Shown here: in pieces, positions 1 to 64,000 of the stretch
Numbering within the stretch: the first letter of the stretch is position 1
How the letters are laid out: every line of letters starts with the position of its first letter
From: Phycisphaerae bacterium
Lineage (GTDB): Bacteria > Planctomycetota > Phycisphaerae > SM23-33
Direction of reading: 5' to 3'
Assembly: GCA_049510055.1 (NCBI GenBank)
Contig: JBEKZI010000003.1
Span: 10,576-74,575 of the forward strand
DNA: 64,000 nt
The notes under the pieces: generated by a model
What the model saw: the letters and a program-made list of their open reading frames with translations, nothing else
Told to the model about the DNA's origin: nothing
Databases searched by the model: none
Position numbers and translations under genes: made by a program

Positions 1-689
1 AGATTATCGGCACATTGGCAATCACGGTTCTGGCGATTGCGTTCGCGTTGCCGGTGGGCGTCGTCACGGCCGGTTACTTGGTGGAGTGCGCGGGAGACAA
101 TCACGCCACGCGGCTGTTGCGGACGTGCATCAACACGCTAGCCGGCGTGCCGAGCATCGTGTTCGGCCTGTTCGGCCTGGCGTTTTTCGTGATCTACCTG
201 CTGCCCAAGCTGGGCCTGCCGGCGGGGTCCAGCATCCTGGCCGGGGCGCTGACGCTGGCCCTGCTGGTGCTGCCGGTGATCATCCGCGCCAGTGAGGAGG
301 CCATCCGCGTCGTGCCGCTGGCTTACAAGGAGGCGGCCTTGTCGCTGGGCGCCAGCCGCTTTCATTGCTTCATCACGGTGACGCTGCCGGCGGCCCTGCC
401 GGGCATCCTGACGGGGTTGATCCTCAGCCTCAGCCGGGCGGCGGGAGAGACCGCGCCCATCCTGTTCACCGCGGGCGTGGCCATGGGGCCGATCCCCACC
501 TCGCTGGCCCAGCCTACCCGCACGCTGTCGTATGGCAGCTACGACATGGCCGTGGGAGACAAGATGGCCTCGCTGGCGCCTTACAACCAGTTCGGGATGG
601 TGGCCACGCTGATCGCGATCGTGCTGCTGCTGAACGCGGCCGCCATCGTGCTGCGGGGCCGGATATCCAAGAGATTGCGCGGCCAATGA
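1..689 (+). CDS. pstA: Phosphate ABC transporter permease PstA, 5'-partial (frame is open to the window start)
   Basis: Multi-TM ABC permease with EAA-type loop 'IRASEEAIRVVPLAYKEAALSLGASRF'. Sits directly upstream of pstB and phoU. No in-frame stop between position 3 and 15. Confidence 0.8.
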   Translation, partial: IIGTLAITVLAIAFALPVGVVTAGYLVECAGDNHATRLLRTCINTLAGVPSIVFGLFGLAFFVIYLLPKLGLPAGSSILAGALTLALLVLPVIIRASEEAIRVVPLAYKEAALSLGASRFHCFITVTLPAALPGILTGLILSLSRAAGETAPILFTAGVAMGPIPTSLAQPTRTLSYGSYDMAVGDKMASLAPYNQFGMVATLIAIVLLLNAAAIVLRGRISKRLRGQ

Positions 690-712
690 TCGCCGCCGCA
701 AAGGACTGACGC

Positions 713-1597
713 GTGACGCAGAATGGGAGTTGGGACATGCTGGAGCTTCAAGAAATGGCGGCCCGCGCCGGCCGAGGGGCGGCCGGTGGCGAGTCGGCGG
801 AGGCCTCCCCCGGCGCCGCGGAACAAACCGGCGGCGAGGGAGCCGAGGCGGCCATCATCCAGGCGGAAAAGTTCAGCCTCTACTACGGCGCCAAGGCCGG
901 CGTGCGGGACATCACCATGGACGTCTGGCCGCGGTCCGTCACGGCCATCATCGGCCCCAGCGGCTGCGGCAAGAGCACGTTCCTGCGCAGCATCAACCGC
1001 ATGAACGACCTGATCCCCGACATCCGCGCCGAGGGCCTACTGCTGGTGGGCGGGGTGGACGTGTACGACCCGCGGGCCAATCTCGTCCATCTGCGACAGC
1101 AAGTGGGCATGGTTTTTCAGAAGCCCAACCCATTCCCCAAGAGTGTTTACGACAACGTGGCCTACGGCCCGCGGCTTCAGGGCACTCGGCGGGAGGAGCT
1201 GGACGGCTGGGTGGAGCAATGTCTGCGGGCGGCGGTGCTGTGGGATGAGGTGAAGGACGCGATGCACCGCAACGCCCTGGCGCTATCCGGTGGGCAGCAG
1301 CAGCGGCTGTGCATCGCCCGCGCCCTGGCCACACGGCCGCGGGTACTGCTGATGGACGAGCCCTGCTCGGCGCTGGACCCCATCGCCACCGCCAAGATCG
1401 AGGAGCTGATCGTCGGCCTGAAGCGCGATTACACCATCGTCATCGTGACCCACAACATGCAGCAGGCCGCCCGCGTGAGCGACCGCACGGCCTTTTTCTG
1501 CCTGGGCGAACTGATCGAGTACGACGACACGAAGATCCTCTTCACAAAACCGTCCCGCAAGCAGACCGAGGACTACGTGACCGGCCGATTCGGCTAA
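713..1597 (+). CDS. pstB: Phosphate ABC transporter ATP-binding protein PstB
   Basis: Walker A 'GPSGCGKST', ABC signature '[15 protein letters not shown]', Walker B 'LLMDEP'. GTG start at 713. An alternative ATG at 737 is preceded by GGGAG. Confidence 0.9.
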
Positions 1598-1608
1598 GGG
1601 AAGTGCCC

Positions 1609-2283
1609 ATGTTGGAACTTCAGAAAAACTTGGAGAAGCTTACCCTGCGACTGGAGCGGATGGGCCTGCGCGTGGCCGAGGCGGTGAACAACGCCTTCGA
1701 CGCGATCGCGCAGCGGGACGTCACGGCCGGGGAATGGATCGACGAGGACGACTCGCAGATCGACCAGGAAGAGGTCGCCATTGAGAAGGAATGCATCAAC
1801 CTGCTGGCGCTGTACCAGCCGGCGGCTATCGACCTGCGGCGGATCTGCTGCGTTATTAAGGTGAATAACGACCTGGAACGGATCGCCGACATCGCCGCTC
1901 GCCTCGGCCGGCGCGTCAAGCACCTGGTGGCGGGGAACATTGCCCTGGAGGACTACGCCGACTACGGACCGATGGTCCACGCCACGCGGGACATCCTGCG
2001 GCAGACGGTCCGCATGTTGAACTCCGCCGATGCGGATTTGCCGCGGCAGGTCATCGAGGCCGACCGCCAGCTCGACGCCGCCTACGCCGCCTTCACCCGG
2101 GAGGTGCTGGATGCCGCCCGCCGCTCGACCGACGTGGACACCGCCTTGACGGCGGTGCTGCTGGCCCGCTCGCTGGAACGGATCGGCGACCACTGCACCA
2201 ACATCGCCGAGGACGTCTTCTTCCTGAACACCGGCGACATCGTTCGCCACAGCGCCGCGTTCAAGGCCCCGGCGGACGAATAG
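1609..2283 (+). CDS. phoU: Phosphate-specific transport regulator PhoU
   Basis: ATG at 1609 ('MLELQKNLEKLT...') lies in frame inside the longer ORF 1309..2283. Two PhoU repeats with '...ERIGDH..NIAE' signature. Follows pstB. Confidence 0.85.
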   Translation: MLELQKNLEKLTLRLERMGLRVAEAVNNAFDAIAQRDVTAGEWIDEDDSQIDQEEVAIEKECINLLALYQPAAIDLRRICCVIKVNNDLERIADIAARLGRRVKHLVAGNIALEDYADYGPMVHATRDILRQTVRMLNSADADLPRQVIEADRQLDAAYAAFTREVLDAARRSTDVDTALTAVLLARSLERIGDHCTNIAEDVFFLNTGDIVRHSAAFKAPADE

Positions 2284-2469
2284 CCGGCTCCAGGCCGCCA
2301 GAATCCGCCGATTTTCCCCCTCGTGGTCTTCCTAAGTGCAGCGTCCTACGCCTTTAGCGCAACTTTTGCAGGGCTTTCATCGTTTCTTTTCATCCCTCCT
2401 GGACAATCGATTCCGGTGATTCGCGTGTGTTCTCGGCTCAGGCACTCAAACGGATGGAAAGGAACTCCT

Positions 2470-3819
2470 ATGGTACTGGTCAGGAACGTCGTGGTAGGGA
2501 TGCTGCTGTTGTGTGCCGTCGTTCCCTCTTGGGCGGTGGCGGCGGAGGACGAAGGGGATCTCAAGACGACCATCGAGGCGATGAAGCAGCGCCTTCGCGA
2601 CCAGGATCGCCGCATCGCCGAGCTGGAAACGCATCAGGCGACGAGCCAGCCGACGACGGAGCAGATCAAACAGGTTGTTCGGGAGATGAAGGCCGACACA
2701 AAAGAGGGGCTGGGCATGCCGACCTGGTGGGACGGCGTGAAGCTCATCGGCGACTTCCGCCTGCGCTACCATGGTGATTACTATGATTTCAGGAATGCCA
2801 ATGGCACCCCCAAGGCCGACCGTAACCGTGCCCGCTTCCGCCTTCGCGTGGGCCTGACCAAGACGTGGCTGGACGGCCAGTTGGAGACCACCTTCCGCCT
2901 GGCCAGCGGCGACAGCAACGACCCCACGACCACCAACCAGACCCTGACGGGGGACTACTCTAAAAAGATCGTGTGGATCGACCTGGCCTACGCCAAGTAC
3001 GCCCCCAAGGCGATCAAAGGCTTGGCAATCATCGGCGGTAAGATGATCACGCCGTGGGTGACCAATGACATCTTCTTCGACACCGACGTCAACCCCGAGG
3101 GCTTCTGGGCGGAGTACAAGGCACCAAAGATCGCGGACTTTGTTGAGCCGTTCGTGGGCAGCGGCTTTTTCATCCTGAACGAGAACTCCACGGCGGGCGA
3201 CGCCACGGCGGGCATCTTCCAGGGCGGCGTGAAGATGGAGGCGATCAAGAACATCAAGTACACCGTTGCCGGCATCTACCAGGACTATGCGAGATACGAC
3301 ACCACGGCCACGGGGAACTCCAACGTCGTTTTCGCTCGCGGCAACGATTATCCGCTGAACCTTATTCCCCGCTTTCGTGTCGCCGGCGTGAGCAACAACC
3401 TGGAATTCCCCGTGTTCAACAAGCCGCTGGTCCTGATCGGAGATTGGGCGCACAACTGCGGCGAGAACGATCCGATGCACCAATACTCCGGCCAGAACAA
3501 CGCCTACTGCGCGGGCCTCAACTACGGCGTGAACAAAAAGAAGGGCGACTGGTCGCTGAAGTACCGTTACGCCTACATCGAGGCGGACTCTATGCCCGGC
3601 TACTTCACGGACAGCGACTTCGGCTATGCCAACCGCAAAGGGCACGTGTTTGGCGGGATGTATAACATCATGGATAACCTCACGATCGGTCCGACGCTGT
3701 ATTTCACCCAGCCGATCTTCGCACCCACCACCACGACGGCCACCACGGTTCCCCTCAACGGCAACCCCAATGAAAAGTTGACCACGACGTTGTTTGTGGA
3801 CTTGGTATGGAAATTCTAA
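2470..3819 (+). CDS. Putative outer-membrane porin (phosphate-selective porin O/P-like), with N-terminal signal peptide and coiled coil
   Basis: Signal peptide 'MVLVRNVVVGMLLLCAVVPSWAVAA', then a coiled coil ('IEAMKQRLRDQDRRIAELE'), then alternating beta-strand-like sequence with aromatic-rich C-terminus ending '...VDLVWKF'. Lies immediately downstream of pst-phoU. Start taken at in-frame ATG 2470. Confidence 0.5.
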   Translation: MVLVRNVVVGMLLLCAVVPSWAVAAEDEGDLKTTIEAMKQRLRDQDRRIAELETHQATSQPTTEQIKQVVREMKADTKEGLGMPTWWDGVKLIGDFRLRYHGDYYDFRNANGTPKADRNRARFRLRVGLTKTWLDGQLETTFRLASGDSNDPTTTNQTLTGDYSKKIVWIDLAYAKYAPKAIKGLAIIGGKMITPWVTNDIFFDTDVNPEGFWAEYKAPKIADFVEPFVGSGFFILNENSTAGDATAGIFQGGVKMEAIKNIKYTVAGIYQDYARYDTTATGNSNVVFARGNDYPLNLIPRFRVAGVSNNLEFPVFNKPLVLIGDWAHNCGENDPMHQYSGQNNAYCAGLNYGVNKKKGDWSLKYRYAYIEADSMPGYFTDSDFGYANRKGHVFGGMYNIMDNLTIGPTLYFTQPIFAPTTTTATTVPLNGNPNEKLTTTLFVDLVWKF

Positions 3820-3861
3820 GCCGCCCCAACGTGCGTTCGACCTCGTCCGCAGGAGGCATCC

Positions 3862-5004
3862 TTGGAGCGGGCCGGTCGGTCTGCTGGAGGGAGCAGGCCG
3901 ACCGGCGCGGCGGGGAGTCCTGCCTGGCGGGACTCCGATCCGTTGTGCGCGGCGGCACCAGACTGCGTTGGGATCCGGCCTTCCGACGTCAGACGCAAGA
4001 AGTCAGAAAGGAAACCGTTGTTAGCCGAGGGAATCCGTAATACTCGATGGACCGAAATCACGGGGAAGGATTCTCGCAAGCCGCAAGCCGGCTCATGGCT
4101 GCGGCGGCTGATCTGGCGTACTGCCCATGGTTGCCTGCTCGGCGGCCTATTGTCCTGGCCGCTGGAGCAGGACTGGATCCGCCTGGAGCGGCGGCCCATG
4201 CCGCTGGCGAAGTTGGGCTGGGAATTCCAGGGCGCCACCCTCGCGCATCTCAGCGACCTGCATTGCGGTTCCCTGGTCAGCGAAAAGCATCTCCATCGGT
4301 ATGTCGAAGTCGTCAACGCACTCGGCGTCGATTTTGCCGTCATCACCGGCGACTTCATCACGACCGCTTCGCGCCGCCACGCCAAGGCCGTCGCGGCCGT
4401 GCTCCGCCACCTGCGGGTCAAGACGGCCACCCTGGCCTGCCTGGGCAACCACGACTACGGCCTCTGGCACCCTAAGGGCCTGGGCGAGGCCAGGGGCATG
4501 GCGGACCTGCTGTCGGACGAATTGGCCGGCGCGGGGATTTTCGTGCTGCGAAACGCCTCCCGCGCGTTTTTCCGGGGCGAATCCGTGCTTCAGTTCGCCG
4601 GCCTGGAGGATTACTGGTCCCGGCGGTACGACCCGCAGGCCGCGATGGAGCTGGTGGATCGCGATTCGCCGGCCATCGTCTTGGCCCACAATCCCGACGC
4701 CGCCCCGCAGTTGGCCGCCCTGGGGGCTGATTGGATCCTGGCCGGCCACACGCACGGCAAGGCGACGCTCGATTCGCGATTCTGGAACGCGGTCTTCCCG
4801 GCCCGCTTCAAGCAGTTGGTCGCCGGCCACTATATGCTGAGTCCGAACAAGCACTTGTACGTGAATCGCGGCATCAGCAACGCGTTGCGTGTTCGCCGCG
4901 AGCACCGGCCGGAAATCACGGTGTTCACGCTCCGCGCCGCTGAGCCCTCCAGGCGATTGTCCACTCACGCTTCGCCGGGCGTTGCGGCGAGCCCCGTGAT
5001 ATGA
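3862..5004 (+). CDS. Calcineurin-like metallophosphoesterase with N-terminal hydrophobic segment
   Basis: Metallophosphatase motifs 'LSDLHCG', 'ITGDFIT', 'LGNHDY', 'AGHTHG'. Start is uncertain; an alternative ATG is at 4198. Confidence 0.7.
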   Translation: MERAGRSAGGSRPTGAAGSPAWRDSDPLCAAAPDCVGIRPSDVRRKKSERKPLLAEGIRNTRWTEITGKDSRKPQAGSWLRRLIWRTAHGCLLGGLLSWPLEQDWIRLERRPMPLAKLGWEFQGATLAHLSDLHCGSLVSEKHLHRYVEVVNALGVDFAVITGDFITTASRRHAKAVAAVLRHLRVKTATLACLGNHDYGLWHPKGLGEARGMADLLSDELAGAGIFVLRNASRAFFRGESVLQFAGLEDYWSRRYDPQAAMELVDRDSPAIVLAHNPDAAPQLAALGADWILAGHTHGKATLDSRFWNAVFPARFKQLVAGHYMLSPNKHLYVNRGISNALRVRREHRPEITVFTLRAAEPSRRLSTHASPGVAASPVI

Positions 5005-5047
5005 TTCTTTGGTGTCGGTGGCCAAGCCGCCCGGACAAGAATGCCTT

Positions 5048-5479
5048 ATGCCCAAGCGACTGAAAATCCTGTTCCTCTGCACCGGCAATTCCTGCCGCAG
5101 CCAGATGGCCGAAGGTTGGGCACGCCATCTGGCGGGCAACCGCATCGAGCCCTACTCAGCCGGCGTGGTCGCCCATGGCTTGGACGCCCGCGCGGTGAAA
5201 GTCATGGCGGAGGCGGGCGTGGATATCTCCGGCCAGAAGTCCAAGACCACCGCCGACCTGGCCGACGTGCCCTTTGACTGCGTGATTACCCTTTGCTCTC
5301 TGGCACAGGAGGCCTGTCCGGCCTTCCCCAGTTCAACCAGGGGCATCCACGTTGGCTTTGACGATCCGCCCACCCTGGCCCGCTTCGCTGCCACCGAAGA
5401 ACAGGCCCTTGCCCACTATCGCCGCGTGCGGGACGAGATTAGGGCATTCGTGGAATCATTGCCCGGTTCGTTGCGATAG
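5048..5479 (+). CDS. arsC: Arsenate reductase, thioredoxin-coupled LMW-PTPase family
   Basis: 'ILFLCTGNSCRSQMAEGWA' P-loop plus distal Cys pair; closely resembles Gram-positive-type ArsC. ATG at 5048. Confidence 0.85.
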   Translation: MPKRLKILFLCTGNSCRSQMAEGWARHLAGNRIEPYSAGVVAHGLDARAVKVMAEAGVDISGQKSKTTADLADVPFDCVITLCSLAQEACPAFPSSTRGIHVGFDDPPTLARFAATEEQALAHYRRVRDEIRAFVESLPGSLR

Positions 5480-5684
5480 ACCGGCACCCTTGTTCGCGAA
5501 GGGGGATAAATTTAACCCGGATTATTCGGGCCACGGGCGGAGGTTGCTGGCACTAGGTCATCTCAAACTAGCGGGAACAGTATCGCCCGACTGACCAAAA
5601 ACTGACCAACTCATCGTGGAAACGGGAATTTCCGAGGTGGGAAGTCTTCGAGCTAACAGAAGAGAACAGAATCAAATACAAAAC

Positions 5685-5758
<74 letters not shown>

Positions 5759-5987
5759 CAAGGCTACGTCGCCCTTGATTGTCGCGGTTTGGGTGCATCC
5801 TGCCAAGAGTTTTCTCGCTTCTTGCCGCCGCCGCGGCCTCTGGCAGTCGCCGCCGCGGAAGCAGCCCCTTGGGCTTCTGGGACCGCCTGGCCGGAAGCAG
5901 GTTTTGCAGACTCTGCCGGCGGCTGCTATCATTGACTGCTTTGACAGTGCAGTCATCACGGTCTATGCGGATACCTGAGCGTCACTC

Positions 5988-6881
5988 ATGATAAGACGTC
6001 TGCTTTTTGCGGCACCGATTGTGCTCTGGTTTTTGGGTTCGTTGTGCGGTTGCGGCGGCACGGGGCAGCCCAACGTCCAGCCCAGTCGCCTGGACAAGGG
6101 CCTGGTGATCGTATTGACCGGCGTCCACGGCCGGTTGTGGCTCAGCGAGAGCATCTGCCAGGGGCTGGACCAGGGCGGCGTGGACCAGGCCATCGAGATT
6201 TACGACTGGACCTATCACGGCCAATGGCTGCCGTTCTACAACCTTGGCGCGGTCGAGCGGAATCACCGCATGGCCCGCCAGATCGCCGCCCACGTGCAGG
6301 CCTACCAGAAGGATCACCCCGGCCGGCCGGTCACGCTGGTGGGCTATAGCGGCGGCGGACCGCTGGCGATCTGGACGGCGGAGGCATTGCCCAAAGACGT
6401 GCACGTCGATGGGCTCATCCTGCTGTGCACGCCCCTGGTGCCCGAGTACGACCTTCGGCCGGCCCTGTCGGCCAGCCGCAAAGGAATCATGAGCTTCTAC
6501 TCTCCCCGGGATCGCATCTACCTGGCGATGGGCACGCTCCTGTTCGGCACGATGGACAAGCGGCATCGCGTCTCGGCGGGGAACCTGGGATTCTTCGATC
6601 CGCGGAAATCGGACGCCAGCGGGTCGGCGGCTTCGGCCCCGGCGGAGTACGACGTCTACGACAAGCTGTATCAGGTGGCCTGGCAGCCGGAGATGGCCCA
6701 GTATGGCTACGACGGCATGCATTTGACCATCGGCGCCAAGGATTTTGTCGCGGCGTACCTGGCGCCGCTGGTGAAGGCCCGGCGGTGGGATGCTCGTCTC
6801 GTGGACCAGCTTCCCGAGGCGCCTCCTGCCGGCGGCCCGACGACGGCTCCGGCGGCTGCCTCGCCGACAAGCAGGCCGTGA
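5988..6881 (+). CDS. Probable lipoprotein with alpha/beta-hydrolase nucleophile elbow (GYSGGG)
   Basis: Signal peptide ending 'FLGSLCGCGG'; 'VTLVGYSGGGPLAIW' (GxSxG); Pro/Ala-rich C-terminal tail. Confidence 0.55.
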   Translation: MIRRLLFAAPIVLWFLGSLCGCGGTGQPNVQPSRLDKGLVIVLTGVHGRLWLSESICQGLDQGGVDQAIEIYDWTYHGQWLPFYNLGAVERNHRMARQIAAHVQAYQKDHPGRPVTLVGYSGGGPLAIWTAEALPKDVHVDGLILLCTPLVPEYDLRPALSASRKGIMSFYSPRDRIYLAMGTLLFGTMDKRHRVSAGNLGFFDPRKSDASGSAASAPAEYDVYDKLYQVAWQPEMAQYGYDGMHLTIGAKDFVAAYLAPLVKARRWDARLVDQLPEAPPAGGPTTAPAAASPTSRP

Positions 6882-6994
6882 GCCCAAGAGACTTGATGCG
6901 CCGCACGGGGGACGATAGAAGTATTTTCCGTCAACCTCATCGGCTCATCGGCCGGCCCCAGCCGCCGCGTGAGCCTGCAAGAAAGCGTTGCGTC

Positions 6995-7408
6995 ATGGCA
7001 CCGAAGCACACGTTACGTTTTCGCGTCCGCTACAGCGAGGTGGACCGCATGGGAGCGGCCTACAACTCGCGGGCGTTGGAATGGTTCGAGTGCGCCCGCG
7101 GGGAACTGCTGCGGTCCGTCGGCCTGCCCTACGGCTGGATGGAGCAGCAGGGGACGCATCTGCCGGTGGTGGAGGCCCATCTGGAGTACCGCAGCCGCGC
7201 GGAATTCGACGACGAGTTGGAGACGATTACCACGGCCACCATGCCGGGCAAGGCGTCGGTGCGGTTCGACATTCGCGTGATTGACGCTGCCAGCGGCCGG
7301 GAAGTCATCTGCGGCTACACGCTGCACGCCGTCACCGACAAGTCCGGCAAGTGCATCCGCCCGCCCAAGTGGCTGGTGGACGCCCTTGGCCACGATGACC
7401 GGGCCTAG
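6995..7408 (+). CDS. Acyl-CoA thioesterase, hot-dog fold (YbgC/4HBT-like)
   Basis: In-frame ATG 6995 within ORF 6425..7408. 'FRVRYSEVDRMGAAYNSRALEWFECARGELL...THLPVVEAHLEYR' is typical of 4HBT thioesterases. Confidence 0.7.
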   Translation: MAPKHTLRFRVRYSEVDRMGAAYNSRALEWFECARGELLRSVGLPYGWMEQQGTHLPVVEAHLEYRSRAEFDDELETITTATMPGKASVRFDIRVIDAASGREVICGYTLHAVTDKSGKCIRPPKWLVDALGHDDRA

Positions 7409-7476
7409 ACTGTAGTGGCCCGGCTTTGCGAGACCGCCCAAGCGGGGCGGGCCGCGTTGCACAAAGGAGTCTTGTG

Positions 7477-7860
7477 ATGGCCAAGCGAATTTTGATTGTG
7501 GACGACGACCCGGACATCCGCCGCAGCACGCGGCTGGTCCTGACCAAGGCGGGCTACGATGTCCTAGAAGCCGCCGGCCGCCAAGAGGCCGAGCGACAAC
7601 TGGCCGCCGGCAAGGTGGACCTGATTATCCTGGACGTCATGATGGAGACCGAGACGGAAGGCTTCCACCTGGCCTATCAGATGCGCCAGGACGAGAAGCT
7701 CAAAAATATCCCCATCCTCATGCTGAGCTGCATCGAGGAAAAAACGGGCCAGGCGCTTCAGCCGAAGGAAGCGGGCGATTTCCTCCCCGTGGATGCTTTT
7801 CTGCGCAAGCCTCTGGGCCCCAAGGAGCTCACGGCCCAGGTCGCCAAGATGCTCCGATAG
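7477..7860 (+). CDS. Single-domain response regulator (CheY-like receiver)
   Basis: 'ILIVDDDPDIRR', phospho-acceptor 'LIILDVMM', conserved Lys region. AAAGGAG lies upstream of ATG 7477. Confidence 0.8.
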   Translation: MAKRILIVDDDPDIRRSTRLVLTKAGYDVLEAAGRQEAERQLAAGKVDLIILDVMMETETEGFHLAYQMRQDEKLKNIPILMLSCIEEKTGQALQPKEAGDFLPVDAFLRKPLGPKELTAQVAKMLR

Positions 7861-7913
7861 GTTTGGAATCGCGGGGGCGATGGCGGGAGAGTTTTTCCGG
7901 ATCGGCTCGGCGA

Positions 7914-9008
7914 TTACTCTTGCAGGCCTTCCAGGATGGCGGGGACGTCCACGTATTGGCCGATGAGGTCCCTGGCCATCTGGATGCGCTGCCGGTCGTC
8001 GGGCGTGATTTTGAAGACGGTGTCCTGCACGCGCCCGGCCAGGGTGAAGGTGTCTTCGCTGCACTGGAGGGCCGGCAGGCCCGATTCCACCAGCAGATTC
8101 ATCACGTTGCTCATCGGCAGAAAGCCGCCCGTCAGTATTAGCCCCGCCACCGGCGGGGGGGCCTCTTTGACCAGCGTGTAGGTGCTGATGATGGCCAGGA
8201 TGTTGTCGGTGCGGTCGCCGGGCGTGATCGCCAGGGCGCCGTCTTTCAGATAGGAGACCATGTGGTTGGCCTCCATGCCGGCCACGATGACCTTGCCGAC
8301 GCGGTTGCCCATCGCCCCGGTGCCGCAAAGGATCCGCGCCCCCAGCTGCCGGGCCACCTGGCCGACGGTGGGGGACGCCAGCAATTGCTGGTAGGGCACG
8401 GTGCCGAAGGAGCGAAGGCCCAGGTGTTCCAGTCCCTTGGTAGTGGCTTCTTTGACGCGGTCGTACTTTTCTGGCCAGACCTTGTTGATGACGGTGCCCA
8501 TCAGGTCGGCGCCGCGGGCGGTCAGGTAGGTCGCGCAGAGGGAGATGTCGTCCAGGGCGCGTCCGATGCCGCCGCCGCTGATCAGCATGGCGCGGGCGCC
8601 GATGAGCCGGGCCACTTCGGCGGCGGAAAGTTTCAGCGCCGAGCCCATCGCCACGTGGCCCATGCCTTCGACGATGATGACGTCGTTGTCGGCCTCCAGT
8701 CGCTTGCAGACGGTAGCCACCTTTTCCGCCAGTTCCGGCTCATGCAGCTCGTAGATTTCCTGCTCCACGCGGCCGCGGGTCAGCGGCACGGCCAGGGACG
8801 CCGACTCCGGCCGATACACGTTCATGACCTGCGATACCAGCATGGCGTCGTCGTGGACCTGCTGGCCGTCGACCAGCGTGACGCGCTGCCCCAGCGGCTT
8901 GGTGTAGCCCACCCGCAGGCCGCGATGCTGAAGGGCGCTGATCAGCCCGATGCAGAACGTGGTCTTGCCCACGTCCCGCTGCGTGCCGACGATGTAGAGC
9001 GGCTTCAT
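7914..9008 (-). CDS. BioD-like P-loop + DRTGG domain protein (phosphotransacetylase N-terminal-domain homolog with no PTA catalytic domain)
   Basis: ATG at 9008 ('MKPLYIVGTQRDVGKTTF...'); P-loop and later 'ITPGDRTDNILA...LILTGG' (DRTGG). The upstream 124 codons of the ORF are an Arg/Cys-rich artefact overlapping the neighbouring gene. Confidence 0.7.
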   Translation of the reverse strand: MKPLYIVGTQRDVGKTTFCIGLISALQHRGLRVGYTKPLGQRVTLVDGQQVHDDAMLVSQVMNVYRPESASLAVPLTRGRVEQEIYELHEPELAEKVATVCKRLEADNDVIIVEGMGHVAMGSALKLSAAEVARLIGARAMLISGGGIGRALDDISLCATYLTARGADLMGTVINKVWPEKYDRVKEATTKGLEHLGLRSFGTVPYQQLLASPTVGQVARQLGARILCGTGAMGNRVGKVIVAGMEANHMVSYLKDGALAITPGDRTDNILAIISTYTLVKEAPPPVAGLILTGGFLPMSNVMNLLVESGLPALQCSEDTFTLAGRVQDTVFKITPDDRQRIQMARDLIGQYVDVPAILEGLQE

Positions 9009-9015
9009 GGGCTTT

Positions 9016-9699
9016 TTACCTTTTGCCTTCGGGCTTCGACGCGCCCGCGGCGGCCAGGCGGGCGACCAGCCGCTCGGACAGGACCACGATGTCTTCCAGG
9101 CAGAGGAACGACTCGACGTTGGTCGGCAGCAGCATCGCCGCCGACGGCGCCAGTTCCTCGTCGCCGGCGTACCACGCCAGTTGCACGCACAGGCGCGGAT
9201 ACACCTGGAACTCCATTGCCAGGTCGCCGGCCGGCGCCTCGCTTCGCAGCACTCGGCCGCCCAGTGCCTGGCCGGCCTGGCGCAGCGCGGTGCCGTCGCG
9301 TCCGACCGTCCGGCACAAGCGGCCGATGACGCGTTGCTGATAGATGGAGGCATATCCCCGCCCGCCCGGCAGATCGGCAAAGGTGACGGTGGGGGGTTCC
9401 GAGACGGGCTGGCCCGACACGCCCAGGTAATGCAGCGTCAGGACCTGCCACCAGGGCCCGACGTTTCGGCCGGCTGAGTCGCGCACCGTTCCAGCGTCCG
9501 GCTCGACGGTCCAGATTTCGTTCAGCACGCCGAGGGTCCACCCCTTGCTGACGGGAATGGCGCCTAGCCATTGGAGCTGCTCGGCGGACTGGGCGCGGAC
9601 GGCCGCCGCAGCCCGGGCCGCGGCCTCGTCGTAGTTCCGTTGCGGCGGGGGCACGGCCGGTCGGCCCGCGGGATTAGGTGGGTTTTTTGGCATTGGCAT
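9016..9699 (-). CDS. Hypothetical protein in the ACS operon (possibly DUF3786-type; unverified recollection)
   Basis: 227-aa ORF co-oriented with and tightly packed in the acs operon (8-nt gap to the downstream gene). Confidence 0.5.
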   Translation of the reverse strand: MPMPKNPPNPAGRPAVPPPQRNYDEAAARAAAAVRAQSAEQLQWLGAIPVSKGWTLGVLNEIWTVEPDAGTVRDSAGRNVGPWWQVLTLHYLGVSGQPVSEPPTVTFADLPGGRGYASIYQQRVIGRLCRTVGRDGTALRQAGQALGGRVLRSEAPAGDLAMEFQVYPRLCVQLAWYAGDEELAPSAAMLLPTNVESFLCLEDIVVLSERLVARLAAAGASKPEGKR

Positions 9700-10012
9700 C
9701 GGCGTCGCCTTTGCTCTCCAGCCGCTGCCGGATGCTCTCCAGACACTGCTTGGCGCGGGGATCGTTTTTGACCTCCGCCAGCCGGCGCTCCAGCTCGCGC
9801 ACGTCCACCGCCTCGCCCAGGCATTGGGCGGCCGCCGGGCACCAGTCGGCGCACCGCGGCAGCGACTCCCGCAGCAGCACTTGGCCGCAGCGGCAGGTGC
9901 GCTTGGGCTCGTCGGTGAAGAATTCCACGATCCGCCCGCAGGCCGGGCAGGGCACCAGGACGCTCTCGAGGTTTCGTGGCATCATCCGGCCTGGGCATTT
10001 GAGTGTCAGCAT
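9674..10012 (-). CDS. Small Cys-rich zinc-ribbon protein
   Basis: 'CPACGRIVEFFTDEPKRTCRCGQVL' C4 ribbon plus 'CADWCPAAAQC'. Sits between acsE and the hypothetical gene, overlapping the latter by ~26 nt. Confidence 0.4.
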   Translation of the reverse strand: MLTLKCPGRMMPRNLESVLVPCPACGRIVEFFTDEPKRTCRCGQVLLRESLPRCADWCPAAAQCLGEAVDVRELERRLAEVKNDPRAKQCLESIRQRLESKGDADANAKKPT

Positions 10013-10024
10013 GATTGGACCGCC

Positions 10025-10813
10025 TTACCCGCGTCGGGCCGCGTCGAGGAATGAATCGCAGTAGATCACCTTTCCCAGCAGCAATTCCGCCGTGATGGCC
10101 GTGGTCATCAGCTCCGTGTCCAGCGGGTCCATGATGGCCGCGTCCAGCCCGTGCGCCATGGCCATGGCCAGGTAGGTGCGGTTGATGAGATTGCGCTCGT
10201 GGCATCGCTGGGAGACGTTGGACAATCCCAGCACCAGGTGTGGCGGCGGGTCGGCGAACGCCCGCAGCTGGGAAATGGCCTCGATGCAGTGCGCGGGGTT
10301 TTTGGGGGCTACGTTAACCGGCAGGATGATGGGGTCGATGAAGAGCTTATCCGCCGGCAGGCCGGCCTCCATGGCGATGGCGATGATCTGGGCGCCCAGC
10401 TCGACGCGTTTTTCCACGTTGCCGGGCACGCCGGCGGCGTCGAGGGTCAGGCCGATCAGCCCCGCCCCGTGTTCCACCGCCAGATGCACGTATTGACTGG
10501 CGATCTCCGGATCGGCCTTGCTGGAATTCAAAATTTTCTCGCCAAGCACCTGCGGCACGACGGCCGCCATGACCTCCCATTTGGCGGTGTCGATCGCCAG
10601 CGGGGCGTCCGTCACGGCGCGGATCGTCTCCACCAGCCACAGCATGGCCCCCTTGGCGTCGCTGGCGGCAGGACCGACGTTCACATCCAACGCCCTGGCG
10701 CCGGCGGCAAGCTGCTTTTTGGCCAAGTTCTGGATGACCTTGGCATCCTTGCCGCGGATCGCCTGCTTGACGTTCTCGAACATTCCATTGATGCGTTCGC
10801 CGATGACGTACAT
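10025..10813 (-). CDS. acsE: Methyltetrahydrofolate:corrinoid iron-sulfur protein methyltransferase (MeTr)
   Basis: ATG 10813 gives 'MYVIGERINGMF...'. Pterin-binding fold with 'LDVNVGP', 'VLGLSNVSQ', 'INRTYLAMAMAHGLDAAI'. Near-collinear with Moorella AcsE as recalled. The ORF's upstream extension is rejected. Confidence 0.9.
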   Translation of the reverse strand: MYVIGERINGMFENVKQAIRGKDAKVIQNLAKKQLAAGARALDVNVGPAASDAKGAMLWLVETIRAVTDAPLAIDTAKWEVMAAVVPQVLGEKILNSSKADPEIASQYVHLAVEHGAGLIGLTLDAAGVPGNVEKRVELGAQIIAIAMEAGLPADKLFIDPIILPVNVAPKNPAHCIEAISQLRAFADPPPHLVLGLSNVSQRCHERNLINRTYLAMAMAHGLDAAIMDPLDTELMTTAITAELLLGKVIYCDSFLDAARRG

Positions 10814-10833
10814 GAGTTCCGTTCTTTCTTTTT

Positions 10834-11811
10834 CTATGCGTTCTTGGCCGGCATGAACCGGTCGATGGCTTTCTTGGTCTGCTGGATGGCCTGGGGGTGC
10901 CGCATGATCAGCAGCTCGGCGCCGGATTGCAGCAGGACCGTCGCCGTGGCCGCCTCCCACAGAATGCCCCAGCGGTCGCGGTTTTCGTCCGTCACGCCGG
11001 CAAACGGCGGTGCCTTGGCCTCCTTGACGCGCCACGCCTCGAACCCCACGTCGCAGATCACCGGCTGGGCCAGCAGCTTGTCGCCCCGCAGCGCCGCCAG
11101 CCGCCCGCGCTCCTGAATGCTGTAGACGTACTCCAGGCCGTAGCCCAGCGCGCCGGTGGTGGGGAAAATGACGATGTCCGACAGGGGGTACCCCGCGTCA
11201 GAGCAGAGAATGTTGATCTGCTTGGCCATGTTGATGTCCAGCGGGCTTTCGGCGATGAGCTTGTGCTTGTCGGCCAGGCACACGGCCACGACGGTGCGAT
11301 AATTTTTTTCCCGCGCCGTGCCGAGCAAGCAGTTCTCGCCCTTGGCCGCCGCCGAGGCCGCCGGCAGGATCTCGTTGTCCTTCTCGTCCACGCCGCAGCC
11401 CCAGATGATCAGTGGCACGCCGACGGCCGCCAGGACTTCCTTGACGGTCTCGGCGCACTGCTGGGCCGAGCGATTGCCGGAATCCGGATGGGCGCCGGCC
11501 AGCCGCAGGCAGATCAGATCGGCCCCGAACTGGACCGCCTTTTTCGCCCAGGCGCCCGGGGAGGCCAGGGCGTCGCCGTACACCTCGCCAAGCGGCTGCG
11601 GCCAGGCGTCCCCGCCGCTGTCCCAGACCTCCACGGCGATGGCCGCCCGCCGCCCGACCGCCCCCTCGAACGCCAGGAAGGGCAGCGTGGCCGCTCCGCC
11701 GATGGCGATCGTGCTGGTCCGCGTGCCGCCTTCTTTGGCCGTCGCGCCGAGGATCATCGACGGGATCGCACCCGTCCACTTTTCCGACACGTCCGGCACG
11801 CTCGATGGCAT
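10834..11811 (-). CDS. acsD: Corrinoid iron-sulfur protein small subunit (CODH/ACS delta subunit)
   Basis: 'VLGATAKEGGTRTSTIAIGG', 'ICLRLAGAHPD', 'IIWGCG', 'MRHPQAI' match the AcsD/CdhD family across the full length. Confidence 0.9.
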   Translation of the reverse strand: MPSSVPDVSEKWTGAIPSMILGATAKEGGTRTSTIAIGGAATLPFLAFEGAVGRRAAIAVEVWDSGGDAWPQPLGEVYGDALASPGAWAKKAVQFGADLICLRLAGAHPDSGNRSAQQCAETVKEVLAAVGVPLIIWGCGVDEKDNEILPAASAAAKGENCLLGTAREKNYRTVVAVCLADKHKLIAESPLDINMAKQINILCSDAGYPLSDIVIFPTTGALGYGLEYVYSIQERGRLAALRGDKLLAQPVICDVGFEAWRVKEAKAPPFAGVTDENRDRWGILWEAATATVLLQSGAELLIMRHPQAIQQTKKAIDRFMPAKNA

Positions 11812-11826
11812 AAAGAAAAATCCCTT

Positions 11827-12636
11827 CTACTTTTTCACGTTTTTTGCATTTTCCGCATTTTTTGCAAAGGCGCCCGTGCCGATCTGCGGCAGGCACAGCC
11901 GGGCCAGTGCAGCGACGGCTGCTTGGGCCGCCGGACCGGCTTGGTCGTCCAACGGCACGCCCTGCGTGCAGCGGCGATGCAGGTCTTCGTCGAACGGCAC
12001 GCGAACCACGTCGCCGACGCCCGCAACGGCGAGGTCTTCAGGCAGCTCGTCCGACAGACCCGCCTGGCCGACCTTGTTCAGCACCAGCACGCGTCGGCGG
12101 ACGCGGATGGGCAGGGCGTTTGCCAACGTGGCCAGGCGACGGGCCGTGGTCAGCCCCACCGACGTCGCCTCGGCCACCAGCACCAGCACGTCCACGTCGT
12201 CCACCGTCAGGCGGGAAAGATACTCCATCCCCGCCTCGCAATCCACCACGACGGCCGGATAGGCGCCGCGAAGCTCCTTGAGGTATCGCCGCAGCAGGCC
12301 GTTGACGTAGCAATAGCATTGCGGGCCTTCCGGCCGGCCCATCGTCAGCAGGTCAAAGCCGCTGGCCTCGGTGAGCACCTGGGCCAGCCACTGGTTCATC
12401 AGCCGCTCTTTGGGGATCTCGCTGACGGCCTTGGCGGCTTGGCCCATACGGTCGCGGAGGTCGGAGATTGTGCCTTCCACCGGCACGCCCAGCGTCAAGC
12501 CGAGCGTGGAATTGGGATCGGCGTCCACCGCCAGGATGGGCTTGACCCCCGCGCGTACCAATTGCCGCAGGACCATCGCCGCCAGCGTGGTCTTGCCCGA
12601 ACCGCCCTTGCCGCTGAAGGCCACAAGTACGCCCAT
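11827..12636 (-). CDS. cooC: CooC/AcsF-type nickel-insertion ATPase (MinD/ParA family)
   Basis: 'MGVLVAFSGKGGSGKTT' deviant Walker A; ~270 aa; embedded in the acs operon. Confidence 0.85.
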   Translation of the reverse strand: MGVLVAFSGKGGSGKTTLAAMVLRQLVRAGVKPILAVDADPNSTLGLTLGVPVEGTISDLRDRMGQAAKAVSEIPKERLMNQWLAQVLTEASGFDLLTMGRPEGPQCYCYVNGLLRRYLKELRGAYPAVVVDCEAGMEYLSRLTVDDVDVLVLVAEATSVGLTTARRLATLANALPIRVRRRVLVLNKVGQAGLSDELPEDLAVAGVGDVVRVPFDEDLHRRCTQGVPLDDQAGPAAQAAVAALARLCLPQIGTGAFAKNAENAKNVKK

Positions 12637-12643
12637 CGTTAAC

Positions 12644-14566
12644 TCACCTCCCCGCGGCCATCTCAGCCGAGACGCGCGGGAATAATTCCATGTGTGTGTG
12701 CGGGAAGAAACACGCCGACACGAACTGGTCCATGAACGTCGGGTCGGTGCTCAACTCAAAGTACGTCATTCGCTCGGCGATGCGGGCCATCTCCTCGTAG
12801 GCCTCGGTGCTCAAGGCCGCCAGCTTCGCCCCGGCCAGAGAGGTATTGCCCACGAACCGCAGACGCTCCGGCGGGATATCCGGCAGCAAGCCGATGAAGA
12901 CGGCATTGGCCAGGTTCAGGAAATTCCCGAAGGCCCCAGCCACCGCGATCTCCGAGACGTCCTGGAAGCTCATGTTCAGAGCGTGCAGAAGGACCGTCGC
13001 GGCTGCGTAGATCGCCCCCTTGGCCCGCATGAGGTTGTTGATGTCGCTCTGGGTAACCAGGACGTCCTTGGGCGTGCCCGGCGGCGAGGCCGGGACGACC
13101 AGCCATTCCGCCTCGTCGTGGCGGCCGCGGCGCATTCGCTCGCCGGTGGCTTGAGGATGCAGCCGGCCGGTCTTGTCGATCACGCCGACGCGGAGCATCT
13201 CCGCGACCAAGTCCACGTAGCCGGTGCCGCACAGGCCTACCGGGGGGGCTGAACCGACCGTGGAGTATTCCAAGATGTGATCGGCGTCGGCCAGGCGGAT
13301 GTGGTCGATGGCGCCGCCCGTGGCCCGCATGCCGCTGCGGCACTCGGCCCCCTCAAAGGCCGGGCCGGCGGAGGCGCTGGCGCAGACCAGGAAATCACGG
13401 CCGCCAATGACCATCTCGCCGTTGGTGCCGATGTCGATCAGCATCCGCACTCCCTCGCCGTGCGCCAGTCCGGTGGCGTACACGCCGGCGACGAGGTCAC
13501 CGCCCACAAAACCGGCCACGGATGGCAGACAGTACAGCAGGCCGCGAGGATGGATTCGCAGGCCGACCTCCGCCGCCGGCAAGGGCGGCAGATGATAGGC
13601 TGCTCCGACGTAGGGTTCCCTGCGGATGTTGGCCGCCGGCAGGTCGGCCAGCAGATGCGTCATGGTGGTGTTGCCGGCCGCGGTGATCAGCAGGATATCC
13701 TTAGCCTCCAGGTGGTATCGGCCGGCCAGCTCCCCGATCAGCTCGTTGAGGTCGCCGACGATCGCCTTCTGCATGGCCCGCTGGTGGCCGGCGCTCTGGG
13801 AAGCGTACATAATCCGGCGGATGACATCGGCCCCGTGCGCGGCCTGTGAGTTGTACTTGGCCGCGCGGCCCAGCGTCTGGCCGGTTCGCAGGTCCACCAG
13901 GTGGCAGACCACCGTGGTGGTGCCGATGTCGGCCGCGATGCAGAAGTCTCGCTCGGTGGTGTCGCTGGCCTGGACGTCGAGGATTTCCGTGTACTTCCCG
14001 CGATACGCGGTCACGGCCGTGACCTTCCAATTGCTTTGACGCAGCAGGCTCGGCAGGCGGCGGATGACTTCGATATCACTTCGTAATTCCTTGCAATCAA
14101 ATGTGTTACGAATCGCCTCCTCCAGTCTTTGGAGGTCAGGCGAATTATCTCCAAGGTCAGGCGGGGCCAGTTCGAGATAAATTTTGCGGACCAGGGGCGC
14201 GAGGCGGCCGATCTGCTTGCCCAGCTCTACCGGTAGCGGCGGTTCGGCGGGGACGTGTTGTGTCGCGCCGCCCAAGCGGGAGGAGGGCGGAACCTCCACC
14301 GCCAGGTCCGACTCGACGCGGCCCTGACAGGCCAGGACGTAACCTTGCTCGGCCTCCTGGGGAGTGAAGAACTCGTTGGAGCCGCCGGCCGCCGTTCCTT
14401 GCCGGACGATCACGCGGCAGCGGCCGCAGACGCCCTCACCGCCGCAGAGGGAGTCGATGAGCACGCCCGCCTTGACCGCCGCGGACAGAATCGTCGCGCC
14501 TTGCGGCACCTGAGCGGATACTCCATCGGGGCGAAACTCCACTTTGCAGGTCTTGGCCATAGTCAA
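12644..14566 (-). CDS. Reductive activator of corrinoid protein (RACo): [2Fe-2S] ferredoxin + ASKHA ATPase
   Basis: N-terminal plant-type ferredoxin 'CGGEGVCGRCRV'; ~640 aa with an actin-like ATPase region. Position between cooC and acsC. Confidence 0.8.
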   Translation of the reverse strand: MTMAKTCKVEFRPDGVSAQVPQGATILSAAVKAGVLIDSLCGGEGVCGRCRVIVRQGTAAGGSNEFFTPQEAEQGYVLACQGRVESDLAVEVPPSSRLGGATQHVPAEPPLPVELGKQIGRLAPLVRKIYLELAPPDLGDNSPDLQRLEEAIRNTFDCKELRSDIEVIRRLPSLLRQSNWKVTAVTAYRGKYTEILDVQASDTTERDFCIAADIGTTTVVCHLVDLRTGQTLGRAAKYNSQAAHGADVIRRIMYASQSAGHQRAMQKAIVGDLNELIGELAGRYHLEAKDILLITAAGNTTMTHLLADLPAANIRREPYVGAAYHLPPLPAAEVGLRIHPRGLLYCLPSVAGFVGGDLVAGVYATGLAHGEGVRMLIDIGTNGEMVIGGRDFLVCASASAGPAFEGAECRSGMRATGGAIDHIRLADADHILEYSTVGSAPPVGLCGTGYVDLVAEMLRVGVIDKTGRLHPQATGERMRRGRHDEAEWLVVPASPPGTPKDVLVTQSDINNLMRAKGAIYAAATVLLHALNMSFQDVSEIAVAGAFGNFLNLANAVFIGLLPDIPPERLRFVGNTSLAGAKLAALSTEAYEEMARIAERMTYFELSTDPTFMDQFVSACFFPHTHMELFPRVSAEMAAGR

Positions 14567-14618
14567 ATAAAGTCCTCGCCGGCCGCGCCGGTCGGGAATA
14601 TTTTTTCACACCCCCGCG

Positions 14619-15971
14619 TCAGTTGTTCTTCCACTCGGTCTTGAGATAGGGCCCGATTCCCGACGCCTCCTTGGGACCCACCAGGACCTCCCAGCCGGAT
14701 TCATCCGCCAGGGGCGCGGTCATGACGGCCACCAGCCCCGGGATCACGAGGCGGCGGCGGTTCATCTTGTCCTTGGCGCCGGTGGCGTTCAAGGCGGCCG
14801 TGATCGTCTTGGGATTGAACTTGTCCGCCGCCCAGGCTGTCAGCACGCTGGTGCCTTCGGTGTCCACCGCCAGGATGCGGCAGGGGATGCGCGAGGCCTC
14901 GACTTCCGACTCAACGGCGTAATAGCTCAGCGAGAAATTCGTGGTGATCAGCAGGGGGCTGGCAGCGGAGACCTCGCCGACGTCGTAGAGCTTGGCCTCG
15001 ACCTGCACCGGCTTTTGCGGGTCGGTGTAGATGTTCTGCCGCGTGGTCAGGATCGGCAGGAGGTGGTACGGCTCCCAGGCGTCGGCGACAACCACGGCGG
15101 CGTACTTGCAGACGTACGCGCAGGCGTCCAGTGCGGCGGCGGCCTTGTCCGCCCCGCAGGCGACCGCCAGCGACGGATAGCCCAGCGGACGGAACTTTTT
15201 GTTCAAGGCGGCCCGGCGGCTCTGCGTCAGGAAGGCCAAGGCCGCTGCCGCGCTAGATACCTCGCCGGGGGAAATCAGGATGTCCTTGACGCCCTTGGCG
15301 GCCAGGGCCTCGGTGCGTTCCGCAACGGCTTCCAGCGTCCCGGCCACGCAGAGGGGGGCGGCGGCTTTTTTTGCCAAATCCGCCAACCCCGCCAGGTCGT
15401 CCGCCGCCTGGCCGGTGCAATACAGCACGGGCCGGGCGCCAGCCAGCGGCCCGGTGGCCGCGGCGGCCAGGCTGTCAAGCCGCGGACTCATCAAGACCAT
15501 CCCGATGCCCAGCTCCTTGTGGATGATTTCCGCAGCCGACCGCATCGCCTCCGGCGATCCGGATTCGTTGACCAGCGTGATCATGTCCGGGTGGAGGGTT
15601 TCCCCGACGCGGGTGAACTGCAACTGCTTGAAGGCCGCGCACGCCTGCCGCAGCATGTCCGGCGGATGGGTGTCGCAGAGTCGCAGCGCCACGGCCGGGG
15701 GATTGTAGAACTTGTCGTCGTGGCGGAACAGGGACGTTTCCTGGCCCACCTGGATCGTCTTATCCTGCGGGCCGATCTTCACCAGCCGTTGCGGCGGGGC
15801 GGAGGCCTCGCTCAGCTCCGCGCGGGCCTCCTCCGACAGGCGCGGACAGTCGTTCAATCCCGACTGGCCGGCGGCAACCTTCATCGCGAACGCCAGGCAC
15901 GTCGGTACGCCGCACTCCTTGCAGTTCGCCTTGGGGAGGCGTTTGTAAATTTCCAATCCCGTCAGGGCCAT
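14619..15971 (-). CDS. acsC: Corrinoid iron-sulfur protein large subunit (CODH/ACS gamma subunit)
   Basis: N-terminal [4Fe-4S] motif 'CKECGVPTCLAFAMKVA'. 'MALTGLEIYKRLPK' start matches the AcsC family. TIM-barrel plus B12-binding-like region. Confidence 0.9.
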   Translation of the reverse strand: MALTGLEIYKRLPKANCKECGVPTCLAFAMKVAAGQSGLNDCPRLSEEARAELSEASAPPQRLVKIGPQDKTIQVGQETSLFRHDDKFYNPPAVALRLCDTHPPDMLRQACAAFKQLQFTRVGETLHPDMITLVNESGSPEAMRSAAEIIHKELGIGMVLMSPRLDSLAAAATGPLAGARPVLYCTGQAADDLAGLADLAKKAAAPLCVAGTLEAVAERTEALAAKGVKDILISPGEVSSAAAALAFLTQSRRAALNKKFRPLGYPSLAVACGADKAAAALDACAYVCKYAAVVVADAWEPYHLLPILTTRQNIYTDPQKPVQVEAKLYDVGEVSAASPLLITTNFSLSYYAVESEVEASRIPCRILAVDTEGTSVLTAWAADKFNPKTITAALNATGAKDKMNRRRLVIPGLVAVMTAPLADESGWEVLVGPKEASGIGPYLKTEWKNN

Positions 15972-16002
15972 GGCCTAACCTCGATTTTTCTTGTCGCGGC
16001 GG

Positions 16003-18183
16003 TTACATCAGCGGGCCCATGCTCAGGGCCGGATGCCCGACGCGCTGCAAGTGCTCCAGGAGCTGCTCGGACGTCGTGGCGGCGGTTTCGTCGGCGATCT
16101 TGTCCACGAAGCCCGCCAGGTTCAGTTCGGCGGCCCGCTTCTCCAGGCGCTCGCGCATGTATTCTTTGAGTTCCTTGGGCATCCAGACCAGGCGCGGCAG
16201 TCCGCCCTCGGCCCGGATGAATTTGCGGCTGGCCAGGTACAGCCGGCCCACGCCCAGGAAGCCCGGCGTTTGCGCCCCGCCGCCGACGCTGCCGGCCAGC
16301 GTCGAGAACGGCATGCCAATGGGCGTCTCGCCGGCGTATTCGCGGTTGACGACCATCACGCCGTTGGCCTCCGGCACGATGGCCAGGATGCACTCGAAGC
16401 ACCCGCAGGACGTCATGGGCGATTGCAGTAGGCTGTACGCGCTGAACCGATCCACCGAGCCGTTGGACTTTTCGTGCACGAACGTGTTGACGCCTTCCCA
16501 TTCGCCGACGGTCTCGTTGACGCATCGGCCCTTGGGCACCGGCTGATTGCAGCCGGTGGGGTTGATCTCGTACGACGCCTGGCCGTCCAGCCAGTTGTAC
16601 GCCCCGCACAGGCCCAGCCGCTCCGGCGTGATCATGCACACGTGGTTAGGCGCGAAAGACTGGCACAGCGTGCAGGAGTAGAACACGTCCACGGATTCGT
16701 CCGTCATGTCGGCCACGCGCTCGTCGCGGGCGTTGCAGATCGGCTTGGAGCGTTGGACGATCGCCGCGACCTCCTCGCTGACGGTCGTGATAGTGACGGC
16801 GATCTTGTCCACGATGCCGCCGTACTCATCGTGCAGCTTGGCGTGAATAATCTTGCCGATGTGCTTGAGGCGAAAACCGGCCGCGATGGCCGCCTTGCTG
16901 ACGCGGCACCAGATCTGGTCGCGCTGGCCGGTGTGCATGAAGCCCATCGCCCCGTTGCAGTAGCGGTGGATCTGTCGTTCCAGGATGCCCTCGAAGTCCT
17001 TTTTCATCTTTCGCCCCGCCACGCGGACGTGCACGCCCAGGTCCGAGGCGCCGCCGGCCGCTATCGCGTCCAGGTCCTGGCCGTGGACGATGATCTCGCC
17101 GTCGGTGACCTCCTCCAGGGCGGCCGAGTCCAGCAGCTCCACCGCATGAGAGTACTTGCTGCCGAACTGCGCGTGCATGTCCTCCCGGCGGATGCGCTCG
17201 CCTTCAAAGGCCGGCGAGTAAGACACGGGAATGTCGATCTCCTCGACCTTGACCTTCACGCCGCGGACCTGGATGCACGTGGGCACCAGTTGGGCGTGGT
17301 CGGTCTGGCGGACCAGCGCTTCGTAGGTCGTGACGCCCGTGGCGCGGACCTCCGGCGTGGACTCGTGATCGCTGATGACCGGGAAGCCCATCGCGATGGC
17401 CCCGGCGCCGACGGCGTACCAGTCGTCGGGGATCGGCCCGAATGTGATGCCGAAGGCGTAGATGCGGTCCTTGCAGTATTTCAGGCAGTTTTTCCATTCG
17501 CCTTTCTTGTGGCCGCCGAACATCAGCGCCCCGCGAATGGCCCAGTCCAGGATGTAGATGGCCGCGTGCGTGTCGCGCCCGACGGGCACGATGTACGTGT
17601 CCCAGCCCAGCTCCACGCCCTCGGCCACGAGCTGGTCTTTCATGCTTTTTCCGTCGCGCGAGCACAGCAGGAACGACAGGATGCTTCGCTTCTGAAGCTC
17701 GCGGACGGTGTTCACCGCGACGGCGTTGCTGGGCGCCGGCCCGAGGATCGCGGCGAAGCCCGGCATGCGCCCGTCCACCAGTTGAATGCCCAGCTCGCGG
17801 AGCACCGTGTCGGAGATGAAACCCGTGCAGCCTTCCTCGATGGGTTCCTTGTCGGCATAGCGCAGGGCGCACGTGACCTCCATGGCCAGCAGGGCGGCGA
17901 TGCCCGAGTCCAGCCCGTCGCCCAAGTAGGGCAGCCACAGGCGGTCGGCGGGCACGGCCGGTAGCAGCTCGCGGCAGTGCGCCACCACCGCCTTCATGTC
18001 GGCCAGCGTCCGGACCTCCAGCCCCATCAGGGCGTACGCCATCGGCAGGAAAAAGGCCGTCTCGGGGAACTGGACCTTGAAGTCCTCGCCCTTGGCCTTG
18101 ATGGCCTCGGCGAGCTTGGCCTCAGCCTCCCGGACGAAGCCGCCGGCGCCTCGAATGACTGCCGTAATGACCTCTTTCGACAT
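16003..18183 (-). CDS. acsB: Acetyl-CoA synthase (A-cluster subunit of CODH/ACS)
   Basis: Long stretches near-identical to Moorella AcsB: 'RKMKKDFEGILERQIHRYCNGAMGFMHTGQRD', 'VDVFYSCTLCQSFAPNHVCMITPERLGLCGA', 'PMTSCGCFECI', 'FSTLAGSVGGGAQTPGF', C-terminal 'GHPALSMGPLM'. Confidence 0.95.
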   Translation of the reverse strand: MSKEVITAVIRGAGGFVREAEAKLAEAIKAKGEDFKVQFPETAFFLPMAYALMGLEVRTLADMKAVVAHCRELLPAVPADRLWLPYLGDGLDSGIAALLAMEVTCALRYADKEPIEEGCTGFISDTVLRELGIQLVDGRMPGFAAILGPAPSNAVAVNTVRELQKRSILSFLLCSRDGKSMKDQLVAEGVELGWDTYIVPVGRDTHAAIYILDWAIRGALMFGGHKKGEWKNCLKYCKDRIYAFGITFGPIPDDWYAVGAGAIAMGFPVISDHESTPEVRATGVTTYEALVRQTDHAQLVPTCIQVRGVKVKVEEIDIPVSYSPAFEGERIRREDMHAQFGSKYSHAVELLDSAALEEVTDGEIIVHGQDLDAIAAGGASDLGVHVRVAGRKMKKDFEGILERQIHRYCNGAMGFMHTGQRDQIWCRVSKAAIAAGFRLKHIGKIIHAKLHDEYGGIVDKIAVTITTVSEEVAAIVQRSKPICNARDERVADMTDESVDVFYSCTLCQSFAPNHVCMITPERLGLCGAYNWLDGQASYEINPTGCNQPVPKGRCVNETVGEWEGVNTFVHEKSNGSVDRFSAYSLLQSPMTSCGCFECILAIVPEANGVMVVNREYAGETPIGMPFSTLAGSVGGGAQTPGFLGVGRLYLASRKFIRAEGGLPRLVWMPKELKEYMRERLEKRAAELNLAGFVDKIADETAATTSEQLLEHLQRVGHPALSMGPLM

Positions 18184-18204
18184 GACACTGTCTCCTGTCT
18201 ATCG

Positions 18205-19032
18205 CTATCGCTTGGAAACTGCTGGGCTGGATGTTTGAGTGTAAACGGCAGCCTCGGGCCCTTCCTTTACCATGTGAGCGACCGTCTGCAACCGCCGGCA
18301 GGCGGGGCAAAGATTTTCCAACGGTACGTGCTGGGGCAAAATGGGCCGGATGTGTTCTAGTTGTCGGCAGGGCGCGAAGGGCCGGCCGCAGGATTGGCAG
18401 TGGGCTAGGTCCATGTCGGTGTTCCACGTCTGCATTCGCCGCAGCGGGCCGTCGTCGATGCTGCGAATATGTCCCGTGGGGCAGACGGCCACGCAGGCGC
18501 CGCAGCCGATGCAGACGTCCGAGGCCTCCCGGAACGGCGTGCCGACCTGCCGGTCCACGCCGCGGCTGGCAAAACCGATCGCGCCGATCTTCAGGACCTC
18601 TTCGCACACGCGCGTGCACAGGCCGCAGACGATGCACGTTTCGTCGGGGTCGTCGGTGGGGTAGGGGGTCTCCGTCACGCCGTACTTGGCCGCCAATTTC
18701 TGAATGACCTCGCTGCTGGGGCACCGCGCCAGCAGAAGCTCCAGCACCACCCGCCGGGCTTGCTGGACCGGTTGAGAGTCCGTCTGCACCTCCAGGCCGC
18801 CGCTGGCCGGATACTGGCAGGAGGCCACCAGGCCGCTTTTGCCCTCGGCGGCGACCTCCACCAGGCAGACGCGGCAGGCGGCGTAGGGCTCCAACGCCTC
18901 GTGGTGGCAAAGGGTCGGGATGTCCTTACCCAGCCTTCGACAGACCGTCAGCAAGGTCTCGCCGGGGCGGCCTTCGGTCGCCTGGCCATCCACCACAAGT
19001 TGGAATGCCTCGTCAGCCATTCTTGTTTGCAC
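18205..19032 (-). CDS. HoxU/NuoG-N-terminal-like iron-sulfur protein ([2Fe-2S] + [4Fe-4S] clusters; no hydrogenase catalytic domain)
   Basis: 'CRVCLVEV', 'CIVCGLCTRVC', 'CIGCGACVAVCPTG' and further Cys motifs. 275 aa, the size of a diaphorase gamma subunit. Confidence 0.75.
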   Translation of the reverse strand: MQTRMADEAFQLVVDGQATEGRPGETLLTVCRRLGKDIPTLCHHEALEPYAACRVCLVEVAAEGKSGLVASCQYPASGGLEVQTDSQPVQQARRVVLELLLARCPSSEVIQKLAAKYGVTETPYPTDDPDETCIVCGLCTRVCEEVLKIGAIGFASRGVDRQVGTPFREASDVCIGCGACVAVCPTGHIRSIDDGPLRRMQTWNTDMDLAHCQSCGRPFAPCRQLEHIRPILPQHVPLENLCPACRRLQTVAHMVKEGPEAAVYTQTSSPAVSKR

Positions 19033-20758
19033 CTTTTTCGCGTTTTTCGCCTAAAGAATCGTTATCGCTTCTCAAGGCCGTGCACACGCCGGCGGGGCAG
19101 CGCTTGTCCACTACGTGGGCGAAGTATTCGTCCCGGAAATATTTCAGCGTGCTGAGGACGGGGTTCGGGGCGGTCGTGCCCAGCCCGCACAGAGAGCCGG
19201 CCTTGACGCCCCGGGCCAACGTCTCCAGGCGGGCGAGGTCCTCGACGGCGCCCCGGCCGTCGCAGATTCGCGTGAGGATGCCCAGCATGTGCTTGATGCC
19301 CTCGCGGCAGGGCGTGCACTTGCCGCAAGATTCCTCCCGCAGGAAGTTCATGAAGTAGCGGGCCACGTCCACGACACACGTGCGGTCGTCCATGACGATC
19401 ATCCCGCCGGAGCCCATCATCACCCCGGCCGCGGTCAGGGACTCATAATCGACGGGCAGGTCCAGCAGGGATTCGGGGATCATGCCGGCGGGGCCGCCGG
19501 TCTGGACGGCCTTGAATTTTCGTCCCGCCGGAACGCCGCCGCCAATGTCGTCGATGATCTGTCGCAGGGGGGTGCCCATGGGCACCTCGACCAGGCCGGT
19601 GTTGCGGATCTTGCCCACCAGCGAGAAGACCTTCGTGCCCTTGGACGTTTCCGTGCCGATGCCGGCGAACCAGTCAGCGCCGCGATTGATGATCTGCGGC
19701 ACGTTGGCCCAGGTCTCCACGTTGTTGATGACGGTGGGCTTGCCCCACAGGCCGCGCTCGGCGGGGTAGGGGGGCTTGGGCGAAGGCGTGCCCAGGCGGC
19801 CTTCGACGCTGGCGATCAGGGCCGTTTCCTCACCGCAGACGAACGCCCCGGCCCCGCGGCTGACGTGCACCTGGAAATTCCACCCGCTGCCCAGGATATT
19901 CTCGCCCACGAGGCCATGTGCCTTGGCCTGCTCGATGGCGGCCAAGACGTGCCGCACGGCCAGGGGATACTCGGCCCGGACGTAAATGACGGCCTCATCG
20001 GCGCCGATGGCGTAGCCGCCGATCAGCATTCCCTCCAACACGCTGTGGGGGTTGCCCTCCAGGACCGAGCGATTCATGTAGGCGCCGGGGTCGCCCTCGT
20101 CGGCGTTGCAGACGACGTATTTCTTGTCGCCCGGCTTGTCGCGGCAGATGCGCCACTTTCTTCCGGTGGGAAAACCGCCGCCACCCCGCCCACGCAGACC
20201 GCTCCGCTCGATCTCGTCGATGACGTGCCGGGGCGAACCGCCGGCCAGGACCTTGGTCCAGGCCGCATACCCGCCGGCGGCGATGTAGTCCTCGATCGAG
20301 CAGGGGTCCACCTCCGCATTCATTCCAAGCACCAGCCGCTGCTGCCGCTCATAGAAAGGCAGACGCCGGATGTCCCGGACCGCCTCACCCGTCCGCGGAT
20401 CGCGATAGCACCACTCCTCGATGACCTTCCCGCCCAGCAGCGACTCTTTTAGCAAGCGGGGCACGTCTTTGGGGGCCGGGTGAGGGTAAAAGATGTTGCT
20501 GGGGCGCAGGATGAGCAGGGGTTCCTGCTCGCAGAATCCAAGGCACCCCGTGACGCGCAGCAGGACCTTGCCGGTCAGCCGCAATTCTTTCAGGCCGGCC
20601 TGCAAGGCCTCGACCAGGGCCCCCGAACCGTTGACCATACCGCAGGTGCCGGAAGAGACGATCAGACAAGGCTTGCCGGCGCGGGCCTTGGACAGCTTGG
20701 CCCGATGGGCCTCCAGCTTGCCCGGCGAATCGAACAATTTGGCCTTGGTGGCGATCAT
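19013..20758 (-). CDS. NuoF/HoxF-like NAD(P)H-binding flavoprotein with N-terminal thioredoxin-like [2Fe-2S] domain
   Basis: FMN/NAD and SLBB regions; N3 cluster motif 'ESCGKCTPCREG'; N-terminal 'CGMVNG...CLGFCEQ' [2Fe-2S]. No C-terminal 2x[4Fe-4S] ferredoxin domain. Confidence 0.85.
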   Translation of the reverse strand: MIATKAKLFDSPGKLEAHRAKLSKARAGKPCLIVSSGTCGMVNGSGALVEALQAGLKELRLTGKVLLRVTGCLGFCEQEPLLILRPSNIFYPHPAPKDVPRLLKESLLGGKVIEEWCYRDPRTGEAVRDIRRLPFYERQQRLVLGMNAEVDPCSIEDYIAAGGYAAWTKVLAGGSPRHVIDEIERSGLRGRGGGGFPTGRKWRICRDKPGDKKYVVCNADEGDPGAYMNRSVLEGNPHSVLEGMLIGGYAIGADEAVIYVRAEYPLAVRHVLAAIEQAKAHGLVGENILGSGWNFQVHVSRGAGAFVCGEETALIASVEGRLGTPSPKPPYPAERGLWGKPTVINNVETWANVPQIINRGADWFAGIGTETSKGTKVFSLVGKIRNTGLVEVPMGTPLRQIIDDIGGGVPAGRKFKAVQTGGPAGMIPESLLDLPVDYESLTAAGVMMGSGGMIVMDDRTCVVDVARYFMNFLREESCGKCTPCREGIKHMLGILTRICDGRGAVEDLARLETLARGVKAGSLCGLGTTAPNPVLSTLKYFRDEYFAHVVDKRCPAGVCTALRSDNDSLGEKREKGANKNG

Positions 20759-21267
20759 GTTGAAGCCGGCCTGCGCGGGCCTTTTTTGTCTCTGTCTTTT
20801 TCTTTGCCTTTACCGACGGTGCGAAGCAGGGCGTCGGCCTTGTCGGGGGTCATCTTGCCGTGGTAGGCGCCGTCCAGCACGACGATCGGCCCTATCGCGC
20901 AAGCGCCGAGGCAGTTGACGCTGACCAGTGTGAATCGGCCGTCCGCCGTGGTGCCGCCCGAGGCGACCTGCAATCGCCGCTGGAGGTGTTCCAGCATCGT
21001 CGTCGCCCCGCAGACGTGGCAGGCCGTGCCGGTGCAGACGGTAATCTCATGCTTGCCTCGCGGCGTGAGGCGGAAAGAGCGGTAGAACGTCGCCAACCCG
21101 TACAGCCTGGCCAGCGGCACGCCGAGTTCGCGGCTGACGGCCTTGAGCACCTCGGCGGGGAGATAGTCGTACTGCCCTTGGACTTCCTGGAGCAGCATCA
21201 CCAGGCTGTCGTCGCCGGCGACGTACTGGCAGCACAGCTTCGGAACGGCTTTGAGATCAACGGCCAC
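20755..21267 (-). CDS. NuoE/HoxE-like thioredoxin-fold [2Fe-2S] protein
   Basis: 'CTGTACHVCGA...CLGACAIGP' motif. ATGA overlap with the downstream nuoF-like gene. Confidence 0.8.
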   Translation of the reverse strand: MAVDLKAVPKLCCQYVAGDDSLVMLLQEVQGQYDYLPAEVLKAVSRELGVPLARLYGLATFYRSFRLTPRGKHEITVCTGTACHVCGATTMLEHLQRRLQVASGGTTADGRFTLVSVNCLGACAIGPIVVLDGAYHGKMTPDKADALLRTVGKGKEKDRDKKGPRRPAST

Positions 21268-21802
21268 GATTTCGCTCCATGGCTAAGCGGGCGGCGTCCT
21301 CTCCCGCGGCGATCTTCGCCGCGGCCTCTTGTCGCCGCCGCTTTAGCCATTCATCCACTTCGCAAAACTCCAGCGCCCCGGTGGGGCAGCCGGCCACGCA
21401 AGCCGGTTCCTCACCCTCCTGAGTGAGCTGGAGACACAGGTCGCACTTCACCATCGCCTTGCCATCGCGGGAAAGGTCAATGACGCCGAAGGGGCAAACC
21501 TGCAGGCAGAACTTGCATCCGATGCACTTGGCAGACTCGATGAGCACCGGCCCGTTCTCGACGGGGCGATGGATCGCCTCGGTCGGGCAGACCGTCATGC
21601 ACGGGGCGTCCTGGCAATGGCGGCATTGCAGCGGGATGCCGCACGTCCCGGCCGCCTCCACGTGCACGCGCGGCTGCGGCGGCGCAGCGGACGCGACGGC
21701 CTCGGCCAGGCTCTTGGCCTCGCTGTGCGCCATGGCGCACTGGAGCACGCAGGTCTTGCACCCCAGGCAGCGCTGCTCGTTGATGACAATCATCTTGGCC
21801 AT
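21257..21802 (-). CDS. cooF: CooF-type 4Fe-4S ferredoxin (CODH electron-transfer subunit)
   Basis: ATG 21802 with AAGGAG 6 nt upstream gives 'MAKMIVINEQRCLGCKTCVLQC...'. Four CxxCxxCxxxCP-type motifs. Confidence 0.8.
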   Translation of the reverse strand: MAKMIVINEQRCLGCKTCVLQCAMAHSEAKSLAEAVASAAPPQPRVHVEAAGTCGIPLQCRHCQDAPCMTVCPTEAIHRPVENGPVLIESAKCIGCKFCLQVCPFGVIDLSRDGKAMVKCDLCLQLTQEGEEPACVAGCPTGALEFCEVDEWLKRRRQEAAAKIAAGEDAARLAMERNRGR

Positions 21803-21815
21803 GGGAGGCTCCTTG

Positions 21816-23768
21816 CTAGACGGCCACGGCGGCGGCACTGGCCGTCCGCGGGGCGTAGGGGACCGGGTACATGGGGCCGGGCAGGTGCAGGGCGGCGCGC
21901 TTGGCGTCGATGTGGTCGATGATCAAGCGGGCGGCCTTGATCGGGTCGGCCTCAAAAGCGAACTTGCCGCCGAACAGTTTCTCGATGCCGCCGCAGAGGA
22001 ACTCGGTCAGTTGCGGGGCGCCCTGGACCGGCAGCGGCTCGCCCAGCACGGTGAAGACGCCCGAGGCGACGGCGTAGAAGCCGATGGCCACAGCCTTCTC
22101 GCTCATCCATTCCGGCGCGGCCGCGGCCACGGGCAGGTCGGCGATGCTTTGGCCCAGGCCTCCCTCGGCCACGACCCGGGACAGGACCACCAGGATGCGG
22201 CTGATGTCCACGCAGGAACCCAGGTGCAGCACGGGCGGAATGCCGACGGCCCGGCAGATTTCCCGCACGCCGGCCCCACCGTACTGCTCCGCCGCCTCGG
22301 GGCACAGCAGGCCGGCCTTGGCGTCGGCCACGGCGGAGCAGCCCGTCACGGCGACCAGCACGTCGTTGGCGAGCAGTTCCTTGGCCATGGCCAGGTGCCC
22401 GTAGTCGTGGGGGAGAATGCGGGGGTTGTTGCACCCGACCACGCCGGCCACGCCGCGAAGCCGGCCGGACATGACGGCGTCGTTCAGCGGCCGGTAGCTG
22501 GCGCGGTAGCGGCCACCCAGCATCGTGGCGATGTTCTCCGCCGTGAAGCCGGCCACCAGCGGCTGGCTGTCCGGCGGCACGCACGGGGCGGCCTTGCGGT
22601 TGGGGAAGTTCTCCACGGCCATGCGGACGATCCGCTTGGCGGTCGCCAGGGCCTTGGATTCGTCGAACTCCACGTGCTCGGCGTAGGGGAACTTGGCCTT
22701 GGGCGACGTGGAGATGAACTTGGTGTGGAATTTTTGGGTCAGCTTGCCCAACGCCGGGAAGACGCACTGAACGTCCACCACCATCGCGTCGACCACGCCG
22801 GTGGCCACGGCCAGCTCCTGCTGGAGGAAGTTCCCGGCCAGCGGGATGCCATGCCGCATCAGAATTTCGTTGGCCGTGCAGCAGATACCGCCCAGGTTGA
22901 TGCCGGTGGCGCCCTTGCTCTTGGCCAGGGCCAGAAGCTCCTTGTCCTGTGCGGCGGCGACGATCATCTCCGAAAGCGTCGGCTCGTGGCCGTGGACGAC
23001 GATGTTCACCATGGCCGGGTCCAGGATGCCCAGATTGGCCCGGCTGCGGACCCACGTGGGCGTGCGGAACAGCACGTCGGACAGCTCCGTGGCGATCATC
23101 GAGCCGCCCCAGCCGTCCGCCAGGGCCGCCCGGACGCCTTGAAGAATAATGTTGGTGGGTTCGTTGTCGACGCCCATGTTGGTGCGGTGCATGATCTCCA
23201 CGACCTCGCGGTCCACGCCGCGGGGCACCACGCCCGCCTCTCGCCAGCGGCGGCGCTGGTCCTGGGGGGCCCGGGCGGCGAACACCACCTCGCCGTGCTG
23301 CTGGCCGAACTGGCCGAAGGCGATCGTGGCTACGGCCAGGGCGATCTCGCGGAGGTCCTTGCCGTCGGTGGCCACGCCCAGCTCGCCGGCCAGGGCGCGG
23401 AGCTTGACGGGGTCCTTGATCTGATAGTCGCAGTCGGCCCGCTCGGCCGCCATGAGCAGCGTGTGGGCGATGTCCCGCCCGTGGTCCGAGTGGGCCGATG
23501 CCCCGGCGGCGATCATTCGCACCAGGTTCCGGGCGGCGATGATATCCGCCGTCGCCCCGCAGATGCCCTCGGAAGGCCCGTCGCCGAAGGGGTCGATGCG
23601 GCAGGGGCCCATCTTGCAGTTGCGGCAGCAGATGCCCAGTTGCCCAAAGCCGCATTGCGGCTCCATGGCCTCCTGGCGGTCCCAGGCGACCTGGAGGTCC
23701 TGGGCGGCTGCTTTGGTCAGCATGGCTATGGTTGCAGGGTCAACGCTGCGTTGTTGAGGGGTTTTCAC
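21816..23768 (-). CDS. cooS: Anaerobic Ni,Fe carbon monoxide dehydrogenase catalytic subunit
   Basis: N-terminal 'CGFGQLGICCRNCKMGPCRI' B/D-cluster motif; 650 aa; hybrid-cluster/CODH family over the full length. Confidence 0.9.
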   Translation of the reverse strand: MKTPQQRSVDPATIAMLTKAAAQDLQVAWDRQEAMEPQCGFGQLGICCRNCKMGPCRIDPFGDGPSEGICGATADIIAARNLVRMIAAGASAHSDHGRDIAHTLLMAAERADCDYQIKDPVKLRALAGELGVATDGKDLREIALAVATIAFGQFGQQHGEVVFAARAPQDQRRRWREAGVVPRGVDREVVEIMHRTNMGVDNEPTNIILQGVRAALADGWGGSMIATELSDVLFRTPTWVRSRANLGILDPAMVNIVVHGHEPTLSEMIVAAAQDKELLALAKSKGATGINLGGICCTANEILMRHGIPLAGNFLQQELAVATGVVDAMVVDVQCVFPALGKLTQKFHTKFISTSPKAKFPYAEHVEFDESKALATAKRIVRMAVENFPNRKAAPCVPPDSQPLVAGFTAENIATMLGGRYRASYRPLNDAVMSGRLRGVAGVVGCNNPRILPHDYGHLAMAKELLANDVLVAVTGCSAVADAKAGLLCPEAAEQYGGAGVREICRAVGIPPVLHLGSCVDISRILVVLSRVVAEGGLGQSIADLPVAAAAPEWMSEKAVAIGFYAVASGVFTVLGEPLPVQGAPQLTEFLCGGIEKLFGGKFAFEADPIKAARLIIDHIDAKRAALHLPGPMYPVPYAPRTASAAAVAV

Positions 23769-24092
23769 AACGGCACCTCTTTTCTTGGATTGGGCGGTCA
23801 GCCTGGAGGCGTCAGAGGCCGAGTTTGGCAGACTTGCACAACCCTCCGTGATCAGAACGGTACACTGGCCATTTCCTCCGGCCTGTCTGGATGACTACGT
23901 CCCTGGAAGGTAGCAAAACACCGGTTGTCCAAGCAACCCATTTTTCAGGCAAAGCCGGGCAAGACGGCCGGGTCGCGGATTGCCTTGCAGCAAACGGGCA
24001 AGGCGGATAAGCTCCCGCCTTCCGACCGGAGGGAGGGACAGGGGGATTTCAGCGAAGATAAAAACGAAAACGAGCACGGGGCCGGAGCGACG

Positions 24093-24884
24093 ATGAAGCT
24101 GGCGATATCGGGCAAGGGTGGGGTGGGCAAGACGACGCTGTCGGCGATGCTGTCAGCCGCGTTGAGCCTGGAGGGCCGCGGCGTCGTCGCCATCGACGCC
24201 GACCCCGACGCCAACCTGGCCTGGGCCCTGGGGGTGCCCGCCGAGGAACGCATCACGCCGCTGGCCGAAATGCGGCAGCTCATCCAGGAACGCACCGGCG
24301 CCAAGGAAGGCTACGGGGCCTTCTTCAAGCTCAACCCGCACGTGGAGGACATCCCCGACGCCTATTGCCGGCGGATCGGCAATATTCGCCTGCTGGTGCT
24401 GGGGGGCATTACCCGCGGCGGGGACGGCTGCTTATGTCCAGCTACCGCCTTATTGAAGGCCCTGCTAGTGCACCTGGTGCTCGGCCGGGACGATGGCCTA
24501 GTCATGGACATGGAGGCCGGCCTGGAGCATCTGGGCCGGGCCACCGCCCAATCTATGGACGCCCTGGTCGTCGTGGTGGACGGCGGCGCCTGGAGCATCC
24601 AGACCGCCCGGCGGGTGCGAAAGTTGGCCGCCGACTTGGGTCTGCGCCGCGTCGTGGCCGTGGCCAATCGCGTGGACCGGCCGGCGGAGCTGGCAAAGAT
24701 TGCCGGGCGCCTGGAAGATATCCCCCTGGTCGGCCATTTGCCGATGGATGATCGGCTGGCCGCGGGCGTCATGCGAATCGCACCCGGCGGCCGGGCCGAA
24801 GCCGCCGAGGTGCTGACGGACCATCTGGAAGCCGCCCGAAAAATTCTTTCGGAGATTCAACGTTTAGACGCACATCACCGCTAA
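24093..24884 (+). CDS. cooC: Second CooC/AcsF-type nickel-insertion ATPase
   Basis: ATG 24093 gives '[15 protein letters not shown]'. The 56-codon upstream extension of the ORF is rejected. Divergent from the cooS operon; TAA stop lies 11 nt before the fhs ATG. Confidence 0.8.
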
Positions 24885-24895
24885 GGAGAGTGATC

Positions 24896-26641
<1,746 letters not shown>

Positions 26642-26656
26642 GCTGCCTGTGAAAAA

Positions 26657-26694
26657 AAGGTGGCGGGGCTCCTGTCCCGCCACCTTCATATTTA
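26657..26694. terminator. Bidirectional intrinsic terminator between convergent fhs and the gspK-like gene
   Basis: GGTGGCGGGG-ctcctgt-CCCGCCACC perfect stem, flanked by an A-run (gaaaaaaa) and a T-rich tract (ttcatattt). Confidence 0.6.
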
Positions 26695-26712
26695 AAGCGT
26701 TATTCTGCCGGC

Positions 26713-29196
26713 CTACTTCAGCTCGGTGAACAGCAGCACCCGCGGCTTGGTGGCGGCCGTGGTGCAATTGCTGCGGTCGATCACGGCCACGTATCGCCGG
26801 TAGGGGTCCGTGGACAGGGGGGCCGCGGAGCTGCGGCCCGCCGGCACCACCTGCACGCGGATGAAGGCGATGTACACGTCGCTCCGCACGGTCACCTGAT
26901 TGGCCAACCAGCTATAAAGCGTGTAATACTTGATCGGGTCGCCGGAGGGATAGGTCGACAGGCCGTCATCGCTGCCGCTAACGCTGGGATCCACGGCATA
27001 GTTGTTAGGCGGCTTATTGCTGTTGTAGTAGTTATTGGCTGACATATTGGCCTCGTGCAACGGAATGGCCACTTCGCCGGCACAGACAAAGCCGCGCTGA
27101 ATCCGCAGATTGGTGATGCCGGTGGTGCTGGCCGCCCGAGTGCTGTAATCATGGCCGTTTGCCGCCATGGTCATGTCGCGATAGGCGATGATCTCATCGA
27201 CCATCGTGTTCGCGTCAGTTATTGACAAGGACGCGATGCCGGGCAGGCATTTGAGGACCGCACGCGGGGCCGTGTTGATGTTGATCTGGCCTTGGATGTT
27301 GTAGTTGGGGTCCGGCGGCAGGAGATTGAAGTACTCGCTGACGGCGCAGCCCAGCGGCACGGCCGGAAAGGCCCCGGCAGGCGTCGACAGCGATACGGTT
27401 CCTGCCGGTCCAACGGTGAGGATGCGCATCATGTCGCCCAGGCTGATCATGGGGCCGTTGCGGACATAAACCGGCGTGGGAGTCCCGCTTGTGGGCAGGA
27501 ATGGATTGGGTAGGCCCATCTTGGGTCCACTGGGGAGCGTGTAGTCATAACCGCTAGGGTCGCTATAATTAGGGTCGGTGACGATGGTGTTGGAGTCGAG
27601 TATACGATAGCTTTCTACGCTGTAGCCGGCGGTACTGAGAACGTCGTTACGGAAGGCGGCCATCCAGCGGGACGAATTGGCGCTGGGGGGCGGCATGGTG
27701 AGTGCCGGTGTCTGGTCGACACAGACCGTCCCTCCACCGTTTGGGTCTGTCCATATGATTTGTTGGACTCCGTCAAGGGCCAGCGAGGCCACCAGACGTG
27801 AGGCGGGGTCTGGCATATTGGGGTCGCCGGTGGGTGTCGTCTGTACGGAAGAATCGGAGATGAGAAAGCGTCCTCCATTGCCGGGGATGGACTTGCCCGT
27901 GAAGGATGTGCCACCCTGGATGCTGTAGTTATCCAGGAGGATGGTATTGACGTAAGGATTGATGAGTTCCACAGCGGATATTGATGACGTGTTTGCATCG
28001 GCGTCGGATGTTTTCTTCCAGAACACCTTGGACACGAACGGATGCCGCGCCACGCCGTAAACGTAGGTGTTAGCCGGAACGTTAGAATCCAAGATATTCA
28101 CGTCCAGCCGGATCACCGCGTTGGGATCCACGTTGAGGTAGTTCTTCAGGTTCACCACGAGCTGGGCGGCCTTGATCTGGTTGCTGTTGGAGTCGGGGGG
28201 CAGCGGGGCGGTGGGATAGTAAGCTTGAAGCATAGCCCGAAAGGCGCTATACATGTTGGCATCACTCGCAAGAGGGTTGGGATCCTGCTTGAACTGTGTG
28301 GCGCCCGAACGGTAGGTCCACAGGGGGCTGAGGGTCTTGGAGGATGAGACGGTCGTGAAGTTGAAAGACCCTTTCGTGGCTATAAGATTACCCACTGTAG
28401 CCAATCGTCCGACGACCGTGTTGGGGTCCACGTTGGGGTCCGACAGGTGGCCTAGGGCCAGCATATCGCCCATGTCGTAGAGGCCGCTGCTTCGACTGCT
28501 CGCCACAGTGCCGGCATTGGCCAGGAGGGCGGCCATGTTGCAGTCGGAGGCGTCCATGACGTGGACGGCGTTGGCGTCCCGGGTGGTGTTGGCTATGTTG
28601 ACGTTCAGTAGGCCGGCGGCGTCGATCATCCGCACGGCCGCGAAGAACTTGTTACCCTGGCGGTCGGTGAGACCCGTGTCGAACAGGTAGGCGTCGCTGA
28701 CGCTATCGCCATCCGTATCCACCACAAGGTTCGGGTCGACATTGGGGTCTACGGTATTGAAATTATAGGTGTCGAACGTCGCACTCACGCCGGACATGTG
28801 CGAGACATGAGGCCACTTGCGGGGCGTGCTGTTGTCACGCTCGATGCTGGCCAGGGCGCTGTCGAACCATTGATTCGGATCAACGGAGGTGACTCCATTG
28901 CTCGCCTCGGCAGGGTAATCGATCATCTGCCGCTCGGCGATGCTGGGGTCGGCGTTGCAATTGCCGTAGATCACGTTGGAGGCGTTGATGTACAAATCCG
29001 CCACGCGATTGGCCAGGAGGCGGTCCAGGACGCTTTCGGCCACGTGGCGCTGGGGGGCGGTGTCGGCCATGGCCTGGCTGGTCTGGCGGTCCAGGCGGCT
29101 GACCAGCAGCAGCATCGAGCCCAGCATGGCGATGATCGTCAGCAGGCCGATCACCAGCAGCAGCACCGAACCGCGATGTCTCTTGTTTTGTTTCAT
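26713..29196 (-). CDS. Giant GspK-like minor pseudopilin (827 aa) with N-terminal transmembrane anchor
   Basis: 'RHRGSVLLLVIGLLTIIAMLGSMLLLVS' is a GspK-type non-canonical prepilin N-terminus. Last gene of the pseudopilin operon. 11 DPN tripeptides. Confidence 0.55.
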   Translation of the reverse strand: MKQNKRHRGSVLLLVIGLLTIIAMLGSMLLLVSRLDRQTSQAMADTAPQRHVAESVLDRLLANRVADLYINASNVIYGNCNADPSIAERQMIDYPAEASNGVTSVDPNQWFDSALASIERDNSTPRKWPHVSHMSGVSATFDTYNFNTVDPNVDPNLVVDTDGDSVSDAYLFDTGLTDRQGNKFFAAVRMIDAAGLLNVNIANTTRDANAVHVMDASDCNMAALLANAGTVASSRSSGLYDMGDMLALGHLSDPNVDPNTVVGRLATVGNLIATKGSFNFTTVSSSKTLSPLWTYRSGATQFKQDPNPLASDANMYSAFRAMLQAYYPTAPLPPDSNSNQIKAAQLVVNLKNYLNVDPNAVIRLDVNILDSNVPANTYVYGVARHPFVSKVFWKKTSDADANTSSISAVELINPYVNTILLDNYSIQGGTSFTGKSIPGNGGRFLISDSSVQTTPTGDPNMPDPASRLVASLALDGVQQIIWTDPNGGGTVCVDQTPALTMPPPSANSSRWMAAFRNDVLSTAGYSVESYRILDSNTIVTDPNYSDPSGYDYTLPSGPKMGLPNPFLPTSGTPTPVYVRNGPMISLGDMMRILTVGPAGTVSLSTPAGAFPAVPLGCAVSEYFNLLPPDPNYNIQGQININTAPRAVLKCLPGIASLSITDANTMVDEIIAYRDMTMAANGHDYSTRAASTTGITNLRIQRGFVCAGEVAIPLHEANMSANNYYNSNKPPNNYAVDPSVSGSDDGLSTYPSGDPIKYYTLYSWLANQVTVRSDVYIAFIRVQVVPAGRSSAAPLSTDPYRRYVAVIDRSNCTTAATKPRVLLFTELK

Positions 29197-29212
29197 GTTC
29201 GCACCTATCTCA

Positions 29213-30043
29213 CTACCGCGGAACAGGACAGATTACCTCGTAGTCCATGTAGTCCTTGTTGGGGTCGTTCCCCGTCTTGAGGCGGAAGTTGACCTTAATG
29301 GCCGGAGGAAGGGGGTATGGACTGGCCGAGTTGGGGTCTTCAAAAGCCGTAGTCGTCCAAAGTTGAAGATTGGTCGCAGTGGTCGTGACCCAGGTGTTGC
29401 CGGTCGGGTTCCACCAAGACACCCTGAACTGAGCGCACGAGCCAGCTAGCAGCGACCAAAAGCCGTTAGTGTCCAGTGCGACGGTCTTGGGGATGTTGGG
29501 GTCGGCGCAATACGTTGGCATTTGGTTGACGGTGTCAATGCGAGAGGGGCAATTGGGGTCGTATTGCCCCAGCCAGGTGTTCTCTACGTCGAGCGTAGTG
29601 GTCGCGGCGCCGGGCAGGAGCAAGGTAGCCTTGCGCCATAGATTGCCGTTGGCATCCAGGCCATAGGCGATCCGAGCGGCGTTGGCGACGGAGTCTTTGG
29701 TCGTGGAAGTCGTGCCGGTGAAGGTGCCCACGGCCGTGAAGACCAGGCGATTGTTGGGGTCGGTGGCGGGGTTATTGGGGTCGTACACGGCCAGGAAGCC
29801 CTGGGGCGACAGGCGTGCCATGTCGTCGCGGAGGACCTGGGCGATGGCCGAGGCGGAGGCGTTGGCCTGTATGAAGGCGTTGGACATGTCCGACACCGTT
29901 CGGGTCTGCGCCAGGATCGTGCTGAAGGCCACCATGATGAGGGCCAGTATGCCCATGGACACCAGCAGTTCGACCATCGTCATGCCATGGCTTGGTCGCC
30001 GGGCGGGTGAGTGAGCGTCAAATTGTGCCGAACGCCTTCTCAT
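29213..30043 (-). CDS. GspJ-like pseudopilin (prepilin-type N-terminal domain)
   Basis: '...SHG|MTMVELLVSMGILALIMVAF'. Confidence 0.55.
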   Translation of the reverse strand: MRRRSAQFDAHSPARRPSHGMTMVELLVSMGILALIMVAFSTILAQTRTVSDMSNAFIQANASASAIAQVLRDDMARLSPQGFLAVYDPNNPATDPNNRLVFTAVGTFTGTTSTTKDSVANAARIAYGLDANGNLWRKATLLLPGAATTTLDVENTWLGQYDPNCPSRIDTVNQMPTYCADPNIPKTVALDTNGFWSLLAGSCAQFRVSWWNPTGNTWVTTTATNLQLWTTTAFEDPNSASPYPLPPAIKVNFRLKTGNDPNKDYMDYEVICPVPR

Positions 30044-30052
30044 GTTTTAGGC

Positions 30053-30784
30053 TCACGGATTCAGGAGCACGTCGGCCACCACGACCGCCGTGGCCGGACT
30101 TTTGGCCGTCGCGCTGGGATCCACGATTACAAAGGCACCGCCGCCGGTTGCGCTCAGCGCGCGGTCTAATGTTCCTTTATTGGGATTGCTGGGATCGCTG
30201 GAATCGCGGTCGATAATCTTGGCCCAACTGCCGTCGGCGGCCACGATGAGAGGGGAACCTATGGGCGCGATGGTTCCTAAAGCCGCCACGGTCACGCCAT
30301 TGGAGGTGGTCGTGCTAAAGGTGGTGGACAGGGCATTCACGATATTTGCGCTGGATTGCTTGTTGTAGGAGACGATCACAAGCTGGACCGGGCCACTGGG
30401 GTCAGCCGTATCCAGCCTTCGGCCTAGGACCACGAATCCTCGCGTGGCGGCGCCGGGCGCGCTGGGGTCGTAGAGGTAGTGTTGAAGCTCTCTATCAATG
30501 GGGGGACTAGCCATGCTTTCATCCACCACGCAAACGAGGGAGCCGGCCGTTTGGTTGATGGCGGAGTTGTGCAGCATCGTCTGGGCCACGGCCAGGCCGT
30601 TTTCGGCGACGATGGTGCCGATGGAATCCTGACCGGACTGCTCGTTGAGCCTGATGGCGGCGGGGAACAGGGCCGCGGCCATCGACAATCCGATGGCCAG
30701 GATGCCCAACGCCAGCAGCAACTCTATAAGGGAGAACGCCCGTCGCGCTCGATTCCGTCGGCCAATATGGCGTGCGCGTCTCAT
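30053..30784 (-). CDS. GspI-like pseudopilin
   Basis: 'RRA|FSLIELLLALGILAIGLSMAAALFP'. Confidence 0.55.
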   Translation of the reverse strand: MRRARHIGRRNRARRAFSLIELLLALGILAIGLSMAAALFPAAIRLNEQSGQDSIGTIVAENGLAVAQTMLHNSAINQTAGSLVCVVDESMASPPIDRELQHYLYDPSAPGAATRGFVVLGRRLDTADPSGPVQLVIVSYNKQSSANIVNALSTTFSTTTSNGVTVAALGTIAPIGSPLIVAADGSWAKIIDRDSSDPSNPNKGTLDRALSATGGGAFVIVDPSATAKSPATAVVVADVLLNP

Positions 30785-30788
30785 GGGC

Positions 30789-31544
30789 CTATCTCCCTAA
30801 AACCGTGCCGGTGTAAAGGTTGATGGCCAATAGCTGCCCGTAATTGGTCAGGTAGGTGGGCTTGTCGGTGGCCTTTAGGAACTTGTCATAGTCAAACAGC
30901 ACCGCCGCCTTGACGGAACTGTTGCAGGCGGAGTTATCGGCGTCGGAAGAATTCCACAGGTAAGCCCTGCTGGTCGTCGAGTTTGCAAAGCCGGCTGTTG
31001 TGTTGTCGAAAGTTATGGTCTTTCCGTCCTCCAATTGCCCATTGGACGCGAACACGAAGGTCAGAGTGGTGAAAAGATTCAGTTGGTTGGGGTCAGGACG
31101 GTAGTTTCCACCGGCCACACCGCCGAAGGCCATCGAGGCGGGCATTTTTTGGGGCGCATAGCCCTCGGCCAGGATGAAGCGATTGGGGTTGGCGCTGTCG
31201 TTGGGGTCATGCCAGATGATGGCCGAGAAGCACGTGTTGGTCAGGTTCTTGAGGTACGGGGCGTTGGTGTTGTTGGCGTCGGCCAGTTGGATGTGAACGC
31301 CGGCGTAGGTGCGGTTCTGGATAGCCACCATGCGTGCGGCGGCGAGTTGCCCGACCAGGAGGTTATAGGCCTGGGCGTCGGAACCGGCGGTGAACAGGCC
31401 GACGATGCTAGGCAGCACGACGGTCGCCATGAGGCCGATGATGAACAGCACCACCAGCAGCTCCACGAGGGTGAAAGCTTCGGCCCGCAGGCTGGGGCCC
31501 GAAGGAACCTTGGTCCATCGCATTGTCGTCGTACGTCCCGTCAT
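30789..31544 (-). CDS. GspH-like pseudopilin
   Basis: 'SGPSLRAEA|FTLVELLVVLFIIGLMATVVLP'. Confidence 0.55.
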   Translation of the reverse strand: MTGRTTTMRWTKVPSGPSLRAEAFTLVELLVVLFIIGLMATVVLPSIVGLFTAGSDAQAYNLLVGQLAAARMVAIQNRTYAGVHIQLADANNTNAPYLKNLTNTCFSAIIWHDPNDSANPNRFILAEGYAPQKMPASMAFGGVAGGNYRPDPNQLNLFTTLTFVFASNGQLEDGKTITFDNTTAGFANSTTSRAYLWNSSDADNSACNSSVKAAVLFDYDKFLKATDKPTYLTNYGQLLAINLYTGTVLGR

Positions 31545-31556
31545 GGTCCAACCGCC

Positions 31557-32096
31557 TCATTGACTTTCGTCCGAGCGAATATCGTCCTCGCCGTTGGGAT
31601 CGCCGGCGGATGTCCCGCCGAACTTTCCGTCCGGACCTTCGGAGATGACCACGGGCTTGCCGCCCAATCCGCCATTGGGGTCATAGTGCATGTCATGTCC
31701 CCAGGAATCCTTGACGGCGGAGTTCGAGTCGCCGGTCCAGGCATCTTTGGGCAGCTTCAGCAGTACGTCCGTAGCTGCTTTGGCGGCGGCGGCCTGAGCG
31801 CTAGGGTCTTTTCCAGTGAGGTAACGCATCAGGTCTATTCCGCTGTTATTGGGATCGGTAACAGGCGGATATCCTTGGGGGATGTTGGCGTCGTGGAAGG
31901 CCTGGATGGCCTGCATCAGGACCTTTTCGGTGGAGGCGGTTTCGCGAGAGGCGGCGGACTTCATCACGTATCCGGCCACGCCGGCGACGATGGCCGCCAG
32001 CACGCCCAGGATGAAGATCACCACCAGCACCTCGACAAGCGTGAATGCTTTGGTCGAGCGGCGGGCCGCCGCGTTATTTGTCCGAATGCTCCTCAC
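31557..32096 (-). CDS. gspG: GspG-type major pseudopilin
   Basis: 'STKA|FTLVEVLVVIFILGVLAAIV' and C-terminal 'ISEGPDGKFGG...DD' Ca-site-like motif. Confidence 0.75.
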   Translation of the reverse strand: MRSIRTNNAAARRSTKAFTLVEVLVVIFILGVLAAIVAGVAGYVMKSAASRETASTEKVLMQAIQAFHDANIPQGYPPVTDPNNSGIDLMRYLTGKDPSAQAAAAKAATDVLLKLPKDAWTGDSNSAVKDSWGHDMHYDPNGGLGGKPVVISEGPDGKFGGTSAGDPNGEDDIRSDESQ

Positions 32097-32120
32097 GTTC
32101 TCACCTCGCAGGTCCGCCGA

Positions 32121-32960
32121 TTACGGCAGTTGTGCGCTGGGATCGAAGTTGTCCACGTCGTCCGCCGTGCCGTACTTTTTGTCCGGCCCGGCCGAGATCA
32201 GTATGTAACTGTCGCTGTTGTATGGCTTGTAGGTGCCACCCGTAAGATTCGCTACTCGGTAGTCCTGAATATAAGCGGCAAATTTCCCACTATCGGCGAT
32301 GGGGTCACGCGAAGGAGTCAGGAAATGGGTGTTGTCCGATTCGACGTAGCTTCCGCTTGCATTGGGCTCAAAGTACAGCACGGGCCAGTTGAAGGCATCC
32401 ACGACAACAGGGGCAGAAGGATTTCCACCGCTCCCGTTCCAGCTAAAGTTCTTCAGTGTGTTGGGTGAGCTGATGGTGGTCTTGCTGATGTCGATGAACG
32501 GCCCAAAGCTTGGATCAGAAGTATTAGAATCATAAACATTGCCATTAGGGAAACCTTTCGTGCCCAACAGGTCCTGACCGGCCAGGGCCAACACAAGCGT
32601 TTGAGCCCCGTCGACGGCGACAGTGTTGAGCGTGCCGGTCGAAGGGGGGTATACCTTGCCGAGTTTCGTTTCGATCTTGTACATATCCAGGCCGGCGCTG
32701 AGGGTATGGATGAGGGCCTTGGAGGAGGTGGACTTGGCGAACGTACGCGCGTAGTCCAGGCTGGGGACCAGGATGCCGGCCAGAAGGATGATGATGGAAA
32801 TGACCACCAGAAGCTCCACGAGCGTGAAGCCTTTAGCCCTGAGGGGCCGACTCGAAGGGCCTTCGGCTCTGAGGTCTTCGACACTGAGCTCAGACGAAGT
32901 GCTCAGGCTCGAAGAGGCCGCGAGGCGAAGGGCGAAGCGTTTGTCGGTTTTAGACTTCAT
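32121..32960 (-). CDS. GspG-family pseudopilin paralog with 44-aa leader
   Basis: '...AEGPSSRPLRAKG|FTLVELLVVISIIILLAGILVP'; C-terminal 'ISAGPDKKYGTADDVDNF'. Confidence 0.7.
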   Translation of the reverse strand: MKSKTDKRFALRLAASSSLSTSSELSVEDLRAEGPSSRPLRAKGFTLVELLVVISIIILLAGILVPSLDYARTFAKSTSSKALIHTLSAGLDMYKIETKLGKVYPPSTGTLNTVAVDGAQTLVLALAGQDLLGTKGFPNGNVYDSNTSDPSFGPFIDISKTTISSPNTLKNFSWNGSGGNPSAPVVVDAFNWPVLYFEPNASGSYVESDNTHFLTPSRDPIADSGKFAAYIQDYRVANLTGGTYKPYNSDSYILISAGPDKKYGTADDVDNFDPSAQLP

Positions 32961-32972
32961 AAGTCACCTCCG

Positions 32973-33947
32973 CTATGGAAGCAGATTGTTCCCGGTAATG
33001 GGGAAGTTCGTGATGTCGTCCTGCGTGCCGAACAGTCCGTCCGGCCCCGCGGATATGAGCAGGTAGGATTTCGGATTCATCGGCTGGGCGGAACTGGTGA
33101 TAGCTGGATTGTGGATGAAGCCGTTGAAACCCGTTAAGCTTTTTCCATCTCCAAAGGTTACGGTGCCCGTGTTGGCGATCCAGTCGTCGGTCTTCTTGTT
33201 CCCCGTCCAGGTTTTGTAGAAGGGCAGGTTGTCGTTGTAGGCGTACTTGTTCATCCCTGTGTTGGCGTCCGTGGCCGCGTAGTACAGGACAGGCCTTCCG
33301 AAGTCGTCGATAATGGCGGGAATGTTGGGGTTGGCCTCCGTGGAGCCGACGTAAATATTTTGATTCGAACCGCTTGTGGTGAGGTTCTGGATGGTGGCCT
33401 TGCTCGTGTCGATGAAGGGGCCTTCCCGGGCCGTGTTGGGAGTGCCGGTGGTCAGATTGTAATAATTCTGAATTTGGTTGTTCGAGTTGATGCTCTCAAA
33501 CCCCGGCGGAGGCGGGCCAAGCAGGTCCGCTCCGGCCAGGCCCCAGACGAGCATCTGGGCGCCATACACCTTGGTGGGGTGGGCCTTGCTGGAATCCTGC
33601 CCAGCACCCGAATAGGGGTTTCCTCCCTCATCGGTGTCCCAATAGGAGGGGGGGTACGCATCGCCAAGGGACTGGTCGTTGCGGAACATTTCCAGGCCGC
33701 CGCTGATGGTCTTGATCAGGGTCGTGACGCGGGCCTTCCGCGCAAGCACTTTGGCCCCGTTGAGGGAAGGCATGATGATGGTGACCAGCAGGGCGATGAC
33801 GGCGATCACGACCAACAGTTCCACCAGGGTGAAAGCGTTAGCCCTGAGGGCTCGGATCGAAGGGCCCTCGGCCCAGATGCGGCGCGTCGAGGAGTTTTTT
33901 GCTGTTTGCGTTTTCATGGCTAGCACCTTTCGCATGAACGACCGCAT
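32973..33947 (-). CDS. GspG-family pseudopilin paralog with long leader
   Basis: '...AEGPSIRALRANA|FTLVELLVVIAVIALLVTIIMP'; C-terminal 'ISAGPDGLFGTQDDITNF'. Abuts the gspF stop. Confidence 0.7.
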   Translation of the reverse strand: MRSFMRKVLAMKTQTAKNSSTRRIWAEGPSIRALRANAFTLVELLVVIAVIALLVTIIMPSLNGAKVLARKARVTTLIKTISGGLEMFRNDQSLGDAYPPSYWDTDEGGNPYSGAGQDSSKAHPTKVYGAQMLVWGLAGADLLGPPPPGFESINSNNQIQNYYNLTTGTPNTAREGPFIDTSKATIQNLTTSGSNQNIYVGSTEANPNIPAIIDDFGRPVLYYAATDANTGMNKYAYNDNLPFYKTWTGNKKTDDWIANTGTVTFGDGKSLTGFNGFIHNPAITSSAQPMNPKSYLLISAGPDGLFGTQDDITNFPITGNNLLP

Positions 33948-35210
33948 TTATCTTCCAGTTCCAAGTCCTTGGATCATGGACACCAGGGGCATGAACAGGG
34001 CGATGACGATGGTGCCGATGATCAAGCCCAACATGATGATCATGACCGGTTCCAGCAGGTGGGTCAGGTTGCCCACGAGGCCGTCCACTTCTTCGTCGTA
34101 GGTGTCGGCGACCTTGTTGAGCATTTTGTCCAGTTCGCCGGTTTCCTCGCCCACGTCGATCATGTTGATCACCATGGGATCGACGATTCGGGCGACCCGC
34201 AGAGGGGCGGCGAAACTTTCGCCCTCGCGGATGCCCTCGCGGACCTTGCCCAGCGCCCGGGAGTACACGTCGTTTCCGGCGGTCTCGGCGGTGATGGTCA
34301 GCGCCTCCAGAATGGGCACGCCGGCCGCCAGCAGCGTTCCCAGCGTGCGGCTGAACCGCGCAATGGACGTCTTGCTGATGATCATGCCGAAGATGGGCAC
34401 GCGAAGCTTCAGAAGGTCCAGTATGTACCGTCCGCCTTGAGAGAACCGGATCAGCTTCAGGAGGACCACAACGAGCACGGGAATGCCCAAAAGGACCGCC
34501 CAGCCGCCTTTGACGACCCAATCGCTGGTGTTCAGGAGAAAGCTGGTGATGGCCGGAAGCTTAACGCCCATGCCTTGAAAGATGTCTTTGAACTTAGGGA
34601 TAACGAACGTCAGCATCATGCCCATGATGGCGCAGGCGAAGCTGATGACGGCGACCGGATAGATCATCGCGCCCTTGACCTTGCTCTTGAGGGATTGGCT
34701 TTTTTCCATGAAGTCGGCCAGGCGGAAGAGGATGGTGTCCAGCACGCCGCCCACCTCGCCGGCGCGAACCATGTTGGTGTACAAGCGGTCGAAAGCCTTG
34801 GGATGCCGCGCCATGGCCTCCGACAGCGTGGCGCCGCCTTCGACGTCGTCGGCCACGTAGCGGATGGCGATGCGCATCATGCCGGGCTTCTGCTGCTGCT
34901 CCAGAATGCGGAGGCTTCGCAGAATCGGCAGGCCCGCGTTGATCAGCGTGGACAGCTGTCGCGTGAACTGGGTGATCAATTTGGTGGACACGCCGCTGAC
35001 CTTACGGCGCTTGGCGCCGGGGGCCGCTGCCGCGGCAGCGGCGCGGCCTTTGCCGGCGGCGGCCTTCTTGGCGGTCTTTTCCTTGATCTTCGTGGGGAAG
35101 TTGCCCATCGCCCGGACCTTGGTGATGGCTTCTTCCGAGGACGCGGCGTTCACCTCGCCCTTGACGGACTGGCCCACGCTGTTCATGGCTTCGTACGTGT
35201 AAACGGGCAT
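33948..35210 (-). CDS. gspF: Type II secretion/type IV pilus platform protein GspF/PilC
   Basis: Two T2SF repeats; 'MPVYTYEAMNSVGQSVKGEV' start; three TM segments. Confidence 0.9.
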   Translation of the reverse strand: MPVYTYEAMNSVGQSVKGEVNAASSEEAITKVRAMGNFPTKIKEKTAKKAAAGKGRAAAAAAAPGAKRRKVSGVSTKLITQFTRQLSTLINAGLPILRSLRILEQQQKPGMMRIAIRYVADDVEGGATLSEAMARHPKAFDRLYTNMVRAGEVGGVLDTILFRLADFMEKSQSLKSKVKGAMIYPVAVISFACAIMGMMLTFVIPKFKDIFQGMGVKLPAITSFLLNTSDWVVKGGWAVLLGIPVLVVVLLKLIRFSQGGRYILDLLKLRVPIFGMIISKTSIARFSRTLGTLLAAGVPILEALTITAETAGNDVYSRALGKVREGIREGESFAAPLRVARIVDPMVINMIDVGEETGELDKMLNKVADTYDEEVDGLVGNLTHLLEPVMIIMLGLIIGTIVIALFMPLVSMIQGLGTGR

Positions 35211-35250
35211 GGCCGAACTCCTTTGTGGCAGTCGGGTCGCCGGAGCGGCC

Positions 35251-37017
35251 CTATTCTGTGTCCTCGTAAATGGTTTGCGAGACCACTTCCTCGATGGTCG
35301 TCAGACCGTCGTAGATGGCCAGCAAGCCGCTGTCGCGGAGGGTTCTCATACCCTTCTTGCGGGCGGCCTCGCGAAGCACGTTGGTGCTGCTGCGCTTCAT
35401 GATCAAGTCCCGTATGTGATCGTCCAACAGCATGATCTCGAAGATGGCCACCCGGCCGCTGTAACCGGTGCCGCGGCAGACGTCGCAGCGTCGCCCGTGG
35501 AAGAACGTCCTGCCGGCGACCTGGTCGGGCGTCAGGTTCAGCTCCATCAGCGCTTCCTCGGTCGGCATGTAGGTCTCCTTGCACCGCTGGCAAATCCGAC
35601 GCACGAGGCGCTGGGCGACGATGCCTTCCAGCGTCGCCGTCAACTTGAAGGGTTCCATGCCCAGGTCCAGCAGACGGGCGATGGTGGAGGGGGCGTCGTT
35701 GGTGTGCACGGTGGAGAACACCAGGTGCCCGGTCAGCGACGCCTGCACGGCGATTTCGCCAGTCTCCTGGTCGCGGACCTCGCCCACCAGCACGATGTCG
35801 GGGTCCTGCCGCAGGAAGTGCCTCAGGCAGCGGGCGAACGTCAAGCCGATGTCGTCCTTGATCTGGACCTGCACCAGACCGTCGATGTCGTACTCGACGG
35901 GATCCTCCGCCGTGAGGATTTTCACGCCGACGTCGTTCCGCTCGTTGAGGGCCGAGTACAGCGTGGTGGTTTTGCCCGAACCGGTCGGACCGGTGACGAT
36001 CACGATTCCGTTGGGCCGATTGATGAGCTGGCGGAACAGTCGAATGTCGTCTTCGCGCATGCCCAGACGGTCCAGCTCCAATTGCACCTGGGAGCGGTCC
36101 AGCACGCGAAGCACGATGCTTTCGCCGAACATGGTCGGCAACACGGCGACGCGCAGGTCCACGGGCGAGTTGTTGATCGTCAGCGGAATGCGACCGTCCT
36201 GCGGCATGCGGCGCTCGGCAATGTTCAGGTGAGACATGACCTTGATGCGCGACGCGATGGCCGCCGCGATGGATTTGGGAGGCGGCAGCATTTCGTACAG
36301 CAGGCCGTCGATGCGGTAACGCATCTTGAACTCGTCCTCGAACGGTTCGAAGTGGATGTCCGAGGCGCGGTCCTTGATGGCCTGCATGAGCACCATGTTC
36401 ACCAGCCGCTTGACGGGATTGGCCTCCGCGGCGCCGCGAAGGGTGTCCAGGTCGATGCTTTCCCCGCGGTTTTCCAGTTGCGACAGCTGCTCGTCGCCGA
36501 CGATCTCGTTGATCAACTCCCCGATGGACCCCATGGTGGTGGTGGCCTGGGTCTCTAAGCCGTAATGCTTGGCCAAGGCCGCTTCCAACTGTTCGCCGTC
36601 GGCGATGCGAGTCACGATCTCGAATCCCGTCAGCGTCCGCAGATCGTCCGCCGCACGAAAGTTGTCCGCCGAGGCCAGGGCGACCACCAACCGCTTGGTG
36701 GAAGGGATGAATTCCAACGGCAGGACCTTGTAGTTGTTGGCCATCTGAGGGGGGATGTGGGCGATGACGTCGGGAGGGATTTCCACAGACGACAGGTCGA
36801 CGTATTCCATGCCCGCCTGGAAACCCAGGGCCAGGTTGCGAGTCCTATCATCGATATATCCCAGGTCGACCAGAATTTGGCCGATAGGCCCCCCGCGCTG
36901 CTTTTGGACCTCGATGGCCTGGTTGACCTGGTCGCGGGTCACCTTGCCCATCTTCAGCAAGACCCGTCCCAGGACGCGCCCTTTCAGCTCTTTGACGTTG
37001 TAGGTTTCAACAGCCAT
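35251..37017 (-). CDS. GspE/PilB-family assembly ATPase with N-terminal T2SSE_N (MshEN-like) domain
   Basis: Walker A 'GPTGSGKTTT'; Asp/His boxes; tetracysteine 'CQRCK...CDVCRGTG'. Confidence 0.9.
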   Translation of the reverse strand: MAVETYNVKELKGRVLGRVLLKMGKVTRDQVNQAIEVQKQRGGPIGQILVDLGYIDDRTRNLALGFQAGMEYVDLSSVEIPPDVIAHIPPQMANNYKVLPLEFIPSTKRLVVALASADNFRAADDLRTLTGFEIVTRIADGEQLEAALAKHYGLETQATTTMGSIGELINEIVGDEQLSQLENRGESIDLDTLRGAAEANPVKRLVNMVLMQAIKDRASDIHFEPFEDEFKMRYRIDGLLYEMLPPPKSIAAAIASRIKVMSHLNIAERRMPQDGRIPLTINNSPVDLRVAVLPTMFGESIVLRVLDRSQVQLELDRLGMREDDIRLFRQLINRPNGIVIVTGPTGSGKTTTLYSALNERNDVGVKILTAEDPVEYDIDGLVQVQIKDDIGLTFARCLRHFLRQDPDIVLVGEVRDQETGEIAVQASLTGHLVFSTVHTNDAPSTIARLLDLGMEPFKLTATLEGIVAQRLVRRICQRCKETYMPTEEALMELNLTPDQVAGRTFFHGRRCDVCRGTGYSGRVAIFEIMLLDDHIRDLIMKRSSTNVLREAARKKGMRTLRDSGLLAIYDGLTTIEEVVSQTIYEDTE

Positions 37018-37038
37018 GGGTCTATAGCCTCAAGTGGG

Positions 37039-38178
37039 TTATTGCTCTTCCTTGGCTTCCTTGGCTTCCACCAGCGGTTTGCTCGACGGCGGCGGAATCG
37101 GTTTGCCGCTTTCCGTGGCCTCGATCTTTTCCTGGAGATCGCCGGGGTTCTGGCTGCGGTCGATGGCCTCGATCTTGTCTATCTTCCCCTCCGACCAGAG
37201 CCGGAAGAGGTGGTCGTCCAGCAGTTGCATGCCGTACTTTTTTCCAGTCTGAATGGAGGAGGGAATGCGGAAGACCTTGTTCTCGCGGATCAGGTTGGCC
37301 ACGGCGTTGGTGACGTACAGGAACTCAAAGGCCGCGACCATGCCCTTGATGTCGCAGCGGGGCATCAGGGCCTGGCACAGCACCGCGATGATCGACTCCG
37401 ACAACTGCACGCGGATCTGCTCCTGCTGGTTGGTGGGGAAGATGTCCACGATGCGCGTCACCGTCCGGTGGGCGGTGGTGGTGTGAAGCGTGCCGAACAC
37501 CAAGTGGCCGGTCTCGGCTGCACGAAGGGCCGCCTCGATCGTCTCCAGGTCGCGGAGTTCGCCCACCAGGATCACGTCGGGGTCCATACGCAGCACGCGC
37601 CGCAGCGCTTCGCTGAAGCTCGGCACGTCCGGGCCCACCTCGCGCTGATTGACCAGGGACTTCTTGTGATAGTGGTAATACTCGATAGGGTCTTCGATAG
37701 TGACGATGTGCCGGTCGAACGTCTCGTTGATGTAATTGATCATCGTCGCCAGCGTAGTGGTCTTTCCGGAACCCGTAGGCCCGGTCACCAGGAAGATCCC
37801 TCTGGGGCGGCGGCAGATGTTTTGGACGATTGGCGGCAGGCCGATTTGCTCGAACGTCAAGAGCTTGGAGGGAATCAGACGCAGGCAGATGGAGATGTTC
37901 CCGCGCTGCATGAACACCGACGTTCTGAATCGGCCCGCCGTGCCGAATTCAAAACCGAAGTCCGTGCCGCCTTGCTCCTGAAGTTCCTGCTGGTTTCGTT
38001 CCGGCGTGATGGACTTCATCAGGGCGATGGTGTCCTCCGGTTCCAAGGGCTTGGTCTCCAGCGAACGCAACCGCCCGTGCAGTCTAAGTGTCGGTGCGCG
38101 CCCGACATAGAGGTGCAAGTCACTGGCACCTCGTTTCACGCACGTTTCAAGCAGCCTGTCAATATGGATTGTGGACAT
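37039..38178 (-). CDS. pilT: PilT-type retraction ATPase
   Basis: 'MSTIHIDRLLETCVKRGASDLHL', 'GPTGSGKTTT', 'GHLVFGTLHT'; 379 aa with no N-terminal extension. Confidence 0.9.
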   Translation of the reverse strand: MSTIHIDRLLETCVKRGASDLHLYVGRAPTLRLHGRLRSLETKPLEPEDTIALMKSITPERNQQELQEQGGTDFGFEFGTAGRFRTSVFMQRGNISICLRLIPSKLLTFEQIGLPPIVQNICRRPRGIFLVTGPTGSGKTTTLATMINYINETFDRHIVTIEDPIEYYHYHKKSLVNQREVGPDVPSFSEALRRVLRMDPDVILVGELRDLETIEAALRAAETGHLVFGTLHTTTAHRTVTRIVDIFPTNQQEQIRVQLSESIIAVLCQALMPRCDIKGMVAAFEFLYVTNAVANLIRENKVFRIPSSIQTGKKYGMQLLDDHLFRLWSEGKIDKIEAIDRSQNPGDLQEKIEATESGKPIPPPSSKPLVEAKEAKEEQ

Positions 38179-38297
38179 CTGATCCTCTCCTGCTTATTAT
38201 TCGCCACTTACACTGTTTTCGGCAGAGTACCCCAAAAATTCCCTCGACTGTTCGTTAAATCTAACTTCATTTTAGGCATACTGTTACAGAAAAACTC

Positions 38298-40016
38298 TCA
38301 TTCGAGAACAAGTTCACCGGCCTGAGCGTTCGCCAAAACTTCCTCCGCCGTCGTGATTCCGTGGAGAATTTTGAGTCTCCCGTCGGACAAAAGATTTCTC
38401 ATGCCGCTAGCCATCGCAGCCTGTCTCAGGTCCGACAGAGTCGACCCTCGGAAGGCCAGCTCGCGGAGCTCGTTATTCATGACCAGCAGCTCAAAGATTC
38501 CTTGACGGCCCCGATAGCCTGTTCCGTGGCAGTTTTCGCAACCTTTTCCTTTGTAGAAGGTTGCATTTGCGGCTTCCTCCTTGCCAAACCCGAGCATCCT
38601 GATCATTTTTTGATCGACATCTTTGTCAACGCCCTTGCATTTGGGGCAGATGACTCGGATCAGTCGCTGGGCCATGATGGCCTGGATACTGCTTGCGACA
38701 AGGAACGGCTTGACCCCCATATCGATCAGGCGCGTGATGGCGGATGGGGCATCGTTGGTGTGAAGTGTACTAAAAACCAAGTGTCCAGTTAAAGCAGCCT
38801 GGATAGCAACTTCAGCGACCTCTAAGTCTCGGATTTCGCCGACCAGGATGATGTTCGGTGCTTGGCGCAGCATGGCTCGAAGGATTCGAGCAAAGGTGAG
38901 ATTAATGGCCTCGTTGATCTGGACTTGGTTGACGCCGGTGAAATTGTACTCAACGGGATCCTCAGCCGTGATGATCTTGCGGTCGGGGCGGTTGAGTTCA
39001 TTGATAGCCGCATAGAGGGTGGTGGTCTTGCCGGAGCCGGTGGGGCCGGTTACGAGGAACATGCCGTTGGGGCGTTTGATGATCCTTATGAACCGTTCGT
39101 AGTCGTCCTGCTCGAATCCCAGGGCGGGAATGCCCAGGCGGACGCTTTCAGGCCGCAAAATACGCAGCACCATGCATTCCCCGTGGTAGGCGGGCAGGGA
39201 CGAGACACGGAAGTCGATCTTGCTTCCGCCGATGTCCATCTTGATTCGACCGTCCAGGGGCAGGCGTTTCTCGGCCAGGTCCATGCCGGACATAATCTTG
39301 AAGCGGTTGATCACGGGGCCTTGCATCCGCTTGGGAATGGGTTCGCGGTCGATGCACACGCCGTCCACGCGGTAACGGACGCGGACACGGTTGGTCATGG
39401 GTTCCACGTGGATGTCCGACGCCCTCATTTCGACCGCCTGGGTGATGAGCATGGTCACCAGCCGCACGATGGGGGCGGCGCCGTCGTCTTCCAGCAGGTC
39501 CAGCCCGTGGGCTTCCCCCGGGGCCACGTCGATGGTTTGCCGGCGAATCTCGTCCACGGCGGCGTCGATGCTCACCTCCGCGGCCGCCGGATTGGCCTTG
39601 TTGAGGTAGGCGTGGAACTTCGCCTTGGTCGTCAGGCAGGGCTGGATTTCGCAATTCAGCCGGAATCGCAGCATGTCCAGGGTCTCAAGGTCCATCGGGT
39701 CGGTGATGATTACCTTGAGCTTGCCCGCTTCGCGGTTCAGGGGCAGGACCATTCGGTTGCGGACAACTTCTTCGGGCAGGAGGTGGGCTTCGGGGGCTTG
39801 GGTGTCTGGCTTGAGGTCGAAGTACTCTATCTCGTACTGATACGCCATGGCCTTGGCGATGTCCTCCTCGCTGGCCAGGTTCATCGCGACCAGGGTTTCG
39901 CCGAGGCGCATGCCCTTTTTTCGACCCTGGGCCATGGCCTCGTCGATGCTCTTCTGGCTGGCCACGCCCCGCTCGACCAGGATTTCACCGAGACGTTTTC
40001 GCTTCTTTTTCGCCAT
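38298..40016 (-). CDS. Second GspE/PilB-family assembly ATPase with N-terminal domain
   Basis: 'GPTGSGKTTT', 'GHLVFSTLHTNDA', 'CPKCKG...CENCHGTG'; 572 aa. Confidence 0.85.
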   Translation of the reverse strand: MAKKKRKRLGEILVERGVASQKSIDEAMAQGRKKGMRLGETLVAMNLASEEDIAKAMAYQYEIEYFDLKPDTQAPEAHLLPEEVVRNRMVLPLNREAGKLKVIITDPMDLETLDMLRFRLNCEIQPCLTTKAKFHAYLNKANPAAAEVSIDAAVDEIRRQTIDVAPGEAHGLDLLEDDGAAPIVRLVTMLITQAVEMRASDIHVEPMTNRVRVRYRVDGVCIDREPIPKRMQGPVINRFKIMSGMDLAEKRLPLDGRIKMDIGGSKIDFRVSSLPAYHGECMVLRILRPESVRLGIPALGFEQDDYERFIRIIKRPNGMFLVTGPTGSGKTTTLYAAINELNRPDRKIITAEDPVEYNFTGVNQVQINEAINLTFARILRAMLRQAPNIILVGEIRDLEVAEVAIQAALTGHLVFSTLHTNDAPSAITRLIDMGVKPFLVASSIQAIMAQRLIRVICPKCKGVDKDVDQKMIRMLGFGKEEAANATFYKGKGCENCHGTGYRGRQGIFELLVMNNELRELAFRGSTLSDLRQAAMASGMRNLLSDGRLKILHGITTAEEVLANAQAGELVLE

Positions 40017-40439
40017 CTCTCACCCGTTGTCGCGCCTGGCCGGGCCGTGCCGGCGGAGGCGCGCCGCGCGTCGGAGCTTAGGAAGCCCCGCGGGCGGGGC
40101 AGCTTTCGTGGGGGCTAAGCGGCGGGCTTCTGCCCAGGCACTTTAGTCACCATCCTTGGAAACCGCCGGCCCCTCGCACCCGTAAGCTGGGTGCGTCAGG
40201 GCCCTGCCTTAGGGGGTCCGTCAACGCATTGTACAGAAATTGATAAAGCGCGGTCAAGCTCCACCGCCAGCACCAGCGTTTTATCGCTGTTTTCCTCACG
40301 GCACCTGGCGAAAAACTTGTCCGACGCGTTCCCTCAAGGCAGGGACTCTTGTTCCTATTTCATCGACCTTCCGTCCCGCCTCCTTCCCTAAAACATTCCT
40401 AAAACGCAAGGGTTTCCGCCCATTCCTGCGGTCTTGGGC

Positions 40440-40985
40440 TCACATCAGGGGCCGTTGTCCGTGGGCTTTTCGGATCGCCTGGGCGGCTATCAGGGCGTGC
40501 CGTTCCTGTTCCAGCAGGCCGACGAGGTTGCCGGTCGAAATGCCGACGTGCGCGGCGGCATCGGCCAGGCGACCTTCGTAATGGTCCAGGACGTCCAACA
40601 GGTAGGCCGCCACCGGCCAATAGCGGCGGTCGCGCCGGCCCACTTGCAGGCGCAACCGGTCCGCCCCCGGGCCTCCGCGGGCCGTAAACAGGCATTCGCA
40701 CACGGTCGGCGGAGGTGGGGCGGCAGGGTCGACGCGGCGGCGCAACGTGCAAGCCAGGTTCATGCGGAGTCGTTGCAGGGCCAACTGCTTGTTTTCGTGC
40801 TGGCTGCGGCTCTGGTCACCGTGGGTGGTGATGCCGGTGGGTTTGTGCCTCAGCCGCACGGCCGAGGATACCTTGTTGCGATGCTGGCCGCCGGGGCCGG
40901 AGGACTTGTAGGTGTGGACATCGCACTGGGCCAGCAGGGCCTTGTCGTCCATGTCCAGGGAGTCTCGCCCGTCCATGGCGGCCAT
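40440..40985 (-). CDS. GGQ-domain peptidyl-tRNA hydrolase (ArfB/RF-1-domain-like ribosome rescue factor)
   Basis: 'YKSSGPGGQHRNKVSSAVRLRH' GGQ motif. Confidence 0.6.
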   Translation of the reverse strand: MAAMDGRDSLDMDDKALLAQCDVHTYKSSGPGGQHRNKVSSAVRLRHKPTGITTHGDQSRSQHENKQLALQRLRMNLACTLRRRVDPAAPPPPTVCECLFTARGGPGADRLRLQVGRRDRRYWPVAAYLLDVLDHYEGRLADAAAHVGISTGNLVGLLEQERHALIAAQAIRKAHGQRPLM

Positions 40986-41144
40986 GATAGGGACCGGCGT
41001 CCCCGCCCGCCAGCGCCGCGGGCGGAAAGGACGGCAACTTTTCTGCGCCGGCAGTTTTGCACCTTGTGAAGAACATCGAAGTGGTGTTAGAATGTCTTAA
41101 CGGTTGCAGGACGACAGCCACCCACCAGCTCACCGATCACGATC

Positions 41145-42503
41145 ATGGCCATGGAGCCGACGAACGATTGGACCAATGCGGAAACACGCGTCGAGCGTGC
41201 GCATGAGTTGTACGAACGCGGCCGCTGGTTGGAAGCGGCCGCCGAACTTCGCGCCGCCATCGAGATCAATCCGTACAATCCCTCCTGGCATTTCAACCTG
41301 GCGCTGACGCTGGAGGCCCTGGGCGACTACAAACGCGCCTGCGAGGCCTTCAGCAGGGCGCTGAAACTGGACGCCAATGACGTCGAGACGCTCAACTGCC
41401 TGGCCGTCAATCTGACCCGCCTGGGCCGCTACGCCGAGGCGCTGCGCCAGTTCCAGCGCATCGACGAGCTGGACCCCAACTACGAACCGTCCTACTGCAA
41501 CCGCATCATCACCTATACCGAGATCGGCGACCACGACAAGGCCGAGATGATTTTCTACCGCGCCCGGCAGATCAAGGAAGAATGTCCCCAGTGCTATTAC
41601 AACATCGCCGGCAGCCTGTATGCCCGCGGGCAGTACGACCGCGCGATTTACTGCTGGCAGCAGACGATCCGGCTGGACCCCTCGCACCCCTACGCCCATG
41701 TCCGCATCGCCGAAGCCTGCTGGGCCAAGGGCGACCTGGCGCATGCCCGCGAGTACTACGAGAAGGAAATTCAATCCGATCGGCCCGCCGACGTCGAAAC
41801 GCTGCTGGACTTCGGCGAGCTGCTGATGGAGTTGGGCGACATGGACGGGGCCGGCGACGTCTTTCGCAAGGCCCTGGCCCAGGCGGGAGACAATCCTTCG
41901 GTCCATTTCTGCCTGGGCGAGCTGTTGCTGCGCACCGGGCCTAAAGAACAAGCCGAAGAGCACTTCTCCAAGGTGCTGGAGCTTGACGAGCGATATCCCG
42001 CGGCCCACCTGAAGCTGGCCGAGGCCCTGATTCATACCGGAAAGATCCAGGAAGGCGCCAAGCACCTGATCCTTGAGCTGCGGCGGTCGGGCCACGATCA
42101 CCAGATGCTCAAAGAGGTGGGCAAGCTGCTGCTGGAGGCCAACCGCGGCCGCCAGGCCAATCTCGTGCTGCGGCGGCTGGTGAACCTCCAGCCCGACGAT
42201 CCGCAGGCCCAGCACAACCTGGCCATTAGCTATTTCATGATGGATCAATTGCCCGAGGGCGTTCGTTGCTGCCGGCGGGCGCTGAAGCTCAAACCGGACT
42301 ACCCGCAGGCCCTGTACAACCTGGCCCTGGCCCACATGCGGATGGGGCAGATGGCCCGCGCCCGCCGCTACGCCGCCCGGGCGATTACCGTGGCGCCGGA
42401 GGATGAGAACCTCCGCCGCCTCAGCCGCCGTCTGGGCACGAAGGACTTCTGGACCCGCCTGCGGGGCCGCCTGTATCTGCCGAGCGACAAGCCCCGCGAC
42501 TAG
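41145..42503 (+). CDS. Tetratricopeptide (TPR) repeat protein
   Basis: About 11 consecutive 34-residue repeats with the W-LG-Y-A-F-A-P signature. Confidence 0.75.
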   Translation: MAMEPTNDWTNAETRVERAHELYERGRWLEAAAELRAAIEINPYNPSWHFNLALTLEALGDYKRACEAFSRALKLDANDVETLNCLAVNLTRLGRYAEALRQFQRIDELDPNYEPSYCNRIITYTEIGDHDKAEMIFYRARQIKEECPQCYYNIAGSLYARGQYDRAIYCWQQTIRLDPSHPYAHVRIAEACWAKGDLAHAREYYEKEIQSDRPADVETLLDFGELLMELGDMDGAGDVFRKALAQAGDNPSVHFCLGELLLRTGPKEQAEEHFSKVLELDERYPAAHLKLAEALIHTGKIQEGAKHLILELRRSGHDHQMLKEVGKLLLEANRGRQANLVLRRLVNLQPDDPQAQHNLAISYFMMDQLPEGVRCCRRALKLKPDYPQALYNLALAHMRMGQMARARRYAARAITVAPEDENLRRLSRRLGTKDFWTRLRGRLYLPSDKPRD

Positions 42504-42549
42504 AGTTGATCCACAACCGCCTTCCTTGACCTGCCAGGAGACAAGGCAC

Positions 42550-43524
42550 GTGAACACGCCGTCCCGCCCCGTCATTGTCGTCACCGAGCCGCTGAACGAA
42601 CGAACGCTGAAGTACCTGGCCGAGCACGGCGACCTCCGCCGCATGACCATCCAGGACCTGCCCGCCCACATCGCCGAAGCCGACGCCCTGATCGTGCGGA
42701 CCTATACGCAGGTCAACGAGGCGCTGCTGTCGGGGGCCAAGCGGCTGAAGGTCGTCGGCAGGGCGGGGGTGGCGCTGGATAACATCGACGTGCCCGCCTG
42801 CCGTCGCCGCGGCATCGAGGTCGTCCACACGCCGGCGGCCAACACGCTGGCCGTGGTGGACTACATTATTGGCATGATCGTCCAGATGAACCGCCGCTTC
42901 TGGCCGCTGGGCGGGCCGCTCATCGCGACGGAGTTCCACCAGGTCCGCAAGCAGACGTTCGGCCGGTTCCTGTCGGGAACGACGCTGGGCATCGTCGGTT
43001 GCGGCCGGATCGGCTCGCGCGTCGGTCGGGCGGCGGCGGCCCTGGGAATGAAGGTCCTGTACAACGACATTATCCCCATTTCACTGGACTATCCGGCCGA
43101 GGAAGTGGACAAGCCCACGCTCTACGCCCGCAGCGACATCGTCACGATCCACGTGCCGCTGACCCGCCTGACCCGCCGCATGATCAACGAGGAAACGTTG
43201 CGGCAGTTCAAGAAGGGCGCCCAGTTCATCAACGCCGCTCGCGGGCCCTGCGTAAACTACGCTCACCTGGCCGCGGCCATCCGTGGCGGGCACATCTCGG
43301 CAGCCGTCATCGACTGCCACGATCCGGAACCTCCGCCGCCGGACTATCCGATGTTCAGCCTGCCCAACGTTATTCTCACGCCGCACGTCGCCGCCCGCGT
43401 CCCGGCCGCCGTCGAGGCCATGTGTGACGTGGTCTACGACGTCGTGGCCGTGCTGGAAGGACGTCCGCCCGCCTATCCGGCTAAGGATGACGAGGATCAG
43501 GAAAACGCGCCGAACGACGCCTGA
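42550..43524 (+). CDS. D-isomer-specific 2-hydroxyacid dehydrogenase (PGDH-like)
   Basis: GTG 42550 preceded by AGGAGA; 'GIVGCGRIGSRVG' NAD fold; catalytic 'NAARG', 'TPHVA'. The ORF's upstream part overlaps the TPR gene. Confidence 0.75.
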   Translation: MNTPSRPVIVVTEPLNERTLKYLAEHGDLRRMTIQDLPAHIAEADALIVRTYTQVNEALLSGAKRLKVVGRAGVALDNIDVPACRRRGIEVVHTPAANTLAVVDYIIGMIVQMNRRFWPLGGPLIATEFHQVRKQTFGRFLSGTTLGIVGCGRIGSRVGRAAAALGMKVLYNDIIPISLDYPAEEVDKPTLYARSDIVTIHVPLTRLTRRMINEETLRQFKKGAQFINAARGPCVNYAHLAAAIRGGHISAAVIDCHDPEPPPPDYPMFSLPNVILTPHVAARVPAAVEAMCDVVYDVVAVLEGRPPAYPAKDDEDQENAPNDA

Positions 43525-43639
43525 CCGCTCGGCCGATTGACTTTTTTAGCCTCTTGTCCGCTCCCGATGGAGACGCTAAACTGCCGGCCTTCTAAGGCAA
43601 AGTTTTTTCACACGACGCACGCGGACGGCGAGGTGGCTA

Positions 43640-45121
43640 GTGGTGGCTCGATTGGGTCTGCTCGGCTTGCTTGCCCTGGTGGCCGTGGAATGGGGCTGCG
43701 CGGCGATGCCGGGCGCGTCGCCGCCGGCCAGCCCGGACGAATATCGGGCCATGCAGGCCTCCTGGCGGACCAGCTACCCGCGGCAGACCATCCTGCTGTA
43801 CAACCTTCAGCGCGTCCTGGACCACGACCTGGATACCTCCAGCCGCGTGGCGTCTATGAAGGTCGTGGCGGAGCTGGGCGGGGAGGATCCGATGGTCCTG
43901 GAGCAATTGGCCGGCGTGCTGAGCGAGGCCAACACCCCTCCATCGCTGCGCGACGAAGTCCTGACCTTTTTGCTCAGCAAGGACTACCCCGAGCTGGCCC
44001 AGTACGTCGTGAAGGTGCTGCCGCACGTGCGGGGCTCCCAGAAATTGCGGGACGTGCTGCTCGATTGGCTGGTGCGCCATCCCACGGCTTCCACGCTGTC
44101 GGAGATCGTCAAGACGTGGGCGGACATCCCGCCCAGCAACGTGGCCGAGGAAACCAACTTCCGCCAAGTCGTGGAAAAGCTGACCAACCAGCCCTGGGAC
44201 AGGGCCCTGGTGGATGCGATGAACTCGCAGGGTTTTTCCGCCCGCGGATCGGCCCTGGAGGTTCTCACGACGCGGCTGCCGCCGGCGGTGCTGAAGCGGG
44301 CCATTCTGGACGCCAACGCCCGCACGGAAGCGATGGCCGTGCTCCAGACCTGCATCAGCCGCTTCGACTACCTGCCGACGGCGGGCCAGGAGTTGCTGTC
44401 GGCCGCCTCGGTGTTCCGGACGCACAGCGACATGCTGCCGCAGACGGCGGAACTGGCCGGAAAGTGGCGCCGCGAGTACGGATACCGTTTCAACATTCGC
44501 GACTTCCACCTCATCAGCCGCCTGGCCGCCGACCCCCGCAAGGCCGCCATGTCGCGGGAGCAGCTTGTGGCGGACTTGTCGAGGAACCTGTTGAGGCGGC
44601 GGCACGTCCGCTATGCCGTGGTACCTCTCTCGCAGGAGGACCAATCCACCCGCTTCGACAAGCTCGCCGACCGCCTGACGATGGTGGACCTGTGGAATCT
44701 GTGGCTGCTGGACGAGATGATCAGTCGCTCCAACATCCAGGCGGCCATCGCCATGCTGGCGGAGGAGGACCGCCAGGACGCCCATCGCACCTCCGGAGGC
44801 CTGGTCTTCCTAGAAGGGGGGCAGGCGCTGGCCAGGGTGTATCCCATGGATCGCCAGCTGGCGTCCGGCGATTTGACCTACGCGCCCAGCAGCCGGCTCC
44901 TGTCCGACGGGCGAGACGCCATGTGTCGCTTCCTGGGGCACTTTGAGACGCTTCGCAACGCCAACCGGGCCGGTCCCACGGCCGAGGAAGTCGCCGCGGC
45001 ACGCAAGAGCAATTACTATCTGCTCGTCTGGACCAGCCTCAGTGAAAACGCCTTCTGCGCGCATTACTGCAATCCACAGGGTATCGTGGTGTCGTTGGGG
45101 CAGTTCCCCTTTGCCCGCTGA
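43640..45121 (+). CDS. Hypothetical secreted/lipoprotein with HEAT/ARM-like helical repeats
   Basis: Signal peptide 'MVARLGLLGLLALVAVEWGCAA'; all-helical repeat character. No recognisable catalytic motif. Confidence 0.45.
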   Translation: MVARLGLLGLLALVAVEWGCAAMPGASPPASPDEYRAMQASWRTSYPRQTILLYNLQRVLDHDLDTSSRVASMKVVAELGGEDPMVLEQLAGVLSEANTPPSLRDEVLTFLLSKDYPELAQYVVKVLPHVRGSQKLRDVLLDWLVRHPTASTLSEIVKTWADIPPSNVAEETNFRQVVEKLTNQPWDRALVDAMNSQGFSARGSALEVLTTRLPPAVLKRAILDANARTEAMAVLQTCISRFDYLPTAGQELLSAASVFRTHSDMLPQTAELAGKWRREYGYRFNIRDFHLISRLAADPRKAAMSREQLVADLSRNLLRRRHVRYAVVPLSQEDQSTRFDKLADRLTMVDLWNLWLLDEMISRSNIQAAIAMLAEEDRQDAHRTSGGLVFLEGGQALARVYPMDRQLASGDLTYAPSSRLLSDGRDAMCRFLGHFETLRNANRAGPTAEEVAAARKSNYYLLVWTSLSENAFCAHYCNPQGIVVSLGQFPFAR

Positions 45122-45185
45122 GCGGCGATCTATCCGCGTTCGGTCGAAAGTTGGTGTGGCCCGCGACAGTCATGGGGCGTATGTC

Positions 45186-46691
45186 ATGCAGGAGAAATGC
45201 CGGATAAAAACATCTCCTAATCGTTTGTTGCAGTTCGCGGCCGTTGCGATCATCGGCATCTTTGTACTCGGCTTTGTGTTCTCCTCCCTGGGGGCGTGGA
45301 CGGGCGCGGTCTTAGGCGCGTGGTTCATAGGCACGCAGAAAGCATGGCGCGGATTTTTATTGCTGGTGGGCATCAACTTCATTTCACATGTGTTTTCGAA
45401 ATGGCATGGAACTTCCCCGACTGAACTTGAGCACGTCGGCAGGACCATGCTGGCTGCCCTCATTAACGTTCTGCCCTTCCTGCTCTATCGATTCACGAGC
45501 CAGCGTCGGCAAGGTTTTCTGTCAACCCTTTCCTTGCCGTTTTATGGCGTTGCTTTGCAAACACTGGGGCCGCTGTTCCTGCCGGCCAGCCTGTCCGCAA
45601 TCCCCAGGACGGATGCAATTTCGTTTCTCATCTACTGGTTCGCGGCTGTCATCCATTGGATTTGGAACCAGGAATTCCGGGCCAAGAAGATTGCCACGGG
45701 CGCAAGTATTTTCGTCGCCGTGTGCGTCCTTGTCTTGGGATACGGCTTCTTCCTGCGGACCACCCACCCTGGGACGCCTCATGTTCTGCCCACGAGTCCG
45801 GCTTTTGCATGGTTATGTCTGCTTGGAGGCTTGATGGTGAGCGCATGGTGTCTGATTCAGTCCGGCAAGCGGCGCGAGCTATGGGCAGATAAAACCGAGA
45901 CGGTCGCCCTCTTGCGAAGCCCGTTCACCGGAGATTCTCTACGTGTGATCAGCGAACACGGTCATGAAGTCTTGGTCAGCCCGTCGGGCGAACGGTTTGC
46001 GGTTCGCAACGGAATTCCCGTCTTTCTGGATCCCAAGAAGCTCACGGGCTCCAACCGCAAATATAACCAACTGTATGAAATCATCGGCGGTTTCTATGAC
46101 GACATCCAGAGGGTGCAATGTGCGTTACGGGGTATCCGTTTGGGCCAATACCTTTGGGATTATCTGCGATTCCTTGAAATCAAGCCCGGTGATTCAGTGC
46201 TGGAAACCTCCATCGGCACCGGCCTCAACTACAAATACCTACCGCACGGCGTAAAGCTCTTTGGTCTTGATCTCTCGGCGGAAATGCTGACGAATTGCCA
46301 GGCCAATCTGCGCCGATGGGAGATGGACGCCGATCTTTTTCTCGGAAATGCCGAGGAGCTGCCATTTGCCAATGACAGTTTTGATGTGGTGTTTCACGTG
46401 GGAGGAATCAACTTCTTTAATGACAGGGCCAAAGCGATCCAGGAAATGATCCGTGTGGCAAAGCCAGGGAGTCGCTTGTTGATTGCCGATGAGACCGAAG
46501 AGCATGTGAAAAGCACTTTTGAACGAGGTCCCATCATAGGCCGATATTTCAGGAACCGCCGGGAACCTGTCACAGCTCCGATGGATCTCGTCCATCCCCA
46601 GATGCAGGAAATACATCTTGAGATGCTGCGGAATGGGCGATTCTATGCCCTCACATTTCGTAAACCCGCCTTCGCGACGCCGAACTCATAA
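45186..46691 (+). CDS. Membrane protein fused to a Trm112-like zinc-ribbon-like segment and a class I SAM-dependent methyltransferase
   Basis: ATG 45186. About 6 TM segments, then 'LRSPFTGDSLRVI...GIPVFLD' (Trm112-like), then 'VLETSIGTGLN' motif I, 'LIADE'. Confidence 0.6.
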   Translation: MQEKCRIKTSPNRLLQFAAVAIIGIFVLGFVFSSLGAWTGAVLGAWFIGTQKAWRGFLLLVGINFISHVFSKWHGTSPTELEHVGRTMLAALINVLPFLLYRFTSQRRQGFLSTLSLPFYGVALQTLGPLFLPASLSAIPRTDAISFLIYWFAAVIHWIWNQEFRAKKIATGASIFVAVCVLVLGYGFFLRTTHPGTPHVLPTSPAFAWLCLLGGLMVSAWCLIQSGKRRELWADKTETVALLRSPFTGDSLRVISEHGHEVLVSPSGERFAVRNGIPVFLDPKKLTGSNRKYNQLYEIIGGFYDDIQRVQCALRGIRLGQYLWDYLRFLEIKPGDSVLETSIGTGLNYKYLPHGVKLFGLDLSAEMLTNCQANLRRWEMDADLFLGNAEELPFANDSFDVVFHVGGINFFNDRAKAIQEMIRVAKPGSRLLIADETEEHVKSTFERGPIIGRYFRNRREPVTAPMDLVHPQMQEIHLEMLRNGRFYALTFRKPAFATPNS

Positions 46692-46747
46692 AACGTGCAT
46701 TCATTGCGATAAATCGCGTCGCGATCTTCCCGCTGGATGATTCGTGC

Positions 46748-47371
46748 TTAGAGGACTTCCCGCAGCAGCCGGTCGATGGCCTCGTACTCGTGCTTCATCA
46801 TCGCCAGTTGCTGGCGATGCTCCTGAAGAGTCTCCGGCGCCGTGGCGGCTAGAAACTTTTCGTCGTTCAGCTTGGTGGACAGTTGCTGGATGATATTCGC
46901 CAGCAGGTCCATGCGCCGCCGCAGCATCTCGATGCGATCCTTGGGCTCGCCGGGGCCCTCGGCCGCGTCCTGGAGCACTTTCTCCGCCGCGTAGATGGGC
47001 GTGCCCAGGGCCGCCCCTAGCGCGATGGCGTCGGAGGGGCGGGAATCCACCGTGATCATCTGGCCGCCCTGGCGGATGTAGAGCGTCGCGATGAAGGTGC
47101 CCCAGCCGTCCTCCACGTCGTAGCGCAGGTCGTTGATGACGATTTTTTCCAACGTCCCGCCCAGCGCCTGGATGGTGTTGGCCAGCAGCTCGTGGGTCAG
47201 CGGCCGATGGAAAGGGACGCCCTTCAGGCGGCGGTCGATGGCCAGCGCCTCGGTCAGGCCGATGCCGATCTGGAACACCCGGCCCTTGCCGCCGCGCTCG
47301 CGCAGGTAAATTTTCTGCTGCCCGCCGGCGGTGTTGATGACGATCCGAGCCAACTCCATCGGCACGTCCAT
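46748..47371 (-). CDS. Bifunctional nuclease (BFN/DUF151) family protein with C-terminal UVR-like helix
   Basis: ATG 47371 gives 'MDVPMELARIVINTAGGQQKIYL...RPSDAIALGA'. The 340 upstream codons of the ORF are a Gly/Arg/Pro artefact. Confidence 0.7.
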   Translation of the reverse strand: MDVPMELARIVINTAGGQQKIYLRERGGKGRVFQIGIGLTEALAIDRRLKGVPFHRPLTHELLANTIQALGGTLEKIVINDLRYDVEDGWGTFIATLYIRQGGQMITVDSRPSDAIALGAALGTPIYAAEKVLQDAAEGPGEPKDRIEMLRRRMDLLANIIQQLSTKLNDEKFLAATAPETLQEHRQQLAMMKHEYEAIDRLLREVL

Positions 47372-47430
47372 GGGACACCTCGCACCACCTATTATAGTCT
47401 CGCCGACTTTTCTCGCAAAGCCGCCGCACG

Positions 47431-49377
47431 TCACCGCGGTGGAAGGGAGACCTCCGCCCGATAGTTGGAGCGGTTCCACAGCGGGCACCGCAGCGGCCGG
47501 TAGAGCTCGCCGCGGTGGGGGGCGTCTTGCGTGTAAATCCAGATGGCGTCTTGATCCCACAGGAGGATTTCGTCGCGCCCGTCGCCCAGCAGGTCGATGG
47601 CCTCGGCGCAGAGCTGCGGATGGCCGTCGTCGGGGAAGACCACCACCGTTCGCCCGTGGCCGTCGATCATGCCGCCGTGCTCGACGCTGCCGGACAGCAG
47701 CGCCAGCTCCGTGCCTTTTCCCGTCCAGTTGACCGGGCTCAGGACGTTGCCCGTGGCGTTGGGCTGGAATTGCAGCAGGCGCCGGCCGGTGCAATCGTGC
47801 AGCGAGATAATGCCGGCGTGCCCCCAGTAGGTGACCACGTAAAACTGGACGCCCTCCAGGTCGTCGCGGAATTTCGCCGCCGTCAGCCGCTGGGCGTGGC
47901 CGAGCATTTCGCGATGCAGCACCGTCCCGTCGGGCGCCAGGATGTTGGACCCCTCGTCGCCGCAGGCCAGGGCGATCTGCACGCCCGGCCGATTTGGATC
48001 GAAGGAGCCGACGGCGATCTCGTCGGCGTGGTCGCCCCAGGGCAGTTCCCATCGCAGTTCGCCCGCCGGCCCCACGCGGCTGTAGCCGATGAGCAAGTCG
48101 TCCTTGCCCGTCCCGTCGAAGTCGAACGGCACGGCGAAGTGTCCGGTCTGTCGCGAGCGGCGGTCCCACAGCCGCCGGCCGTGCTCGTCGTAGGCCCAGA
48201 ATTGTTTGTAGCGGTTCTTGATGACGATGTCTGCCGGCCGGGCCAGGCCGCGAAAGTTGGCGATGATGATCGCGTCGCCCAGCAGCCGCCCGAAGCGGTT
48301 CTCCTCGGCCGGGTCGCGCGGCAGGGGGAAGCTGGACTTCACCGACCCGTCGCGCCCGTCGAGGATGTAAAAATTGAAGTTTCTCATACACAGGACTTCG
48401 TCCTGCCCGTCGCCGTCGATGTCATAGACCTGCACCGGCATGTCGCACATCGTCATGGCGGCGTCCAGCCCGGCGGCCGGTGTGCCGAATTGCCACAGGA
48501 CGTTACCGTCCAGGTCCATCGCCGTCAGGGCGCGGAGGCCCCAGCTGTTCGCGTCGCCCGGCAGGAAGGGCACCGTCTGGGCCAGCACGAGGTCCAGGTG
48601 GTCGCGGTTTCGCAGGTGGCCGAAGCGAAGATTGCGGGCCGCGCCGAACCCCTTGGTGTCCAGCCGCCGGACGAGTGCGGGCTTGGGATAACTTTGCCGC
48701 AGATCGTCCAGCTCACGCAGGCGGCGGTCGCGCGTGATGACGTTGGCGGCGCAGACGGAATCCTCAGCCATCACCTCCAGGGAATCGAAAATCGCGGTCG
48801 TCGAGGCCGCGATACCGACCTTGCCGCAAGCGAACGCCGCGTCGCGGGCCGCCAGCAGCGGCCGATCGTCCAGCAGGACCTGGATGTCCGGACCGGCGAC
48901 CTTGACCTGGATGCAGTAGGTCTGGTCGCAGGAATACTCCACGGCTGCCTCCGCCAGGACGGCATGCTCCTCGTGGTCGTCGCGGACCAGGCGGAAAAGC
49001 CCCGGCCCGTCGAAGCCCGCGCGGTAGGTCGTGCGGCTGGTCTGGCAGCGGAACAGCACGCCGACAAAGCCGTCGGCCCGCAGGGGCTGGAGGCGGACGG
49101 TCAGGACGTAATCGGTCCAGCCGTCTGAGCCGGTGGTGAGCATCCGCAGGATGCGCTTATCCGGCAGGAGCGTCTGGAGCATTCGCCGCCGGTTGCCGTC
49201 TTGGAAGACCACCCACGCCACGTTCGGCCGCCAAGAGTGCAGCCGCGTGGGCTGATACCAGCGGCCTGTTCGGCCAGAAGGGGGCAGGTAGTGATACTCG
49301 CCGGTGGCGAAGTAATCCGACGGAAACGGCCCAATGTCCAGATCGCTGAAATCCTCATGTGCCAAGACGTTTTGCAT
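47431..49377 (-). CDS. FG-GAP/beta-propeller protein, possibly polysaccharide-lyase family 11 (rhamnogalacturonan lyase)-like
   Basis: Ca-binding FG-GAP motifs 'YDIDGDGQDEV', 'FDFDGTGKDDLL', 'IDLLGDGRDEIL'. ATG 49377, with an alternative TTG at 49392. Confidence 0.5.
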   Translation of the reverse strand: MQNVLAHEDFSDLDIGPFPSDYFATGEYHYLPPSGRTGRWYQPTRLHSWRPNVAWVVFQDGNRRRMLQTLLPDKRILRMLTTGSDGWTDYVLTVRLQPLRADGFVGVLFRCQTSRTTYRAGFDGPGLFRLVRDDHEEHAVLAEAAVEYSCDQTYCIQVKVAGPDIQVLLDDRPLLAARDAAFACGKVGIAASTTAIFDSLEVMAEDSVCAANVITRDRRLRELDDLRQSYPKPALVRRLDTKGFGAARNLRFGHLRNRDHLDLVLAQTVPFLPGDANSWGLRALTAMDLDGNVLWQFGTPAAGLDAAMTMCDMPVQVYDIDGDGQDEVLCMRNFNFYILDGRDGSVKSSFPLPRDPAEENRFGRLLGDAIIIANFRGLARPADIVIKNRYKQFWAYDEHGRRLWDRRSRQTGHFAVPFDFDGTGKDDLLIGYSRVGPAGELRWELPWGDHADEIAVGSFDPNRPGVQIALACGDEGSNILAPDGTVLHREMLGHAQRLTAAKFRDDLEGVQFYVVTYWGHAGIISLHDCTGRRLLQFQPNATGNVLSPVNWTGKGTELALLSGSVEHGGMIDGHGRTVVVFPDDGHPQLCAEAIDLLGDGRDEILLWDQDAIWIYTQDAPHRGELYRPLRCPLWNRSNYRAEVSLPPR

Positions 49378-49410
49378 AATCTTGAAGCGCAAAATTCAAA
49401 TCAATGAAAC

Positions 49411-49540
49411 AAATTCGAATATCGAAATCCGAAACAAACGACAATTCAGCAAACAACAAAACAAAATCGTTCGCGTTATACTTTGCCTAGGGTCGTTTTG
49501 CCTTGTTGGTGTTTGTTTCGAGTTTCGATATTCGGATTTA
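49411..49540. repeat. AT-rich imperfect palindrome (inverted repeats of ~23 bp at ~87% identity, flanking a ~75-bp core) in the valS 3' spacer
   Basis: 'tcgaatatcgaaatccgaaacaa' (49414-49436) versus the reverse complement of 'ttgtttcgagtttcgatattcgg' (49513-49535). Local GC ~30% against ~65% background. Confidence 0.4.
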
Positions 49541-49554
49541 AATTTCCACTGAAG

Positions 49555-52602
<3,048 letters not shown>

Positions 52603-52642
52603 CGTTCGCTTTCGTCCGGCCCCTGACCGCAACCGCAGGGGG

Positions 52643-54262
52643 CTAGGTCGCCTTGTCGAACTCCTTGAGCAGCTTGTACTCCATCGCGTCGGCCAGCGCC
52701 AGCCAGGACGCGTCGATGATATTCTCGCTGACGCCGACGGAGCCGAAGTAGGCCTCCCCGTGGGCGTCGTGCCAGTCGATGACGACGCGGACCTTGGCCT
52801 CCGTCTCGGCGGCGGTGTTCACCACGCGAACCTTGTAGTCCACCAGGTGCAGGTCGTCCACGTGCGGGTAGCGCCCGCGCAAGGCCGACCGCAGGGCCTT
52901 GTACAGCGAGTCCACCGGGCCGGACCCCTCGGCCACGGTGTGGACCTCCTGGCCGTCCAGCGTCAGCTTCACGCTGGCCTCGGTGTTGGAGGCATGATCG
53001 TTCTGCTTGGAGATGACGCAGCGGTAGTGGTCCAGCTCCCAGAGCCGGCGGTACCACGCCCCGCCCAGCGTCTTGCGGATGAGCACCTCGAAGCTCGCCT
53101 CGGCCGCCTCGAACTGATAGCCCTGGTTTTCCATGTCCATCAGGGCCTTGAGCACCTTGCGCTGGGCGGCCTTGTCGTCGGCGATGTGGAACTTGGCCGA
53201 GGCCGCGGCGGCGATGTTGCTCACGCCGGACAGCTCGCTGACCAGCACCCGCCGGCTGTTGCCCACCGTCGCCGGGTCCATGTGTTCATAGGTGGCCACG
53301 TTGCGGGCGACGGCGTGGACGTGCATGCCGCCCTTGTGGGCGAAGGCCGCCGAGCCGACGAACGGCTGGTTCTCGCGCAGGTTGAGGTTGGCCACCTCGT
53401 ACACGAAGCGGCTGACCTCCGTGAGATTTTTCAGCGAGTCTTTGTGCAGGCATTGGTAGCCGTACTTGACGACCAGGTTGGGGATGATGGCGGTCAGGTC
53501 GGCGTTGCCGCACCGCTCGCCGATGCCGTTGATGGTGCCCTGGACGTGCCGGACGCCGGCCTGCACGGCCGCCAGCGTGTTGGCGACGCCCATGCCGCCG
53601 TCGTTGTGGCAGTGGATTCCCAGCGGCACGTCGCCCAGGGCCGACCGGACGGCCTGGACGCACTCGGTGACCTGCTCCGGCAGGGCGCCGCCGTTGGTGT
53701 CGCACAGGACCAGGCACGCGGCCCCGGCCTGCTGTGCGGCGCGGAGCGTGGCCAGGGCGTAATCGGCATTCGCCCGCCAGCCATCGAAGAAGTGCTCGGC
53801 GTCGAAGATCATCTTTCGCCCGGCCTTGGCGATCAGGGCCACCGAGTCGGCGATCATGGCCAGGTTCTCGTCGTTGCTGACGCGCAGCACGTCGCGGACG
53901 TGCAGGTCCCAGCTCTTGCCCACGATCGTCACGACGGGGGCCTGGCTGTCCAGCAGGGCCTTCATGCCCTCGTCGTCCTGGGCCGGCGTGCCTTTGCGCC
54001 GCGTCATGCCGAAGGCGGCTAGCGCGGCGTGGCTCAGCTTCCGCTGCTGCATCTGCACGAAGAAGGCCGCGTCCTTGGGATTGCTCAGCGGGTAGCCGCC
54101 CTCGATGAAGTCCACGCCCAGGCGGTCCAGGGCCTCGGCGACCAGGAGCTTGTCCTCCAGCGAAAGGCTGACGCCCTCAGCCTGGGCGCCGTCGCGGAGC
54201 GTGGTGTCGTAGATTTCGATCTTCTGCGTTTTTTGCGACGCTTTTTGCGATGAAGGTGTCAT
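52643..54262 (-). CDS. LeuA-family synthase: (R)-citramalate synthase / 2-isopropylmalate synthase with C-terminal LeuA-dimer regulatory domain
   Basis: ATG 54262. 'IEIYDTTLRDGAQAEGVSL' DRE-TIM start; HxH metal site 'LGIHCHNDGGMGVANTLAAV'; C-terminal allosteric domain. Confidence 0.8.
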   Translation of the reverse strand: MTPSSQKASQKTQKIEIYDTTLRDGAQAEGVSLSLEDKLLVAEALDRLGVDFIEGGYPLSNPKDAAFFVQMQQRKLSHAALAAFGMTRRKGTPAQDDEGMKALLDSQAPVVTIVGKSWDLHVRDVLRVSNDENLAMIADSVALIAKAGRKMIFDAEHFFDGWRANADYALATLRAAQQAGAACLVLCDTNGGALPEQVTECVQAVRSALGDVPLGIHCHNDGGMGVANTLAAVQAGVRHVQGTINGIGERCGNADLTAIIPNLVVKYGYQCLHKDSLKNLTEVSRFVYEVANLNLRENQPFVGSAAFAHKGGMHVHAVARNVATYEHMDPATVGNSRRVLVSELSGVSNIAAAASAKFHIADDKAAQRKVLKALMDMENQGYQFEAAEASFEVLIRKTLGGAWYRRLWELDHYRCVISKQNDHASNTEASVKLTLDGQEVHTVAEGSGPVDSLYKALRSALRGRYPHVDDLHLVDYKVRVVNTAAETEAKVRVVIDWHDAHGEAYFGSVGVSENIIDASWLALADAMEYKLLKEFDKAT

Positions 54263-54678
54263 GGTGTTTTTATCCTGCAAGCGTCCGGCGGCCTGTGGAA
54301 ATCTTCGGCCGGGGCGCCTGAATTCGTATCCTAAATGGGGCCATAACAAAACAAAAAACCCTGAAGCTTTTGTTTCGCCTCAGGGCCGTGGTCTTGGAAA
54401 CGCTCCGGCGATTCACGCCGGCCCTAAGGCACGCAACGTACGATGACCGCGACAATAATACCTGCGCGGACGAAGGGCGCACCCCCGCAAGGGGTCGTAA
54501 CGTCGGATGCCTGTGCCTGCTTCGTCCGCATGGGTCCTCGTACTTTGCATGCCCGTAAGGGCCGTCGTTTTACCGATTATAGTCCAAAGGTCCCGGCCGT
54601 CAATATCATGTTCAGCGGCCTTGGGATTTGGTAGCTTATGCCCGGCCGGGCTCGACGTGGCCAAACGGATAAAGAACG

Positions 54679-55944
54679 ATGAAATTTCAAGCCGTCAAAG
54701 GAACCCGAGACTTCTACCCAGACGCCATGCGCGTCCGCAACTGGATCACGGACGCTTGGCGGCGGGTGTCGCTGCGCAACGGTTTTGAGGAATACGACTC
54801 GCCGATCTTCGAGTACCTGGACCTGTTCGAGGCCAAGAGCGGGCCGGAAATCTCCGAGCAGTTGTTCGCCTTCACCGACCGCGGCGGCCGGCGGCTGGCC
54901 ATCCTTCCGGAGATCACGCCGTCGCTGGCCCGCATGGTCAACGCCAAGGTCAACGCCTTGCCCCGGCCGATCAAGTGGTTCTCCATCCCGCGGATCTGCC
55001 GTGCAGAGAACCCCCAAAAAGGCCGGCTGCGAGAGTTCTTCCAGTGGAACATCGACATCATCGGCGAAGAGTCTCCCGGGGCCGATGCCGAGTGCGTCCT
55101 GGTCGCCGTCGAGGCCCTGCGGGAGCTTGGCCTGACCAGCGATGAAGTGAAAGTGCGATATTCCAGCCGCGCCCTGATCGCGGCCGTGCTGAAGGCCCTG
55201 GCGGTGGGGGAGGAGCAGGTTCCCAAGATTCTTTCGGTGCTGGACAAGCGGTCCAAGGTGCCGGCGGAGGCGTTCAACCAGATGCTCCGCCAAGCTGTGC
55301 CAGACGAGTCGGCCCGGCGGGGGATTCTGCGGTTCCTGGATTCAAAGGGGACTGATGTAGGCAAGCCTTCGCCCCAGGCCGAAGCGGCCCTTGGCGAGTT
55401 GGAACAATTCCAGGCGGCGATGAAGAATTTCGGCATCGCCGATTGGTGCCAGTATGACACAGGCGTGGTCCGCGGGTTGGCGTACTACACGGGCATCGTG
55501 TACGAGATTTTCGACGCCGGCCAGGCGATGCGGGCCGTGGCCGGTGGGGGGCGGTACGACAACCTGCTGGAGGCCCTGGGCGGGCCGAAGATCGCTGCCA
55601 CGGGCTTTGGCATGGGCGACGTGGTGCTGGGAATCCTGCTGGAAGAAAAAGGCAAGATTCCCAAAGAATTCCCTGGCCAGCGGCTGGATTTCTTCGTCAT
55701 CGACGCAGACGAGGGGCAGGTCCAGGCCGTACTAGCCGTCGTGGCCGCGTTACGGAAGGGGGGGCTGGCGGCCGACTTTAGCTACAAGCGCCAGCCGCTG
55801 GGCAAGCAGCTCAAAGAGGCCAACCGCCGCTCGGCGCTGCGGGCGGCCATCGTCCGCGGCCAAACGGTGACGGTGAAAGACCTGGCCAGCGGACAGCAGG
55901 TCGACCGGCCCATCGACGAATTCCTGGCCAAGCCTCTGGGATAA
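54679..55944 (+). CDS. hisS: Histidine--tRNA ligase
   Basis: 'VKGTRDFYPD' motif; class II aaRS motifs 2/3 ('GGRYD', 'GFGMGD'); anticodon-binding C-terminal domain. Confidence 0.9.
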   Translation: MKFQAVKGTRDFYPDAMRVRNWITDAWRRVSLRNGFEEYDSPIFEYLDLFEAKSGPEISEQLFAFTDRGGRRLAILPEITPSLARMVNAKVNALPRPIKWFSIPRICRAENPQKGRLREFFQWNIDIIGEESPGADAECVLVAVEALRELGLTSDEVKVRYSSRALIAAVLKALAVGEEQVPKILSVLDKRSKVPAEAFNQMLRQAVPDESARRGILRFLDSKGTDVGKPSPQAEAALGELEQFQAAMKNFGIADWCQYDTGVVRGLAYYTGIVYEIFDAGQAMRAVAGGGRYDNLLEALGGPKIAATGFGMGDVVLGILLEEKGKIPKEFPGQRLDFFVIDADEGQVQAVLAVVAALRKGGLAADFSYKRQPLGKQLKEANRRSALRAAIVRGQTVTVKDLASGQQVDRPIDEFLAKPLG

Positions 55945-56038
55945 GCCGCCAAGTTAACCGGGGACCGCCATCGCGCGGCTCGACAAAGGAGTTCGGCTGA
56001 GGCTCACTCGAAGCCCTCGCCGAAATCGATCGACAAGG

Positions 56039-56554
56039 ATGGCACATCGCGACAACCATTACGAAGCCGCCTTCGAGGACTACCTGCGGGCCAAGGGCTG
56101 GCCCTATGTGGCCGTCGATGAAGCCAAAAAGGCCATGTTCGCCAGTGTCGCGCTGAAGAGCTTCGATTTCGTCGTCTACAGCTCCACCGGCCCCAACCTG
56201 ATCGTGGACGTCAAGGGCCGGAAATTTCCAAGCGGCGGCAGGGGGGTCAAGTCCAAGCGGACCTGGGAAAACTGGATCACCCGCCAGGACGTCGAGGGCC
56301 TGACGCAGTGGCAGGAGGTCTTCGGCAGCGCGTTCGTAGCCGTGCTGGTATTCGCCTATTGGTTCCAGGGTCCGCCGCAGCGGTCGCCCTTCGGCGACGT
56401 GCACGTGTTCCGCCAGCGGCATTACGCCTTCCTGGGGATCCGCCTGGCGGATTACGTGGCCGCCGCCCGGCCGCGAAGCGCCAAGTGGCAGACCATCACC
56501 GTCCCGGCCGCCACGTTCTCCCGCTCGGCGACGGATTTCGCCTCGTTCCTGTAA
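56039..56554 (+). CDS. HYExAFE-family protein (predicted PD-(D/E)xK-like nuclease fold)
   Basis: N-terminal 'HYEAAFEDYLRAKGW' signature; 'DFVVY...LIVDVKGRK' core. Confidence 0.55.
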   Translation: MAHRDNHYEAAFEDYLRAKGWPYVAVDEAKKAMFASVALKSFDFVVYSSTGPNLIVDVKGRKFPSGGRGVKSKRTWENWITRQDVEGLTQWQEVFGSAFVAVLVFAYWFQGPPQRSPFGDVHVFRQRHYAFLGIRLADYVAAARPRSAKWQTITVPAATFSRSATDFASFL

Positions 56555-56612
56555 CCTGCCTGCCGGCAGGCAGGGTTGCGGAACGCCTCCTCGGCCGCTA
56601 GGATGCCAAGCC

Positions 56613-56816
56613 ATGAAGGTGATGACAAAATTAGGGATTGCGGCACCGGTAATCCTTGCCGCCTTCCAGACCGCCCTGGCCGCCGAGGCCAGGAAGCCCG
56701 CGGCGCCCCCATTGGATCCCTCCGTGTCATGGACGGCCATCATCGGCAGCATCGTAGCCGTCCTGGTCATCTGCGTCCTGGGCTTCATGAGCAGCCGCAG
56801 GACGCATCTGGACTGA
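56613..56816 (+). CDS. Small (67-aa) membrane protein with signal peptide, Pro-rich linker and C-terminal TM
   Basis: 'MKVMTKLGIAAPVILAAFQTALAA...IIGSIVAVLVICVLGF'. Stop overlaps the bioB start (tgATGg). Confidence 0.35.
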   Translation: MKVMTKLGIAAPVILAAFQTALAAEARKPAAPPLDPSVSWTAIIGSIVAVLVICVLGFMSSRRTHLD

Positions 56817-57898
56817 TGGCAAAGATTGCGCAGGCTCCTAAGGCGGCAGTGGTGTCAGCGTCCGTGTCCGTGCAAAAAGCCATAGCTCAGCTCGGCGAAG
56901 CAGTCCTGTCCGGCCAACTCCTGAACGCCGACCAGGCCTTGTATCTGGCCAACCTGGCCGCGGCGGACCCCTGGGAGGCGATGGCCTGGGCCCACCGCGT
57001 CCGCCAGGAGCGATTCGGAAACCAGGTGCGGTTTTGCTCGATTATCGCCGGCCGATTGGGGGCCTGCTCGGAAGACTGCAAGTGGTGCGCCCAATCGCTG
57101 GCCTGGACGCCGTCCCGCCGGCAGACAGCCAAGGAGGCCGCGCCGGCCAAACCGCGCGTCGCCCCCCGCCGGGAGATTCTGGCCGCCGCCCACGCCGCCC
57201 GCGAGAACAGTGCGGCCTGTCTGGGCATCGTCAACTCAGGCCGGCGACCCTCGGCTGCCGACCTGGGCGCCGTGGCCGAGGCAGCGGGGGCGATCCTGTC
57301 CGATATGTCCTGCCCGCTGGGCGTCTGCGCCTCGCTGGGAGAAATCACGGCCGATCAGGCCCGGAAGCTCGCCGGGGCCGGAGTCCGCCGATACCATCAC
57401 AATCTGGAGACCTCCCGGCGGTTTTTTCCCTCGATGGTCACGACCCACGGTTATGACGACCGTCTGGCCACCCTCGCCGTGGCCCGCTCGGCCGGGATGA
57501 GCCTGTGCTGCGGCGGCATCTTCGGGCTAGGTGAGACCTGGGCCGACCGCGTGGACTTGGGCCTAACCCTCCGCGACCAGGTCGCCCCGGAGGTCGTGCC
57601 CCTAAACTTCCTGCACCCCATCCCCGGCACGCCACTGGAACACGCCCAACCCCTCCAGCCCATGGAGATCCTAGCCATCGTCGCCATCTACCGGCTTATC
57701 CTGCCCGCCGCCGACATCAAGGTCGCCGGCGGCAGGGAGGTCAACCTCCGCGACCTGCAAAGCTGGGTCTTCCACGCCGGGGCGACCAGCCTGATGGTCG
57801 GCAACTACCTCACCACGCCCGGCAGGGGGGCCGCGGCCGACCTCCAAATGGTCCAGGACCTCGGCCTGACGCTCGTCAATGACTTCTCCAAGCCTTAG
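56816..57898 (+). CDS. bioB: Biotin synthase (radical SAM)
   Basis: ATG 56816. 'CSEDCKWCAQS' CxxxCxxC; 'MVGNYLTT'; second cluster Cys/Arg region. Confidence 0.9.
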   Translation: MAKIAQAPKAAVVSASVSVQKAIAQLGEAVLSGQLLNADQALYLANLAAADPWEAMAWAHRVRQERFGNQVRFCSIIAGRLGACSEDCKWCAQSLAWTPSRRQTAKEAAPAKPRVAPRREILAAAHAARENSAACLGIVNSGRRPSAADLGAVAEAAGAILSDMSCPLGVCASLGEITADQARKLAGAGVRRYHHNLETSRRFFPSMVTTHGYDDRLATLAVARSAGMSLCCGGIFGLGETWADRVDLGLTLRDQVAPEVVPLNFLHPIPGTPLEHAQPLQPMEILAIVAIYRLILPAADIKVAGGREVNLRDLQSWVFHAGATSLMVGNYLTTPGRGAAADLQMVQDLGLTLVNDFSKP

Positions 57899-58144
57899 GC
57901 CTTAAGTAGGGGAAAAACCGCCTTTAGCGGCCTTTTGTAGCCATTATCGCCCCAGGCCGGGGGGTTCCCCGGCCCTAGGGTCTAGGACCCTAAAAACGCC
58001 TTTCCCCTACACTGAACGTCACATAACATATATTATCGGACTATAAGGATGGCAGGCCGGGAGTGAGGTTTGGGGGCCTGGACGGCTCACGGACCAGGCG
58101 GGACAGCTACGGTAGAGGAAAAAAACGCCCATTCATTATTTATC

Positions 58145-58173
58145 TTGACAGGGTAAACCTTTGGCCGTATCAT
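58145..58173 (+). promoter_or_regulatory. Near-consensus sigma70-type promoter (TTGACA-17-TATCAT) with upstream A/T tract
   Basis: 'cTTGACAgggtaaacctttggccgTATCATagag'. Lies ~270 nt upstream of the PEP-CTERM gene inside a low-GC island. Confidence 0.5.
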
Positions 58174-58452
58174 AGAGAAATTGCTGGAGGTAGCAAAAGG
58201 CTGTAAGGCGGGTTCTACGCTTAAGATCCCGCCGGATGTAGCGGAACCGCAAAACGCTTAGGTTCCGAGTTATCCGTTCTTTCAGGAGAGTTTGGCTGAT
58301 TCGCTTCGGTTCTCTGAGAAAGCAATCACGTTTGGGCTTTTCATTTACAAGGTCATCGGAGCTTTCTCGAAGGTCGAAGTGACGCAAGCCCCCTGCCGGG
58401 ACGGCTTATAAAAGGCAGTCAATAACGCTCAGCTTTTAGAGGAGGAGATACA

Positions 58453-59799
58453 ATGAGGATTCTGCCGTTTGCCAGGGTTGCTTTGCTCTCCCTGGTCATG
58501 CTGGCCCTAGCCGGCCAGGCCCTGGGCGCCTACGAACCGACGCCGCAGCAGGGCTACTACCGCGATCTGCGGTCCAACTACAACAACACGTGGTACATCT
58601 TCAATGACAGCAACGAAGATGGCATCCTGAACCCCGGCGACACCTACATCTCTCAGATGAAGAATTGGTGGACGCCGGTGTCCAGCGGTTCCCAGGGACT
58701 CTACAACGACGATCCCAACGTGACCTCGGGCGACCTGACTTCGGCCCCGATGAACTGGGCGACGTACACGCTGCCCAGCGGCGATCCCAACGCCAACAAT
58801 CCAAACTACAACTACTGGCTGCCGCGGGCGAACAACGCCATTAACTTCTACATGTCCTACAGCCAGTTCGACAATTGCACCTGGGATGACCCCAACTTTA
58901 AGTACGGCAGCAACCCGACTCAATCGGCAATCGTTCGCCAGCGGCACGAAGGCCGCGGCGGCTGGAACCTGGGATGGGTGATCGGCGACAGCAACGCCGA
59001 GCTGACGCAGACCCCCGCCGGCACGTTTAACATGACCGTCGCCGTCCACGATGGCGGAGGCACGTTCAACGGCGGGACGACCGTCAACGGCCAGCCGTTC
59101 GGGACCAGCATCTCCAATCCCCAGGTGTCCATGAGCAACGACATCAATCCGGTGCTCAGCCTGGACAAGACGCTGGACTACAAGACGCGCCATCCGGCGA
59201 TCTTTGACGACGCCAACGGCAGTTACACCTGGGCCGTCAACCAGCTCCGCATGACGGCCAACGGCTATGACGCCAACGACCTGACCACGCTGGTCAATTC
59301 CCAGGAACTGAAAGAGGTCCCCGGCTTCAACTCAGGTAAGCTGGATGCCTGCGGCCACGCGTACCTCTATCAGGACGCCTTTACGGGATACTTCAACCGC
59401 GTGACCGGCGCGACGGACGGCGGCGTGCTCGCCGGCCTGTCGGGCTATAACAAACTCAGCGACTGGTCCGATCAGCAGGTCATCCGCATCATGATCGACG
59501 CGAACTCGCTGAAGTCCGGCGGGATCACCCAAGTCAACTTCTTTGACTTCGGCGATTCCAACGCCGCCACCTGGGGCACCAACACGGGCCAGCAGGTCAA
59601 TCCCAAGACGATCAGCTTCTATGCCGACGCGGGTGGCAATCTCTTCATGGGCGATCCGAACGGCGATCCAAACAGCTGGGTCTACTTCTCGGACAACATC
59701 ATCTACATTGCCACGACCAATCAGATTCCCGAGCCGGCCACCCTGTGCCTGTTGGCGCTGGGCGCCGGCTTGATGGTACTCCGTAGACGTAGGCGGTAA
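58453..59799 (+). CDS. Secreted PEP-CTERM-anchored protein (exosortase substrate) with repeated DPN motifs
   Basis: GGAGGAG lies 5 nt upstream of the ATG. Signal peptide 'MRILPFARVALLSLVMLALAGQALGA'; C-terminal 'IPEPATLCLLALGAGLMVLRRRRR'. Confidence 0.75.
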   Translation: MRILPFARVALLSLVMLALAGQALGAYEPTPQQGYYRDLRSNYNNTWYIFNDSNEDGILNPGDTYISQMKNWWTPVSSGSQGLYNDDPNVTSGDLTSAPMNWATYTLPSGDPNANNPNYNYWLPRANNAINFYMSYSQFDNCTWDDPNFKYGSNPTQSAIVRQRHEGRGGWNLGWVIGDSNAELTQTPAGTFNMTVAVHDGGGTFNGGTTVNGQPFGTSISNPQVSMSNDINPVLSLDKTLDYKTRHPAIFDDANGSYTWAVNQLRMTANGYDANDLTTLVNSQELKEVPGFNSGKLDACGHAYLYQDAFTGYFNRVTGATDGGVLAGLSGYNKLSDWSDQQVIRIMIDANSLKSGGITQVNFFDFGDSNAATWGTNTGQQVNPKTISFYADAGGNLFMGDPNGDPNSWVYFSDNIIYIATTNQIPEPATLCLLALGAGLMVLRRRRR

Positions 59800-59904
59800 T
59801 TTGTAGAACGAGAATTGTATCCCTCCTTACGTGGCGACCCGCCGATGAGCAATCGGCGGGTCGCCTTATTTTTCGCCCGATCTCCCCTACCGCCGCCGGC
59901 CGTT

Positions 59905-61617
59905 TCAGCGGCCCGCCCGCCGCATCTTGGCGGCCGTCTCGCCGCCATTCAGCACGTACAGCAGCGGCAGCGACCGGTCCACGCCCTCGATTGAAGCCGG
60001 CCGGGCCTGCCACGGCGTGGCGGACAGAACGCCCGTCAGGTCCATCCAATGCTCCAGCCGCGCCGGCGGCAGGTTCCAGACCATGTGAAAGTGATTGGCG
60101 GGGGCGTACTGCTTGTACTCGGCCATCGTGGCGTACTTGGGCACGACCCACGTGTGCGGCCAGGTGACGTTGGAGGTATTGGCCACCGCCTCGGCCAGCT
60201 TAGCCGGCAGGTCCACGGTGCAAGCCTGGTCCCAGACCAGGCTGAACAGCCCCGTCGGCTCGCTGTAGGCCAGGCGGGCGGCGATCCCCTCGATGCCGCC
60301 GGGCGTGATGAACGTGACGCTGTTGCCGCCGCCGGGGAAGTAATACGGCTCCGCAGGCGGCATCGCGATCCGCCGCATAATCGCCCCGACGCTCTCGCCC
60401 GGCCGGCCGGCCCAGTTCAGACTGGCCGAGCCGGAGTTGTCGCCATCGACGATCCCGCGCTGCGCCCAGAGCTCCTGGCCGCTGAACGTGATCTTCAGCC
60501 GCCGCGCCAGGGCCTGGATTTCCCACGGCTCCCAGACCTTGCGGAAGTCCATGAACAGCGGCGGATTCCCGCCCGACAGCCACGTGCTGAACAGCATCGT
60601 CAGCAGCCCCTGCACGTCGGCCTCGGTGGCGAATGGCATGGCCGGCTTGGCGCCGTTGTGGTCGAAGGTGGAGTTCAGCAGCGACTCCATCGCATCGGCG
60701 ATCGGCAGCGGAATGCCCCGCCGGTCGCTGCCCCACTCCAACTGGTTCATGAACCCCCCGCCGACGGCGTTCAGCTCCGCCAGCAGGTCGCGGACGATCA
60801 GGTACAGCGCCAGCCCCTTGTCGAACCGCTCGCTGTCGGCCGCCGTGGCCACGGTCAGGCGGTCGCCGAGATGGCGGTTCAGCCAGCTGCGGAGTTTCCG
60901 CAGCTCCTTGGCGTCGTAGGCGCCCTTGGCCAGCATGTCGGCCAGGAGTTTCATGTCCAGCCGCGTGATCTCCAGGCCGAAGGTGCGGCGCGTGGGAATC
61001 ACGTGCGCCAAGGCCGTCTCCATGCCCATCGAATCGTGGCCGAAGACGACCACGCGGCGACCCCGCAGCCCCGCACGGGCGAGCGCCGCGTAGCACCAAT
61101 CGACCAGCGCCTTGGCCGTCGCGGCGGTCATTTTGGGCGATTGCCCCGCATCCGGCCAAGTGCCCACGTTCAACGCCGCCAGCCGGCCGCTCTGGGCCAA
61201 GGCGCCGTTGACCGCGTGGGCATAGACCACGCCGGGCTTGGGTCCGCTGTTGCCGCAGGTGATGTTCACCGGCGTCTCGGCGGGCATCTGGCTCAGCAGC
61301 GAGATAAGCGTCAGCTGCGGGAAGGCCCAGGTGTCCGGCGCGCAGACGACGGCGTCCACGCCGGCGGAGGCGAATTGCCGGGCGACGACGTCGGCCTGCT
61401 TCTCGCCGTCGATGAGCACCGGCGACCAGACCACGTTCGCGTCGCCGCCGTCGGGCATCTTCACGCCCGCAGCCACGACGTCGGCGACCATTTCCACGAT
61501 GTTCACCGCCCGCTGCCGCGAGGCCTTGTCGATCCGCGGGTCGCACGTGGCGCAGACGCCGAACGTGACCGCTGATTTTCTGACTCCCCCACCGCTTAGA
61601 CGCTTTGCCTTCGCCAT
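59905..61617 (-). CDS. L-fucose isomerase-family aldose-ketose isomerase
   Basis: Collinear with FucI as recalled: 'FGVCATCDPRID', 'LLNSTFDHNGAKPAMPFATEADVQGLLTML', 'NTSNVTWPHTWVVP', 'ANHFHMVWN'. Confidence 0.8.
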   Translation of the reverse strand: MAKAKRLSGGGVRKSAVTFGVCATCDPRIDKASRQRAVNIVEMVADVVAAGVKMPDGGDANVVWSPVLIDGEKQADVVARQFASAGVDAVVCAPDTWAFPQLTLISLLSQMPAETPVNITCGNSGPKPGVVYAHAVNGALAQSGRLAALNVGTWPDAGQSPKMTAATAKALVDWCYAALARAGLRGRRVVVFGHDSMGMETALAHVIPTRRTFGLEITRLDMKLLADMLAKGAYDAKELRKLRSWLNRHLGDRLTVATAADSERFDKGLALYLIVRDLLAELNAVGGGFMNQLEWGSDRRGIPLPIADAMESLLNSTFDHNGAKPAMPFATEADVQGLLTMLFSTWLSGGNPPLFMDFRKVWEPWEIQALARRLKITFSGQELWAQRGIVDGDNSGSASLNWAGRPGESVGAIMRRIAMPPAEPYYFPGGGNSVTFITPGGIEGIAARLAYSEPTGLFSLVWDQACTVDLPAKLAEAVANTSNVTWPHTWVVPKYATMAEYKQYAPANHFHMVWNLPPARLEHWMDLTGVLSATPWQARPASIEGVDRSLPLLYVLNGGETAAKMRRAGR

Positions 61618-61632
61618 GGCGATTCGTCCTTC

Positions 61633-63105
61633 CTACTTTCGCTCGACCAGCATAGCGTACCGCCCGGCCTTGTCCGCCCACAAGTCACCGTCGGTCGGCT
61701 CGTAGCACGCCAGCGCAAATGAGTTCCGCATGACCTGGTGAATCTCGTCGCGGTCCTTCAGGATACCCAGCGCCACCGCCTGCACCAGGGCGTTGCCAAA
61801 GGCCGTGCATTGGTCCGCCCCGGCATAGAGGGGTACTCGGCAGGCGTTAGCCGTCAGTTGGCACAGCAATGTGTTAGCCGTCCCGCCGCCGACCATGTAG
61901 AGCGCCGTCGGTCGCCGCCCCACCAGCTCGCCGAGGGCGTCCAGCCGCCGCGCATACTCCAAGGCCAGGCTTTCCAGCACGCACCGCACCAGTTCCCCCC
62001 TGCCGGCGGGCGGCGGCTGGCCGCTTTTGCGGAGCCAGGCTAGCAGGGCCTGTTCCATGTCCGCCGGGGCCAGGAACGACGCATCGGCCGCATCCACCAG
62101 CAGGCCGCCTTTGGCCTTGGCGGCCTCCGCCGTCATGCGGACATAGTCCCATGGTTCGGGAGTTTCTTCCCACTTCCGCCGCAGTTGCTGCACCAGCCAC
62201 AGGCCCAGGATGTTCCTGGCCAGGTACCAGCCGCCCAGTGTGTATTCGTTGGTGAAGCCAAGTTCCAGGCATCGCGGCGTGGCCAGGGGGCGGTCGATCA
62301 GGCAGCCCAGGATGCTCCAGGTGCCGCAGCTCAAAAAGGCCCAGTCCCGGCCCTGTCCGGGCAACGCGGCCACGGCTGCGGAGGTGTCGTGCCCGCAGGT
62401 GGCGATGACCGGCACGCCGTCCAGCCCCCCCACTTCCCGACGGATCGTATCGGTCAGCGGGCCAAGGACAGTCCCCGGCTCCACCGGCCGCCCGAACATG
62501 GCCGGCAGCTTGAAGCGTTCGATGATCGCCTTGGCCCATTGGCCATCGATGCCCATGAGGTTGGACGTGTTCAGGATCGACCGCTCATTGGCCCGGACTC
62601 CCGTGAGGAAAAAGTGGAACAGGTCGGGCATGTTCAGGAACGTCCTGGCCGCCTTCAGAAACGGCGAGCCGTCTCGCTGCATGGCCAGGATCTGAAACAG
62701 CGAACTGATCGCCCACGGCTCGTACGCCGTCAGGGCGAAGATTTCCTCCCGGGACATGATGGGGTCGCTATAGGCGTGGATGCCGTCGGTTCGGCCGTCG
62801 CGGTAATGCACGGGATTGCCCAGCAGTTGCCCGTCGCCGTCCAGCAGGCCGAAGTCCACGCCCCAGGTGTCCACGCTGATGCCGGCAATCTTGACGCCCC
62901 TGGCCACCCCTGCTTGCAAGGCCGCCTTCACCCCGGCAAGGAGGTCCGGGAAGTCCCAATACAGTGTCCCGCCCCGCCGCACAGGCTGATTCGGAAAGCG
63001 GTGGACCTCCTCCATCGATACCTTGCCATTGGCGAGGCAGACCAGCTCCCCTCGGCCACTTTCTGCACCCAAGTCAAGTGCCAAAAAGTGGTTACATTCT
63101 TTCAT
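61633..63105 (-). CDS. FGGY-family sugar kinase, rhamnulokinase-like
   Basis: 'ALDLGAESGRGEL', 'EVHRFPN', 'SVDTWGVDFGLLD', 'PVHYRDGRT', 'MVGGGTANTLL' closely parallel RhaB. Confidence 0.75.
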   Translation of the reverse strand: MKECNHFLALDLGAESGRGELVCLANGKVSMEEVHRFPNQPVRRGGTLYWDFPDLLAGVKAALQAGVARGVKIAGISVDTWGVDFGLLDGDGQLLGNPVHYRDGRTDGIHAYSDPIMSREEIFALTAYEPWAISSLFQILAMQRDGSPFLKAARTFLNMPDLFHFFLTGVRANERSILNTSNLMGIDGQWAKAIIERFKLPAMFGRPVEPGTVLGPLTDTIRREVGGLDGVPVIATCGHDTSAAVAALPGQGRDWAFLSCGTWSILGCLIDRPLATPRCLELGFTNEYTLGGWYLARNILGLWLVQQLRRKWEETPEPWDYVRMTAEAAKAKGGLLVDAADASFLAPADMEQALLAWLRKSGQPPPAGRGELVRCVLESLALEYARRLDALGELVGRRPTALYMVGGGTANTLLCQLTANACRVPLYAGADQCTAFGNALVQAVALGILKDRDEIHQVMRNSFALACYEPTDGDLWADKAGRYAMLVERK

Positions 63106-63841
63106 CGTGTTTTTCTCCCCTACCGGACGTCATCAAGGCTTTGATTTCTGAACGGTTCAGGAGGCGGAACTTGCCGATCTTGATTCCCCTGTCGGTAACG
63201 GGGCCGATGGCCGTCCGCTTGAGGCGGCGGGACTTGTGCCCCAGGCGCATCAGCAGCGGCCGAACTTCCCGCCCCGCCGATTCCACCAGCGTGATCTCCA
63301 ACAGCGTTCGGCGGTCGCCGCGGCGGAGCACGCGGACCCTTTTTGCCGCGCTGCGGCGGCCGTCGACGAAAATGCCCGACGTCAGCCGGTCGGCCGTCTT
63401 GCCTTCGATGTGGCCGTCGACCTCGACGAGGTATGTCCGCGGCACGCCGTAGCGTGGATGGCTCAGCCGGTCAGCCATCGCGCCATCGTTGGTCAGCAGG
63501 ACCAGCCCCGTGCTGTCCACGTCCAGGCCGCCCAGGCAGTAGGTCTGCCCCTCCAGGGGTGGCACCAGGTCGTACACTCGCGGGCGGCCGCGGGTGTCGC
63601 GGGCAGCGCAGACGATGCCCTTGGGTTTGTTCAGCAGGATGTAGGTCTTTCTCGCCGACGGCCTGGCCACCGTCTGGCCGTCCACGCGGATGCGATCCGC
63701 GTCGGGATCGACGAAGCACGGCAAGCGATTGACGATCTGGCCGTTGACCTCGACGCGGCCTTCGAGAATCATCTCTTCTACCGCCCGCCGGCTGGCCACC
63801 CCCGCCTCGGCCAGAACTTTTTGGATGCGAATTTTACTCAC
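63092..63841 (-). CDS. Pseudouridine synthase (RsuA/RluB family) with N-terminal S4 domain
   Basis: GTG 63841 gives 'VSKIRIQKVLAEAGVASRR...'. 'ILLNKPKGIVCA', catalytic 'GGLDVDSTGLVLLTNDG'. The GTG overlaps the TGA of the upstream gene (gTGA), so the longer ATG-63901 start is rejected. Confidence 0.75.
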   Translation of the reverse strand: MSKIRIQKVLAEAGVASRRAVEEMILEGRVEVNGQIVNRLPCFVDPDADRIRVDGQTVARPSARKTYILLNKPKGIVCAARDTRGRPRVYDLVPPLEGQTYCLGGLDVDSTGLVLLTNDGAMADRLSHPRYGVPRTYLVEVDGHIEGKTADRLTSGIFVDGRRSAAKRVRVLRRGDRRTLLEITLVESAGREVRPLLMRLGHKSRRLKRTAIGPVTDRGIKIGKFRLLNRSEIKALMTSGRGEKHDERM

Positions 63842-64000
63842 GGGCCCTCCGGTAGCGTGATCTCCAGCCAGGTAGCTGCTCCTTGTACGGACATGGTGCA
63901 ATTCGCCAGGGCCGCCGGCAGCAGGACCGTGTCCCCGGCGGCGACGGGCAAGGCTTCCTCTACGGCACTGGCGTGGTGGATCTCAGCGTGGCCGCTGGCT
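63838..64000 (-). CDS. 3' end of an upstream minus-strand gene (hypothetical; possibly cupin-like), 5'-truncated by the window edge
   Basis: Stop-free frame from 64000 ending '...ANCTMSVQGAATWLEITLPEGP*'. Stop codon (63838-63840) overlaps the rluB start. Confidence 0.3.
   Translation of the reverse strand, partial: ASGHAEIHHASAVEEALPVAAGDTVLLPAALANCTMSVQGAATWLEITLPEGP

Follow-up and report, generated by a model that had tools for sequence, protein, structure and literature searches.

The window (the whole 64,000-nucleotide stretch of DNA analyzed here) very probably holds a genuine, intact acs operon of an uncultured member of the Phycisphaerae, in which a Bfu-type module has been truncated and whose use is likely reductive. 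Fourteen co-directional genes occupy positions 7914–23768 of the minus strand, with all open reading frames present, in the order cooS-cooF-bfuCBA-acsB-acsC-RACo-cooC-acsD-acsE, followed by genes for a Zn-ribbon, a DUF3786 and a Pta-N-like protein. The 14-gene operon and the gene identities of the original prediction are borne out by the reading frames and their Pfam domains, as are its short gaps and overlaps, although spacing runs from −11 to +58 nt and the predicted maximum of 52 nt matches RACo read from its TTG. The gene order, including the Zn-ribbon/DUF3786/DRTGG tail and a divergent cooC2-fhs pair, is kept in about 15 Planctomycetota species, and the accession numbers of the NCBI annotation are consistent with 14 consecutive genes, so the arrangement is no chance run of reading frames. 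Pairwise dN/dS relative to the sister species is 0.05–0.29 for every gene.

Gene content of the operon

The Ni-CODH catalytic subunit CooS/AcsA (21816–23768, minus strand; Pfam Prismane, E 1e-163) spans 650 aa from a GTG at 23768 or 635 aa from 23723, matches the PDB CODHs 6t7j and 6ytt_B with an E of about 1e-200, and aligns at the conserved Cys/His motifs for clusters B, C and D. The 726-aa acetyl-CoA synthase AcsB, or A-cluster subunit (16003–18183, minus; Pfam CdhC, ACS_CODH_B_C and CODH_A_N), matches 6ytt_A (E 8e-200) with its CxxCx8Cx9C and CGC motifs conserved; neither protein shows a frameshift or lacks a ligand Cys. In structures of bacterial CODH/ACS the N-terminal domain of ACS contacts the CODH subunit. 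Also on the minus strand are both subunits of the corrinoid iron-sulfur protein (CFeSP), AcsC (large; 14619–15971; Pfam CdhD, E 2e-86, with an N-terminal FeS motif) and AcsD (small; 10834–11811; CdhD, E 1e-34), the reductive activator RACo with all four of its domains (12644–14566; Fer2, RACo_linker, Raco_middle and RACo_C_ter), a CooC/AcsF-type Ni-insertion ATPase (11827–12636; CbiA, with a GKGGSGKT P-loop and a CYC motif) and the methyl-THF:CFeSP methyltransferase AcsE (10025–10813; 262 aa from ATG; Pterin_bind, E 1.5e-20). The carbonyl branch gene set is thus complete, as had been claimed, with CODH, ACS, both CFeSP subunits, methyltransferase, RACo and Ni-insertion ATPases all encoded, and judging from these homologies the region is predicted to encode all that is needed to interconvert CO2, methyl-tetrahydrofolate and CoA with acetyl-CoA.

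The last three minus-strand genes of the operon form a conserved tail. A 112-aa Cys-rich, zinc-ribbon-like protein (9674–10012) has no match in Pfam or NCBIfam; most acs loci of Planctomycetota, and some of other phyla, carry a homologue in the corresponding place. The DUF3786 protein (9016–9699; 212–227 aa; E 1.5e-29) is syntenic in related loci. The 364-aa stand-alone protein resembling the Pta N-terminus (7914–9008) combines AAA_26 (a BioD-like P-loop) with DRTGG and is without the PTA_PTB catalytic domain, aligning to positions 3–371 of the 708 in the NCBIfam phosphate acetyltransferase profile PRK05632 at 169 bits, below the cut-off of 418 bits. Divergently, on the plus strand, lies the predicted methyl-branch gene fhs (formate-tetrahydrofolate ligase, 24890–26641; FTHFS, E 6e-263), preceded by a second cooC-type ATPase gene that the prediction had not listed (23925–24884; CbiA, with a GKGGVGKT P-loop and a CLC motif). 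The latter likely starts further downstream, giving about 263 aa, the length that gene callers assign in two related loci (L083 and L084). Of the methyl branch the window thus has fhs; fdh, folD and metF, like any gene for an acetate-forming enzyme, would be encoded elsewhere in the genome.

Host lineage

The host is shown to be of the class Phycisphaerae, within Planctomycetota, by the housekeeping valyl-tRNA synthetase (ValRS), the NCBI labels and the AcsB neighbors, in agreement with the PVC host expected earlier. The window ValRS is 100% identical to a protein of an NCBI Phycisphaerae metagenome-assembled genome (MAG), and all its named neighbors are Phycisphaerae or Planctomycetota. In a neighbor-joining tree AcsB falls in a Phycisphaerae-labeled clade whose sister clade holds MAGs labeled Brocadiaceae and Pirellulaceae. 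An "Actinomycetes" MAG (L011) nests within the Planctomycetota AcsB clade of the same tree, a placement showing that MAG labels can mislead. The identities of AcsB to a sister contig (97%) and to the nearest species representative (88%), together with that of ValRS to the sister contig (82%), point to one and the same lineage.

This evidence bears on the chance that the operon is foreign to its contig through mis-assembly, mis-binning or recent transfer from an acetogen or anammox bacterium, which we consider negligible. We found no support for such an origin, and against it stand the 18-kb stretch with its flanks, 99.98–100% identical in three other assemblies (one a 1.07-Mb contig), the even GC of 0.61–0.68 over operon and flanks, and the Phycisphaerae ValRS. 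Known anammox lineages had been excluded in advance, and we concur: AcsB shares only 62% identity with its nearest Brocadiaceae counterpart, and GC is 0.640 for the window and 0.668 for the operon. Anammox genomes have a GC of about 40–46%.

The suggestion of an uncharacterized high-GC lineage holds in part. The lineage is uncultured, yet already represented in databases: the proteins are in NCBI as MGA2264978–MGA2264991 [Phycisphaerae bacterium], exact copies of window proteins are also in JGI and ENA, and AcsB has over 100 relatives at 74% identity or higher. The claim is only partly new because Wood-Ljungdahl genes of non-anammox Planctomycetota MAGs were published earlier (a passage of PMC11929135 citing Chi 2023; PMC6146748); Ni-CODH has also been counted in 28 Planctomycetes genomes (PMC6344411). 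Relatives, Phycisphaerae SM23_33 among them, have been public since 2015. In the flanks we confirmed the expected PEP-CTERM protein (58426–59799) and prepilin-type pseudopilins, but the H-X9-DG motif ascribed to the latter was not found by regular expression or NCBIfam. Sugar-use genes of the window include those for a fucose isomerase, an FGGY kinase and a rhamnogalacturonan-lyase-like protein.

A truncated Bfu module

Between cooS and acsB, in overlapping reading frames on the minus strand, lie cooF, bfuC, bfuB and bfuA. CooF (21257–21802; 181 aa; Pfam Fer4_11) is a poly-[4Fe-4S] electron-transfer subunit of the WorS/HycB kind, matching HycB3/HycB4 of PDB 7qv7 and aligning with WorS (9mqx_E) across residues 1–165; its gene overlaps bfuC by 11 nt. 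The NuoE-like BfuC (20755–21267; thioredoxin-like [2Fe-2S], Pfam 2Fe-2S_thioredx, E 1e-45) matches PDB HydC/NfnC/WorC (E 1e-32 to 1e-40) and has its Cys at residues 78, 83, 119 and 123 (Cx4C and Cx3C). BfuB (19013–20758; 581 aa; Complex1_51K and NADH_4Fe-4S) is a NuoF-like FMN/NADH subunit matching the bifurcating 7t2r_B, 7q4v_B, 9n5u_B and 9mqx_B (E 1e-195 to 1e-211). The short NuoG/HoxU-like BfuA (18205–19032; 271 aa from the ATG at 19020; Fer2_4 and Fer4_7) has a [2Fe-2S] motif, two 4Fe-4S motifs and a C-terminal zinc-finger-like motif of four Cys, and its best PDB match is the 247-aa WorA (9mqx_A, E 1e-47), nearly full length including the CxxC...CxxC tail. The gene similarity behind the earlier "nuoE/nuoF/hoxU-like" naming is real, but the trio had been filed as generic and is instead a truncated BfuC/BfuB/BfuA module. 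Its closest relatives are the electron-bifurcating enzymes WorABC and NiFe-HydABC, and taken together with CooS and CooF it corresponds to the "Codh-Bfu" type, here inside an acs operon. No organism has yielded a purified CooS/CooF/BfuABC (PMC12318220), so we infer the complex from gene overlap and homology.

Codh-Bfu, or CodhABCSF, is a purely genome-based proposal (Schut et al. 2022, PMC9304861; PNAS 2025, PMC12318220), and Schut et al. propose that it oxidizes trace CO. A cluster dedicated likewise to CO oxidation or detoxification (carboxydotrophy), as proposed in Firmicutes, rather than to acetyl-CoA metabolism is nevertheless improbable here, as cooS shares its operon with acsB, acsCDE and RACo, AcsB retains its N-terminal CODH_A_N domain, and no second CODH or energy-converting hydrogenase lies nearby.

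The truncation removes the C-terminal 2x[4Fe-4S] ferredoxin-like domain (B3/B4) of BfuB, whose clusters adjoin the ferredoxin bound to a Bfu enzyme of known structure (PMC12018979). Alignments to bifurcating BfuBs all stop at residue 562–563, just past CPAGVCTAL, while a 68–77-aa tail with 10 Cys is kept in 11 of 11 BfuB homologues of related loci. Relative to the sister locus L081, bfuB carries a 158-nt deletion, found on 8 contigs and in the three loci 99.98–100% identical to the window. Both BfuB and BfuC have evolved faster on this branch: lineage-specific amino-acid changes in BfuB number 28 against 7 (p = 5e-4), 4 of which fall where 9 homologues are invariant, and BfuC shows a similar excess.

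These data lend some weight to the view that bfuCBA is a decaying, functionless remnant, with CODH/ACS using CooF and free ferredoxin as in module-free relatives, which we hold possible but somewhat doubtful. Besides the lost domain and the four-fold excess of BfuB changes, it is favored by an N/S ratio of bfuB and bfuC raised on this branch only (Fisher p = 0.017) and by a 1-nt frameshift allele of bfuB in one assembly (L085), which together with the excess change suggests that the module may be inactive here; many close relatives, moreover, carry the operon without Bfu genes, so the module is dispensable. Against decay, the 562 BfuB codons that remain are open, as are BfuC and BfuA in full, branch N/S is about 0.57, well under the neutral expectation, the bfuB/bfuA stop-start overlap survived the deletion, and BfuA is not accelerated (9 vs. 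10 changes).

Direction of use and known systems

By homology to WorABCSL and the proposed Codh-Bfu, CooF would wire the D/B clusters of CODH to BfuA, so that the carbonyl branch could exchange electrons with the NAD(H) pool. Relatives with full-length BfuB may, through electron bifurcation or confurcation, exchange with ferredoxin too. In this population the loss of B3/B4, the ferredoxin-reducing domain in solved Bfu enzymes, would leave at most a non-bifurcating CODH-NAD(H) link, or a module in the course of being lost.

The CODH/ACS reaction is reversible. An oxidative use, in which ACS cleaves acetyl-CoA, CODH oxidizes the CO and electrons reach NAD+ via CooF and the truncated Bfu module in syntrophic or respiratory oxidation of acetate or acetyl-CoA, is accordingly conceivable, though unlikely. 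It gains from reversibility, from a deletion fixed in several assemblies and from the fact that, once the ferredoxin branch is gone, coupling of CODH to NAD(H) is all that a Bfu module can provide, with CO to NAD+ downhill and NADH to CO2 steeply uphill (potentials in PMC9304861, Table 1). However, gene content does not reveal direction, on which the earlier suggestion of CO2 fixation or acetogenesis also depends, no respiratory or syntrophy genes occur in the window, and relatives share Fhs and this operon layout whether their BfuB is full-length or they have no Bfu genes. Reductive acetyl-CoA synthesis, which would give an anaerobic heterotroph degrading sugars an electron sink and a route of carbon assimilation, is the physiological use we infer to be most likely.

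Acetogen acs clusters, for example in Moorella thermoacetica and Clostridium autoethanogenum, have the same enzyme set and domain architectures; the solved CODH/ACS of the latter species (6ytt) is matched by AcsB and CooS at E values of about 1e-200 with metal-ligand motifs conserved. Acetogen hosts are Firmicutes whereas ours is a Phycisphaerae bacterium, the gene order differs, the Zn-ribbon/DUF3786/Pta-N-like tail is conserved here, and no Hdr/MetVF genes are attached to the operon within the window. The anammox (Brocadiia) clusters belong to the same phylum, with Brocadiaceae MAG AcsB in the sister clade, but differ in the low AcsB identity, the far higher GC of the window (64%) and a ValRS grouping with Phycisphaerae.

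Codh-Bfu likewise encodes CooS, CooF and BfuA/B/C together, but as published comprises 4 sequences, only from Firmicutes, forming a stand-alone CO oxidizer (PMC9304861), whereas the present set is embedded in a CODH/ACS operon and occurs in Planctomycetota as well as in MAGs from several further phyla. Like WorA, BfuA belongs to the short type and bears a zinc-finger motif at its C-terminus, and CooF is a WorS homologue; BfuB differs in lacking B3/B4. The best solved match of BfuB is NiFe-HydB of A. mobile (7t2r_B), an enzyme whose BfuB belongs to clade 49, which also holds Codh-Bfu (PMC9304861). For BfuA the closest solved structure is that of WorABCSL (PDB 9MQX), the electron-bifurcating tungsten aldehyde oxidoreductase from Acetomicrobium mobile, which BfuB, BfuC and CooF/WorS also match. 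The two would share a logic of catalytic subunit to poly-ferredoxin to short BfuA to BfuBC core, with a tungstopterin catalytic subunit and a B3/B4-retaining WorB in the one, and a Ni-CODH and a BfuB without that domain in the other.

Gene content and integrity of the acs operon

The acs operon consists of 14 open reading frames with high third-position GC on the minus strand, running from 23768 to 7914, and Pfam assigns them, in order, as the 14-gene carbonyl branch of the Wood-Ljungdahl pathway that had been read from the sequence alone. The order is CooS (Prismane, E 1e-163), CooF (Fer4_11), a NuoE-like [2Fe-2S] protein (2Fe-2S_thioredx), a NuoF-like FMN/NADH protein and a 2Fe-2S/4Fe-4S NuoG/HoxU-like protein (both by Pfam), AcsB (CODH_A_N, CdhC, ACS_CODH_B_C), AcsC (FeS, CdhD), RACo (4/4 domains), a CooC-like ATPase of the CbiA type (CbiA), AcsD (by Pfam), AcsE (Pterin_bind), a Cys-rich 112-aa ORF without a family, a DUF3786 protein, and a protein with AAA_26 and DRTGG domains. 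Spacing between the genes is −11 to +58 nt, and the reading frames overlap from cooF through bfuA (the NuoG/HoxU-like gene); on the sequence evidence, cooS and the CooF-Bfu genes are translationally linked. The GC content is 0.668 in the operon and 0.640 in the window.

On the plus strand and divergent from the operon lie a second CooC-like ATPase gene (cooC2, 23925–24884) and, downstream of it, fhs (24890–26641; Pfam E 6e-263). The original prediction had placed fhs correctly, and its gene list holds for this gene and for the 14 operon genes, but it left out the second cooC. Each of the two CooC-like ATPases carries a CXC motif as well as a P-loop. With the CFeSP subunits (AcsC, AcsD), the AcsE methyltransferase, RACo and the Ni-insertion ATPases all present by Pfam, the predicted gene set for reversible acetyl-CoA synthesis is complete; from the methyl branch, which bears on assignment as an acetogen, only fhs lies within the window. 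The longest ORF of cooC2 has approximately 56 extra N-terminal residues ahead of the P-loop (23925–24092, plus strand). Gene callers in other assemblies choose a later start, giving a protein of 263 aa and thus a divergent cooS-cooC2 intergenic region of approximately 325–370 nt, in which we found no recognizable motif and no inverted repeat. Scanned for promoters and terminators, the operon showed no excess of sites relative to shuffled sequence.

The two catalytic subunits seem intact. CooS aligns end to end with the solved Ni-CODHs 6t7j and 6ytt_B (E ~1e-200), and its motifs CGFGQLGICCRNCKMGPC, GICGA, HGHEP, GICCT, VQC, GCNNP, TGCS and GSCVD, which from the CODH-II structure we take to be the ligands of the B, C and D clusters, line up with their counterparts in the solved CODHs. 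AcsB matches the solved ACS 6ytt_A (E 8e-200) and has the three-domain bacterial architecture, the pattern CxxCx8Cx9C and a Cys-Gly-Cys; its motifs CTLCQSFAPNHVCMITPERLGLCGA and SCGCFEC, presumably the A-cluster ligands of ACS, are those of 6ytt_A barring conservative non-Cys substitutions. Since the conserved Cys/His motifs of both proteins are all kept in these alignments and pairwise dN/dS relative to the sister species is 0.05–0.29 for all genes, the search for a frameshift or a lost cluster ligand in AcsB or CooS, which found neither, does not speak against the integrity of the operon.

The last gene of the operon (7914–9008, minus strand) encodes a stand-alone homologue of the non-catalytic N-terminal half of type II phosphate acetyltransferase (a BioD-like P-loop and DRTGG). 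It matches the phosphate acetyltransferase profile below cut-off and over positions 3–371 of 708 only, without the catalytic domain, and thus gives no evidence for acetate formation. Planctomycetota acs operons conserve this gene in last position, and MAGs of other phyla also have it close to acs genes. The pair before it (9016–10012, minus strand), encoding the Cys-rich and DUF3786 proteins, accompanies acs operons in loci from Planctomycetota, Armatimonadota, Kiritimatiellia, Verrucomicrobiota and Bipolaricaulota.

Host and distribution

The window also encodes ValRS, HisRS and LeuA. Its ValRS shares 100% identity with a protein listed at NCBI as “MAG: Phycisphaerae bacterium,” and all named ValRS neighbours are Phycisphaerae or Planctomycetota. 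An exact protein look-up at NCBI returned AcsB, BfuB, BfuA, the DRTGG protein and the 650-aa CooS as MGA2264986, 88, 87, 78, and 91 [Phycisphaerae bacterium], respectively; the same exact proteins occur in JGI, ENA and Logan assemblies, and three fetched loci, one of them on a 1.07-Mb contig, are 99.98–100% identical to the window across 12–18 kb. More than 100 AcsB relatives share at least 74% identity, and in GTDB data with one genome per species the best AcsB matches are Phycisphaerae and Planctomycetota MAGs. The AcsB of SM23_33 from the 2015 White Oak River study is 81% identical to that of the window, and the AcsB of a Brocadiaceae MAG only 62%. In a neighbour-joining AcsB tree, to be taken coarsely as it is without bootstrap, the window falls in a Phycisphaerae-labelled clade whose sister clade holds MAGs labelled Brocadiaceae, Pirellulaceae and Planctomycetales, with Verrucomicrobiota, Kiritimatiellia and Lentisphaerae in a separate clade. 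The ValRS identity, the AcsB matches and the AcsB tree together bear out the inference of a PVC, non-anammox, high-GC host, and by the same evidence the acs operon looks native to Planctomycetota. Those ValRS and AcsB neighbours that carry a name belong to Phycisphaerae, and not to the anammox Brocadiia. One locus from an “Actinomycetes” MAG (L011, JAUXAG010000005.1) carries the full Planctomycetota-type operon, Bfu genes included, and its AcsB, 70% identical, groups within the Planctomycetota clade; a binning or labelling mistake is the probable explanation, or otherwise a transfer.

The whole operon, including the tail of Zn-ribbon, DUF3786 and DRTGG genes and the divergent cooC2-fhs pair, was found in approximately 15 Planctomycetota species. 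Ni-CODH has been reported in 28 Planctomycetes genomes (PMC6344411), non-anammox Planctomycetes MAGs carry acsB (PMC6146748), and Wood-Ljungdahl carbon fixation is ascribed to non-anammox Planctomycetota MAGs (PMC11929135, citing Chi et al., 2023). Our literature search on Phycisphaerae together with the Wood-Ljungdahl pathway or acetyl-CoA synthase returned mostly incidental co-mentions and no dedicated paper, and in several papers, Robbins 2016 and Baker 2015 among them, the pathway is not ascribed to Phycisphaerae. The suggestion of an uncharacterised lineage is thus right as to the high-GC non-anammox host but goes too far otherwise: because the sequence is public, relatives are numerous and MAG surveys already note the pathway in the phylum, a Wood-Ljungdahl operon in a non-anammox planctomycete, although real and correctly read in outline, is an ordinary finding that adds little by itself. 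It supports CODH/ACS as widespread, and probably old, within Planctomycetota, and the abundant Phycisphaerae of sediment and soil are not to be regarded as plain sugar fermenters. What the finding adds is a Codh-Bfu-type module embedded in an acs operon, together with its natural truncation.

Genes for a rhamnogalacturonan-lyase-like/FG-GAP protein, L-fucose isomerase and an FGGY sugar kinase (47431–49395 and 59905–63129, minus strand) point to a polysaccharide- and deoxy-sugar-using lifestyle of the host, and these nearby sugar-use genes would fit a fermentative heterotroph with the pathway as electron sink. Elsewhere in the window are genes for phosphate uptake (15–3819, plus strand: a PstA-like permease, PstB ATPase, PhoU and then a Porin_5 family porin) and a tRNA-Arg(ACG) at 5685–5758 (minus strand), the one RNA gene returned by an Rfam search of the window. 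A large type II secretion/type IV pilus-like cluster (26713–40019, minus strand) encodes an 827-aa family-less protein, a GspF-like protein, three GspE/PilB/PilT-type ATPases in tandem and at least five prepilin-type pseudopilins; pseudopilins had been anticipated, but the H-X9-DG motif attributed to them was not found.

A Bfu-type module and the truncation of its BfuB

The trio between cooF and acsB, listed originally as nuoE/nuoF/hoxU-like, is not a generic set of complex-I-like genes, a reading ruled out by its matches to structures of electron-bifurcating enzymes; we therefore refer to the genes as bfuC (20755–21267), bfuB (19013–20758) and bfuA (18205–19032, all minus strand). The NuoF-like protein matches the solved BfuBs NiFe-HydB (7t2r), FeFe-HydB (7q4v), NfnB (9n5u) and WorB (9mqx) at E 1e-195 to 1e-211, with approximately 60% identity over residues 32–562. 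It contains the FMN/NADH domain, SLBB and the B1 [4Fe-4S] site (Pfam Complex1_51K, SLBB, NADH_4Fe-4S) and, at the level of a domain match, a candidate N-terminal thioredoxin-like B5 domain (a weak 2Fe-2S_thioredx match at residues 24–104). For the 271-aa NuoG-like protein the best structural match is WorA (9mqx_A, E 1e-47), across almost all of the protein, including the C-terminal CxxC...CxxC zinc-finger motif; the region of the A3 His/Cys motif is missing, as in WorA, so that the protein is a Type 2 BfuA (short, lacking A3 and A5, and fed by extra subunits). The NuoE-like protein matches HydC, NfnC and WorC in the PDB and carries the C1 [2Fe-2S] site (Pfam 2Fe-2S_thioredx; Cys at residues 78, 83, 119 and 123), and CooF matches HycB3/HycB4 and, across residues 1–165, WorS.

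The BfuB feature that the window protein lacks is the B3/B4 domain, the C-terminal ferredoxin-type 2x[4Fe-4S] domain (IPR017896) that forms part of the BfuB definition in Schut et al. (PMC9304861) and lies within 13 Å of the ferredoxin cluster in the ferredoxin-bound Nfn-Bfu structure (PMC12018979). At 581 aa it ends 19 residues past CPAGVCTAL with no Fer4 Pfam match, whereas all 11 BfuB homologues compared run on for 68–77 residues with two CxxCxxCxxxCP motifs. DNA alignment with the sister contig (L081; ~91% identity, BfuB of 622 aa) shows that 158 nt are cleanly deleted from the window (window 19013–19075, L081 8947–9126). The piece lost is exactly the B3/B4 domain, directly after the CPAGVC hinge, and the resulting frameshift adds 19 unrelated codons, followed by a stop that shares nucleotides with the bfuA ATG. 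An assembly error, which would make this truncation an artefact, is rejected: the exact 581-aa BfuB occurs on 8 contigs, including loci differing by 0–2 nt from the window, and the deletion is thus real.

Counts of lineage-specific amino-acid changes in window vs. sister, with the related locus L001 as outgroup, show an excess on the window side for BfuB (28 vs. 7, p = 5e-4), BfuC (8 vs. 1, p = 0.039) and CooF (6 vs. 0, p = 0.031), and similar numbers for CooS (14 vs. 12, p = 0.85), AcsB (8 vs. 8) and BfuA (9 vs. 10, p = 1). Four of the BfuB changes fall at sites invariant in nine homologues. For bfuB, codon counts assign an N/S of 20/35 to the window branch and of 5/24 to its sister, with a Fisher p of 0.017 for bfuB and bfuC combined and 0.9 for control genes. 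A JGI locus (L085, 3300018024; 4001–5745, corresponding to window 19013–20758) carries the same truncated allele, in which one more nucleotide is missing from an AAA run (position 932 of bfuB); this shifts the frame near codon 311, leaves ORFs of 313 and 235 aa, and reflects either a sequencing error or a genuine pseudogene allele. Taken together, the excess of BfuB and BfuC changes, the N/S counts and the L085 frameshift indicate that constraint on the BfuBC core is relaxed in the window lineage, yet still present. Full pseudogenisation of the Bfu genes is not supported outright, with frames open and N/S well below neutral.

Proposed coupling and comparison with known Bfu systems

In the mechanism we propose, CooF would pass electrons between the CODH clusters and BfuA, and in relatives with a complete BfuB the interconversion of CO2 and CO would be coupled to NAD(H) plus ferredoxin. 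Schut et al. (PMC9304861) considered such coupling sensible at very dilute CO, which would be the situation of a CODH handing its CO to ACS. A BfuB without B3/B4 would have its ferredoxin branch cut, leaving either a CODH-NAD(H) link or an inactive relic; the loss of the domain argues against tightly coupled reduction of NAD+ and ferredoxin in the window organism, and for an NAD(H)-only link oxidation would be the thermodynamically easier direction. More broadly, we offer as a tentative and rather doubtful proposal that the CODH/ACS complexes of Phycisphaerae and several further phyla have their CODH hard-wired via CooF to a Bfu-type flavo-iron-sulfur module, so that half of the electrons for CO2 reduction come from NADH by confurcation with ferredoxin, or are returned in reverse, the window being a natural knock-out of the ferredoxin branch in which the module becomes a simple CODH-NAD(H) link. 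If true, this would be a previously uncharacterised means by which the Wood-Ljungdahl pathway could spend less ferredoxin. The presence of a Bfu module within an acs operon suggests that in some bacteria the NAD(H) pool may be coupled to the pathway's most reducing step, and closely related genomes with full-length and domain-deleted BfuB offer a ready comparison for the role of the ferredoxin-like domain.

Bfu genes share a locus with acsB in about a dozen of 80 species loci, from Planctomycetota, Armatimonadota, Victivallales, Verrucomicrobiota, Bipolaricaulota and Actinomycetota, and are missing from the acs locus in many close relatives; NuoE/F/G-like COGs have been noted in the neighbourhoods of Wood-Ljungdahl CODHs (PMC6344411). 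Among the loci compared (L001–L015 and L067), CooF identity to the window is 53–83% in Bfu-bearing loci where the fetched stretch covers cooF, and only 34–50% in most loci without Bfu genes (the exception being L067 at 61%). This split suggests that a distinct CooF type may travel with the Bfu module.

The solved structure that best matches BfuA is that of WorABCSL (9MQX), in which the catalytic subunit leads through a poly-ferredoxin “nanowire” to a short BfuA and a bifurcating BfuBC core (PMC12318220). A homologous Codh-Bfu (CodhABCSF) has been proposed from genomes alone, on four sequences from Firmicutes only, and was never purified (PMC12318220; Schut et al., 2022, PMC9304861); our search found no literature discussing it beyond these two papers. 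The window has the same parts list as the proposed Codh-Bfu (CooS, CooF and BfuABC), but here the set sits inside an acs operon.

Follow-up and report, generated by a model that had tools for sequence, protein, structure and literature searches.

The trio of NuoE-, NuoF- and short NuoG-like genes between cooF and acsB in a Planctomycetota (Phycisphaerae-like) CODH/ACS operon probably encodes a BfuCBA bifurcating module whose third-substrate module is the CooS-CooF pair encoded upstream. By sequence the trio matches an enzyme type already proposed from Firmicutes genomes and never purified, named Codh-Bfu (Schut 2022, PMC9304861) or CodhABCSF (Feng 2025, PMC12318220), and NuoE/F/G-like COGs have been listed in the Wood-Ljungdahl context group of Ni-CODHs (Inoue 2019, PMC6344411). 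The CooS-CooF-flavoprotein idea that the initial annotation of this DNA put forward was thus not new; what differs from the earlier proposals is the embedding in a Planctomycetota CODH/ACS operon.

Operon layout

In the window, by which we mean the whole stretch of 64,000 nucleotides analysed, the genes form one tightly packed minus-strand operon, cooS-cooF-NuoE-like-NuoF-like-short NuoG-like-acsB-acsC-raco-cooC-acsD-acsE, whose junctions overlap or are at most 21 nt apart; a terminator scan found no terminator-like site on the minus strand within it. The three flavoprotein ORFs lie between cooF and acsB, as initially annotated. The features are:

23925-24884, plus strand: divergent cooC-like ATPase (CbiA, E 2e-17)
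24890-26641, plus strand: divergent fhs, formate-tetrahydrofolate ligase (FTHFS, E 6e-263)
21816..23768, minus strand: cooS, Ni,Fe-CO dehydrogenase catalytic subunit (Prismane, E 1e-163; TIGR01702, E 1e-193), given as the longest ORF; the start in relatives' gene calls is at ~23723, for 635 aa
21257..21802, minus strand: cooF, polyferredoxin, 181 aa from MAKMIV... (Fer4_11, E 3e-22)
20755..21267, minus strand: bfuC (NuoE/HydC-like), [2Fe-2S] C1 cluster (PF01257, E 1e-45)
19013-20758, minus strand: bfuB (NuoF/HydB-like), whole ORF (Complex1_51K, SLBB, NADH_4Fe-4S)
19073..20758, minus strand: bfuB residues 1-562 (Pfam and NCBIfam matches; alignment to 7T2R_B)
19013..19072, minus strand: bfuB deletion scar (blastn and MAFFT against locus L168)
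18205..19020, minus strand: bfuA (short NuoG/HoxU-like), 271 aa (Fer2_4 and two 4Fe-4S motifs; 9MQX_A); the ORF as listed is 18205-19032, the true ATG is at 19020
16003..18183, minus strand: acsB, acetyl-CoA synthase with N-terminal CODH-binding domain (CODH_A_N, CdhC, ACS_CODH_B_C; NF040764, E 2e-291)
14619..15971, minus strand: acsC, corrinoid Fe-S protein large subunit (CdhD and FeS domain)
12644..14566, minus strand: RACo, reductive activator of corrinoid protein (RACo_C_ter, Raco_middle, RACo_linker, Fer2)
11827..12636, minus strand: cooC/acsF-type Ni-insertion ATPase (CbiA, AAA_31)
10834..11811, minus strand: acsD, corrinoid Fe-S protein small subunit (CdhD, E 1e-34)
10025..10813, minus strand: acsE, methyltransferase (Pterin_bind, E 3e-20; relatives' gene calls), with an approximate start placed by homology to relatives' 262-aa genes
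9016-9699, minus strand: DUF3786 protein at the operon end (Pfam, NCBIfam)
7914 to ~9008, minus strand: Pta-N-terminal-like DRTGG/AAA_26 protein at the operon end (Pfam, NCBIfam)

The last gene is followed by a terminator-like hairpin at 7763-7747 (terminator scan). The DUF3786 and DRTGG/AAA_26 genes also close the operon in loci L168 and L171, and the divergent cooC-like ATPase and fhs are shared with L001, L163 and L168. The nearest solved structures to CooS are of CODHs bound to ACS (6T7J_B and 6YTT_B from the C. autoethanogenum CODH/ACS and 9FZY_B, a CODH/ACS beta subunit, all at about E 1e-198), and the N-terminal domain of AcsB is of the CODH-binding kind.

Pfam and NCBIfam scans of ORFs selected across the 64-kb window returned no hydrogenase large or small subunit, in agreement with the initial annotation; no molybdopterin formate dehydrogenase or hydrogenase maturase was among the same ORFs. 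The single radical-SAM/BATS gene is BioB.

Identity of the flavoprotein subunits

Judged by sequence, the three genes encode BfuC, BfuB and BfuA, a module belonging to the HydABC family of electron-bifurcating flavin/iron-sulfur enzymes. The best solved matches of BfuB are bifurcating enzymes (NiFe-HydB 7T2R_B, E 7e-211; HydB 7Q4V_B; NfnB 9N5U_B; WorB 9MQX_B), with Nqo1 (E 1e-117) and FdsB (1e-101 to 1e-113) far behind. Residue-by-residue alignment to 7T2R_B places all five B2 ligands (C461, C499, H548, C554, C559); C461, H548, C554 and C559 are conserved in 169 of 169 BfuBs, and the B2 His has been described as diagnostic of bifurcating BfuB. Residues 1-562 hold an N-terminal thioredoxin-like domain, the FMN/NADH site, the B1 [4Fe-4S] cluster and the B2 ligands. 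The additional N-terminal [2Fe-2S] domain of the initial annotation is indeed present, as a weak profile match with a variant B5 ligand pattern, S35-x3-C39 in place of C-x4-C. The bifurcation signatures A..M and GAGAF of Losey 2020 are found; GGPSGG reads GGPAG- in this protein, and D229N is also present. BfuC is closest to NiFe-HydC (7T2R_C, E 3e-40) and has its C-x4-C...C-x3-C ligands in place.

BfuA is, by sequence, invariant Cys pattern and predicted fold, a WorA-type adaptor. It has an A1 [2Fe-2S] and A2 and A4 [4Fe-4S] sites, no A3, a Cys4 Zn finger (C208, C211, C238, C241) and a C-terminal helix (239-252), and 16 Cys are invariant across 35 homologs. It matches WorA (9MQX_A) over its full length at E 1e-47, and its AF2 model (pLDDT 89.6) superposes on 9MQX_A in Foldseek with TMq 0.82, TMt 0.89 and rmsd 2.5 A, compared with E 7e-15 and TM 0.56-0.64 for HoxU (5XF9_B). 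CooF, with 16 Cys in four 4Fe-4S motifs, is a homolog of WorS and HycB3/4, matching HycB3/4 (E 5e-27) and WorS (9MQX_E, E 7e-23) over its full length. The initial Hox-type assignment of the trio needs correcting, since the matches to 7T2R_B and WorA and the lack of a His-ligated A3 place it with BfuABC/HydABC.

Synteny with CODH and ACS in other genomes

The synteny survey suggested initially found the CODH/ACS-embedded arrangement, in either of two gene orders, at 11 more distinct loci. CooS-CooF-BfuC-BfuB-BfuA-AcsB is found at L001, L081/L082, L163, L164, L168, L110, L136, L172 and L173, and CooF-BfuCBA-CooS-AcsB at L075 (a Pirellulales MAG) and L171. On an Anaerolineae contig (L170), CooF-CooS-CooF-BfuCBA stands by itself, and genes for ACS, RACo and CoFeSP are absent from the cluster. 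In an exact-protein look-up of the closest BfuA/BfuB homologs, all eight distinct contexts were CODH-linked (BfuA identity 49-100% where measured), and in every gene-order variant CooF or CooS adjoins the bfu genes. This conserved synteny and the WorA-type docking subunit argue for a CooS-CooF-flavoprotein complex, whose physical existence we infer from gene order and homology. In a neighbour-joining tree the CODH-linked BfuBs are not monophyletic and fall into at least three groups, so that either Bfu and CODH may have become associated more than once or the BfuB tree lacks resolution.

A deletion in bfuB removes the B3/B4 domain

The NuoF homolog lacks a C-terminal 2x[4Fe-4S] domain, as initially reported, because 158 bp that encode this B3/B4 domain in relatives are missing at the junction 19072|19071. 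They correspond to nt 9792-9949 of L168 (blastn and MAFFT), and alignment with L001, L081, L163 and L164 agrees. The scar is an out-of-frame 19-codon tail (RSDNDSLGEKREKGANKNG) and a stop codon; the tail is made of what were the 3' end of bfuB and the spacer, its frame running past the old stop codon. The truncated allele is real in nature: 8 contigs encode an identical 581-aa protein, and the loci L167, L174, L175 and L176, which come from four sample accessions, are 99.97-100% identical to the window across the junction.

B3/B4 is retained in the 91%-identical relative L168 and in all relatives with a fully readable BfuB (617-636 aa), down to ~55% identity. By these comparisons the frameshifting deletion is recent and specific to this strain, and the absence of the domain does not characterise the system, whose design therefore cannot be NAD-only operation. 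Since the loss is strain-specific, the ancestral design would be bifurcation to NAD+ and ferredoxin; of the supercomplex coupled directly to NAD(P)H that the initial annotation predicted, the complex is supported by synteny and the WorA-type adaptor, and the coupling to NAD(P)H alone is not.

That the module in this strain is a recently disabled remnant, with the 158-bp frameshift a loss of function, CODH/ACS running on ferredoxin via CooF or CooS alone and bfuCBA being lost, is possible though rather unlikely. In favour of this reading, the junction is out of frame and read into spacer, and BfuB departs from columns conserved at >=95% at 5 positions, among them the S and the G of GGPSGG that are otherwise 100% conserved; the sister L168 departs at 1, which is also the median for 169 BfuBs. 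Lineage-specific replacements in BfuB number 35, compared with 13 for L168 (p=0.002). However, the lineage is faster overall (83 against 53 replacements outside the bfu genes), RACo shows as much asymmetry as BfuB, and comparison with L168 gives a dN/dS of 0.17-0.23, inside the span of values for cooC, acsD and RACo. The three ORFs are otherwise intact with all remaining cofactor ligands, the allele is identical on the 8 contigs, and the new bfuB stop codon overlaps the bfuA ATG, so that translational coupling is kept.

Other explanations for the trio

A simple non-bifurcating HoxEFU-like diaphorase passing CooS-CooF electrons straight to NAD(P)+, a three-subunit analogue of CooS-CooF-FNOR, is unlikely. 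In its favour, the enzyme of this strain lacks the ferredoxin-binding B3/B4 domain, what remains has the structure of a NuoE/F/G-like wire linked to NADH, electron flow from CO to NAD+ is downhill (potentials from PMC9304861), and HoxE and HoxU appear among the NCBIfam matches to the trio, below their own cut-offs. Against this stand the closest solved relatives, all bifurcating Bfu enzymes and not Hox, the B2 His and Cys ligands, a BfuA with the WorA Zn finger in place of the A3 cluster used by HoxU-type subunits, and B3/B4 in every relative with a fully readable BfuB. Furthermore, Wor-Bfu reduces neither acceptor without the other, and hence no NAD+ without ferredoxin (PMC9304861), which suggests that the truncated enzyme may be inactive.

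It is very unlikely that the module serves another step than CooS, supplying RACo/CoFeSP activation or methylene-THF reduction with low-potential electrons: bfu is co-operonic with RACo and acsCDE and divergent from fhs, and RACo shares the lineage-specific acceleration of BfuB, but RACo has its own [2Fe-2S] domain, the Anaerolineae contig keeps the module with CooS and CooF alone, and CooF or CooS stays beside bfu in all variants. Least probable of all is a diaphorase for a hydrogenase or formate dehydrogenase encoded elsewhere and placed in the acs operon for co-regulation only, for although the window covers 64 kb of the genome and BfuABC modules mostly serve [FeFe] hydrogenases (PMC9304861), BfuA is of the short adaptor type and carries no catalytic domain, the homologs closest to it adjoin CooF/CooS in every sampled context in three arrangements, bfuCBA sits between cooF and cooS in L075 and L171, and the ORFs scanned in the window include no hydrogenase, FDH or maturase.

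Proposed electron path

In a Codh-Bfu enzyme, electrons would pass from the C-, B- and D-clusters of CooS through the four [4Fe-4S] clusters of CooF to A4, A2 and A1 of BfuA and on to B1 and FMN of BfuB, with CooF docked by BfuA via the Zn finger and C-terminal helix, like WorA on WorS. Where BfuB is full-length, as in the relatives, NAD(H) would react at FMN and ferredoxin at the C-terminal B3/B4 clusters, and the BfuBC core would link both carriers to the interconversion of CO2 and CO by CODH/ACS. Both bifurcation and its direction are predictions: the enzyme would bifurcate upon acetyl-CoA or CO oxidation and confurcate upon CO2 reduction, and half of the carbonyl-branch electrons could then stem from NADH. 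The CO2/CO couple (-520 mV) is more negative than ferredoxin, so the need for bifurcation is not obvious, and the authors who described the family question it too (PMC9304861).

In this strain, the exact removal of B3/B4 would cut the ferredoxin branch, leaving either a downhill CO:NAD+ wire or a stalled enzyme, and CODH/ACS would then trade electrons with ferredoxin directly via CooF or CooS. The missing B3/B4, one of the hallmarks of a bifurcating core, the altered and otherwise 100%-conserved GGPSGG and the non-canonical first ligand of B5 speak against bifurcation in this strain.

Comparison with known enzymes

The published Codh-Bfu/CodhABCSF clusters share BfuC, BfuB, a short BfuA, CooS and CooF (the WorS homolog) interleaved in one cluster, and the proposed logic of CO as third substrate of an NAD+/ferredoxin bifurcating core. 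They comprise 4 sequences, described as 'only in Firmicutes', with a stand-alone CODH whose genes lie between bfuB and bfuA, whereas ours are from Planctomycetota (and an Anaerolineae contig), are ordered cooS-cooF-bfuCBA, lack B3/B4 in this strain and lie inside the acs operon directly upstream of acsB, so that the CODH concerned is apparently the ACS partner.

By analogy, Codh-Bfu probably works like WorABCSL, the bifurcating tungsten aldehyde oxidoreductase of Acetomicrobium mobile (PDB 9MQX), with a polyferredoxin wire plugged into BfuA. BfuA, BfuB, BfuC and CooF correspond to WorA, WorB, WorC and WorS, and WorA and our BfuA both lack A3 and have the Cys4 Zn finger and terminal helix; the catalytic subunit here is the Ni,Fe-CODH CooS with ACS attached, not tungstopterin WorL. 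HydABC (T. maritima, A. woodii, T. kivui) and NiFe-HydABCSL (A. mobile, 7T2R/7T30) have the same BfuBC core (FMN, B1, His/Cys B2, C1), but our system has neither an H-cluster domain nor NiFe subunits, its BfuA is shortened to the N-terminal cluster domain and Zn finger, and B3/B4 are missing in this strain. The HoxEFU diaphorase of bidirectional NAD-linked [NiFe] hydrogenases is distantly homologous in all three subunits through shared NuoE/F/G ancestry; here there is no HoxYH, BfuA has no His-ligated cluster, and BfuB has the B2 site and bifurcation-type signature residues.

The truncated allele may behave like the CooS-CooF-FNOR clusters of clostridia and Geobacter, in which CO electrons also reach an NAD(P)+-reducing flavoprotein via CooS and CooF, although FNOR consists of one FAD protein from an unrelated family and its gene is absent here. 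NAD-only operation has a precedent among relatives of Bfu enzymes: the HydAB(C) enzymes of Syntrophus and Syntrophomonas are NADH-dependent and do not bifurcate (Losey 2020, PMC7311640), and their NuoF-like beta subunits have fewer Fe-S domains and work with NADH alone. Those beta subunits form a separate clade with T/S..K and Y and no GGPSG, whereas the BfuB described here has the bifurcating-type A..M and F residues and lost its domain by recent deletion.

Organization of the CODH/ACS operon

Within a window of about 65% G+C, Pfam and NCBIfam matches place cooS through the acs genes in a single long and tightly packed row on the minus strand.

Genes of the operon, in operon order
21816-23768, minus strand: CooS (Prismane E 1e-163, TIGR01702 E 1e-193)
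21257-21838 as open reading frame, real start MAKMIV at 21802, minus strand: CooF-type polyferredoxin (Pfam/NCBIfam)
20755-21267, minus strand: bfuC, NuoE/HoxE/HydC-like [2Fe-2S] protein (PF01257 E 1e-45)
19013-20758, minus strand: bfuB, NuoF/HydB-like flavoprotein (Complex1_51K E 3e-46, SLBB, NADH_4Fe-4S E 2e-32)
18205-19032, ATG at 19020, minus strand: bfuA, short NuoG/HoxU-like Fe-S protein (Fer2_4 and two 4Fe-4S motifs)
16003-18183, minus strand: AcsB, CODH-binding N-domain present
After AcsB, minus strand, in this order: AcsC, RACo, CooC, AcsD, AcsE, a small open reading frame, a DUF3786 protein and a DRTGG protein

The genes for CooS, CooF, the trio and AcsB are contiguous, overlapping by 11 nt (cooF/bfuC), 4 nt (bfuC/bfuB) and 8 nt (bfuB/bfuA), with the other junctions at most 21 nt apart, which bears out the initial annotation in placing the trio inside one CODH-ACS operon. 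A terminator scan found no minus-strand terminator-like site between 23768 and 7914, and a terminator-like site lies 3' of the operon at 7763-7747. Upstream, on the opposite strand, a cooC-like gene and fhs run in the divergent direction. The end of the operon (7914-9699) encodes the DUF3786 protein and a protein resembling the Pta N-terminus, both found at the same place in L168, a relative with full-length bfuB, and in L171, a JGI contig. The match of the Pta-like protein to phosphate acetyltransferase is confined to the N-terminal half (AAA_26/DRTGG), and the catalytic domain is absent.

The operon has the makeup of a bacterial CODH/ACS operon, encoding AcsB, AcsC, AcsD, AcsE, RACo, CooC and an ACS-associated type of CODH. 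CooS is closest to the ACS-complexed CODHs 6YTT_B and 9FZY_B (CODH/ACS beta subunits, E about 1e-198). Since it is nearest to ACS-bound enzymes and is the sole CODH of the operon, and since AcsB carries the CODH-binding N-domain, CooS appears to be the partner of ACS.

BfuB and BfuC are closest to bifurcating enzymes

Searched against all solved structures, BfuB matched NiFe-HydB best (7T2R_B, E 7e-211), followed by A. woodii HydB (3e-200), NfnB (4e-198), WorB of the tungsten aldehyde oxidoreductase (9MQX_B, 1e-195) and then the HydB proteins of T. kivui and T. maritima; far behind came Nqo1 of complex I (8e-117) and the beta subunits of NAD-dependent formate dehydrogenases (1e-101 to 1e-113). 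The top solved matches of BfuC were NiFe-HydC (7T2R_C, E 3e-40), NfnC and HydC, and its C1 [2Fe-2S] ligands (C-x4-C...C-x3-C) are present.

The FMN/NADH site and B1 [4Fe-4S] cluster domains of BfuB are present, and residue alignment to 7T2R_B recovered all five ligands of the B2 [2Fe-2S] cluster (C461, C499, H548, C554, C559), of which the His and three of the Cys occur in 169 of 169 collected BfuBs. The corresponding ligands in A. mobile are C438, C476 (C476/T), H525, C531 and C536, and the B2 His is absent from non-bifurcating homologs (Schut et al. 2022, PMC9304861). Bifurcating beta subunits have further been described by A/E..M close to where NADH binds, an F close to FMN, and GGPSG (Losey 2020, PMC7311640). 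Window BfuB is of the bifurcating type in the first two (GAYM and GAGAF), and it alone reads GGPAG- in place of GGPSGG, the S and the following G being invariant in the other 167 BfuBs.

The extra N-terminal [2Fe-2S] domain initially ascribed to the NuoF homolog is there (the putative B5 site, where Pfam gave a weak thioredoxin-like match below cut-off), but its ligand set is altered: S35-x3-C39 replaces C-x4-C, so that the first ligand is Ser35 and the second is shifted, while C72-x3-C76 is kept. As this variant is common to about 15-23 of the 169 BfuBs, Glu_synthase-linked ones included, it is not specific to the strain.

BfuA resembles WorA and CooF resembles WorS

Among solved structures BfuA matches best, and over its whole length, WorA of the bifurcating tungsten aldehyde oxidoreductase WorABCSL (9MQX_A, E 1e-47). 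HoxU is a much more distant match (5XF9_B, E 7e-15; rank 38 by fold, TM 0.56/0.64), and the NCBIfam HoxU model gave 99 bits where its cut-off is 333. Across 35 aligned homologs, the most distant at 41% identity, 16 Cys of BfuA are invariant: four belong to the A1 [2Fe-2S] cluster, eight to two [4Fe-4S] clusters, and C208/C211/C238/C241 form a Cys4 site; the motif of the His-ligated A3 cluster, H-x3-C-x2-C-x5-C, is absent from BfuA in the same alignment. An AlphaFold2 model (pLDDT 89.6) places a terminal helix (239-252) directly after the Cys4 site and superposes on 9MQX_A with TM 0.82/0.89 and an rmsd of 2.5 A. WorA itself lacks A3, has a Zn finger and uses a C-terminal helix to recruit the polyferredoxin WorS (Feng et al. 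2025, PMC12318220). CooF has four [4Fe-4S] Cys motifs and is a full-length homolog of WorS (9MQX_E, E 7e-23) and of the nanowire subunits HycB3/4. By its modelled fold and its match to WorA, BfuA is predicted to be a WorA-type adaptor that docks a polyferredoxin of the WorS/CooF kind.

The trio had been read as the diaphorase module of bidirectional and bifurcating hydrogenases. Its best matches are to HydABC, NfnB and WorB, the small Fe-S subunit is not HoxU-like, with E 7e-15 to HoxU, and HoxYH were not found among the window open reading frames scanned. The trio should be filed as a module of the Codh-Bfu type, a HydABC-family flavin/Fe-S core predicted to pair with CODH, rather than as a Hox-like diaphorase; this kind has been published as a hypothesis.

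Alternative partners of the trio

Among the open reading frames selected across the 64-kb window there are no hydrogenase subunits, molybdopterin formate dehydrogenase or hydrogenase maturase, in agreement with the earlier remark that no hydrogenase catalytic subunit is nearby, and neither hoxY nor hoxH is found in the scanned window ORFs or in the gene calls of the relatives' loci. A radical-SAM/BATS gene at 56576-57898, a candidate HydG/HydE maturase, is BioB (TIGR00433, E 3e-100). An origin of the trio as the diaphorase of an FdsGB-type formate dehydrogenase was likewise rejected, since FdsB matches at only 1e-101 to 1e-113 against 7e-211 for the HydB type, and no molybdopterin FdhA/FdsA was found in the window. 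In CooS-CooF-FNOR systems an FAD/NAD(P)-dependent oxidoreductase adjoins cooS-cooF, whereas the operon described here has no FNOR gene beside these two.

Linkage to CODH/ACS in related loci

We found the association of CooS/CooF with Bfu in 11 further distinct loci that carry AcsB, and in one stand-alone locus. Most follow a shared order, cooC (divergent), then cooS-cooF-bfuC-bfuB-bfuA-acsB-acsC-raco-cooC-acsD-acsE-orf-DUF3786.

Related loci with CODH-linked Bfu genes (BfuB identity is to the window protein)
L168, 393-kb JGI contig: shared order; 91% nucleotide identity to the window
L081/L082: shared order; BfuB 78%
L001, uncultured Phycisphaerae MAG: shared order; BfuB 71%
L163: shared order; BfuB 71%
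L164: shared order; BfuB 66%
L110, L136: shared order; BfuB 58-59%
L172, L173: shared order
L075 8898-21275 (Pirellulales MAG) and L171 5186-15775 (JGI contig): second order, cooF-bfuC-bfuB-bfuA-cooS-acsB, with bfu between cooF and cooS
L170 2531-8759: stand-alone cooF-like gene, cooS, cooF, bfuC, bfuB (636 aa), bfuA; no ACS genes; BfuA named Anaerolineae

The stand-alone locus L170, which has two CooF-type genes, represents a Codh-Bfu from beyond Firmicutes. In L173 (5711-12507 of a 105-kb ENA contig) bfuB, acsB, acsC and other genes are broken into several short open reading frames, a pattern more suggestive of frameshift errors in a long-read assembly than of biology.

How tightly Bfu and CODH appear to be linked depends on the search. 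For the closest BfuA and BfuB homologs, exact-protein look-ups gave CODH-linked contexts in eight of eight distinct cases (BfuA identity 49-100% where measured). By BfuB similarity alone, a CODH or ACS gene was present in 5 of the 160 loci listed (L001, L075, L110, L136 and L082, the contig of the last being also reached through the look-up of the protein P0003). Pattern scans of genomes and metagenomes with BfuB were dominated by the generic motif GGMIVMDD; most of the loci listed were unrelated Bfu loci, the nearest relatives were not among them, and the exact-protein look-ups were more informative. In a word-indexed search for BfuB homologs the top match shown was 78% identical, and neither the 90%-identical full-length BfuB of L168 nor the exact protein was among the matches, though both are in the collection. 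In a neighbour-joining tree of 169 BfuBs the CODH-linked sequences were not monophyletic and fell into at least three groups. BfuB is too conserved (54-63% identity in most pairs) for this tree to be decisive, and we therefore took it as unresolved, not as evidence, and relied on BfuA homology and synteny. These two lines, the synteny in 11 further AcsB loci and the WorA-type BfuA, favour the CooS-CooF-flavoprotein supercomplex initially proposed, but the idea itself had already been published as a hypothesis.

A natural deletion of BfuB's C-terminal domain

The closest homologs of BfuB are 622-623 aa long and carry two Fer4 motifs after ...RCPAGVCTAL, exactly where the window protein departs into RSDNDSLGEKREKGANKNG and then stops. 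Every relative with a fully readable BfuB (617-636 aa) keeps this B3/B4 domain. Compared with L168 the window is collinear over the whole operon at about 91% identity, except that 158 bp (L168 nt 9792-9949) are missing. A loss of 158 bp, a length that three does not divide, changes the frame, and the old last codons and old stop (FEAITIR, stop) are read out of frame; the truncated protein now stops at a TGA overlapping the start codon of bfuA (ATG at 19020). Microhomology at the junction is limited to 2 nt (GA). What is taken out is precisely the 2x[4Fe-4S] ferredoxin-like domain, presumed to be the ferredoxin site, while C559, the last of the B2 ligands, stays in place three residues ahead of the breakpoint. 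The absence of this domain had thus been called correctly for the window, where it comes about through the deletion, and the domain is present in relatives.

Two other accounts of the truncation were ruled out. An in-frame loss of the domain does not fit the length of the deletion or the tail, which is out-of-frame read-through. An assembly artefact is contradicted by the exact 581-aa protein on eight contigs and by junction matches from four samples, three from JGI and one from ENA: across the junction, L174 (a 1.07-Mb JGI contig), L175 (from a different JGI sample) and L176 (ENA) each show 100% identity to the window, and L167, from the fourth sample, shows 99.97%. The deletion is natural and environmentally widespread.

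Selection on the truncated module

The remaining cofactor ligands are intact in BfuC, BfuB(1-562) and BfuA. Against L168, dN/dS is 0.23 for bfuC, 0.17 for bfuB and 0.21 for bfuA, within the range of the operon (cooS 0.12, acsB 0.05, cooC 0.22, acsD 0.16). Window BfuB departs from five columns conserved at 95% or more, compared with one in L168 and a median of one in all 169 BfuBs; one of these five, G256A, is common to the window and L168, and another two fall on the S and following G of GGPSGG, unvaried in the other 167 sequences. Polarized by two outgroups, BfuB has 35 replacements specific to the window lineage and 13 specific to L168 (p=0.002). The excess in RACo (12644-14566) is alike, 28 against 10 (p=0.005), and the non-bfu genes pooled have 83 against 53, the lineage being faster overall, so that altered or relaxed constraint on BfuB is only suggested. 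Replacements in CooS, AcsB, AcsD and BfuA are symmetric between the two.

Discussion

The Bfu family was defined by Schut et al. 2022 (PMC9304861), whose uncharacterised 'Codh-Bfu' type comprised four sequences, 'only in Firmicutes', with the CODH genes sandwiched between bfuB and bfuA, unlike the cooS-cooF-bfuC-bfuB-bfuA order seen here. Feng et al. 2025 (PMC12318220) proposed for this 'CodhABCSF' the architecture of WorABCSL, with WorS replaced by CooF, and described the enzyme as never purified. NuoG/F/E-like families (COG1034, COG1894, COG1905) were placed, uninterpreted, in the Wood-Ljungdahl context group of Ni-CODHs by Inoue et al. 2019 (PMC6344411), and 'nuo' genes are drawn in CODH/ACS neighbourhoods, with nothing further, in the Hakuba actinobacteria paper. 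Our literature search found no description of the module in a CODH/ACS operon or in Planctomycetota, and among papers on Phycisphaerae or Planctomycetes, the Wood-Ljungdahl pathway and NuoF/CooF no interpretation of the arrangement. Relative to the literature found, the new elements are the integration into the CODH/ACS operon, the occurrence in Planctomycetota and on a contig of Anaerolineae, the conservation of two gene orders and the deletion of the presumed ferredoxin domain. The hypothetical Codh-Bfu class, so far made up of four sequences from Firmicutes, thereby gains members in Planctomycetota and Chloroflexota.

By homology to WorABCSL, the end of BfuA that holds the Zn finger and helix would be where CooF binds, and CooF would pass electrons between the D-cluster of CooS and the A4-A2-A1-B1-FMN chain. 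The BfuBC core of the full-length relatives would then couple the electrons of CooF to NAD(H) at FMN and to ferredoxin at B3/B4. We infer a physical CooS-CooF-BfuABC complex with CO-dependent bifurcation, in which the reductions of NAD+ and ferredoxin would depend on each other.

Schut et al. (PMC9304861) tabulate physiological potentials of -520 mV for CO2/CO, about -280 mV for NAD and about -500 mV for ferredoxin. The pair of NADH and reduced ferredoxin accordingly averages about -390 mV on these values. On general thermodynamic grounds, such a potential suffices for CO2 reduction only when CO is several orders of magnitude below CO2, and the CODH/ACS tunnel together with the exergonic condensation at the A-cluster keep CO that far below CO2.

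In the window strain the ferredoxin branch would be cut, with two conceivable outcomes. Either the truncated enzyme would pass electrons from CO downhill to NAD+, in effect the model of the initial annotation, or it would stall and CODH/ACS would use ferredoxin directly, as might be expected from the tight coupling of Wor-Bfu (Schut et al. 2022, PMC9304861). Direct coupling of CO/CO2 to NAD(P)H alone is one possible outcome for this allele, which is without B3/B4, but does not describe the relatives, which keep the ferredoxin domain.

A broader proposal, which we offer tentatively and regard as somewhat doubtful, is that in Planctomycetota and at least some Chloroflexota CODH/ACS itself, and not just a monofunctional CODH, is hard-wired via CooF to BfuABC. 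In such an ACS-CODH-CooF-BfuABC assembly the carbonyl branch would be driven by NADH and reduced ferredoxin together, or would yield both in reverse, and the window strain would be a natural B3/B4 deletion mutant, NAD-only and ferredoxin-independent. How much energy the Wood-Ljungdahl pathway has to spend is set by the electron donor of CODH/ACS. The pathway runs at the thermodynamic limit of life, and standard models of it treat CODH/ACS as ferredoxin-only, with no share for NADH. If the proposal is true this energy balance changes: half of the electrons for converting CO2 to the carbonyl would come from NADH, and in reverse both NADH and reduced ferredoxin would be recovered from acetyl-CoA oxidation. 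The full-length operon of L168 and the natural domain-deletion allele of the window are concrete operons for purification, and the latter bears on whether B3/B4 is the ferredoxin site of Bfu enzymes and whether NAD+ can be reduced without it.

Other Bfu loci and the surroundings of the operon

P0025 and P0028, next in similarity among the BfuBs (64-65% identity), come from another kind of cluster, which has a Glu_synthase-domain gene. In L165 (339-5025) and L166 (7261-11947) bfuC-bfuB and a short bfuA (237 aa) are followed by a 526-aa Glu_synthase (PF01645) protein, adjoining glutamine synthetase in L166, and this cluster may be a Bfu-coupled glutamate synthase. A gene for a CooF-like polyferredoxin directly after bfuA, with no CooS within the flank, was seen in many Bfu loci of Myxococcota, Acidobacteriota and other MAGs, namely L021, L029, L043, L049, L051, L055, L069-L072, L074, L076 and L080; these may be Wor-Bfu-like or of another type.

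Adjoining fhs, at 26713-40016 of the window, an 827-aa open reading frame without any match in Pfam precedes three genes of the prepilin type (N_methyl; 29213-30043, 30053-30784 and 31557-32096), with a fourth open reading frame (30789-31544), also lacking a Pfam match, among them, and these are followed by a T2SS F protein and three T2SSE-type ATPases, forming a type II secretion or type IV pilus-like locus.

What the first reader, a model, noticed from the sequence alone, without database searches (positions are those of the whole stretch)
26713..40016. Hybrid T2SS/T4P operon: two PilB/GspE-like ATPases plus PilT, triple GspG paralogs, G-H-I-J-K order, and no secretin, GspC, L or M
The pseudopilin order gspG-H-I-J-K is T2SS-like. 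A dedicated PilT retraction ATPase and a second full-length assembly ATPase are hallmarks of dynamic type IVa pili. No secretin, prepilin peptidase or inner-membrane GspC/L/M/PilMNOP genes occur in the 13 kb. Compartmentalised PVC cell envelopes may use a different outer conduit. The machine's composition looks non-canonical.
Basis: partly seen in the sequence, partly recalled or inferred. Interest (0 to 1): 0.6.

Follow-up and report, generated by a model that had tools for sequence, protein, structure and literature searches.

The report
Planctomycete two-motor retractile pilus operon
This is an 11-gene operon for a pilus-like filament machine, with two assembly motors, one retraction motor, a platform protein and seven pilin-like proteins; the layout recurs across Planctomycetota, and a published transposon screen found an operon annotated with the same layout to be essential in Planctopirus limnophila, though its function is unknown.

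Summary
Window 40016 to 26713 (minus strand) is one tight operon. It encodes a PilB-like ATPase (E1), PilT, a second PilB-like ATPase (E2) and PilC/GspF. Then come three cysteine-free GspG-like pilins, three minor pilins and an 827-aa tip-type protein. No secretin, prepilin peptidase or GspC/L/M gene lies in the operon. None was found among the large ORFs of the 64-kb window, nor by tblastn in 1.48 Mb of window plus related loci.

"Hybrid" is a fair description. The motors are type IVa-pilus-like and do not group with GspE. The fibre proteins are type II secretion-like. Missing parts in one locus do not prove a part-less machine, because type IVa pilus genes are usually scattered.

The layout is conserved. 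A genome scan found 475 relatives of the platform gene. The best 80 are all Planctomycetota, and 44 of 57 informative loci show E1-PilT-E2-F.

Published Tn-seq of Planctopirus limnophila reports an operon annotated with the same layout (Plim_0410-0401) as essential. An unlinked PilM is also essential, and two secretins are individually dispensable. I could not test sequence orthology to that locus.

Verdict: a new, uncharacterised variant of a known kind.

The parts
38298..40016 (-). E1: first PilB-like assembly ATPase (572 aa). N-terminal MshE-type c-di-GMP motif, Zn-binding CxxC...CxxC, and the clade signature RQAPNIILVGEIRD.
   Evidence: Pfam T2SSE 441 bits plus MshEN. NF053729 scores 54 bits against a cutoff of 38. 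PilB model 594 bits (cutoff 676) and GspE model 570 bits (cutoff 630). Best PDB hits are Thermus PilF and Geobacter/Myxococcus PilB. The E1 clade has 100% bootstrap support. The APN signature occurs in 46 loci.
37039..38178 (-). PilT retraction ATPase (379 aa) with an AVANLIRENK motif.
   Evidence: TIGR01420 scores 445 bits against a cutoff of 319. Motif at residue 295.
35251..37017 (-). E2: second PilB-like assembly ATPase (588 aa), with the canonical RQDPD...GE.RD motif.
   Evidence: Pfam T2SSE 454 bits plus MshEN. NF053729 scores 49.5 bits against a cutoff of 38. Best PDB hits are Myxococcus and Geobacter PilB at 511/509 bits over the full length. It is 40% identical to E1. The E2 clade has 100% bootstrap support.
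33948..35210 (-). PilC/GspF inner-membrane platform protein (420 aa).
   Evidence: Pfam T2SSF, two domains. GspF model 385 bits (cutoff 424); PilC models about 373 bits (cutoff 700). 475 relatives found in the genome collection.
32973..33947 (-). G1: large GspG-like prepilin (324 aa). Leader of about 37 aa, A|FTLVELL site, no Cys, C-terminal LISAGPDGLFGTQDDITNF.
32121..32960 (-). G2: paralog of G1 (279 aa, 42% identical). G|FTLVELL site, no Cys, C-terminal LISAGPDKKYGTADDVDNF.
31557..32096 (-). G3: small GspG-like prepilin (179 aa).
   Evidence: Weak Pfam T2SSG hit. TIGR01710 scores 45 bits against a cutoff of 89. Collinear 28% identity to E. coli GspG, including the PDG...DDI motif. Longest PDB coverage is to PulG, 5wda.
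30789..31544 (-). Minor pilin, GspH/FimU position (251 aa).
   Evidence: N_methyl domain. Weak GspH hit of 31 bits over the N-terminus only.
30053..30784 (-). Minor pilin, GspI/PilV position (243 aa).
   Evidence: N_methyl domain. Weak PilV hit.
29213..30043 (-). Minor pilin, GspJ/PilW position (276 aa).
   Evidence: N_methyl domain. Weak hits to PilV and Verru_Chthon cassette protein C.
26713..29196 (-). K-like giant terminal pilin (827 aa). RG|SVLLLVIGLL N-terminus without Glu5, a DTDGDxxxDA motif, a beta-sandwich insertion (residues about 363-515, which I equate with the lamin-tail-like region hit in homologs), and the HhH motif ININTAP..LPGI..IIAYRD.
   Evidence: No family reached the curated cutoff. 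10 of 13 homologs hit Pfam T2SSK and 11 of 13 hit HHH_3 at E up to 1 (best 1.8e-5); the window protein itself scores E 0.077. The N-terminus aligns with E. coli GspK. AF2 model pLDDT 72.5, pTM 0.77. No significant PDB fold match. The family has 2,211 clusters at E<=1e-30.
40017..40439 (-). 423-nt upstream region with one promoter-like site at 40257-40228 (TTGACC-18-TACAAT).
   Evidence: Consensus scan only. No Rfam match anywhere in 26000-41500.

Best explanation
The operon encodes the cytoplasmic and inner-membrane core, plus the whole filament set, of a Planctomycetota-specific branch of the type IV filament superfamily.

Proposed mechanism (inferred from established type IV pilus and type II secretion mechanics; nothing was measured here):
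1. A prepilin peptidase encoded elsewhere cleaves the six class III leaders.
2. The K-like protein, with the three minor pilins, forms the tip or priming complex on the PilC/GspF platform.
3. The two PilB-type hexameric ATPases, E1 and E2, polymerise the GspG-like pilins G1-G3 beneath that tip. Both carry an MshE-type c-di-GMP-binding N-terminus, so both are probably gated by c-di-GMP.
4. PilT depolymerises the fibre. The fibre is therefore dynamic and retractile rather than a static secretion piston.

E1 and E2 are old paralogs that have each been kept. E1 carries a clade-wide change (DPD to APN) just upstream of the catalytic Glu. I take this to mean the two are specialised, for example for different pilins or for initiation versus elongation, rather than redundant.

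Alignment proteins (PilM and partners), the peptidase and any outer-membrane conduit are encoded elsewhere. My preferred function is a retractile surface fibre whose large, variable tip protein binds external ligands.

The layout matches the annotation of the Planctopirus limnophila operon Plim_0410-0401, which is essential by Tn-seq. If the two are orthologous, the machine serves a core function in at least part of the phylum.
For: Shown here:
- Domain content and gene order, with gaps of 0-119 nt between genes.
- PilT is above its family cutoff, and NF053729 (c-di-GMP motif) is above cutoff in both E1 and E2.
- Full-length best PDB matches are type IVa PilB and PilF.
- On a neighbour-joining tree, the E1 and E2 clades each have 100% support and never join GspE (0-2%). 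E2 joins Myxococcus/Geobacter PilB in 56% of bootstraps.
- The catalytic motifs are intact in both. The APN signature occurs in 46 E1-position ATPases, against DPD in 105 others.
- G1-G3 have no Cys and carry the GspG C-terminal motif.
- The K-like protein lacks Glu5 and its family carries the T2SSK/HhH motif.

Conservation:
- 475 genome loci hold a relative of F. The best 80 are all Planctomycetota.
- 44 of 57 informative loci have E1-T-E2-F, and 35 of 45 have a K-like gene downstream.

From the literature:
- Plim_0410 (E), 0408 (E), 0407 (annotated only as a type II secretion system protein; I take it to be F) and six 'hypothetical' genes, 0406-0401, are essential. Plim_0409 (PilT) is 'unclear' (PMC10632474).
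- PilM (Plim_0076) and the next two genes are essential. Secretins Plim_0794 and Plim_3839 are non-essential.
- Type IVa pilus systems are typically multi-locus (PMC6668835).
Against: - No fibre, ATPase activity, c-di-GMP binding or retraction was measured.
- Orthology to the Planctopirus operon rests on matching annotation and gene count, not on a sequence comparison. I could not retrieve that genome.
- H, I, J and K assignments are positional. The K-like model found no significant structural match to GspK, and the family profile hit only a ComEA-type HhH in the PDB.
- The ATPase tree uses few reference sequences, neighbour-joining only, and has weak deep nodes (56-57%).
- The pilins look like short pseudopilins of a periplasmic endopilus, which fits a secretion role as well as a surface pilus.
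- A subgroup of loci lacks the ATPases within 10 kb upstream of F.
Confidence: 0.6

Rival explanations
1. It is an ordinary type IVa pilus system for adhesion or twitching. The operon is just one of several loci, and pilMNOPQ and pilD lie elsewhere. The second PilB is a spare paralog.
For: PilB-like, PilT, PilC and four minor pilins are the standard core. Type IVa pilus genes are normally scattered. PilM exists elsewhere in Planctopirus.
Against: The major pilins are GspG-type with no disulfide-bonded D-region. E1 is conserved as a separate clade with its own signature in 46 loci, so it is not a recent spare copy. Neither ATPase reaches the PilB equivalog cutoff. Essentiality of the look-alike Planctopirus operon is unexpected for a motility or adhesion pilus.
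Confidence: 0.2
2. It is a type II secretion system. A short periplasmic pseudopilus of GspG-like subunits pushes folded proteins through a secretin encoded elsewhere. PilT merely resets the piston.
For: GspG motif and collinear similarity to E. coli GspG and PulG. The best NCBIfam hit for F is GspF at 385 bits. T2SSK/HhH motif in the last gene. The Planctopirus genes are annotated 'type II secretion' and are essential, which loss of secretion of key envelope or nutrient enzymes could explain.
Against: No GspC, L, M or D gene in any of about 90 loci. The ATPases never group with GspE and have the MshE-type N-terminus. To my knowledge, classical type II secretion systems have no dedicated PilT. 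PilM, a type IVa-type partner, is the essential unlinked gene in Planctopirus, and both secretins are individually dispensable there.
Confidence: 0.12
3. It is a DNA-uptake (competence) pilus. The tip protein's ComEA-like helix-hairpin-helix binds DNA, and PilT retraction reels it in, as in Thermus.
For: The only PDB sequence similarity of the K-like family is to the ComEA HhH. Sources name homologs 'ComEA family DNA-binding protein'. PilT is required for pilus-mediated DNA uptake in known systems (my own knowledge).
Against: GspK carries the same HhH-like module and, to my knowledge, has no role in DNA uptake. No comEC or dprA gene turned up in the Pfam scans of 28 large ORFs elsewhere in the window. 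Competence would not explain essentiality.
Confidence: 0.05

Closest known systems
Planctopirus limnophila locus Plim_0410-Plim_0401 (Rivas-Marin et al. 2023, PMC10632474)
   Same: Same annotated order: T2SS protein E, twitching-motility protein (PilT), T2SS protein E, T2SS protein (probably F), then six Planctomycetes-restricted 'hypothetical' genes in one putative operon. Sedimentisphaerales-like loci L065 and L096 have exactly six genes after F: two G-like, three minor pilins and K.
   Different: The window has seven genes after F, with a third G-like paralog. Sequence orthology was not tested here. The paper did not identify the six genes as pilins, and it gives essentiality only for Planctopirus (class Planctomycetia), not for Phycisphaerae.
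Type IVa pilus machines (Myxococcus xanthus, Geobacter, Pseudomonas)
   Same: PilB-PilT-PilC core. Full-length best matches of E1/E2 are PilB. PilT is above its family cutoff. Four minor pilins, the last lacking Glu5.
   Different: Two PilB paralogs flank PilT. The pilins are GspG-type without Cys. There is no PilY1 gene; instead there is an 800-1,660-aa K-like tip protein. PilMNOPQ are not linked.
Thermus thermophilus type IV pilus / DNA translocator (PilF, PilA1-4, ComZ)
   Same: PilF is the best PDB hit of E1 (498 bits) and carries repeated MshEN-type N-domains. Thermus pilins resemble T2SS pseudopilins (title of PMC5131608). A large tip-associated DNA-receptor pilin is described (PMC6561018, listed).
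   Different: To my knowledge Thermus has one assembly ATPase and a dedicated PilQ/PilMNOW set. The K-like protein shows no detectable similarity to any solved structure.
Type II secretion system (E. coli Gsp, Vibrio Eps, Klebsiella Pul)
   Same: GspF-like platform; GspG-like major subunits with the C-terminal motif I identify as the GspG calcium site; a major-then-minor pilin order ending in a K-like protein with the T2SSK/HhH motif.
   Different: No GspC, D, L, M or O. ATPases lie outside the GspE clade. PilT is present. Three major-type pilins. The K protein is 2.5-5 times longer than E. coli GspK (327 aa).
'Generic' type IV filament systems of Denise et al. 2019, including the chlamydial T2SS (PMC6668835)
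   Same: That survey describes systems with an ATPase, a platform and a pilin that fit no named type. [quoted passage not shown]
   Different: The chlamydial system lacks minor pilins, whereas this one has a full set plus PilT. The main text of the survey does not mention Planctomycetes (0 occurrences).

Membership tests
Type II secretion system (Gsp) | GspE-clade ATPase | tested here: not met
   TIGR02533 scores 570 and 590 bits, below the 630 cutoff. Bootstrap support for E1+GspE is 0% and for E2+GspE 2%.
Type II secretion system (Gsp) | Secretin GspD and the assembly proteins GspC, L and M encoded with the system | tested here: not met
   None in the operon, none among the large ORFs scanned in the 64-kb window, and none in 92 related loci. 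The rest of the genome could not be searched.
Type II secretion system (Gsp) | GspG major pseudopilin with the C-terminal DG...DDI motif and no disulfide | tested here: inconclusive
   The motif is present in G1-G3 and there are 0 Cys. TIGR01710 scores only 41-45 bits against a cutoff of 89.
Type II secretion system (Gsp) | GspK minor pseudopilin (pilin fold with an inserted alpha domain, no Glu5) | tested here: inconclusive
   No Glu5, and the N-terminus aligns with E. coli GspK. Weak T2SSK hits in 10 of 13 homologs. No significant fold match: the XcpGHIJK model scores E 0.77. No GspK hit by profile.
Type IVa pilus | PilT retraction ATPase | tested here: met
   TIGR01420 scores 445 bits against a cutoff of 319. 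AVANLIRENK motif.
Type IVa pilus | PilB assembly ATPase (equivalog level) | tested here: inconclusive
   TIGR02538 scores 594 and 611 bits, below the 676 cutoff. Best PDB hits are PilB/PilF. E2+PilB has 56% bootstrap support.
Type IVa pilus | Major pilin with a C-terminal disulfide-bonded D-region | tested here: not met
   G1, G2 and G3 contain no cysteine.
Type IVa pilus | PilM-N-O-P alignment complex, PilQ secretin and PilD peptidase in the genome | not testable with these tools
   Not in the window or the related loci. The rest of the source genome (a 1.07-Mb contig) could not be read. In Planctopirus an annotated PilM is unlinked and essential.
MSH pilus | MshE-type ATPase with an N-terminal c-di-GMP-binding motif, plus MshL and other msh genes | tested here: inconclusive
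   The motif model NF053729 is above cutoff in E1 and E2. No other msh-type gene was seen, and no MshE reference was available for the tree.
Planctomycete essential 'secretion' operon (Plim_0410-0401) | E, PilT, E, F followed by six or so Planctomycetes-restricted proteins in one operon | tested here: met
   The annotated architecture in PMC10632474 matches the window and 44 of 57 related loci.
Planctomycete essential 'secretion' operon (Plim_0410-0401) | Sequence orthology to the Plim proteins, and essentiality | not tested
Essentiality is known only for Planctopirus.

The most novel reading that the evidence does not exclude
The operon builds an essential, phylum-specific dynamic filament that does not depend on a classical secretin. 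It would either be a periplasm-spanning endopilus or be the fibre of the crateriform structures proposed to capture and import macromolecules. Two specialised assembly motors would drive it. E1 would be a functionally diverged partner marked by the APN substitution.
Probability: 0.2. Interest if true: 0.85.

Novelty: new variant of a known kind. Interest (0 to 1): 0.55.

Why it matters
[quoted passage not shown] An operon annotated with this layout is essential in the one planctomycete tested by Tn-seq, and its function is unknown.

Planctomycetes show unexplained macromolecule uptake and crateriform-associated fibres. A 2025 review says the players are 'still unknown'.

This analysis adds four things:
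- The six or seven 'hypothetical' genes can be read as a complete pilin set.
- The machine has two anciently diverged assembly ATPases plus PilT.
- E1 carries a one-motif signature (APN in place of DPD) that can be tested by mutagenesis.
- The tip-protein family is large, with 2,211 clusters at E<=1e-30.

Together these turn an anonymous essential locus into specific experiments. The locus is also a useful intermediate for understanding how secretion systems and pili diverged.

Tried and rejected
- The AF2 model of the K-like protein from a 13-sequence alignment was unusable (pLDDT 43). It was redone with 63 sequences (pLDDT 72.5).
- hhalign of the K family against E. coli GspK aligned only the N-terminal helix.
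- K-family profiles against PDB sequences hit only ComEA-type HhH motifs.
- Three routes to the Planctopirus sequences failed. A profile search with the K family added only two more distant hits and no named planctomycete. The genome scan returned only the 80 closest MAGs. A search from L065 showed that its 'Pirellulales' label is probably wrong, because the named relatives are Sedimentisphaerales.
- Cluster look-ups gave no organism names.
- A c-di-GMP riboswitch or other RNA element upstream was rejected: no Rfam hit.
- A DNA-level repeat as the source of the DPN motif was rejected: the codons vary.
- The first tree script timed out. The first support values were mis-rooted and were recomputed as unrooted splits.

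Full report
**1. What is in the sequence**

Window 40016 to 26713, on the minus strand, holds eleven ORFs. The gaps between them are 119, 21, 40, 0, 12, 24, 12, 4, 9 and 16 nt. The block ends convergent with formate-tetrahydrofolate ligase (24890-26641, plus strand). Upstream, a 423-nt gap precedes an RF-1-domain, ArfB-like gene (40440-40985).

**2. The motors**

E1 (572 aa) and E2 (588 aa) both have the full T2SSE ATPase domain, an MshEN domain, and the MshE-related c-di-GMP motif model NF053729 above its cutoff (54 and 49.5 bits against 38). Both fall below the equivalog cutoffs for PilB and for GspE.

Their best solved relatives over the full length are type IVa PilB of Myxococcus and Geobacter, and Thermus PilF. 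On the ATPase core alone, GspE and PilF score about the same. E1 and E2 are only 40% identical to each other. Each is 75-82% identical to its counterpart in another Phycisphaerae MAG.

I built a neighbour-joining tree on 338 core columns with 46 sequences and 200 bootstraps. The references were Myxococcus and Geobacter PilB, Thermus PilF, E. coli HofB, and three GspE proteins (E. coli GspE, EtpE and Vibrio EpsE). PilT served as the outgroup.
- E1 and E2 are each monophyletic, with 100% support.
- GspE is monophyletic, with 100% support.
- E1+GspE has 0% support and E2+GspE has 2%.
- E2 with Myxococcus/Geobacter PilB has 56%.
- E1+E2+PilB has 57%.

This is a small reference set and a simple method. 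The safe conclusion is 'not GspE, nearer PilB, two old paralogs'.

Walker A, the Asp box, the catalytic GE, the His box and the tetracysteine Zn site are intact in both. Every E1 ortholog reads RQAPNIILVGEIRD where E2, PilT, PilB, PilF, HofB and GspE all read RQDPD. Across the 80 related loci, that is 46 APN (plus one APD) against 105 DPD.

PilT (379 aa) is a clear family member, at 445 bits against a cutoff of 319, and carries an AVANLIRENK motif. The platform protein scores about equally on the GspF and PilC models and is below the cutoff of each.

**3. The filament proteins**

Six proteins carry a class III leader ending in G or A, followed by F/M-T/S-L/M-V/I-E-L.

G1 and G2 are 42% identical, and G3 is smaller. 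All three have no cysteine, and all end in the motif typical of GspG (LISAGPDGxxGTxDDIxNF; E. coli GspG has LLSAGPDGEMGTEDDI). G3 aligns collinearly with E. coli GspG, and its longest PDB coverage is to PulG. 'Triple GspG paralogs' is therefore a fair description, although all three are far below the GspG family cutoff.

The next three genes give only weak, N-terminal hits to GspH, PilV and a Verru_Chthon cassette protein. Their H/I/J labels are positional.

The 827-aa last protein matches no curated family. Four features point to a K-type tip pilin:
- Its N-terminus lacks Glu5 and resembles that of GspK.
- It has an HhH motif (ININTAP..LPGI..IIAYRD) that hits Pfam T2SSK or HHH_3 in 10-11 of 13 homologs.
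- Several blocks are conserved across the family.
- The AF2 model from a 63-sequence alignment (pLDDT 72.5, pTM 0.77) has a long N-terminal helix, two strands, a roughly 580-residue insertion, and three C-terminal strands.

However, Foldseek found no significant match, and the family profile does not find GspK. K-type membership is therefore unproven.

The family is large. It has 502 hits from one query, and 2,211 clusters at 50% identity with E<=1e-30. Lengths run from about 800 to 1,660 aa.

**4. What is absent**

- Pfam scans of the ten operon proteins with family hits found only ATPase, platform and prepilin domains, and the K-like protein matched nothing.
- Pfam scans of 28 other large ORFs across the 64-kb window found only metabolic and housekeeping genes (Wood-Ljungdahl enzymes, tRNA synthetases, LeuA, fucose genes), a porin and a PEP-CTERM protein.
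- tblastn with E. coli GspC, D, I, K, L, M and O against the window plus 92 related loci (1.48 Mb) gave no hit. GspE, F and G hit as expected.
- Clustering all ORFs of the 80 related loci found no recurrent flanking family other than the ArfB-like gene, which sits upstream in 11 loci.

**5. Conservation**

The identical E2 protein occurs on 17 metagenome contigs, one of them 1.07 Mb long.

A scan of one genome per species, using a platform-protein alignment, found 475 loci encoding a relative. The best 80 (59-77% identity) are all Planctomycetota MAGs, mostly labelled Phycisphaerae.
- 44 of 57 loci with enough upstream sequence show E1-PilT-E2-F collinear.
- 35 of 45 loci with enough downstream sequence show a K-like gene.
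- A minority have F, pilins and K without ATPases within 10 kb upstream.
- Sedimentisphaerales-like loci carry exactly six genes after F.

**6. Link to the literature**

Rivas-Marin et al. [quoted passage not shown] It comprises Plim_0410 (T2SS protein E), 0409 (twitching motility protein), 0408 (T2SS protein E) and 0407 (T2SS protein), followed by six proteins of unknown function restricted to Planctomycetes.

Their Tn-seq table calls nine of the ten genes essential and PilT 'unclear'. The same table gives:
- PilM (Plim_0076) and the two genes after it: essential.
- An A24 peptidase-domain protein (Plim_1841): 'unclear'.
- A second PilT (Plim_1933): non-essential.
- Secretins Plim_0794 (inside a Tad/Flp cluster) and Plim_3839: non-essential.

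The match in architecture to the window operon is striking, but I could not obtain the Planctopirus sequences, so orthology is inferred. Because there are two or three secretin-like genes, single-gene dispensability does not prove independence from a secretin.

Boedeker et al. 2017 saw 12-nm pili-like fibres on large crateriform structures that bind dextran. A 2025 review says the players in uptake are unknown. I found no paper linking these genes to those fibres.

**7. Interpretation**

The motors say 'dynamic type IVa-like pilus'. The subunits say 'pseudopilus'. [quoted passage not shown] I therefore read the locus as a lineage-specific variant rather than a recent chimera. The locus is incomplete by itself, as type IVa pilus loci usually are.

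The step-by-step mechanism in my best explanation is inferred from established type IV filament mechanics. Only the gene content, motifs, phylogenetic placement and conservation are shown here.

**8. Verdict**

The finding is a new variant of a known kind. The interest is moderate to high because of the probable link to an essential, uncharacterised planctomycete machine. It is limited by the untested orthology and by the inability to search the rest of the genome.

Noticed in passing
window 26713-32096 (G3, H, J and K proteins): The tripeptide Asp-Pro-Asn occurs 22 times (3, 2, 6 and 11 copies), against fewer than 1 expected from composition. It is often tandem (VDPNVDPN). The codons vary, so this is a protein-level motif. 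It is also frequent in close K homologs (P0004 has 16) but absent from distant ones (P0018 has 0). Its meaning is unknown.
   Followed up: partly
window 38298-40016 (E1), residues about 394-407: All E1-clade ATPases read RQAPNIILVGEIRD, where every other PilB, GspE or PilT protein examined reads RQDPD...GE.RD. Across the related loci that is 46 loci against 105 ORFs. This is a clade-defining change next to the catalytic Glu.
   Followed up: partly
window 40440-40985 (minus strand): A 181-aa RF-1-domain protein with a GGQ motif (ArfB model only 37 bits against a cutoff of 100) lies directly upstream on the same strand. The same gene family holds that position in 11 related loci. The conserved synteny is unexplained.
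   Followed up: partly
window about 10000-26641: A Wood-Ljungdahl-type gene set sits beside the pilus operon in what appears to be a peatland Phycisphaerae genome. It includes a pterin-binding protein, RACo, CdhD-like, an ACS/CODH beta subunit, Nuo51-like, a Prismane/CODH-family protein and formate-THF ligase (taxon; the peatland origin of sample Ga0187881 is my own recollection, not a tool result).
   Followed up: no
window 21423-23894 (plus strand): This 823-aa ORF has no family hit and overlaps the Prismane/CO-dehydrogenase gene on the minus strand (21816-23768). It is probably a shadow ORF of a GC-rich gene.
   Followed up: partly
window 26000-40000: The operon has lower GC (0.58-0.63) than its flanks (0.64-0.68). 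Plus-strand GC skew is strongly positive (up to +0.15) over 26-34 kb, the pilin and K-like genes.
   Followed up: no
L046, L057, L063, L072, L074, L089 and others: A subgroup of Planctomycetota loci has the platform gene followed by larger pilins and a 1,374-1,413-aa K-like protein, but no ATPase within 10 kb upstream. The motor genes must lie elsewhere in these genomes.
   Followed up: partly
L012 10001-13675 and 20051-22217: A 1,224-aa K-like relative with a Golvesin_C domain stands alone inside a glycosyltransferase and sugar-modification gene cluster. H- and I-like pilin genes lie 6 kb downstream.
   Followed up: no
L065 and many 'uncultured Planctomycetaceae/Pirellulales' records: The submitter's taxonomic label for L065 ('Pirellulales') conflicts with its relatives. 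Its K-like protein's closest named relatives are Sedimentisphaerales MAGs. Class-level labels in this set should not be trusted.
   Followed up: partly
window 2323-3819 and 58453-59799: A Porin_5 outer-membrane porin and a PEP-CTERM-tailed protein are present. Both fit a diderm envelope, and the second suggests an exosortase system.
   Followed up: no

Follow-up and report, generated by a model that had tools for sequence, protein, structure and literature searches.

The tripeptide Asp-Pro-Asn (DPN) occurs at some 20–30 times its chance frequency in five neighbouring minor pilin (pilus-tip) genes, and in one unrelated surface protein, of an uncultured Phycisphaerae bacterium. The excess is genuine and it recurs in related bacteria. 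In all likelihood DPN serves as a preferred turn or cap in surface loops and does not signal a new machine. All six genes lie in a single 64 kb stretch of DNA (hereafter called the window). A literature search did not find DPN enrichment in pilins described.

Results

DPN is enriched at the protein level

The sequence-only reading of this DNA had counted 11, 6, 2 and 3 DPN in the K-like, J-like, H-like and small GspG-like pilins, and both its counts and its ORFs proved exact (Table 1). From their own composition these proteins should contain just 0.34, 0.10, 0.04 and 0.04 DPN, respectively. The reported recurrence in a PEP-CTERM protein, whose sequence is unrelated to the pilins, is also borne out (5 DPN, 0.18 expected). 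When the residues of each protein were shuffled 20,000 times the observed count was never reached, except for the H-like pilin (12 of 20,000). The remaining 40 ORFs of the window, 15,806 residues in all, contain 3 DPN where 1.3 are expected.

Could the excess be an artefact of D-, P- and N-rich secreted-protein composition, of the DNA word GAYCCNAAY, or of recent slippage? The proteins concerned have somewhat elevated D, P and N contents, and cytoplasmic ORFs too have a mild DPN excess (observed/expected about 1.9–2.7). However, the composition estimates and shuffles given above fall far short of the observed counts, and the five minor pilins together hold 22 DPN, whereas every other ordering of the three residues occurs 0–1 times. 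A six-frame scan of the whole window found 32 DPN, 27 of them in frame in the six genes and 5 elsewhere. The codons vary synonymously (GAC/GAT, CCC/CCG/CCA/CCT, AAC/AAT), and there are no tandem DNA repeats over the sites. These tests refute an artefactual origin, to which we leave almost no probability. The comparison that the sequence-only reading had named as a possible refutation, DPN density in cytoplasmic proteins, gives the same answer: 0.17–0.22 per 1,000 residues in cytoplasmic-type ORFs against 5–13 in the DPN-rich pilins.

A probable type IV pilus-like operon

The genes follow the order of the T2SS/T4P tip complexes GspH-I-J-K and XcpU-V-W-X, with a small G-like pilin and then H-, I-, J- and K-like proteins. 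The prepilin N-terminal motif PF07963 is found in G, H, I, J, G2 and G3 (21.4–31.8 bits, cut-off 21.2), and TIGR02532 matches occur as well. The K-like protein did not match this motif, as expected of GspK-type proteins, and like GspK it carries a helix-hairpin-helix segment, here a putative one. Its match to PF03934 (T2SSK/helix-hairpin-helix) is weak (aa 636–675, E = 0.077, 13.8 bits against a cut-off of 24.2), and the sole match in a profile search, to the ComEA helix-hairpin-helix, is weak as well (E = 0.15); its homologue P0004 matches both PF03934 and PF12836. GspK proteins are about 330 residues long, and the K-like protein exceeds them by far. The top Foldseek match of the J-like model is XcpW/GspJ (5vtm_W; E 8e-3, probability 0.98, TM 0.34/0.51), from a model of low confidence (pLDDT 54). 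The 179-residue pilin scores below the cut-offs of TIGR01710 (45.2 bits against 88.85) and PF08334 (18.5 bits against 21), so we call it GspG-like only. The Gsp names given in the earlier reading find partial support: G, H, I and J carry the prepilin motif, but no Gsp family model exceeds its curated cut-off.

A further difference from the tip complexes named above is that PilT and two c-di-GMP-type PilB ATPases are encoded in the same operon. PilT passes TIGR01420 comfortably (445 bits, cut-off 319); scores for the PilB and PilC equivalog models are under their cut-offs, and both PilB-like proteins have an MshE-type c-di-GMP-binding N-domain. A secretin (GspD) and GspC/L/M were not seen among the scanned subset of window ORFs. 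The presence of PilT above cut-off within the operon points to a filament that is probably type IV pilus-like rather than a classical T2SS.

Two larger pilins and the assembly machinery contain no DPN, and the two pilins provide an internal contrast inside the operon.

Table 1. Location of DPN and related features in the window
Feature	Position	Strand	DPN and variants; remarks
K-like giant minor pilin, 827 aa	26713..29196	−	11 DPN (aa 106, 150, 154, 253, 257, 305, 357, 458, 484, 541, 629), 3 DPS, 5 DAN, 3 DSN
ININTAP, start of putative helix-hairpin-helix segment in K-like	27265..27285	−	typical of GspK and ComEA
DTDGDS, DxDxDG-like putative Ca2+ loop, K-like aa 160–165	28702..28719	−	alignment consensus VDTDGDGxxDAxLF
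J-like minor pilin, 276 aa	29213..30043	−	6 DPN (aa 88, 95, 162, 181, 236, 260)
I-like minor pilin, 243 aa	30053..30784	−	0 DPN, 4 DPS (aa 106, 128, 197, 222)
H-like minor pilin, 251 aa	30789..31544	−	2 DPN (aa 113, 151)
Small GspG-like pilin, 179 aa	31557..32096	−	3 DPN (aa 81, 139, 166), 1 DPS
Larger pilin, 279 aa	32121..32960	−	0 DPN; GspG-like C-terminal 'SAGPD..G..DD' motif
Larger pilin, 324 aa	32973..33947	−	0 DPN; GspG-like C-terminal 'SAGPD..G..DD' motif
Assembly machinery: PilC/GspF-like, PilB/GspE-like, PilT, second PilB/GspE-like	33948..40016	−	0 DPN
PilT	37039..38178	−
PEP-CTERM surface protein, 448 aa	58453..59799	+	5 DPN (aa 87, 111, 146, 401, 405)

The enrichment is specific to a narrow set of tripeptides

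DPN is enriched 28.6-fold, EPN 14.4-fold, DPS 6.6-fold, DAN 5.7-fold and DSN 4.1-fold. NPD (0.5-fold), SPN (0.6-fold), DPG (0.8-fold), DPD (0.9-fold), DPT (1.0-fold) and NPN are not enriched. In [D/E]PN, position i accepts Asp or Glu and not Asn, and position i+2 accepts Asn or Ser and not Asp. Counted over the K and J families, DPx ends in Asn 130 times, in Ser 42 times and in any other residue at most 7 times. The residues that align with DPN in homologues are mostly DPS, DAN, EPN and DSN; the Asp and the Asn/Ser persist, and a small residue lies between them.

The flanks are unremarkable. A 'hydrophobic-x-DPN' context had been proposed, but a hydrophobic residue lies at −1 or −2 in 48% of sites against 53% expected; flank composition equals background and the proposal is unsupported. 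The flanks have the ordinary composition of folded proteins (31% hydrophobic), not that of a low-complexity linker. Relative to background, Tyr (1.49-fold), His (1.85-fold), Trp (1.26-fold) and acidic residues (1.14-fold) are slightly raised, with no correction for shared ancestry in the aromatic figures. Two residues past the Asn, Pro is 2.7-fold and Asp 2.0-fold over background, with Ser at 0.9-fold. The paired form DPNxDPN is real (3 pairs in the window) but not frequent, contrary to what had been suggested: it accounts for 4 of the 153 DP[NS] sites in pooled orthologues.

Density is conserved while positions turn over

Seven orthologous Phycisphaerae operons have the same pattern of two DPN-free major-like pilins followed by DPN-rich minor pilins. 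In L056 a single pilin, with 1 DPN, lies upstream of the minor pilins. The two-pilin orthologues of L001 have 0 DPN. The small pilin carries 2–5 DPN in each of the seven operons, and I-like orthologues in L001, L055 and L056 contain DPN. Other signal-peptide proteins, like the major-like pilins of the operon, have none.

Within this stable pattern the sites themselves shift. Twelve of 13 K-like orthologues, down to 31% identity, contain 4–16 DPN each, yet DPN is spread over 40 alignment columns in 12 K-like sequences, and a typical site is common to just 1–4 of 11 homologues. The sites fall in variable, gap-rich regions (gaps make up 35% of aligned cells at DPN columns). The sole well-conserved K-like DPN, aa 154, is common to 7 of 11 homologues, and the DTDGDS loop starts three residues after it. 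The K-like protein of L053 carries 15 DPS and 2 DPN beside pilins that retain DPN, which implies that Asn itself is not required. More widely, 58% of 141 K-like representatives lack DPN, and DAN-rich K-like variants exist. The K-like family comprises 3,342 representative clusters.

Discussion

We tentatively favour, at somewhat less than an even chance, the view that DPN is an Asx-Pro type I turn or helix N-cap in fast-evolving exposed loops. Asp at i would cap backbone NH groups, in an Asx turn or a helix N-cap; Pro or another small residue at i+1 would fix phi; and Asn or Ser at i+2 would complete the type I β-turn. One Phycisphaerae clade would have adopted DPN as its preferred hairpin closer, helix cap and builder of enlarged exposed minor-pilin loops, with lesser use in PEP-CTERM surface proteins. 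Selection would keep the number of elements, single sites being gained and lost by point substitution within existing loops.

The sequences fit the definition of the Asx-Pro motif, in which Asx occupies position i, a Pro or other small residue position i+1, and Asn or Ser position i+2. The turn statistics of Hutchinson and Thornton from 1994 reportedly count Asp at i, Pro at i+1 and Asn, Ser or Asp at i+2 with the residues that type I turns favour most. Moreover, NPNA/DPNA peptides of the malaria circumsporozoite protein (CSP) have been found experimentally to form type I turns or Asx pseudo-3-10 turns with an i-to-i+2 side-chain/backbone hydrogen bond (PMC7057269). None of the 17 DPN in the K- and J-like proteins falls within a predicted helix or strand, in poor models (pLDDT 43 and 54) where coil is close to the default. 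The two DPN in moderately confident parts of the models are both in β-hairpin loops (K-like aa 484, 'IIWT-DPN-GGG-TVCV'; J-like aa 260, 'RLKTGN-DPN-KDYMDYEV'), and DAN, DSN and DPS variants are placed at hairpins (J-like aa 130, K-like aa 400) or right before predicted helices (K-like aa 83, 312, 335, 661). Pfam/HMMER alignments suggest that the DPN of the GspG-like pilin map to the helix-2 N-cap, the β1-β2 hairpin turn and the C-terminal loop of GspG/PulG, where DPN would replace the PulG 'SPG' hairpin turn and 'TEQG' helix cap. The turn-forming unit suggested by the sequence-only reading is thus plausible and fits the data; because the structure models are poor, we infer the turn or cap conformation of DPN, and its surface exposure, and do not observe them. 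If the role is structural only, this is a clean natural case of one idealised turn or cap tripeptide reused at about 30 times expectation in rapidly evolving pilus-tip loops, useful in modelling and engineering such loops, and it draws attention to a large and uncharacterised planctomycete pilus family (>3,000 K-like clusters).

Some observations sit uneasily with a turn or cap. NPD, SPN, DPD, DPT and DPG form turns equally well, yet are not enriched, and EPN is enriched 14-fold although Glu cannot form an Asx turn. The restriction to a clade, evident from the DPN-free K-like representatives, is left unexplained, as is the absence of DPN from the co-operonic major-like pilins and other signal-peptide proteins. 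A different, and in our estimate unlikely, reading is that DPN and EPN are EF-P- or EfpL-dependent ribosome stalls on minor- and not major-pilin genes, which would tune output or couple it to EF-P/EfpL, or else time membrane insertion or folding. In E. coli Δefp ribosome profiling, DPN ranks ninth among the top 29 stall motifs, with a score of 17 (EPN 9.5), and only VPW is ahead of it among single-proline motifs; DPN and EPN also belong to the motifs that EfpL overproduction relieves best (DPN 7.8, EPN 6.0), which is not true of DPG, DPA, SPN or DPD (Sieber et al. 2024, PMC11611912). The same authors found DPN over-represented among EfpL-only targets, reported EfpL in the Planctomycetes/Verrucomicrobia/Chlamydiae (PVC) group, and describe factor binding as aided by an E-site codon that begins with G (Asp or Glu) (PMC11611912). 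In the pilins, DPN and EPN are indeed the top two non-positional xPy tripeptides, flanks are unconstrained, sites turn over with density kept, and neighbouring genes of a single operon contrast sharply. However, polyproline, the strongest EF-P target, is not enriched (in the five pilins PP has an observed/expected ratio of 1.06, and PPG, DPP, APP and GPP do not occur). Enrichment does extend to DPS and to DAN and DSN, which lack proline, and some K-like variants are rich in DAN. There is no special synonymous codon selection in DPN, the CCC excess coming from nucleotide context (p = 0.87); single-proline pauses are weak in E. coli, the organism to which the stalling and rescue results are confined. 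We likewise give a small chance to the reading that [D/E]-P-N is more than a handy turn and forms a selected functional code, borne specifically by the minor-pilin genes of a single operon and by some surface proteins. In its most interesting version the code would consist of EfpL/EF-P-dependent ribosome pause sites that set major:minor pilin stoichiometry or couple tip synthesis to metabolic state, their number selected and their positions drifting. If the translational reading is true, a defined gene set would for the first time be seen to concentrate single-proline pause motifs of the EfpL type; this would offer EfpL a directly testable role beyond Gammaproteobacteria and a novel means of setting subunit stoichiometry within an operon.

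Residue preferences at i and i+2, an acidic acceptor and an Asn/Ser donor, are also what one would see if DPN formed ligand micro-sites for Ca2+ or sugar hydroxyls and so a multivalent adhesive tip or surface. The EPN of C-type lectins is such an acidic-Pro-Asn tripeptide, both side chains of which bind Ca2+ and sugar hydroxyls, in a CTLD fold and with a partner WND motif. The motif occurs in tip pilins and surface proteins, the flanking Tyr, His and Trp are mildly raised (uncorrected for shared ancestry), and one DPN (K-like aa 154) directly precedes the DxDxDG-like loop. Yet neither partner residues nor their spacing are fixed, flank acidity barely exceeds background, sites are not positionally conserved, DPD, the better Ca2+ ligand pair, is not enriched, and a CTLD-type, other lectin or Ca2+-binding domain was not detected in these proteins. 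DxDxDG or EF-hand-type ligand spacing is absent around DPN, and the separate DTDGDS loop alone fits it. We consider ligand binding quite improbable, and the Ca2+ site suggested by the sequence-only reading is not supported. Neither is its suggestion of a determinant for a modification enzyme; a sequon on Asn or Ser, for glycosylation for example, we regard as very improbable. A short motif with free flanks, site turnover at constant density and confinement to exported proteins would suit a sequon, and the acidic residue two positions before Asn recalls the bacterial D/E-X-N-X-S/T sequon. However, Pro sits at −1, a position from which the PglB sequon excludes it, Ser/Thr are not enriched at +2, and Asn and Ser interchange, so that modification would need two different chemistries. 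A transferase gene was found neither among 30 window ORFs scanned nor conserved beside the orthologous operons.

A turn or cap remains the reading we prefer, and one of its closest known parallels is the Plasmodium falciparum CSP, whose NPNA and NVDP(DPNA) repeats share the [N/D]-P-N core, and even 'VDPN', in a surface-exposed protein. In CSP, repeated DNA encodes the repeats as a long, uniform tandem array that lies in a disordered region. By contrast, in the pilins DPN is dispersed, singly or rarely paired, through folded domains, with flanks of normal composition and without a DNA repeat.

The DPN excess acts on protein sequence

The tripeptide Asp-Pro-Asn (DPN) is as frequent as the sequence-only reading had it. 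Exact counting returns its numbers for the K-, J- and H-like and the small GspG-like minor pilins, and finds the motif again in the PEP-CTERM protein, a surface protein unrelated to the pilins in sequence (see the table); each protein's own composition predicts 0.04–0.34 copies. In 20,000 residue shuffles per protein the observed count was never reached, except for the H-like pilin (12 of 20,000). Moreover, DPN occurs 22 times in the five pilins, and each rearrangement of the three residues 0–1 times. A composition effect is rejected by these shuffles and counts.

A DNA-level origin fares no better. The six-frame translation of the window holds 32 DPN, 27 of them in frame within the six genes, and the codons spelling the motif vary synonymously, which rejects a DNA k-mer or strand effect. 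Recent slippage is rejected as well, since no tandem DNA repeats lie at the DPN sites. CCC is in pooled excess as the Pro codon inside DPN (p=0.005), but the difference vanishes once the reference is Pro codons of matched nucleotide context (p=0.87), and special codon choice is therefore rejected. Because the CCC excess vanishes in matched context, and with the shuffle, six-frame and codon counts, we conclude that the enrichment is real and acts on protein sequence.

A similar DPN density in cytoplasmic proteins would have refuted the sequence-only reading, and this is not what is seen. Where 1.3 DPN would be expected across the remaining 40 ORFs of the window (15,806 aa in all), 3 were counted. 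A sample pooled from 53 sources (339 ORFs) stands in for a true proteome-wide count. In it, prepilin-type proteins have 5.2 DPN per 1000 aa, PEP-CTERM proteins 2.3, other signal or transmembrane proteins likewise 2.3 (nearly all due to K-like proteins) and all remaining proteins 0.17.

Features of the window, with DPN counts
Feature	Position	Strand	DPN	Remarks
Wood-Ljungdahl / carbonyl-branch cluster	10834-26641			CODH (Prismane family), ACS beta subunit, two CdhD-type corrinoid Fe-S subunits, RACo activase, two CooC-like ATPases, NuoF-like and ferredoxin proteins, formate-tetrahydrofolate ligase
Background DPN	12519			conserved 'DADPN' of CooC/MinD-type ATPase
K-like	26713-29196	-	11
Putative DxDxDG-type Ca2+ loop	28702-28719	-		K-like aa 160-165
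J-like	29213-30043	-	6
I-like	30053-30784	-	0
9-bp unit, three copies	30181-30207			in I-like gene, TGGGATCGC on + strand; overlaps DPS site aa197
H-like	30789-31544	-	2
Small GspG-like pilin	31557-32096	-	3
PilB/GspE-type ATPase	35251-37017	-		MshE-type c-di-GMP-binding N-terminal domain (NF053729, above cut-off)
PilB/GspE-type ATPase	38298-40016	-		MshE-type c-di-GMP-binding N-terminal domain (NF053729, above cut-off)
ArfB/ICT1-like protein	40440-40985	-		181 aa; RF-1 domain, GGQ motif
653-aa protein	47431-49392	-	1	rhamnogalacturonan lyase family 11 C-terminal domain, FG-GAP-like repeat
PEP-CTERM protein	58453-59799	+	5

A type IV filament operon

The five minor pilin genes are consecutive. 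The prepilin N-terminal methylation motif is present in G, H, I, J and both upstream pilins. No Gsp family model reached its curated cut-off with the operon pilins, and PDB sequence searches gave similarity confined to the N-terminal helix or to the helix-hairpin-helix. The K-like protein has a weak T2SSK/helix-hairpin-helix match, with precomputed T2SSK matches in one homologue. XcpW/GspJ is the best match of the J-like model, itself of low confidence. Upstream of the pilins lie genes for PilC/GspF-like, PilB-like, PilT (above cut-off) and second PilB-like proteins, so ordered that the two PilB/GspE-type ATPases flank PilT. The locus encodes a type IV filament system that resembles a pilus more than it does a classical type II secretion system. 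The order PilB-PilT-PilB-PilC is found again in two related loci (L056 and L004).

The DPN contrast is conserved across related operons

The DPN observation is solid and conserved. Seven orthologous operons (L001–L004, L053, L055 and L056) were recovered, and all repeat the architecture and the DPN contrast of the window. DPN is missing from their machinery genes and nearly missing from the one or two large pilins that come first: L001 has 0 there, and the lone pilin of this kind in L056 has 1. Each small minor pilin carries 2–5, and the K-like proteins carry 4–16. Even in L056, with 58% GC and a K-like protein of ∼34% identity over part of its length, there are 13 DPN in the K-like protein and 2–3 per minor pilin. 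One K-like protein, P0010 from locus L054, is an exception with none, and the more distant relatives L005–L009 have 0–2. All homologues come from uncultured Phycisphaerae or Planctomycetota. PEP-CTERM homologues average 1.0 DPN across the family, and the closest ones, on contigs shared with DPN-rich pilus operons, have 4–6.

In L053 the K-like gene encodes 15 DPS and 2 DPN. The neighbouring pilins, encoded upstream on that contig, keep DPN, and a genome-wide N-to-S switch is rejected because only the K-like gene uses DPS there. This orthologue (P0009, L053 7239–9647) lies on a contig with fragmented gene calls and possible assembly errors.

The wide K-like family comprises 3342 clusters. Among 141 further representatives, 58% lack DPN and 11% have at least 4, and a few are DAN-rich instead. 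Four members (P0165, P0225, P0251 and P0278) carry 5–8 DAN and up to 5 DSN, alongside or replacing DPN, and in distant K-like proteins DAN and DSN often directly precede helix-like sequence, as in 'DANALYRAIYA'. Such sequences suggest that capping by D-[PAS]-N may be a wider habit of the family.

Narrow specificity, mobile positions

The tripeptide specificity is narrow. DPN is enriched 28.6-fold, EPN 14.4-fold, DPS 6.6-fold, DAN 5.7-fold and DSN 4.1-fold; NPN (2.4-fold), DPT (1.0), DPD (0.9), DPG (0.8), SPN (0.6) and NPD (0.5) are weakly enriched or not at all. The hydrophobic flanking context that had been proposed is absent, as residue composition around DPN matches background. Closely spaced sites are modestly over-represented: 20 of ∼127 intervals between neighbouring sites span 3–6 residues, against ∼7 expected by our own estimate.

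The positions of the sites are not conserved: the 70 DPN of twelve K-like sequences fall in 40 different alignment columns, at which gaps make up 35% of aligned cells. A site is typically shared by 1–4 of 11 homologues; the exception, aa154 (7 of 11), falls just before the conserved DxDxDG-like loop. That loop lies in a segment, VDTDGD[GS]xxDAxLF, present in nearly all K-like homologues and resembling the Ca2+ site of PilY1. P0001, a K-like variant of 94% identity found in another sample, has 13 DPN rather than 11, with a 14-aa insertion that holds an extra DPN and one DPS-to-DPN change, so that motifs turn over even between close strains. Comparison with the nearest homologue suggests that DPN gains would mostly be point substitutions within existing loops, for example from HPT, VPA, DAN or EPN.

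What the motif may do

The best-supported reading, plausible rather than probable, is that DPN is a turn/cap micro-motif. Asp, Pro and Asn, in that order, are among the residues most favoured in type I turns. NPNA and DPNA peptides have been seen to form type I or Asx pseudo-3-10 turns (PMC7057269). The turn-forming unit of the sequence-only reading would fit the AlphaFold models, themselves poor (pLDDT 54 for the J-like and 43 for the K-like protein): none of the 17 K- and J-like DPN falls in a predicted helix or strand. Two of them, K aa484 and J aa260, are in regions modelled somewhat better and sit in β-hairpin loops, and in the same poor models D[AS]N and DPS variants occur at hairpins or immediately N-terminal of predicted helices. 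The three DPN of the GspG-like pilin would align with the helix-2 cap, the β1-β2 hairpin ('SPG' in PulG) and the C-terminal loop. This one clade of Phycisphaerae might use a DPN turn/cap to build enlarged, fast-evolving exposed loops of tip pilins, and might use it likewise in some surface proteins. However, turn propensity alone does not account for why NPD, SPN, DPD and DPT are excluded, why Glu is accepted as the first residue or why the motif is confined to certain genes.

Another and, in our view, unlikely reading comes from the literature: DPN and EPN would be ribosome-stall motifs tied to the translation factor EF-P and its paralogue EfpL. In E. coli without EF-P, DPN is the ninth strongest of the top 29 stall motifs and EPN is listed too; stalls at both are specifically rescued by EfpL, which occurs in PVC bacteria as well, and factor binding is favoured by a G-initial E-site codon, Asp or Glu (PMC11611912). 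The DPN/EPN specificity of the pilins matches this, and so do the unconstrained flanks, the turnover of site positions and the gene-to-gene contrast inside one operon, but polyproline motifs, which test the idea, are not co-enriched, proline-free DAN and DSN are enriched, as is DPS, and a codon-level signal is absent. Binding of Ca2+, as proposed earlier, or of sugar by DPN sites is quite improbable; flanks enriched in aromatics and His, and one adjacent putative DxDxDG loop, are weak hints of it. The proposed recognition determinant for a modification enzyme is most unlikely, because position −1 is Pro, S/T is not enriched at +2, N and S replace one another, and a scan of 30 window ORFs turned up no transferase.

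Among the papers searchable to us, none dealt with DPN in pilins, with Phycisphaerae pseudopilins or with an 'Asx-Pro turn'. The motif would be an Asx-Pro turn, in a so far uncharacterised branch of the minor pilins of type IV filaments.

Surroundings

The PEP-CTERM protein (homologues P0025–P0144) belongs to a large family of at least 151 clusters, restricted to Phycisphaerae/Planctomycetota. The sorting tag is its sole Pfam domain, and its invariant blocks include NWWTP, FYMxYSQFDN and DQQVIRI.

The ArfB/ICT1-like gene immediately precedes the pilus operon and has the same orientation. Its product would be a ribosome-rescue peptidyl-tRNA hydrolase, a curious neighbour given the possible stalling nature of DPN.

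The Wood-Ljungdahl cluster implies that the host would be an anaerobic, possibly acetogenic or CO-using member of the Phycisphaerae.
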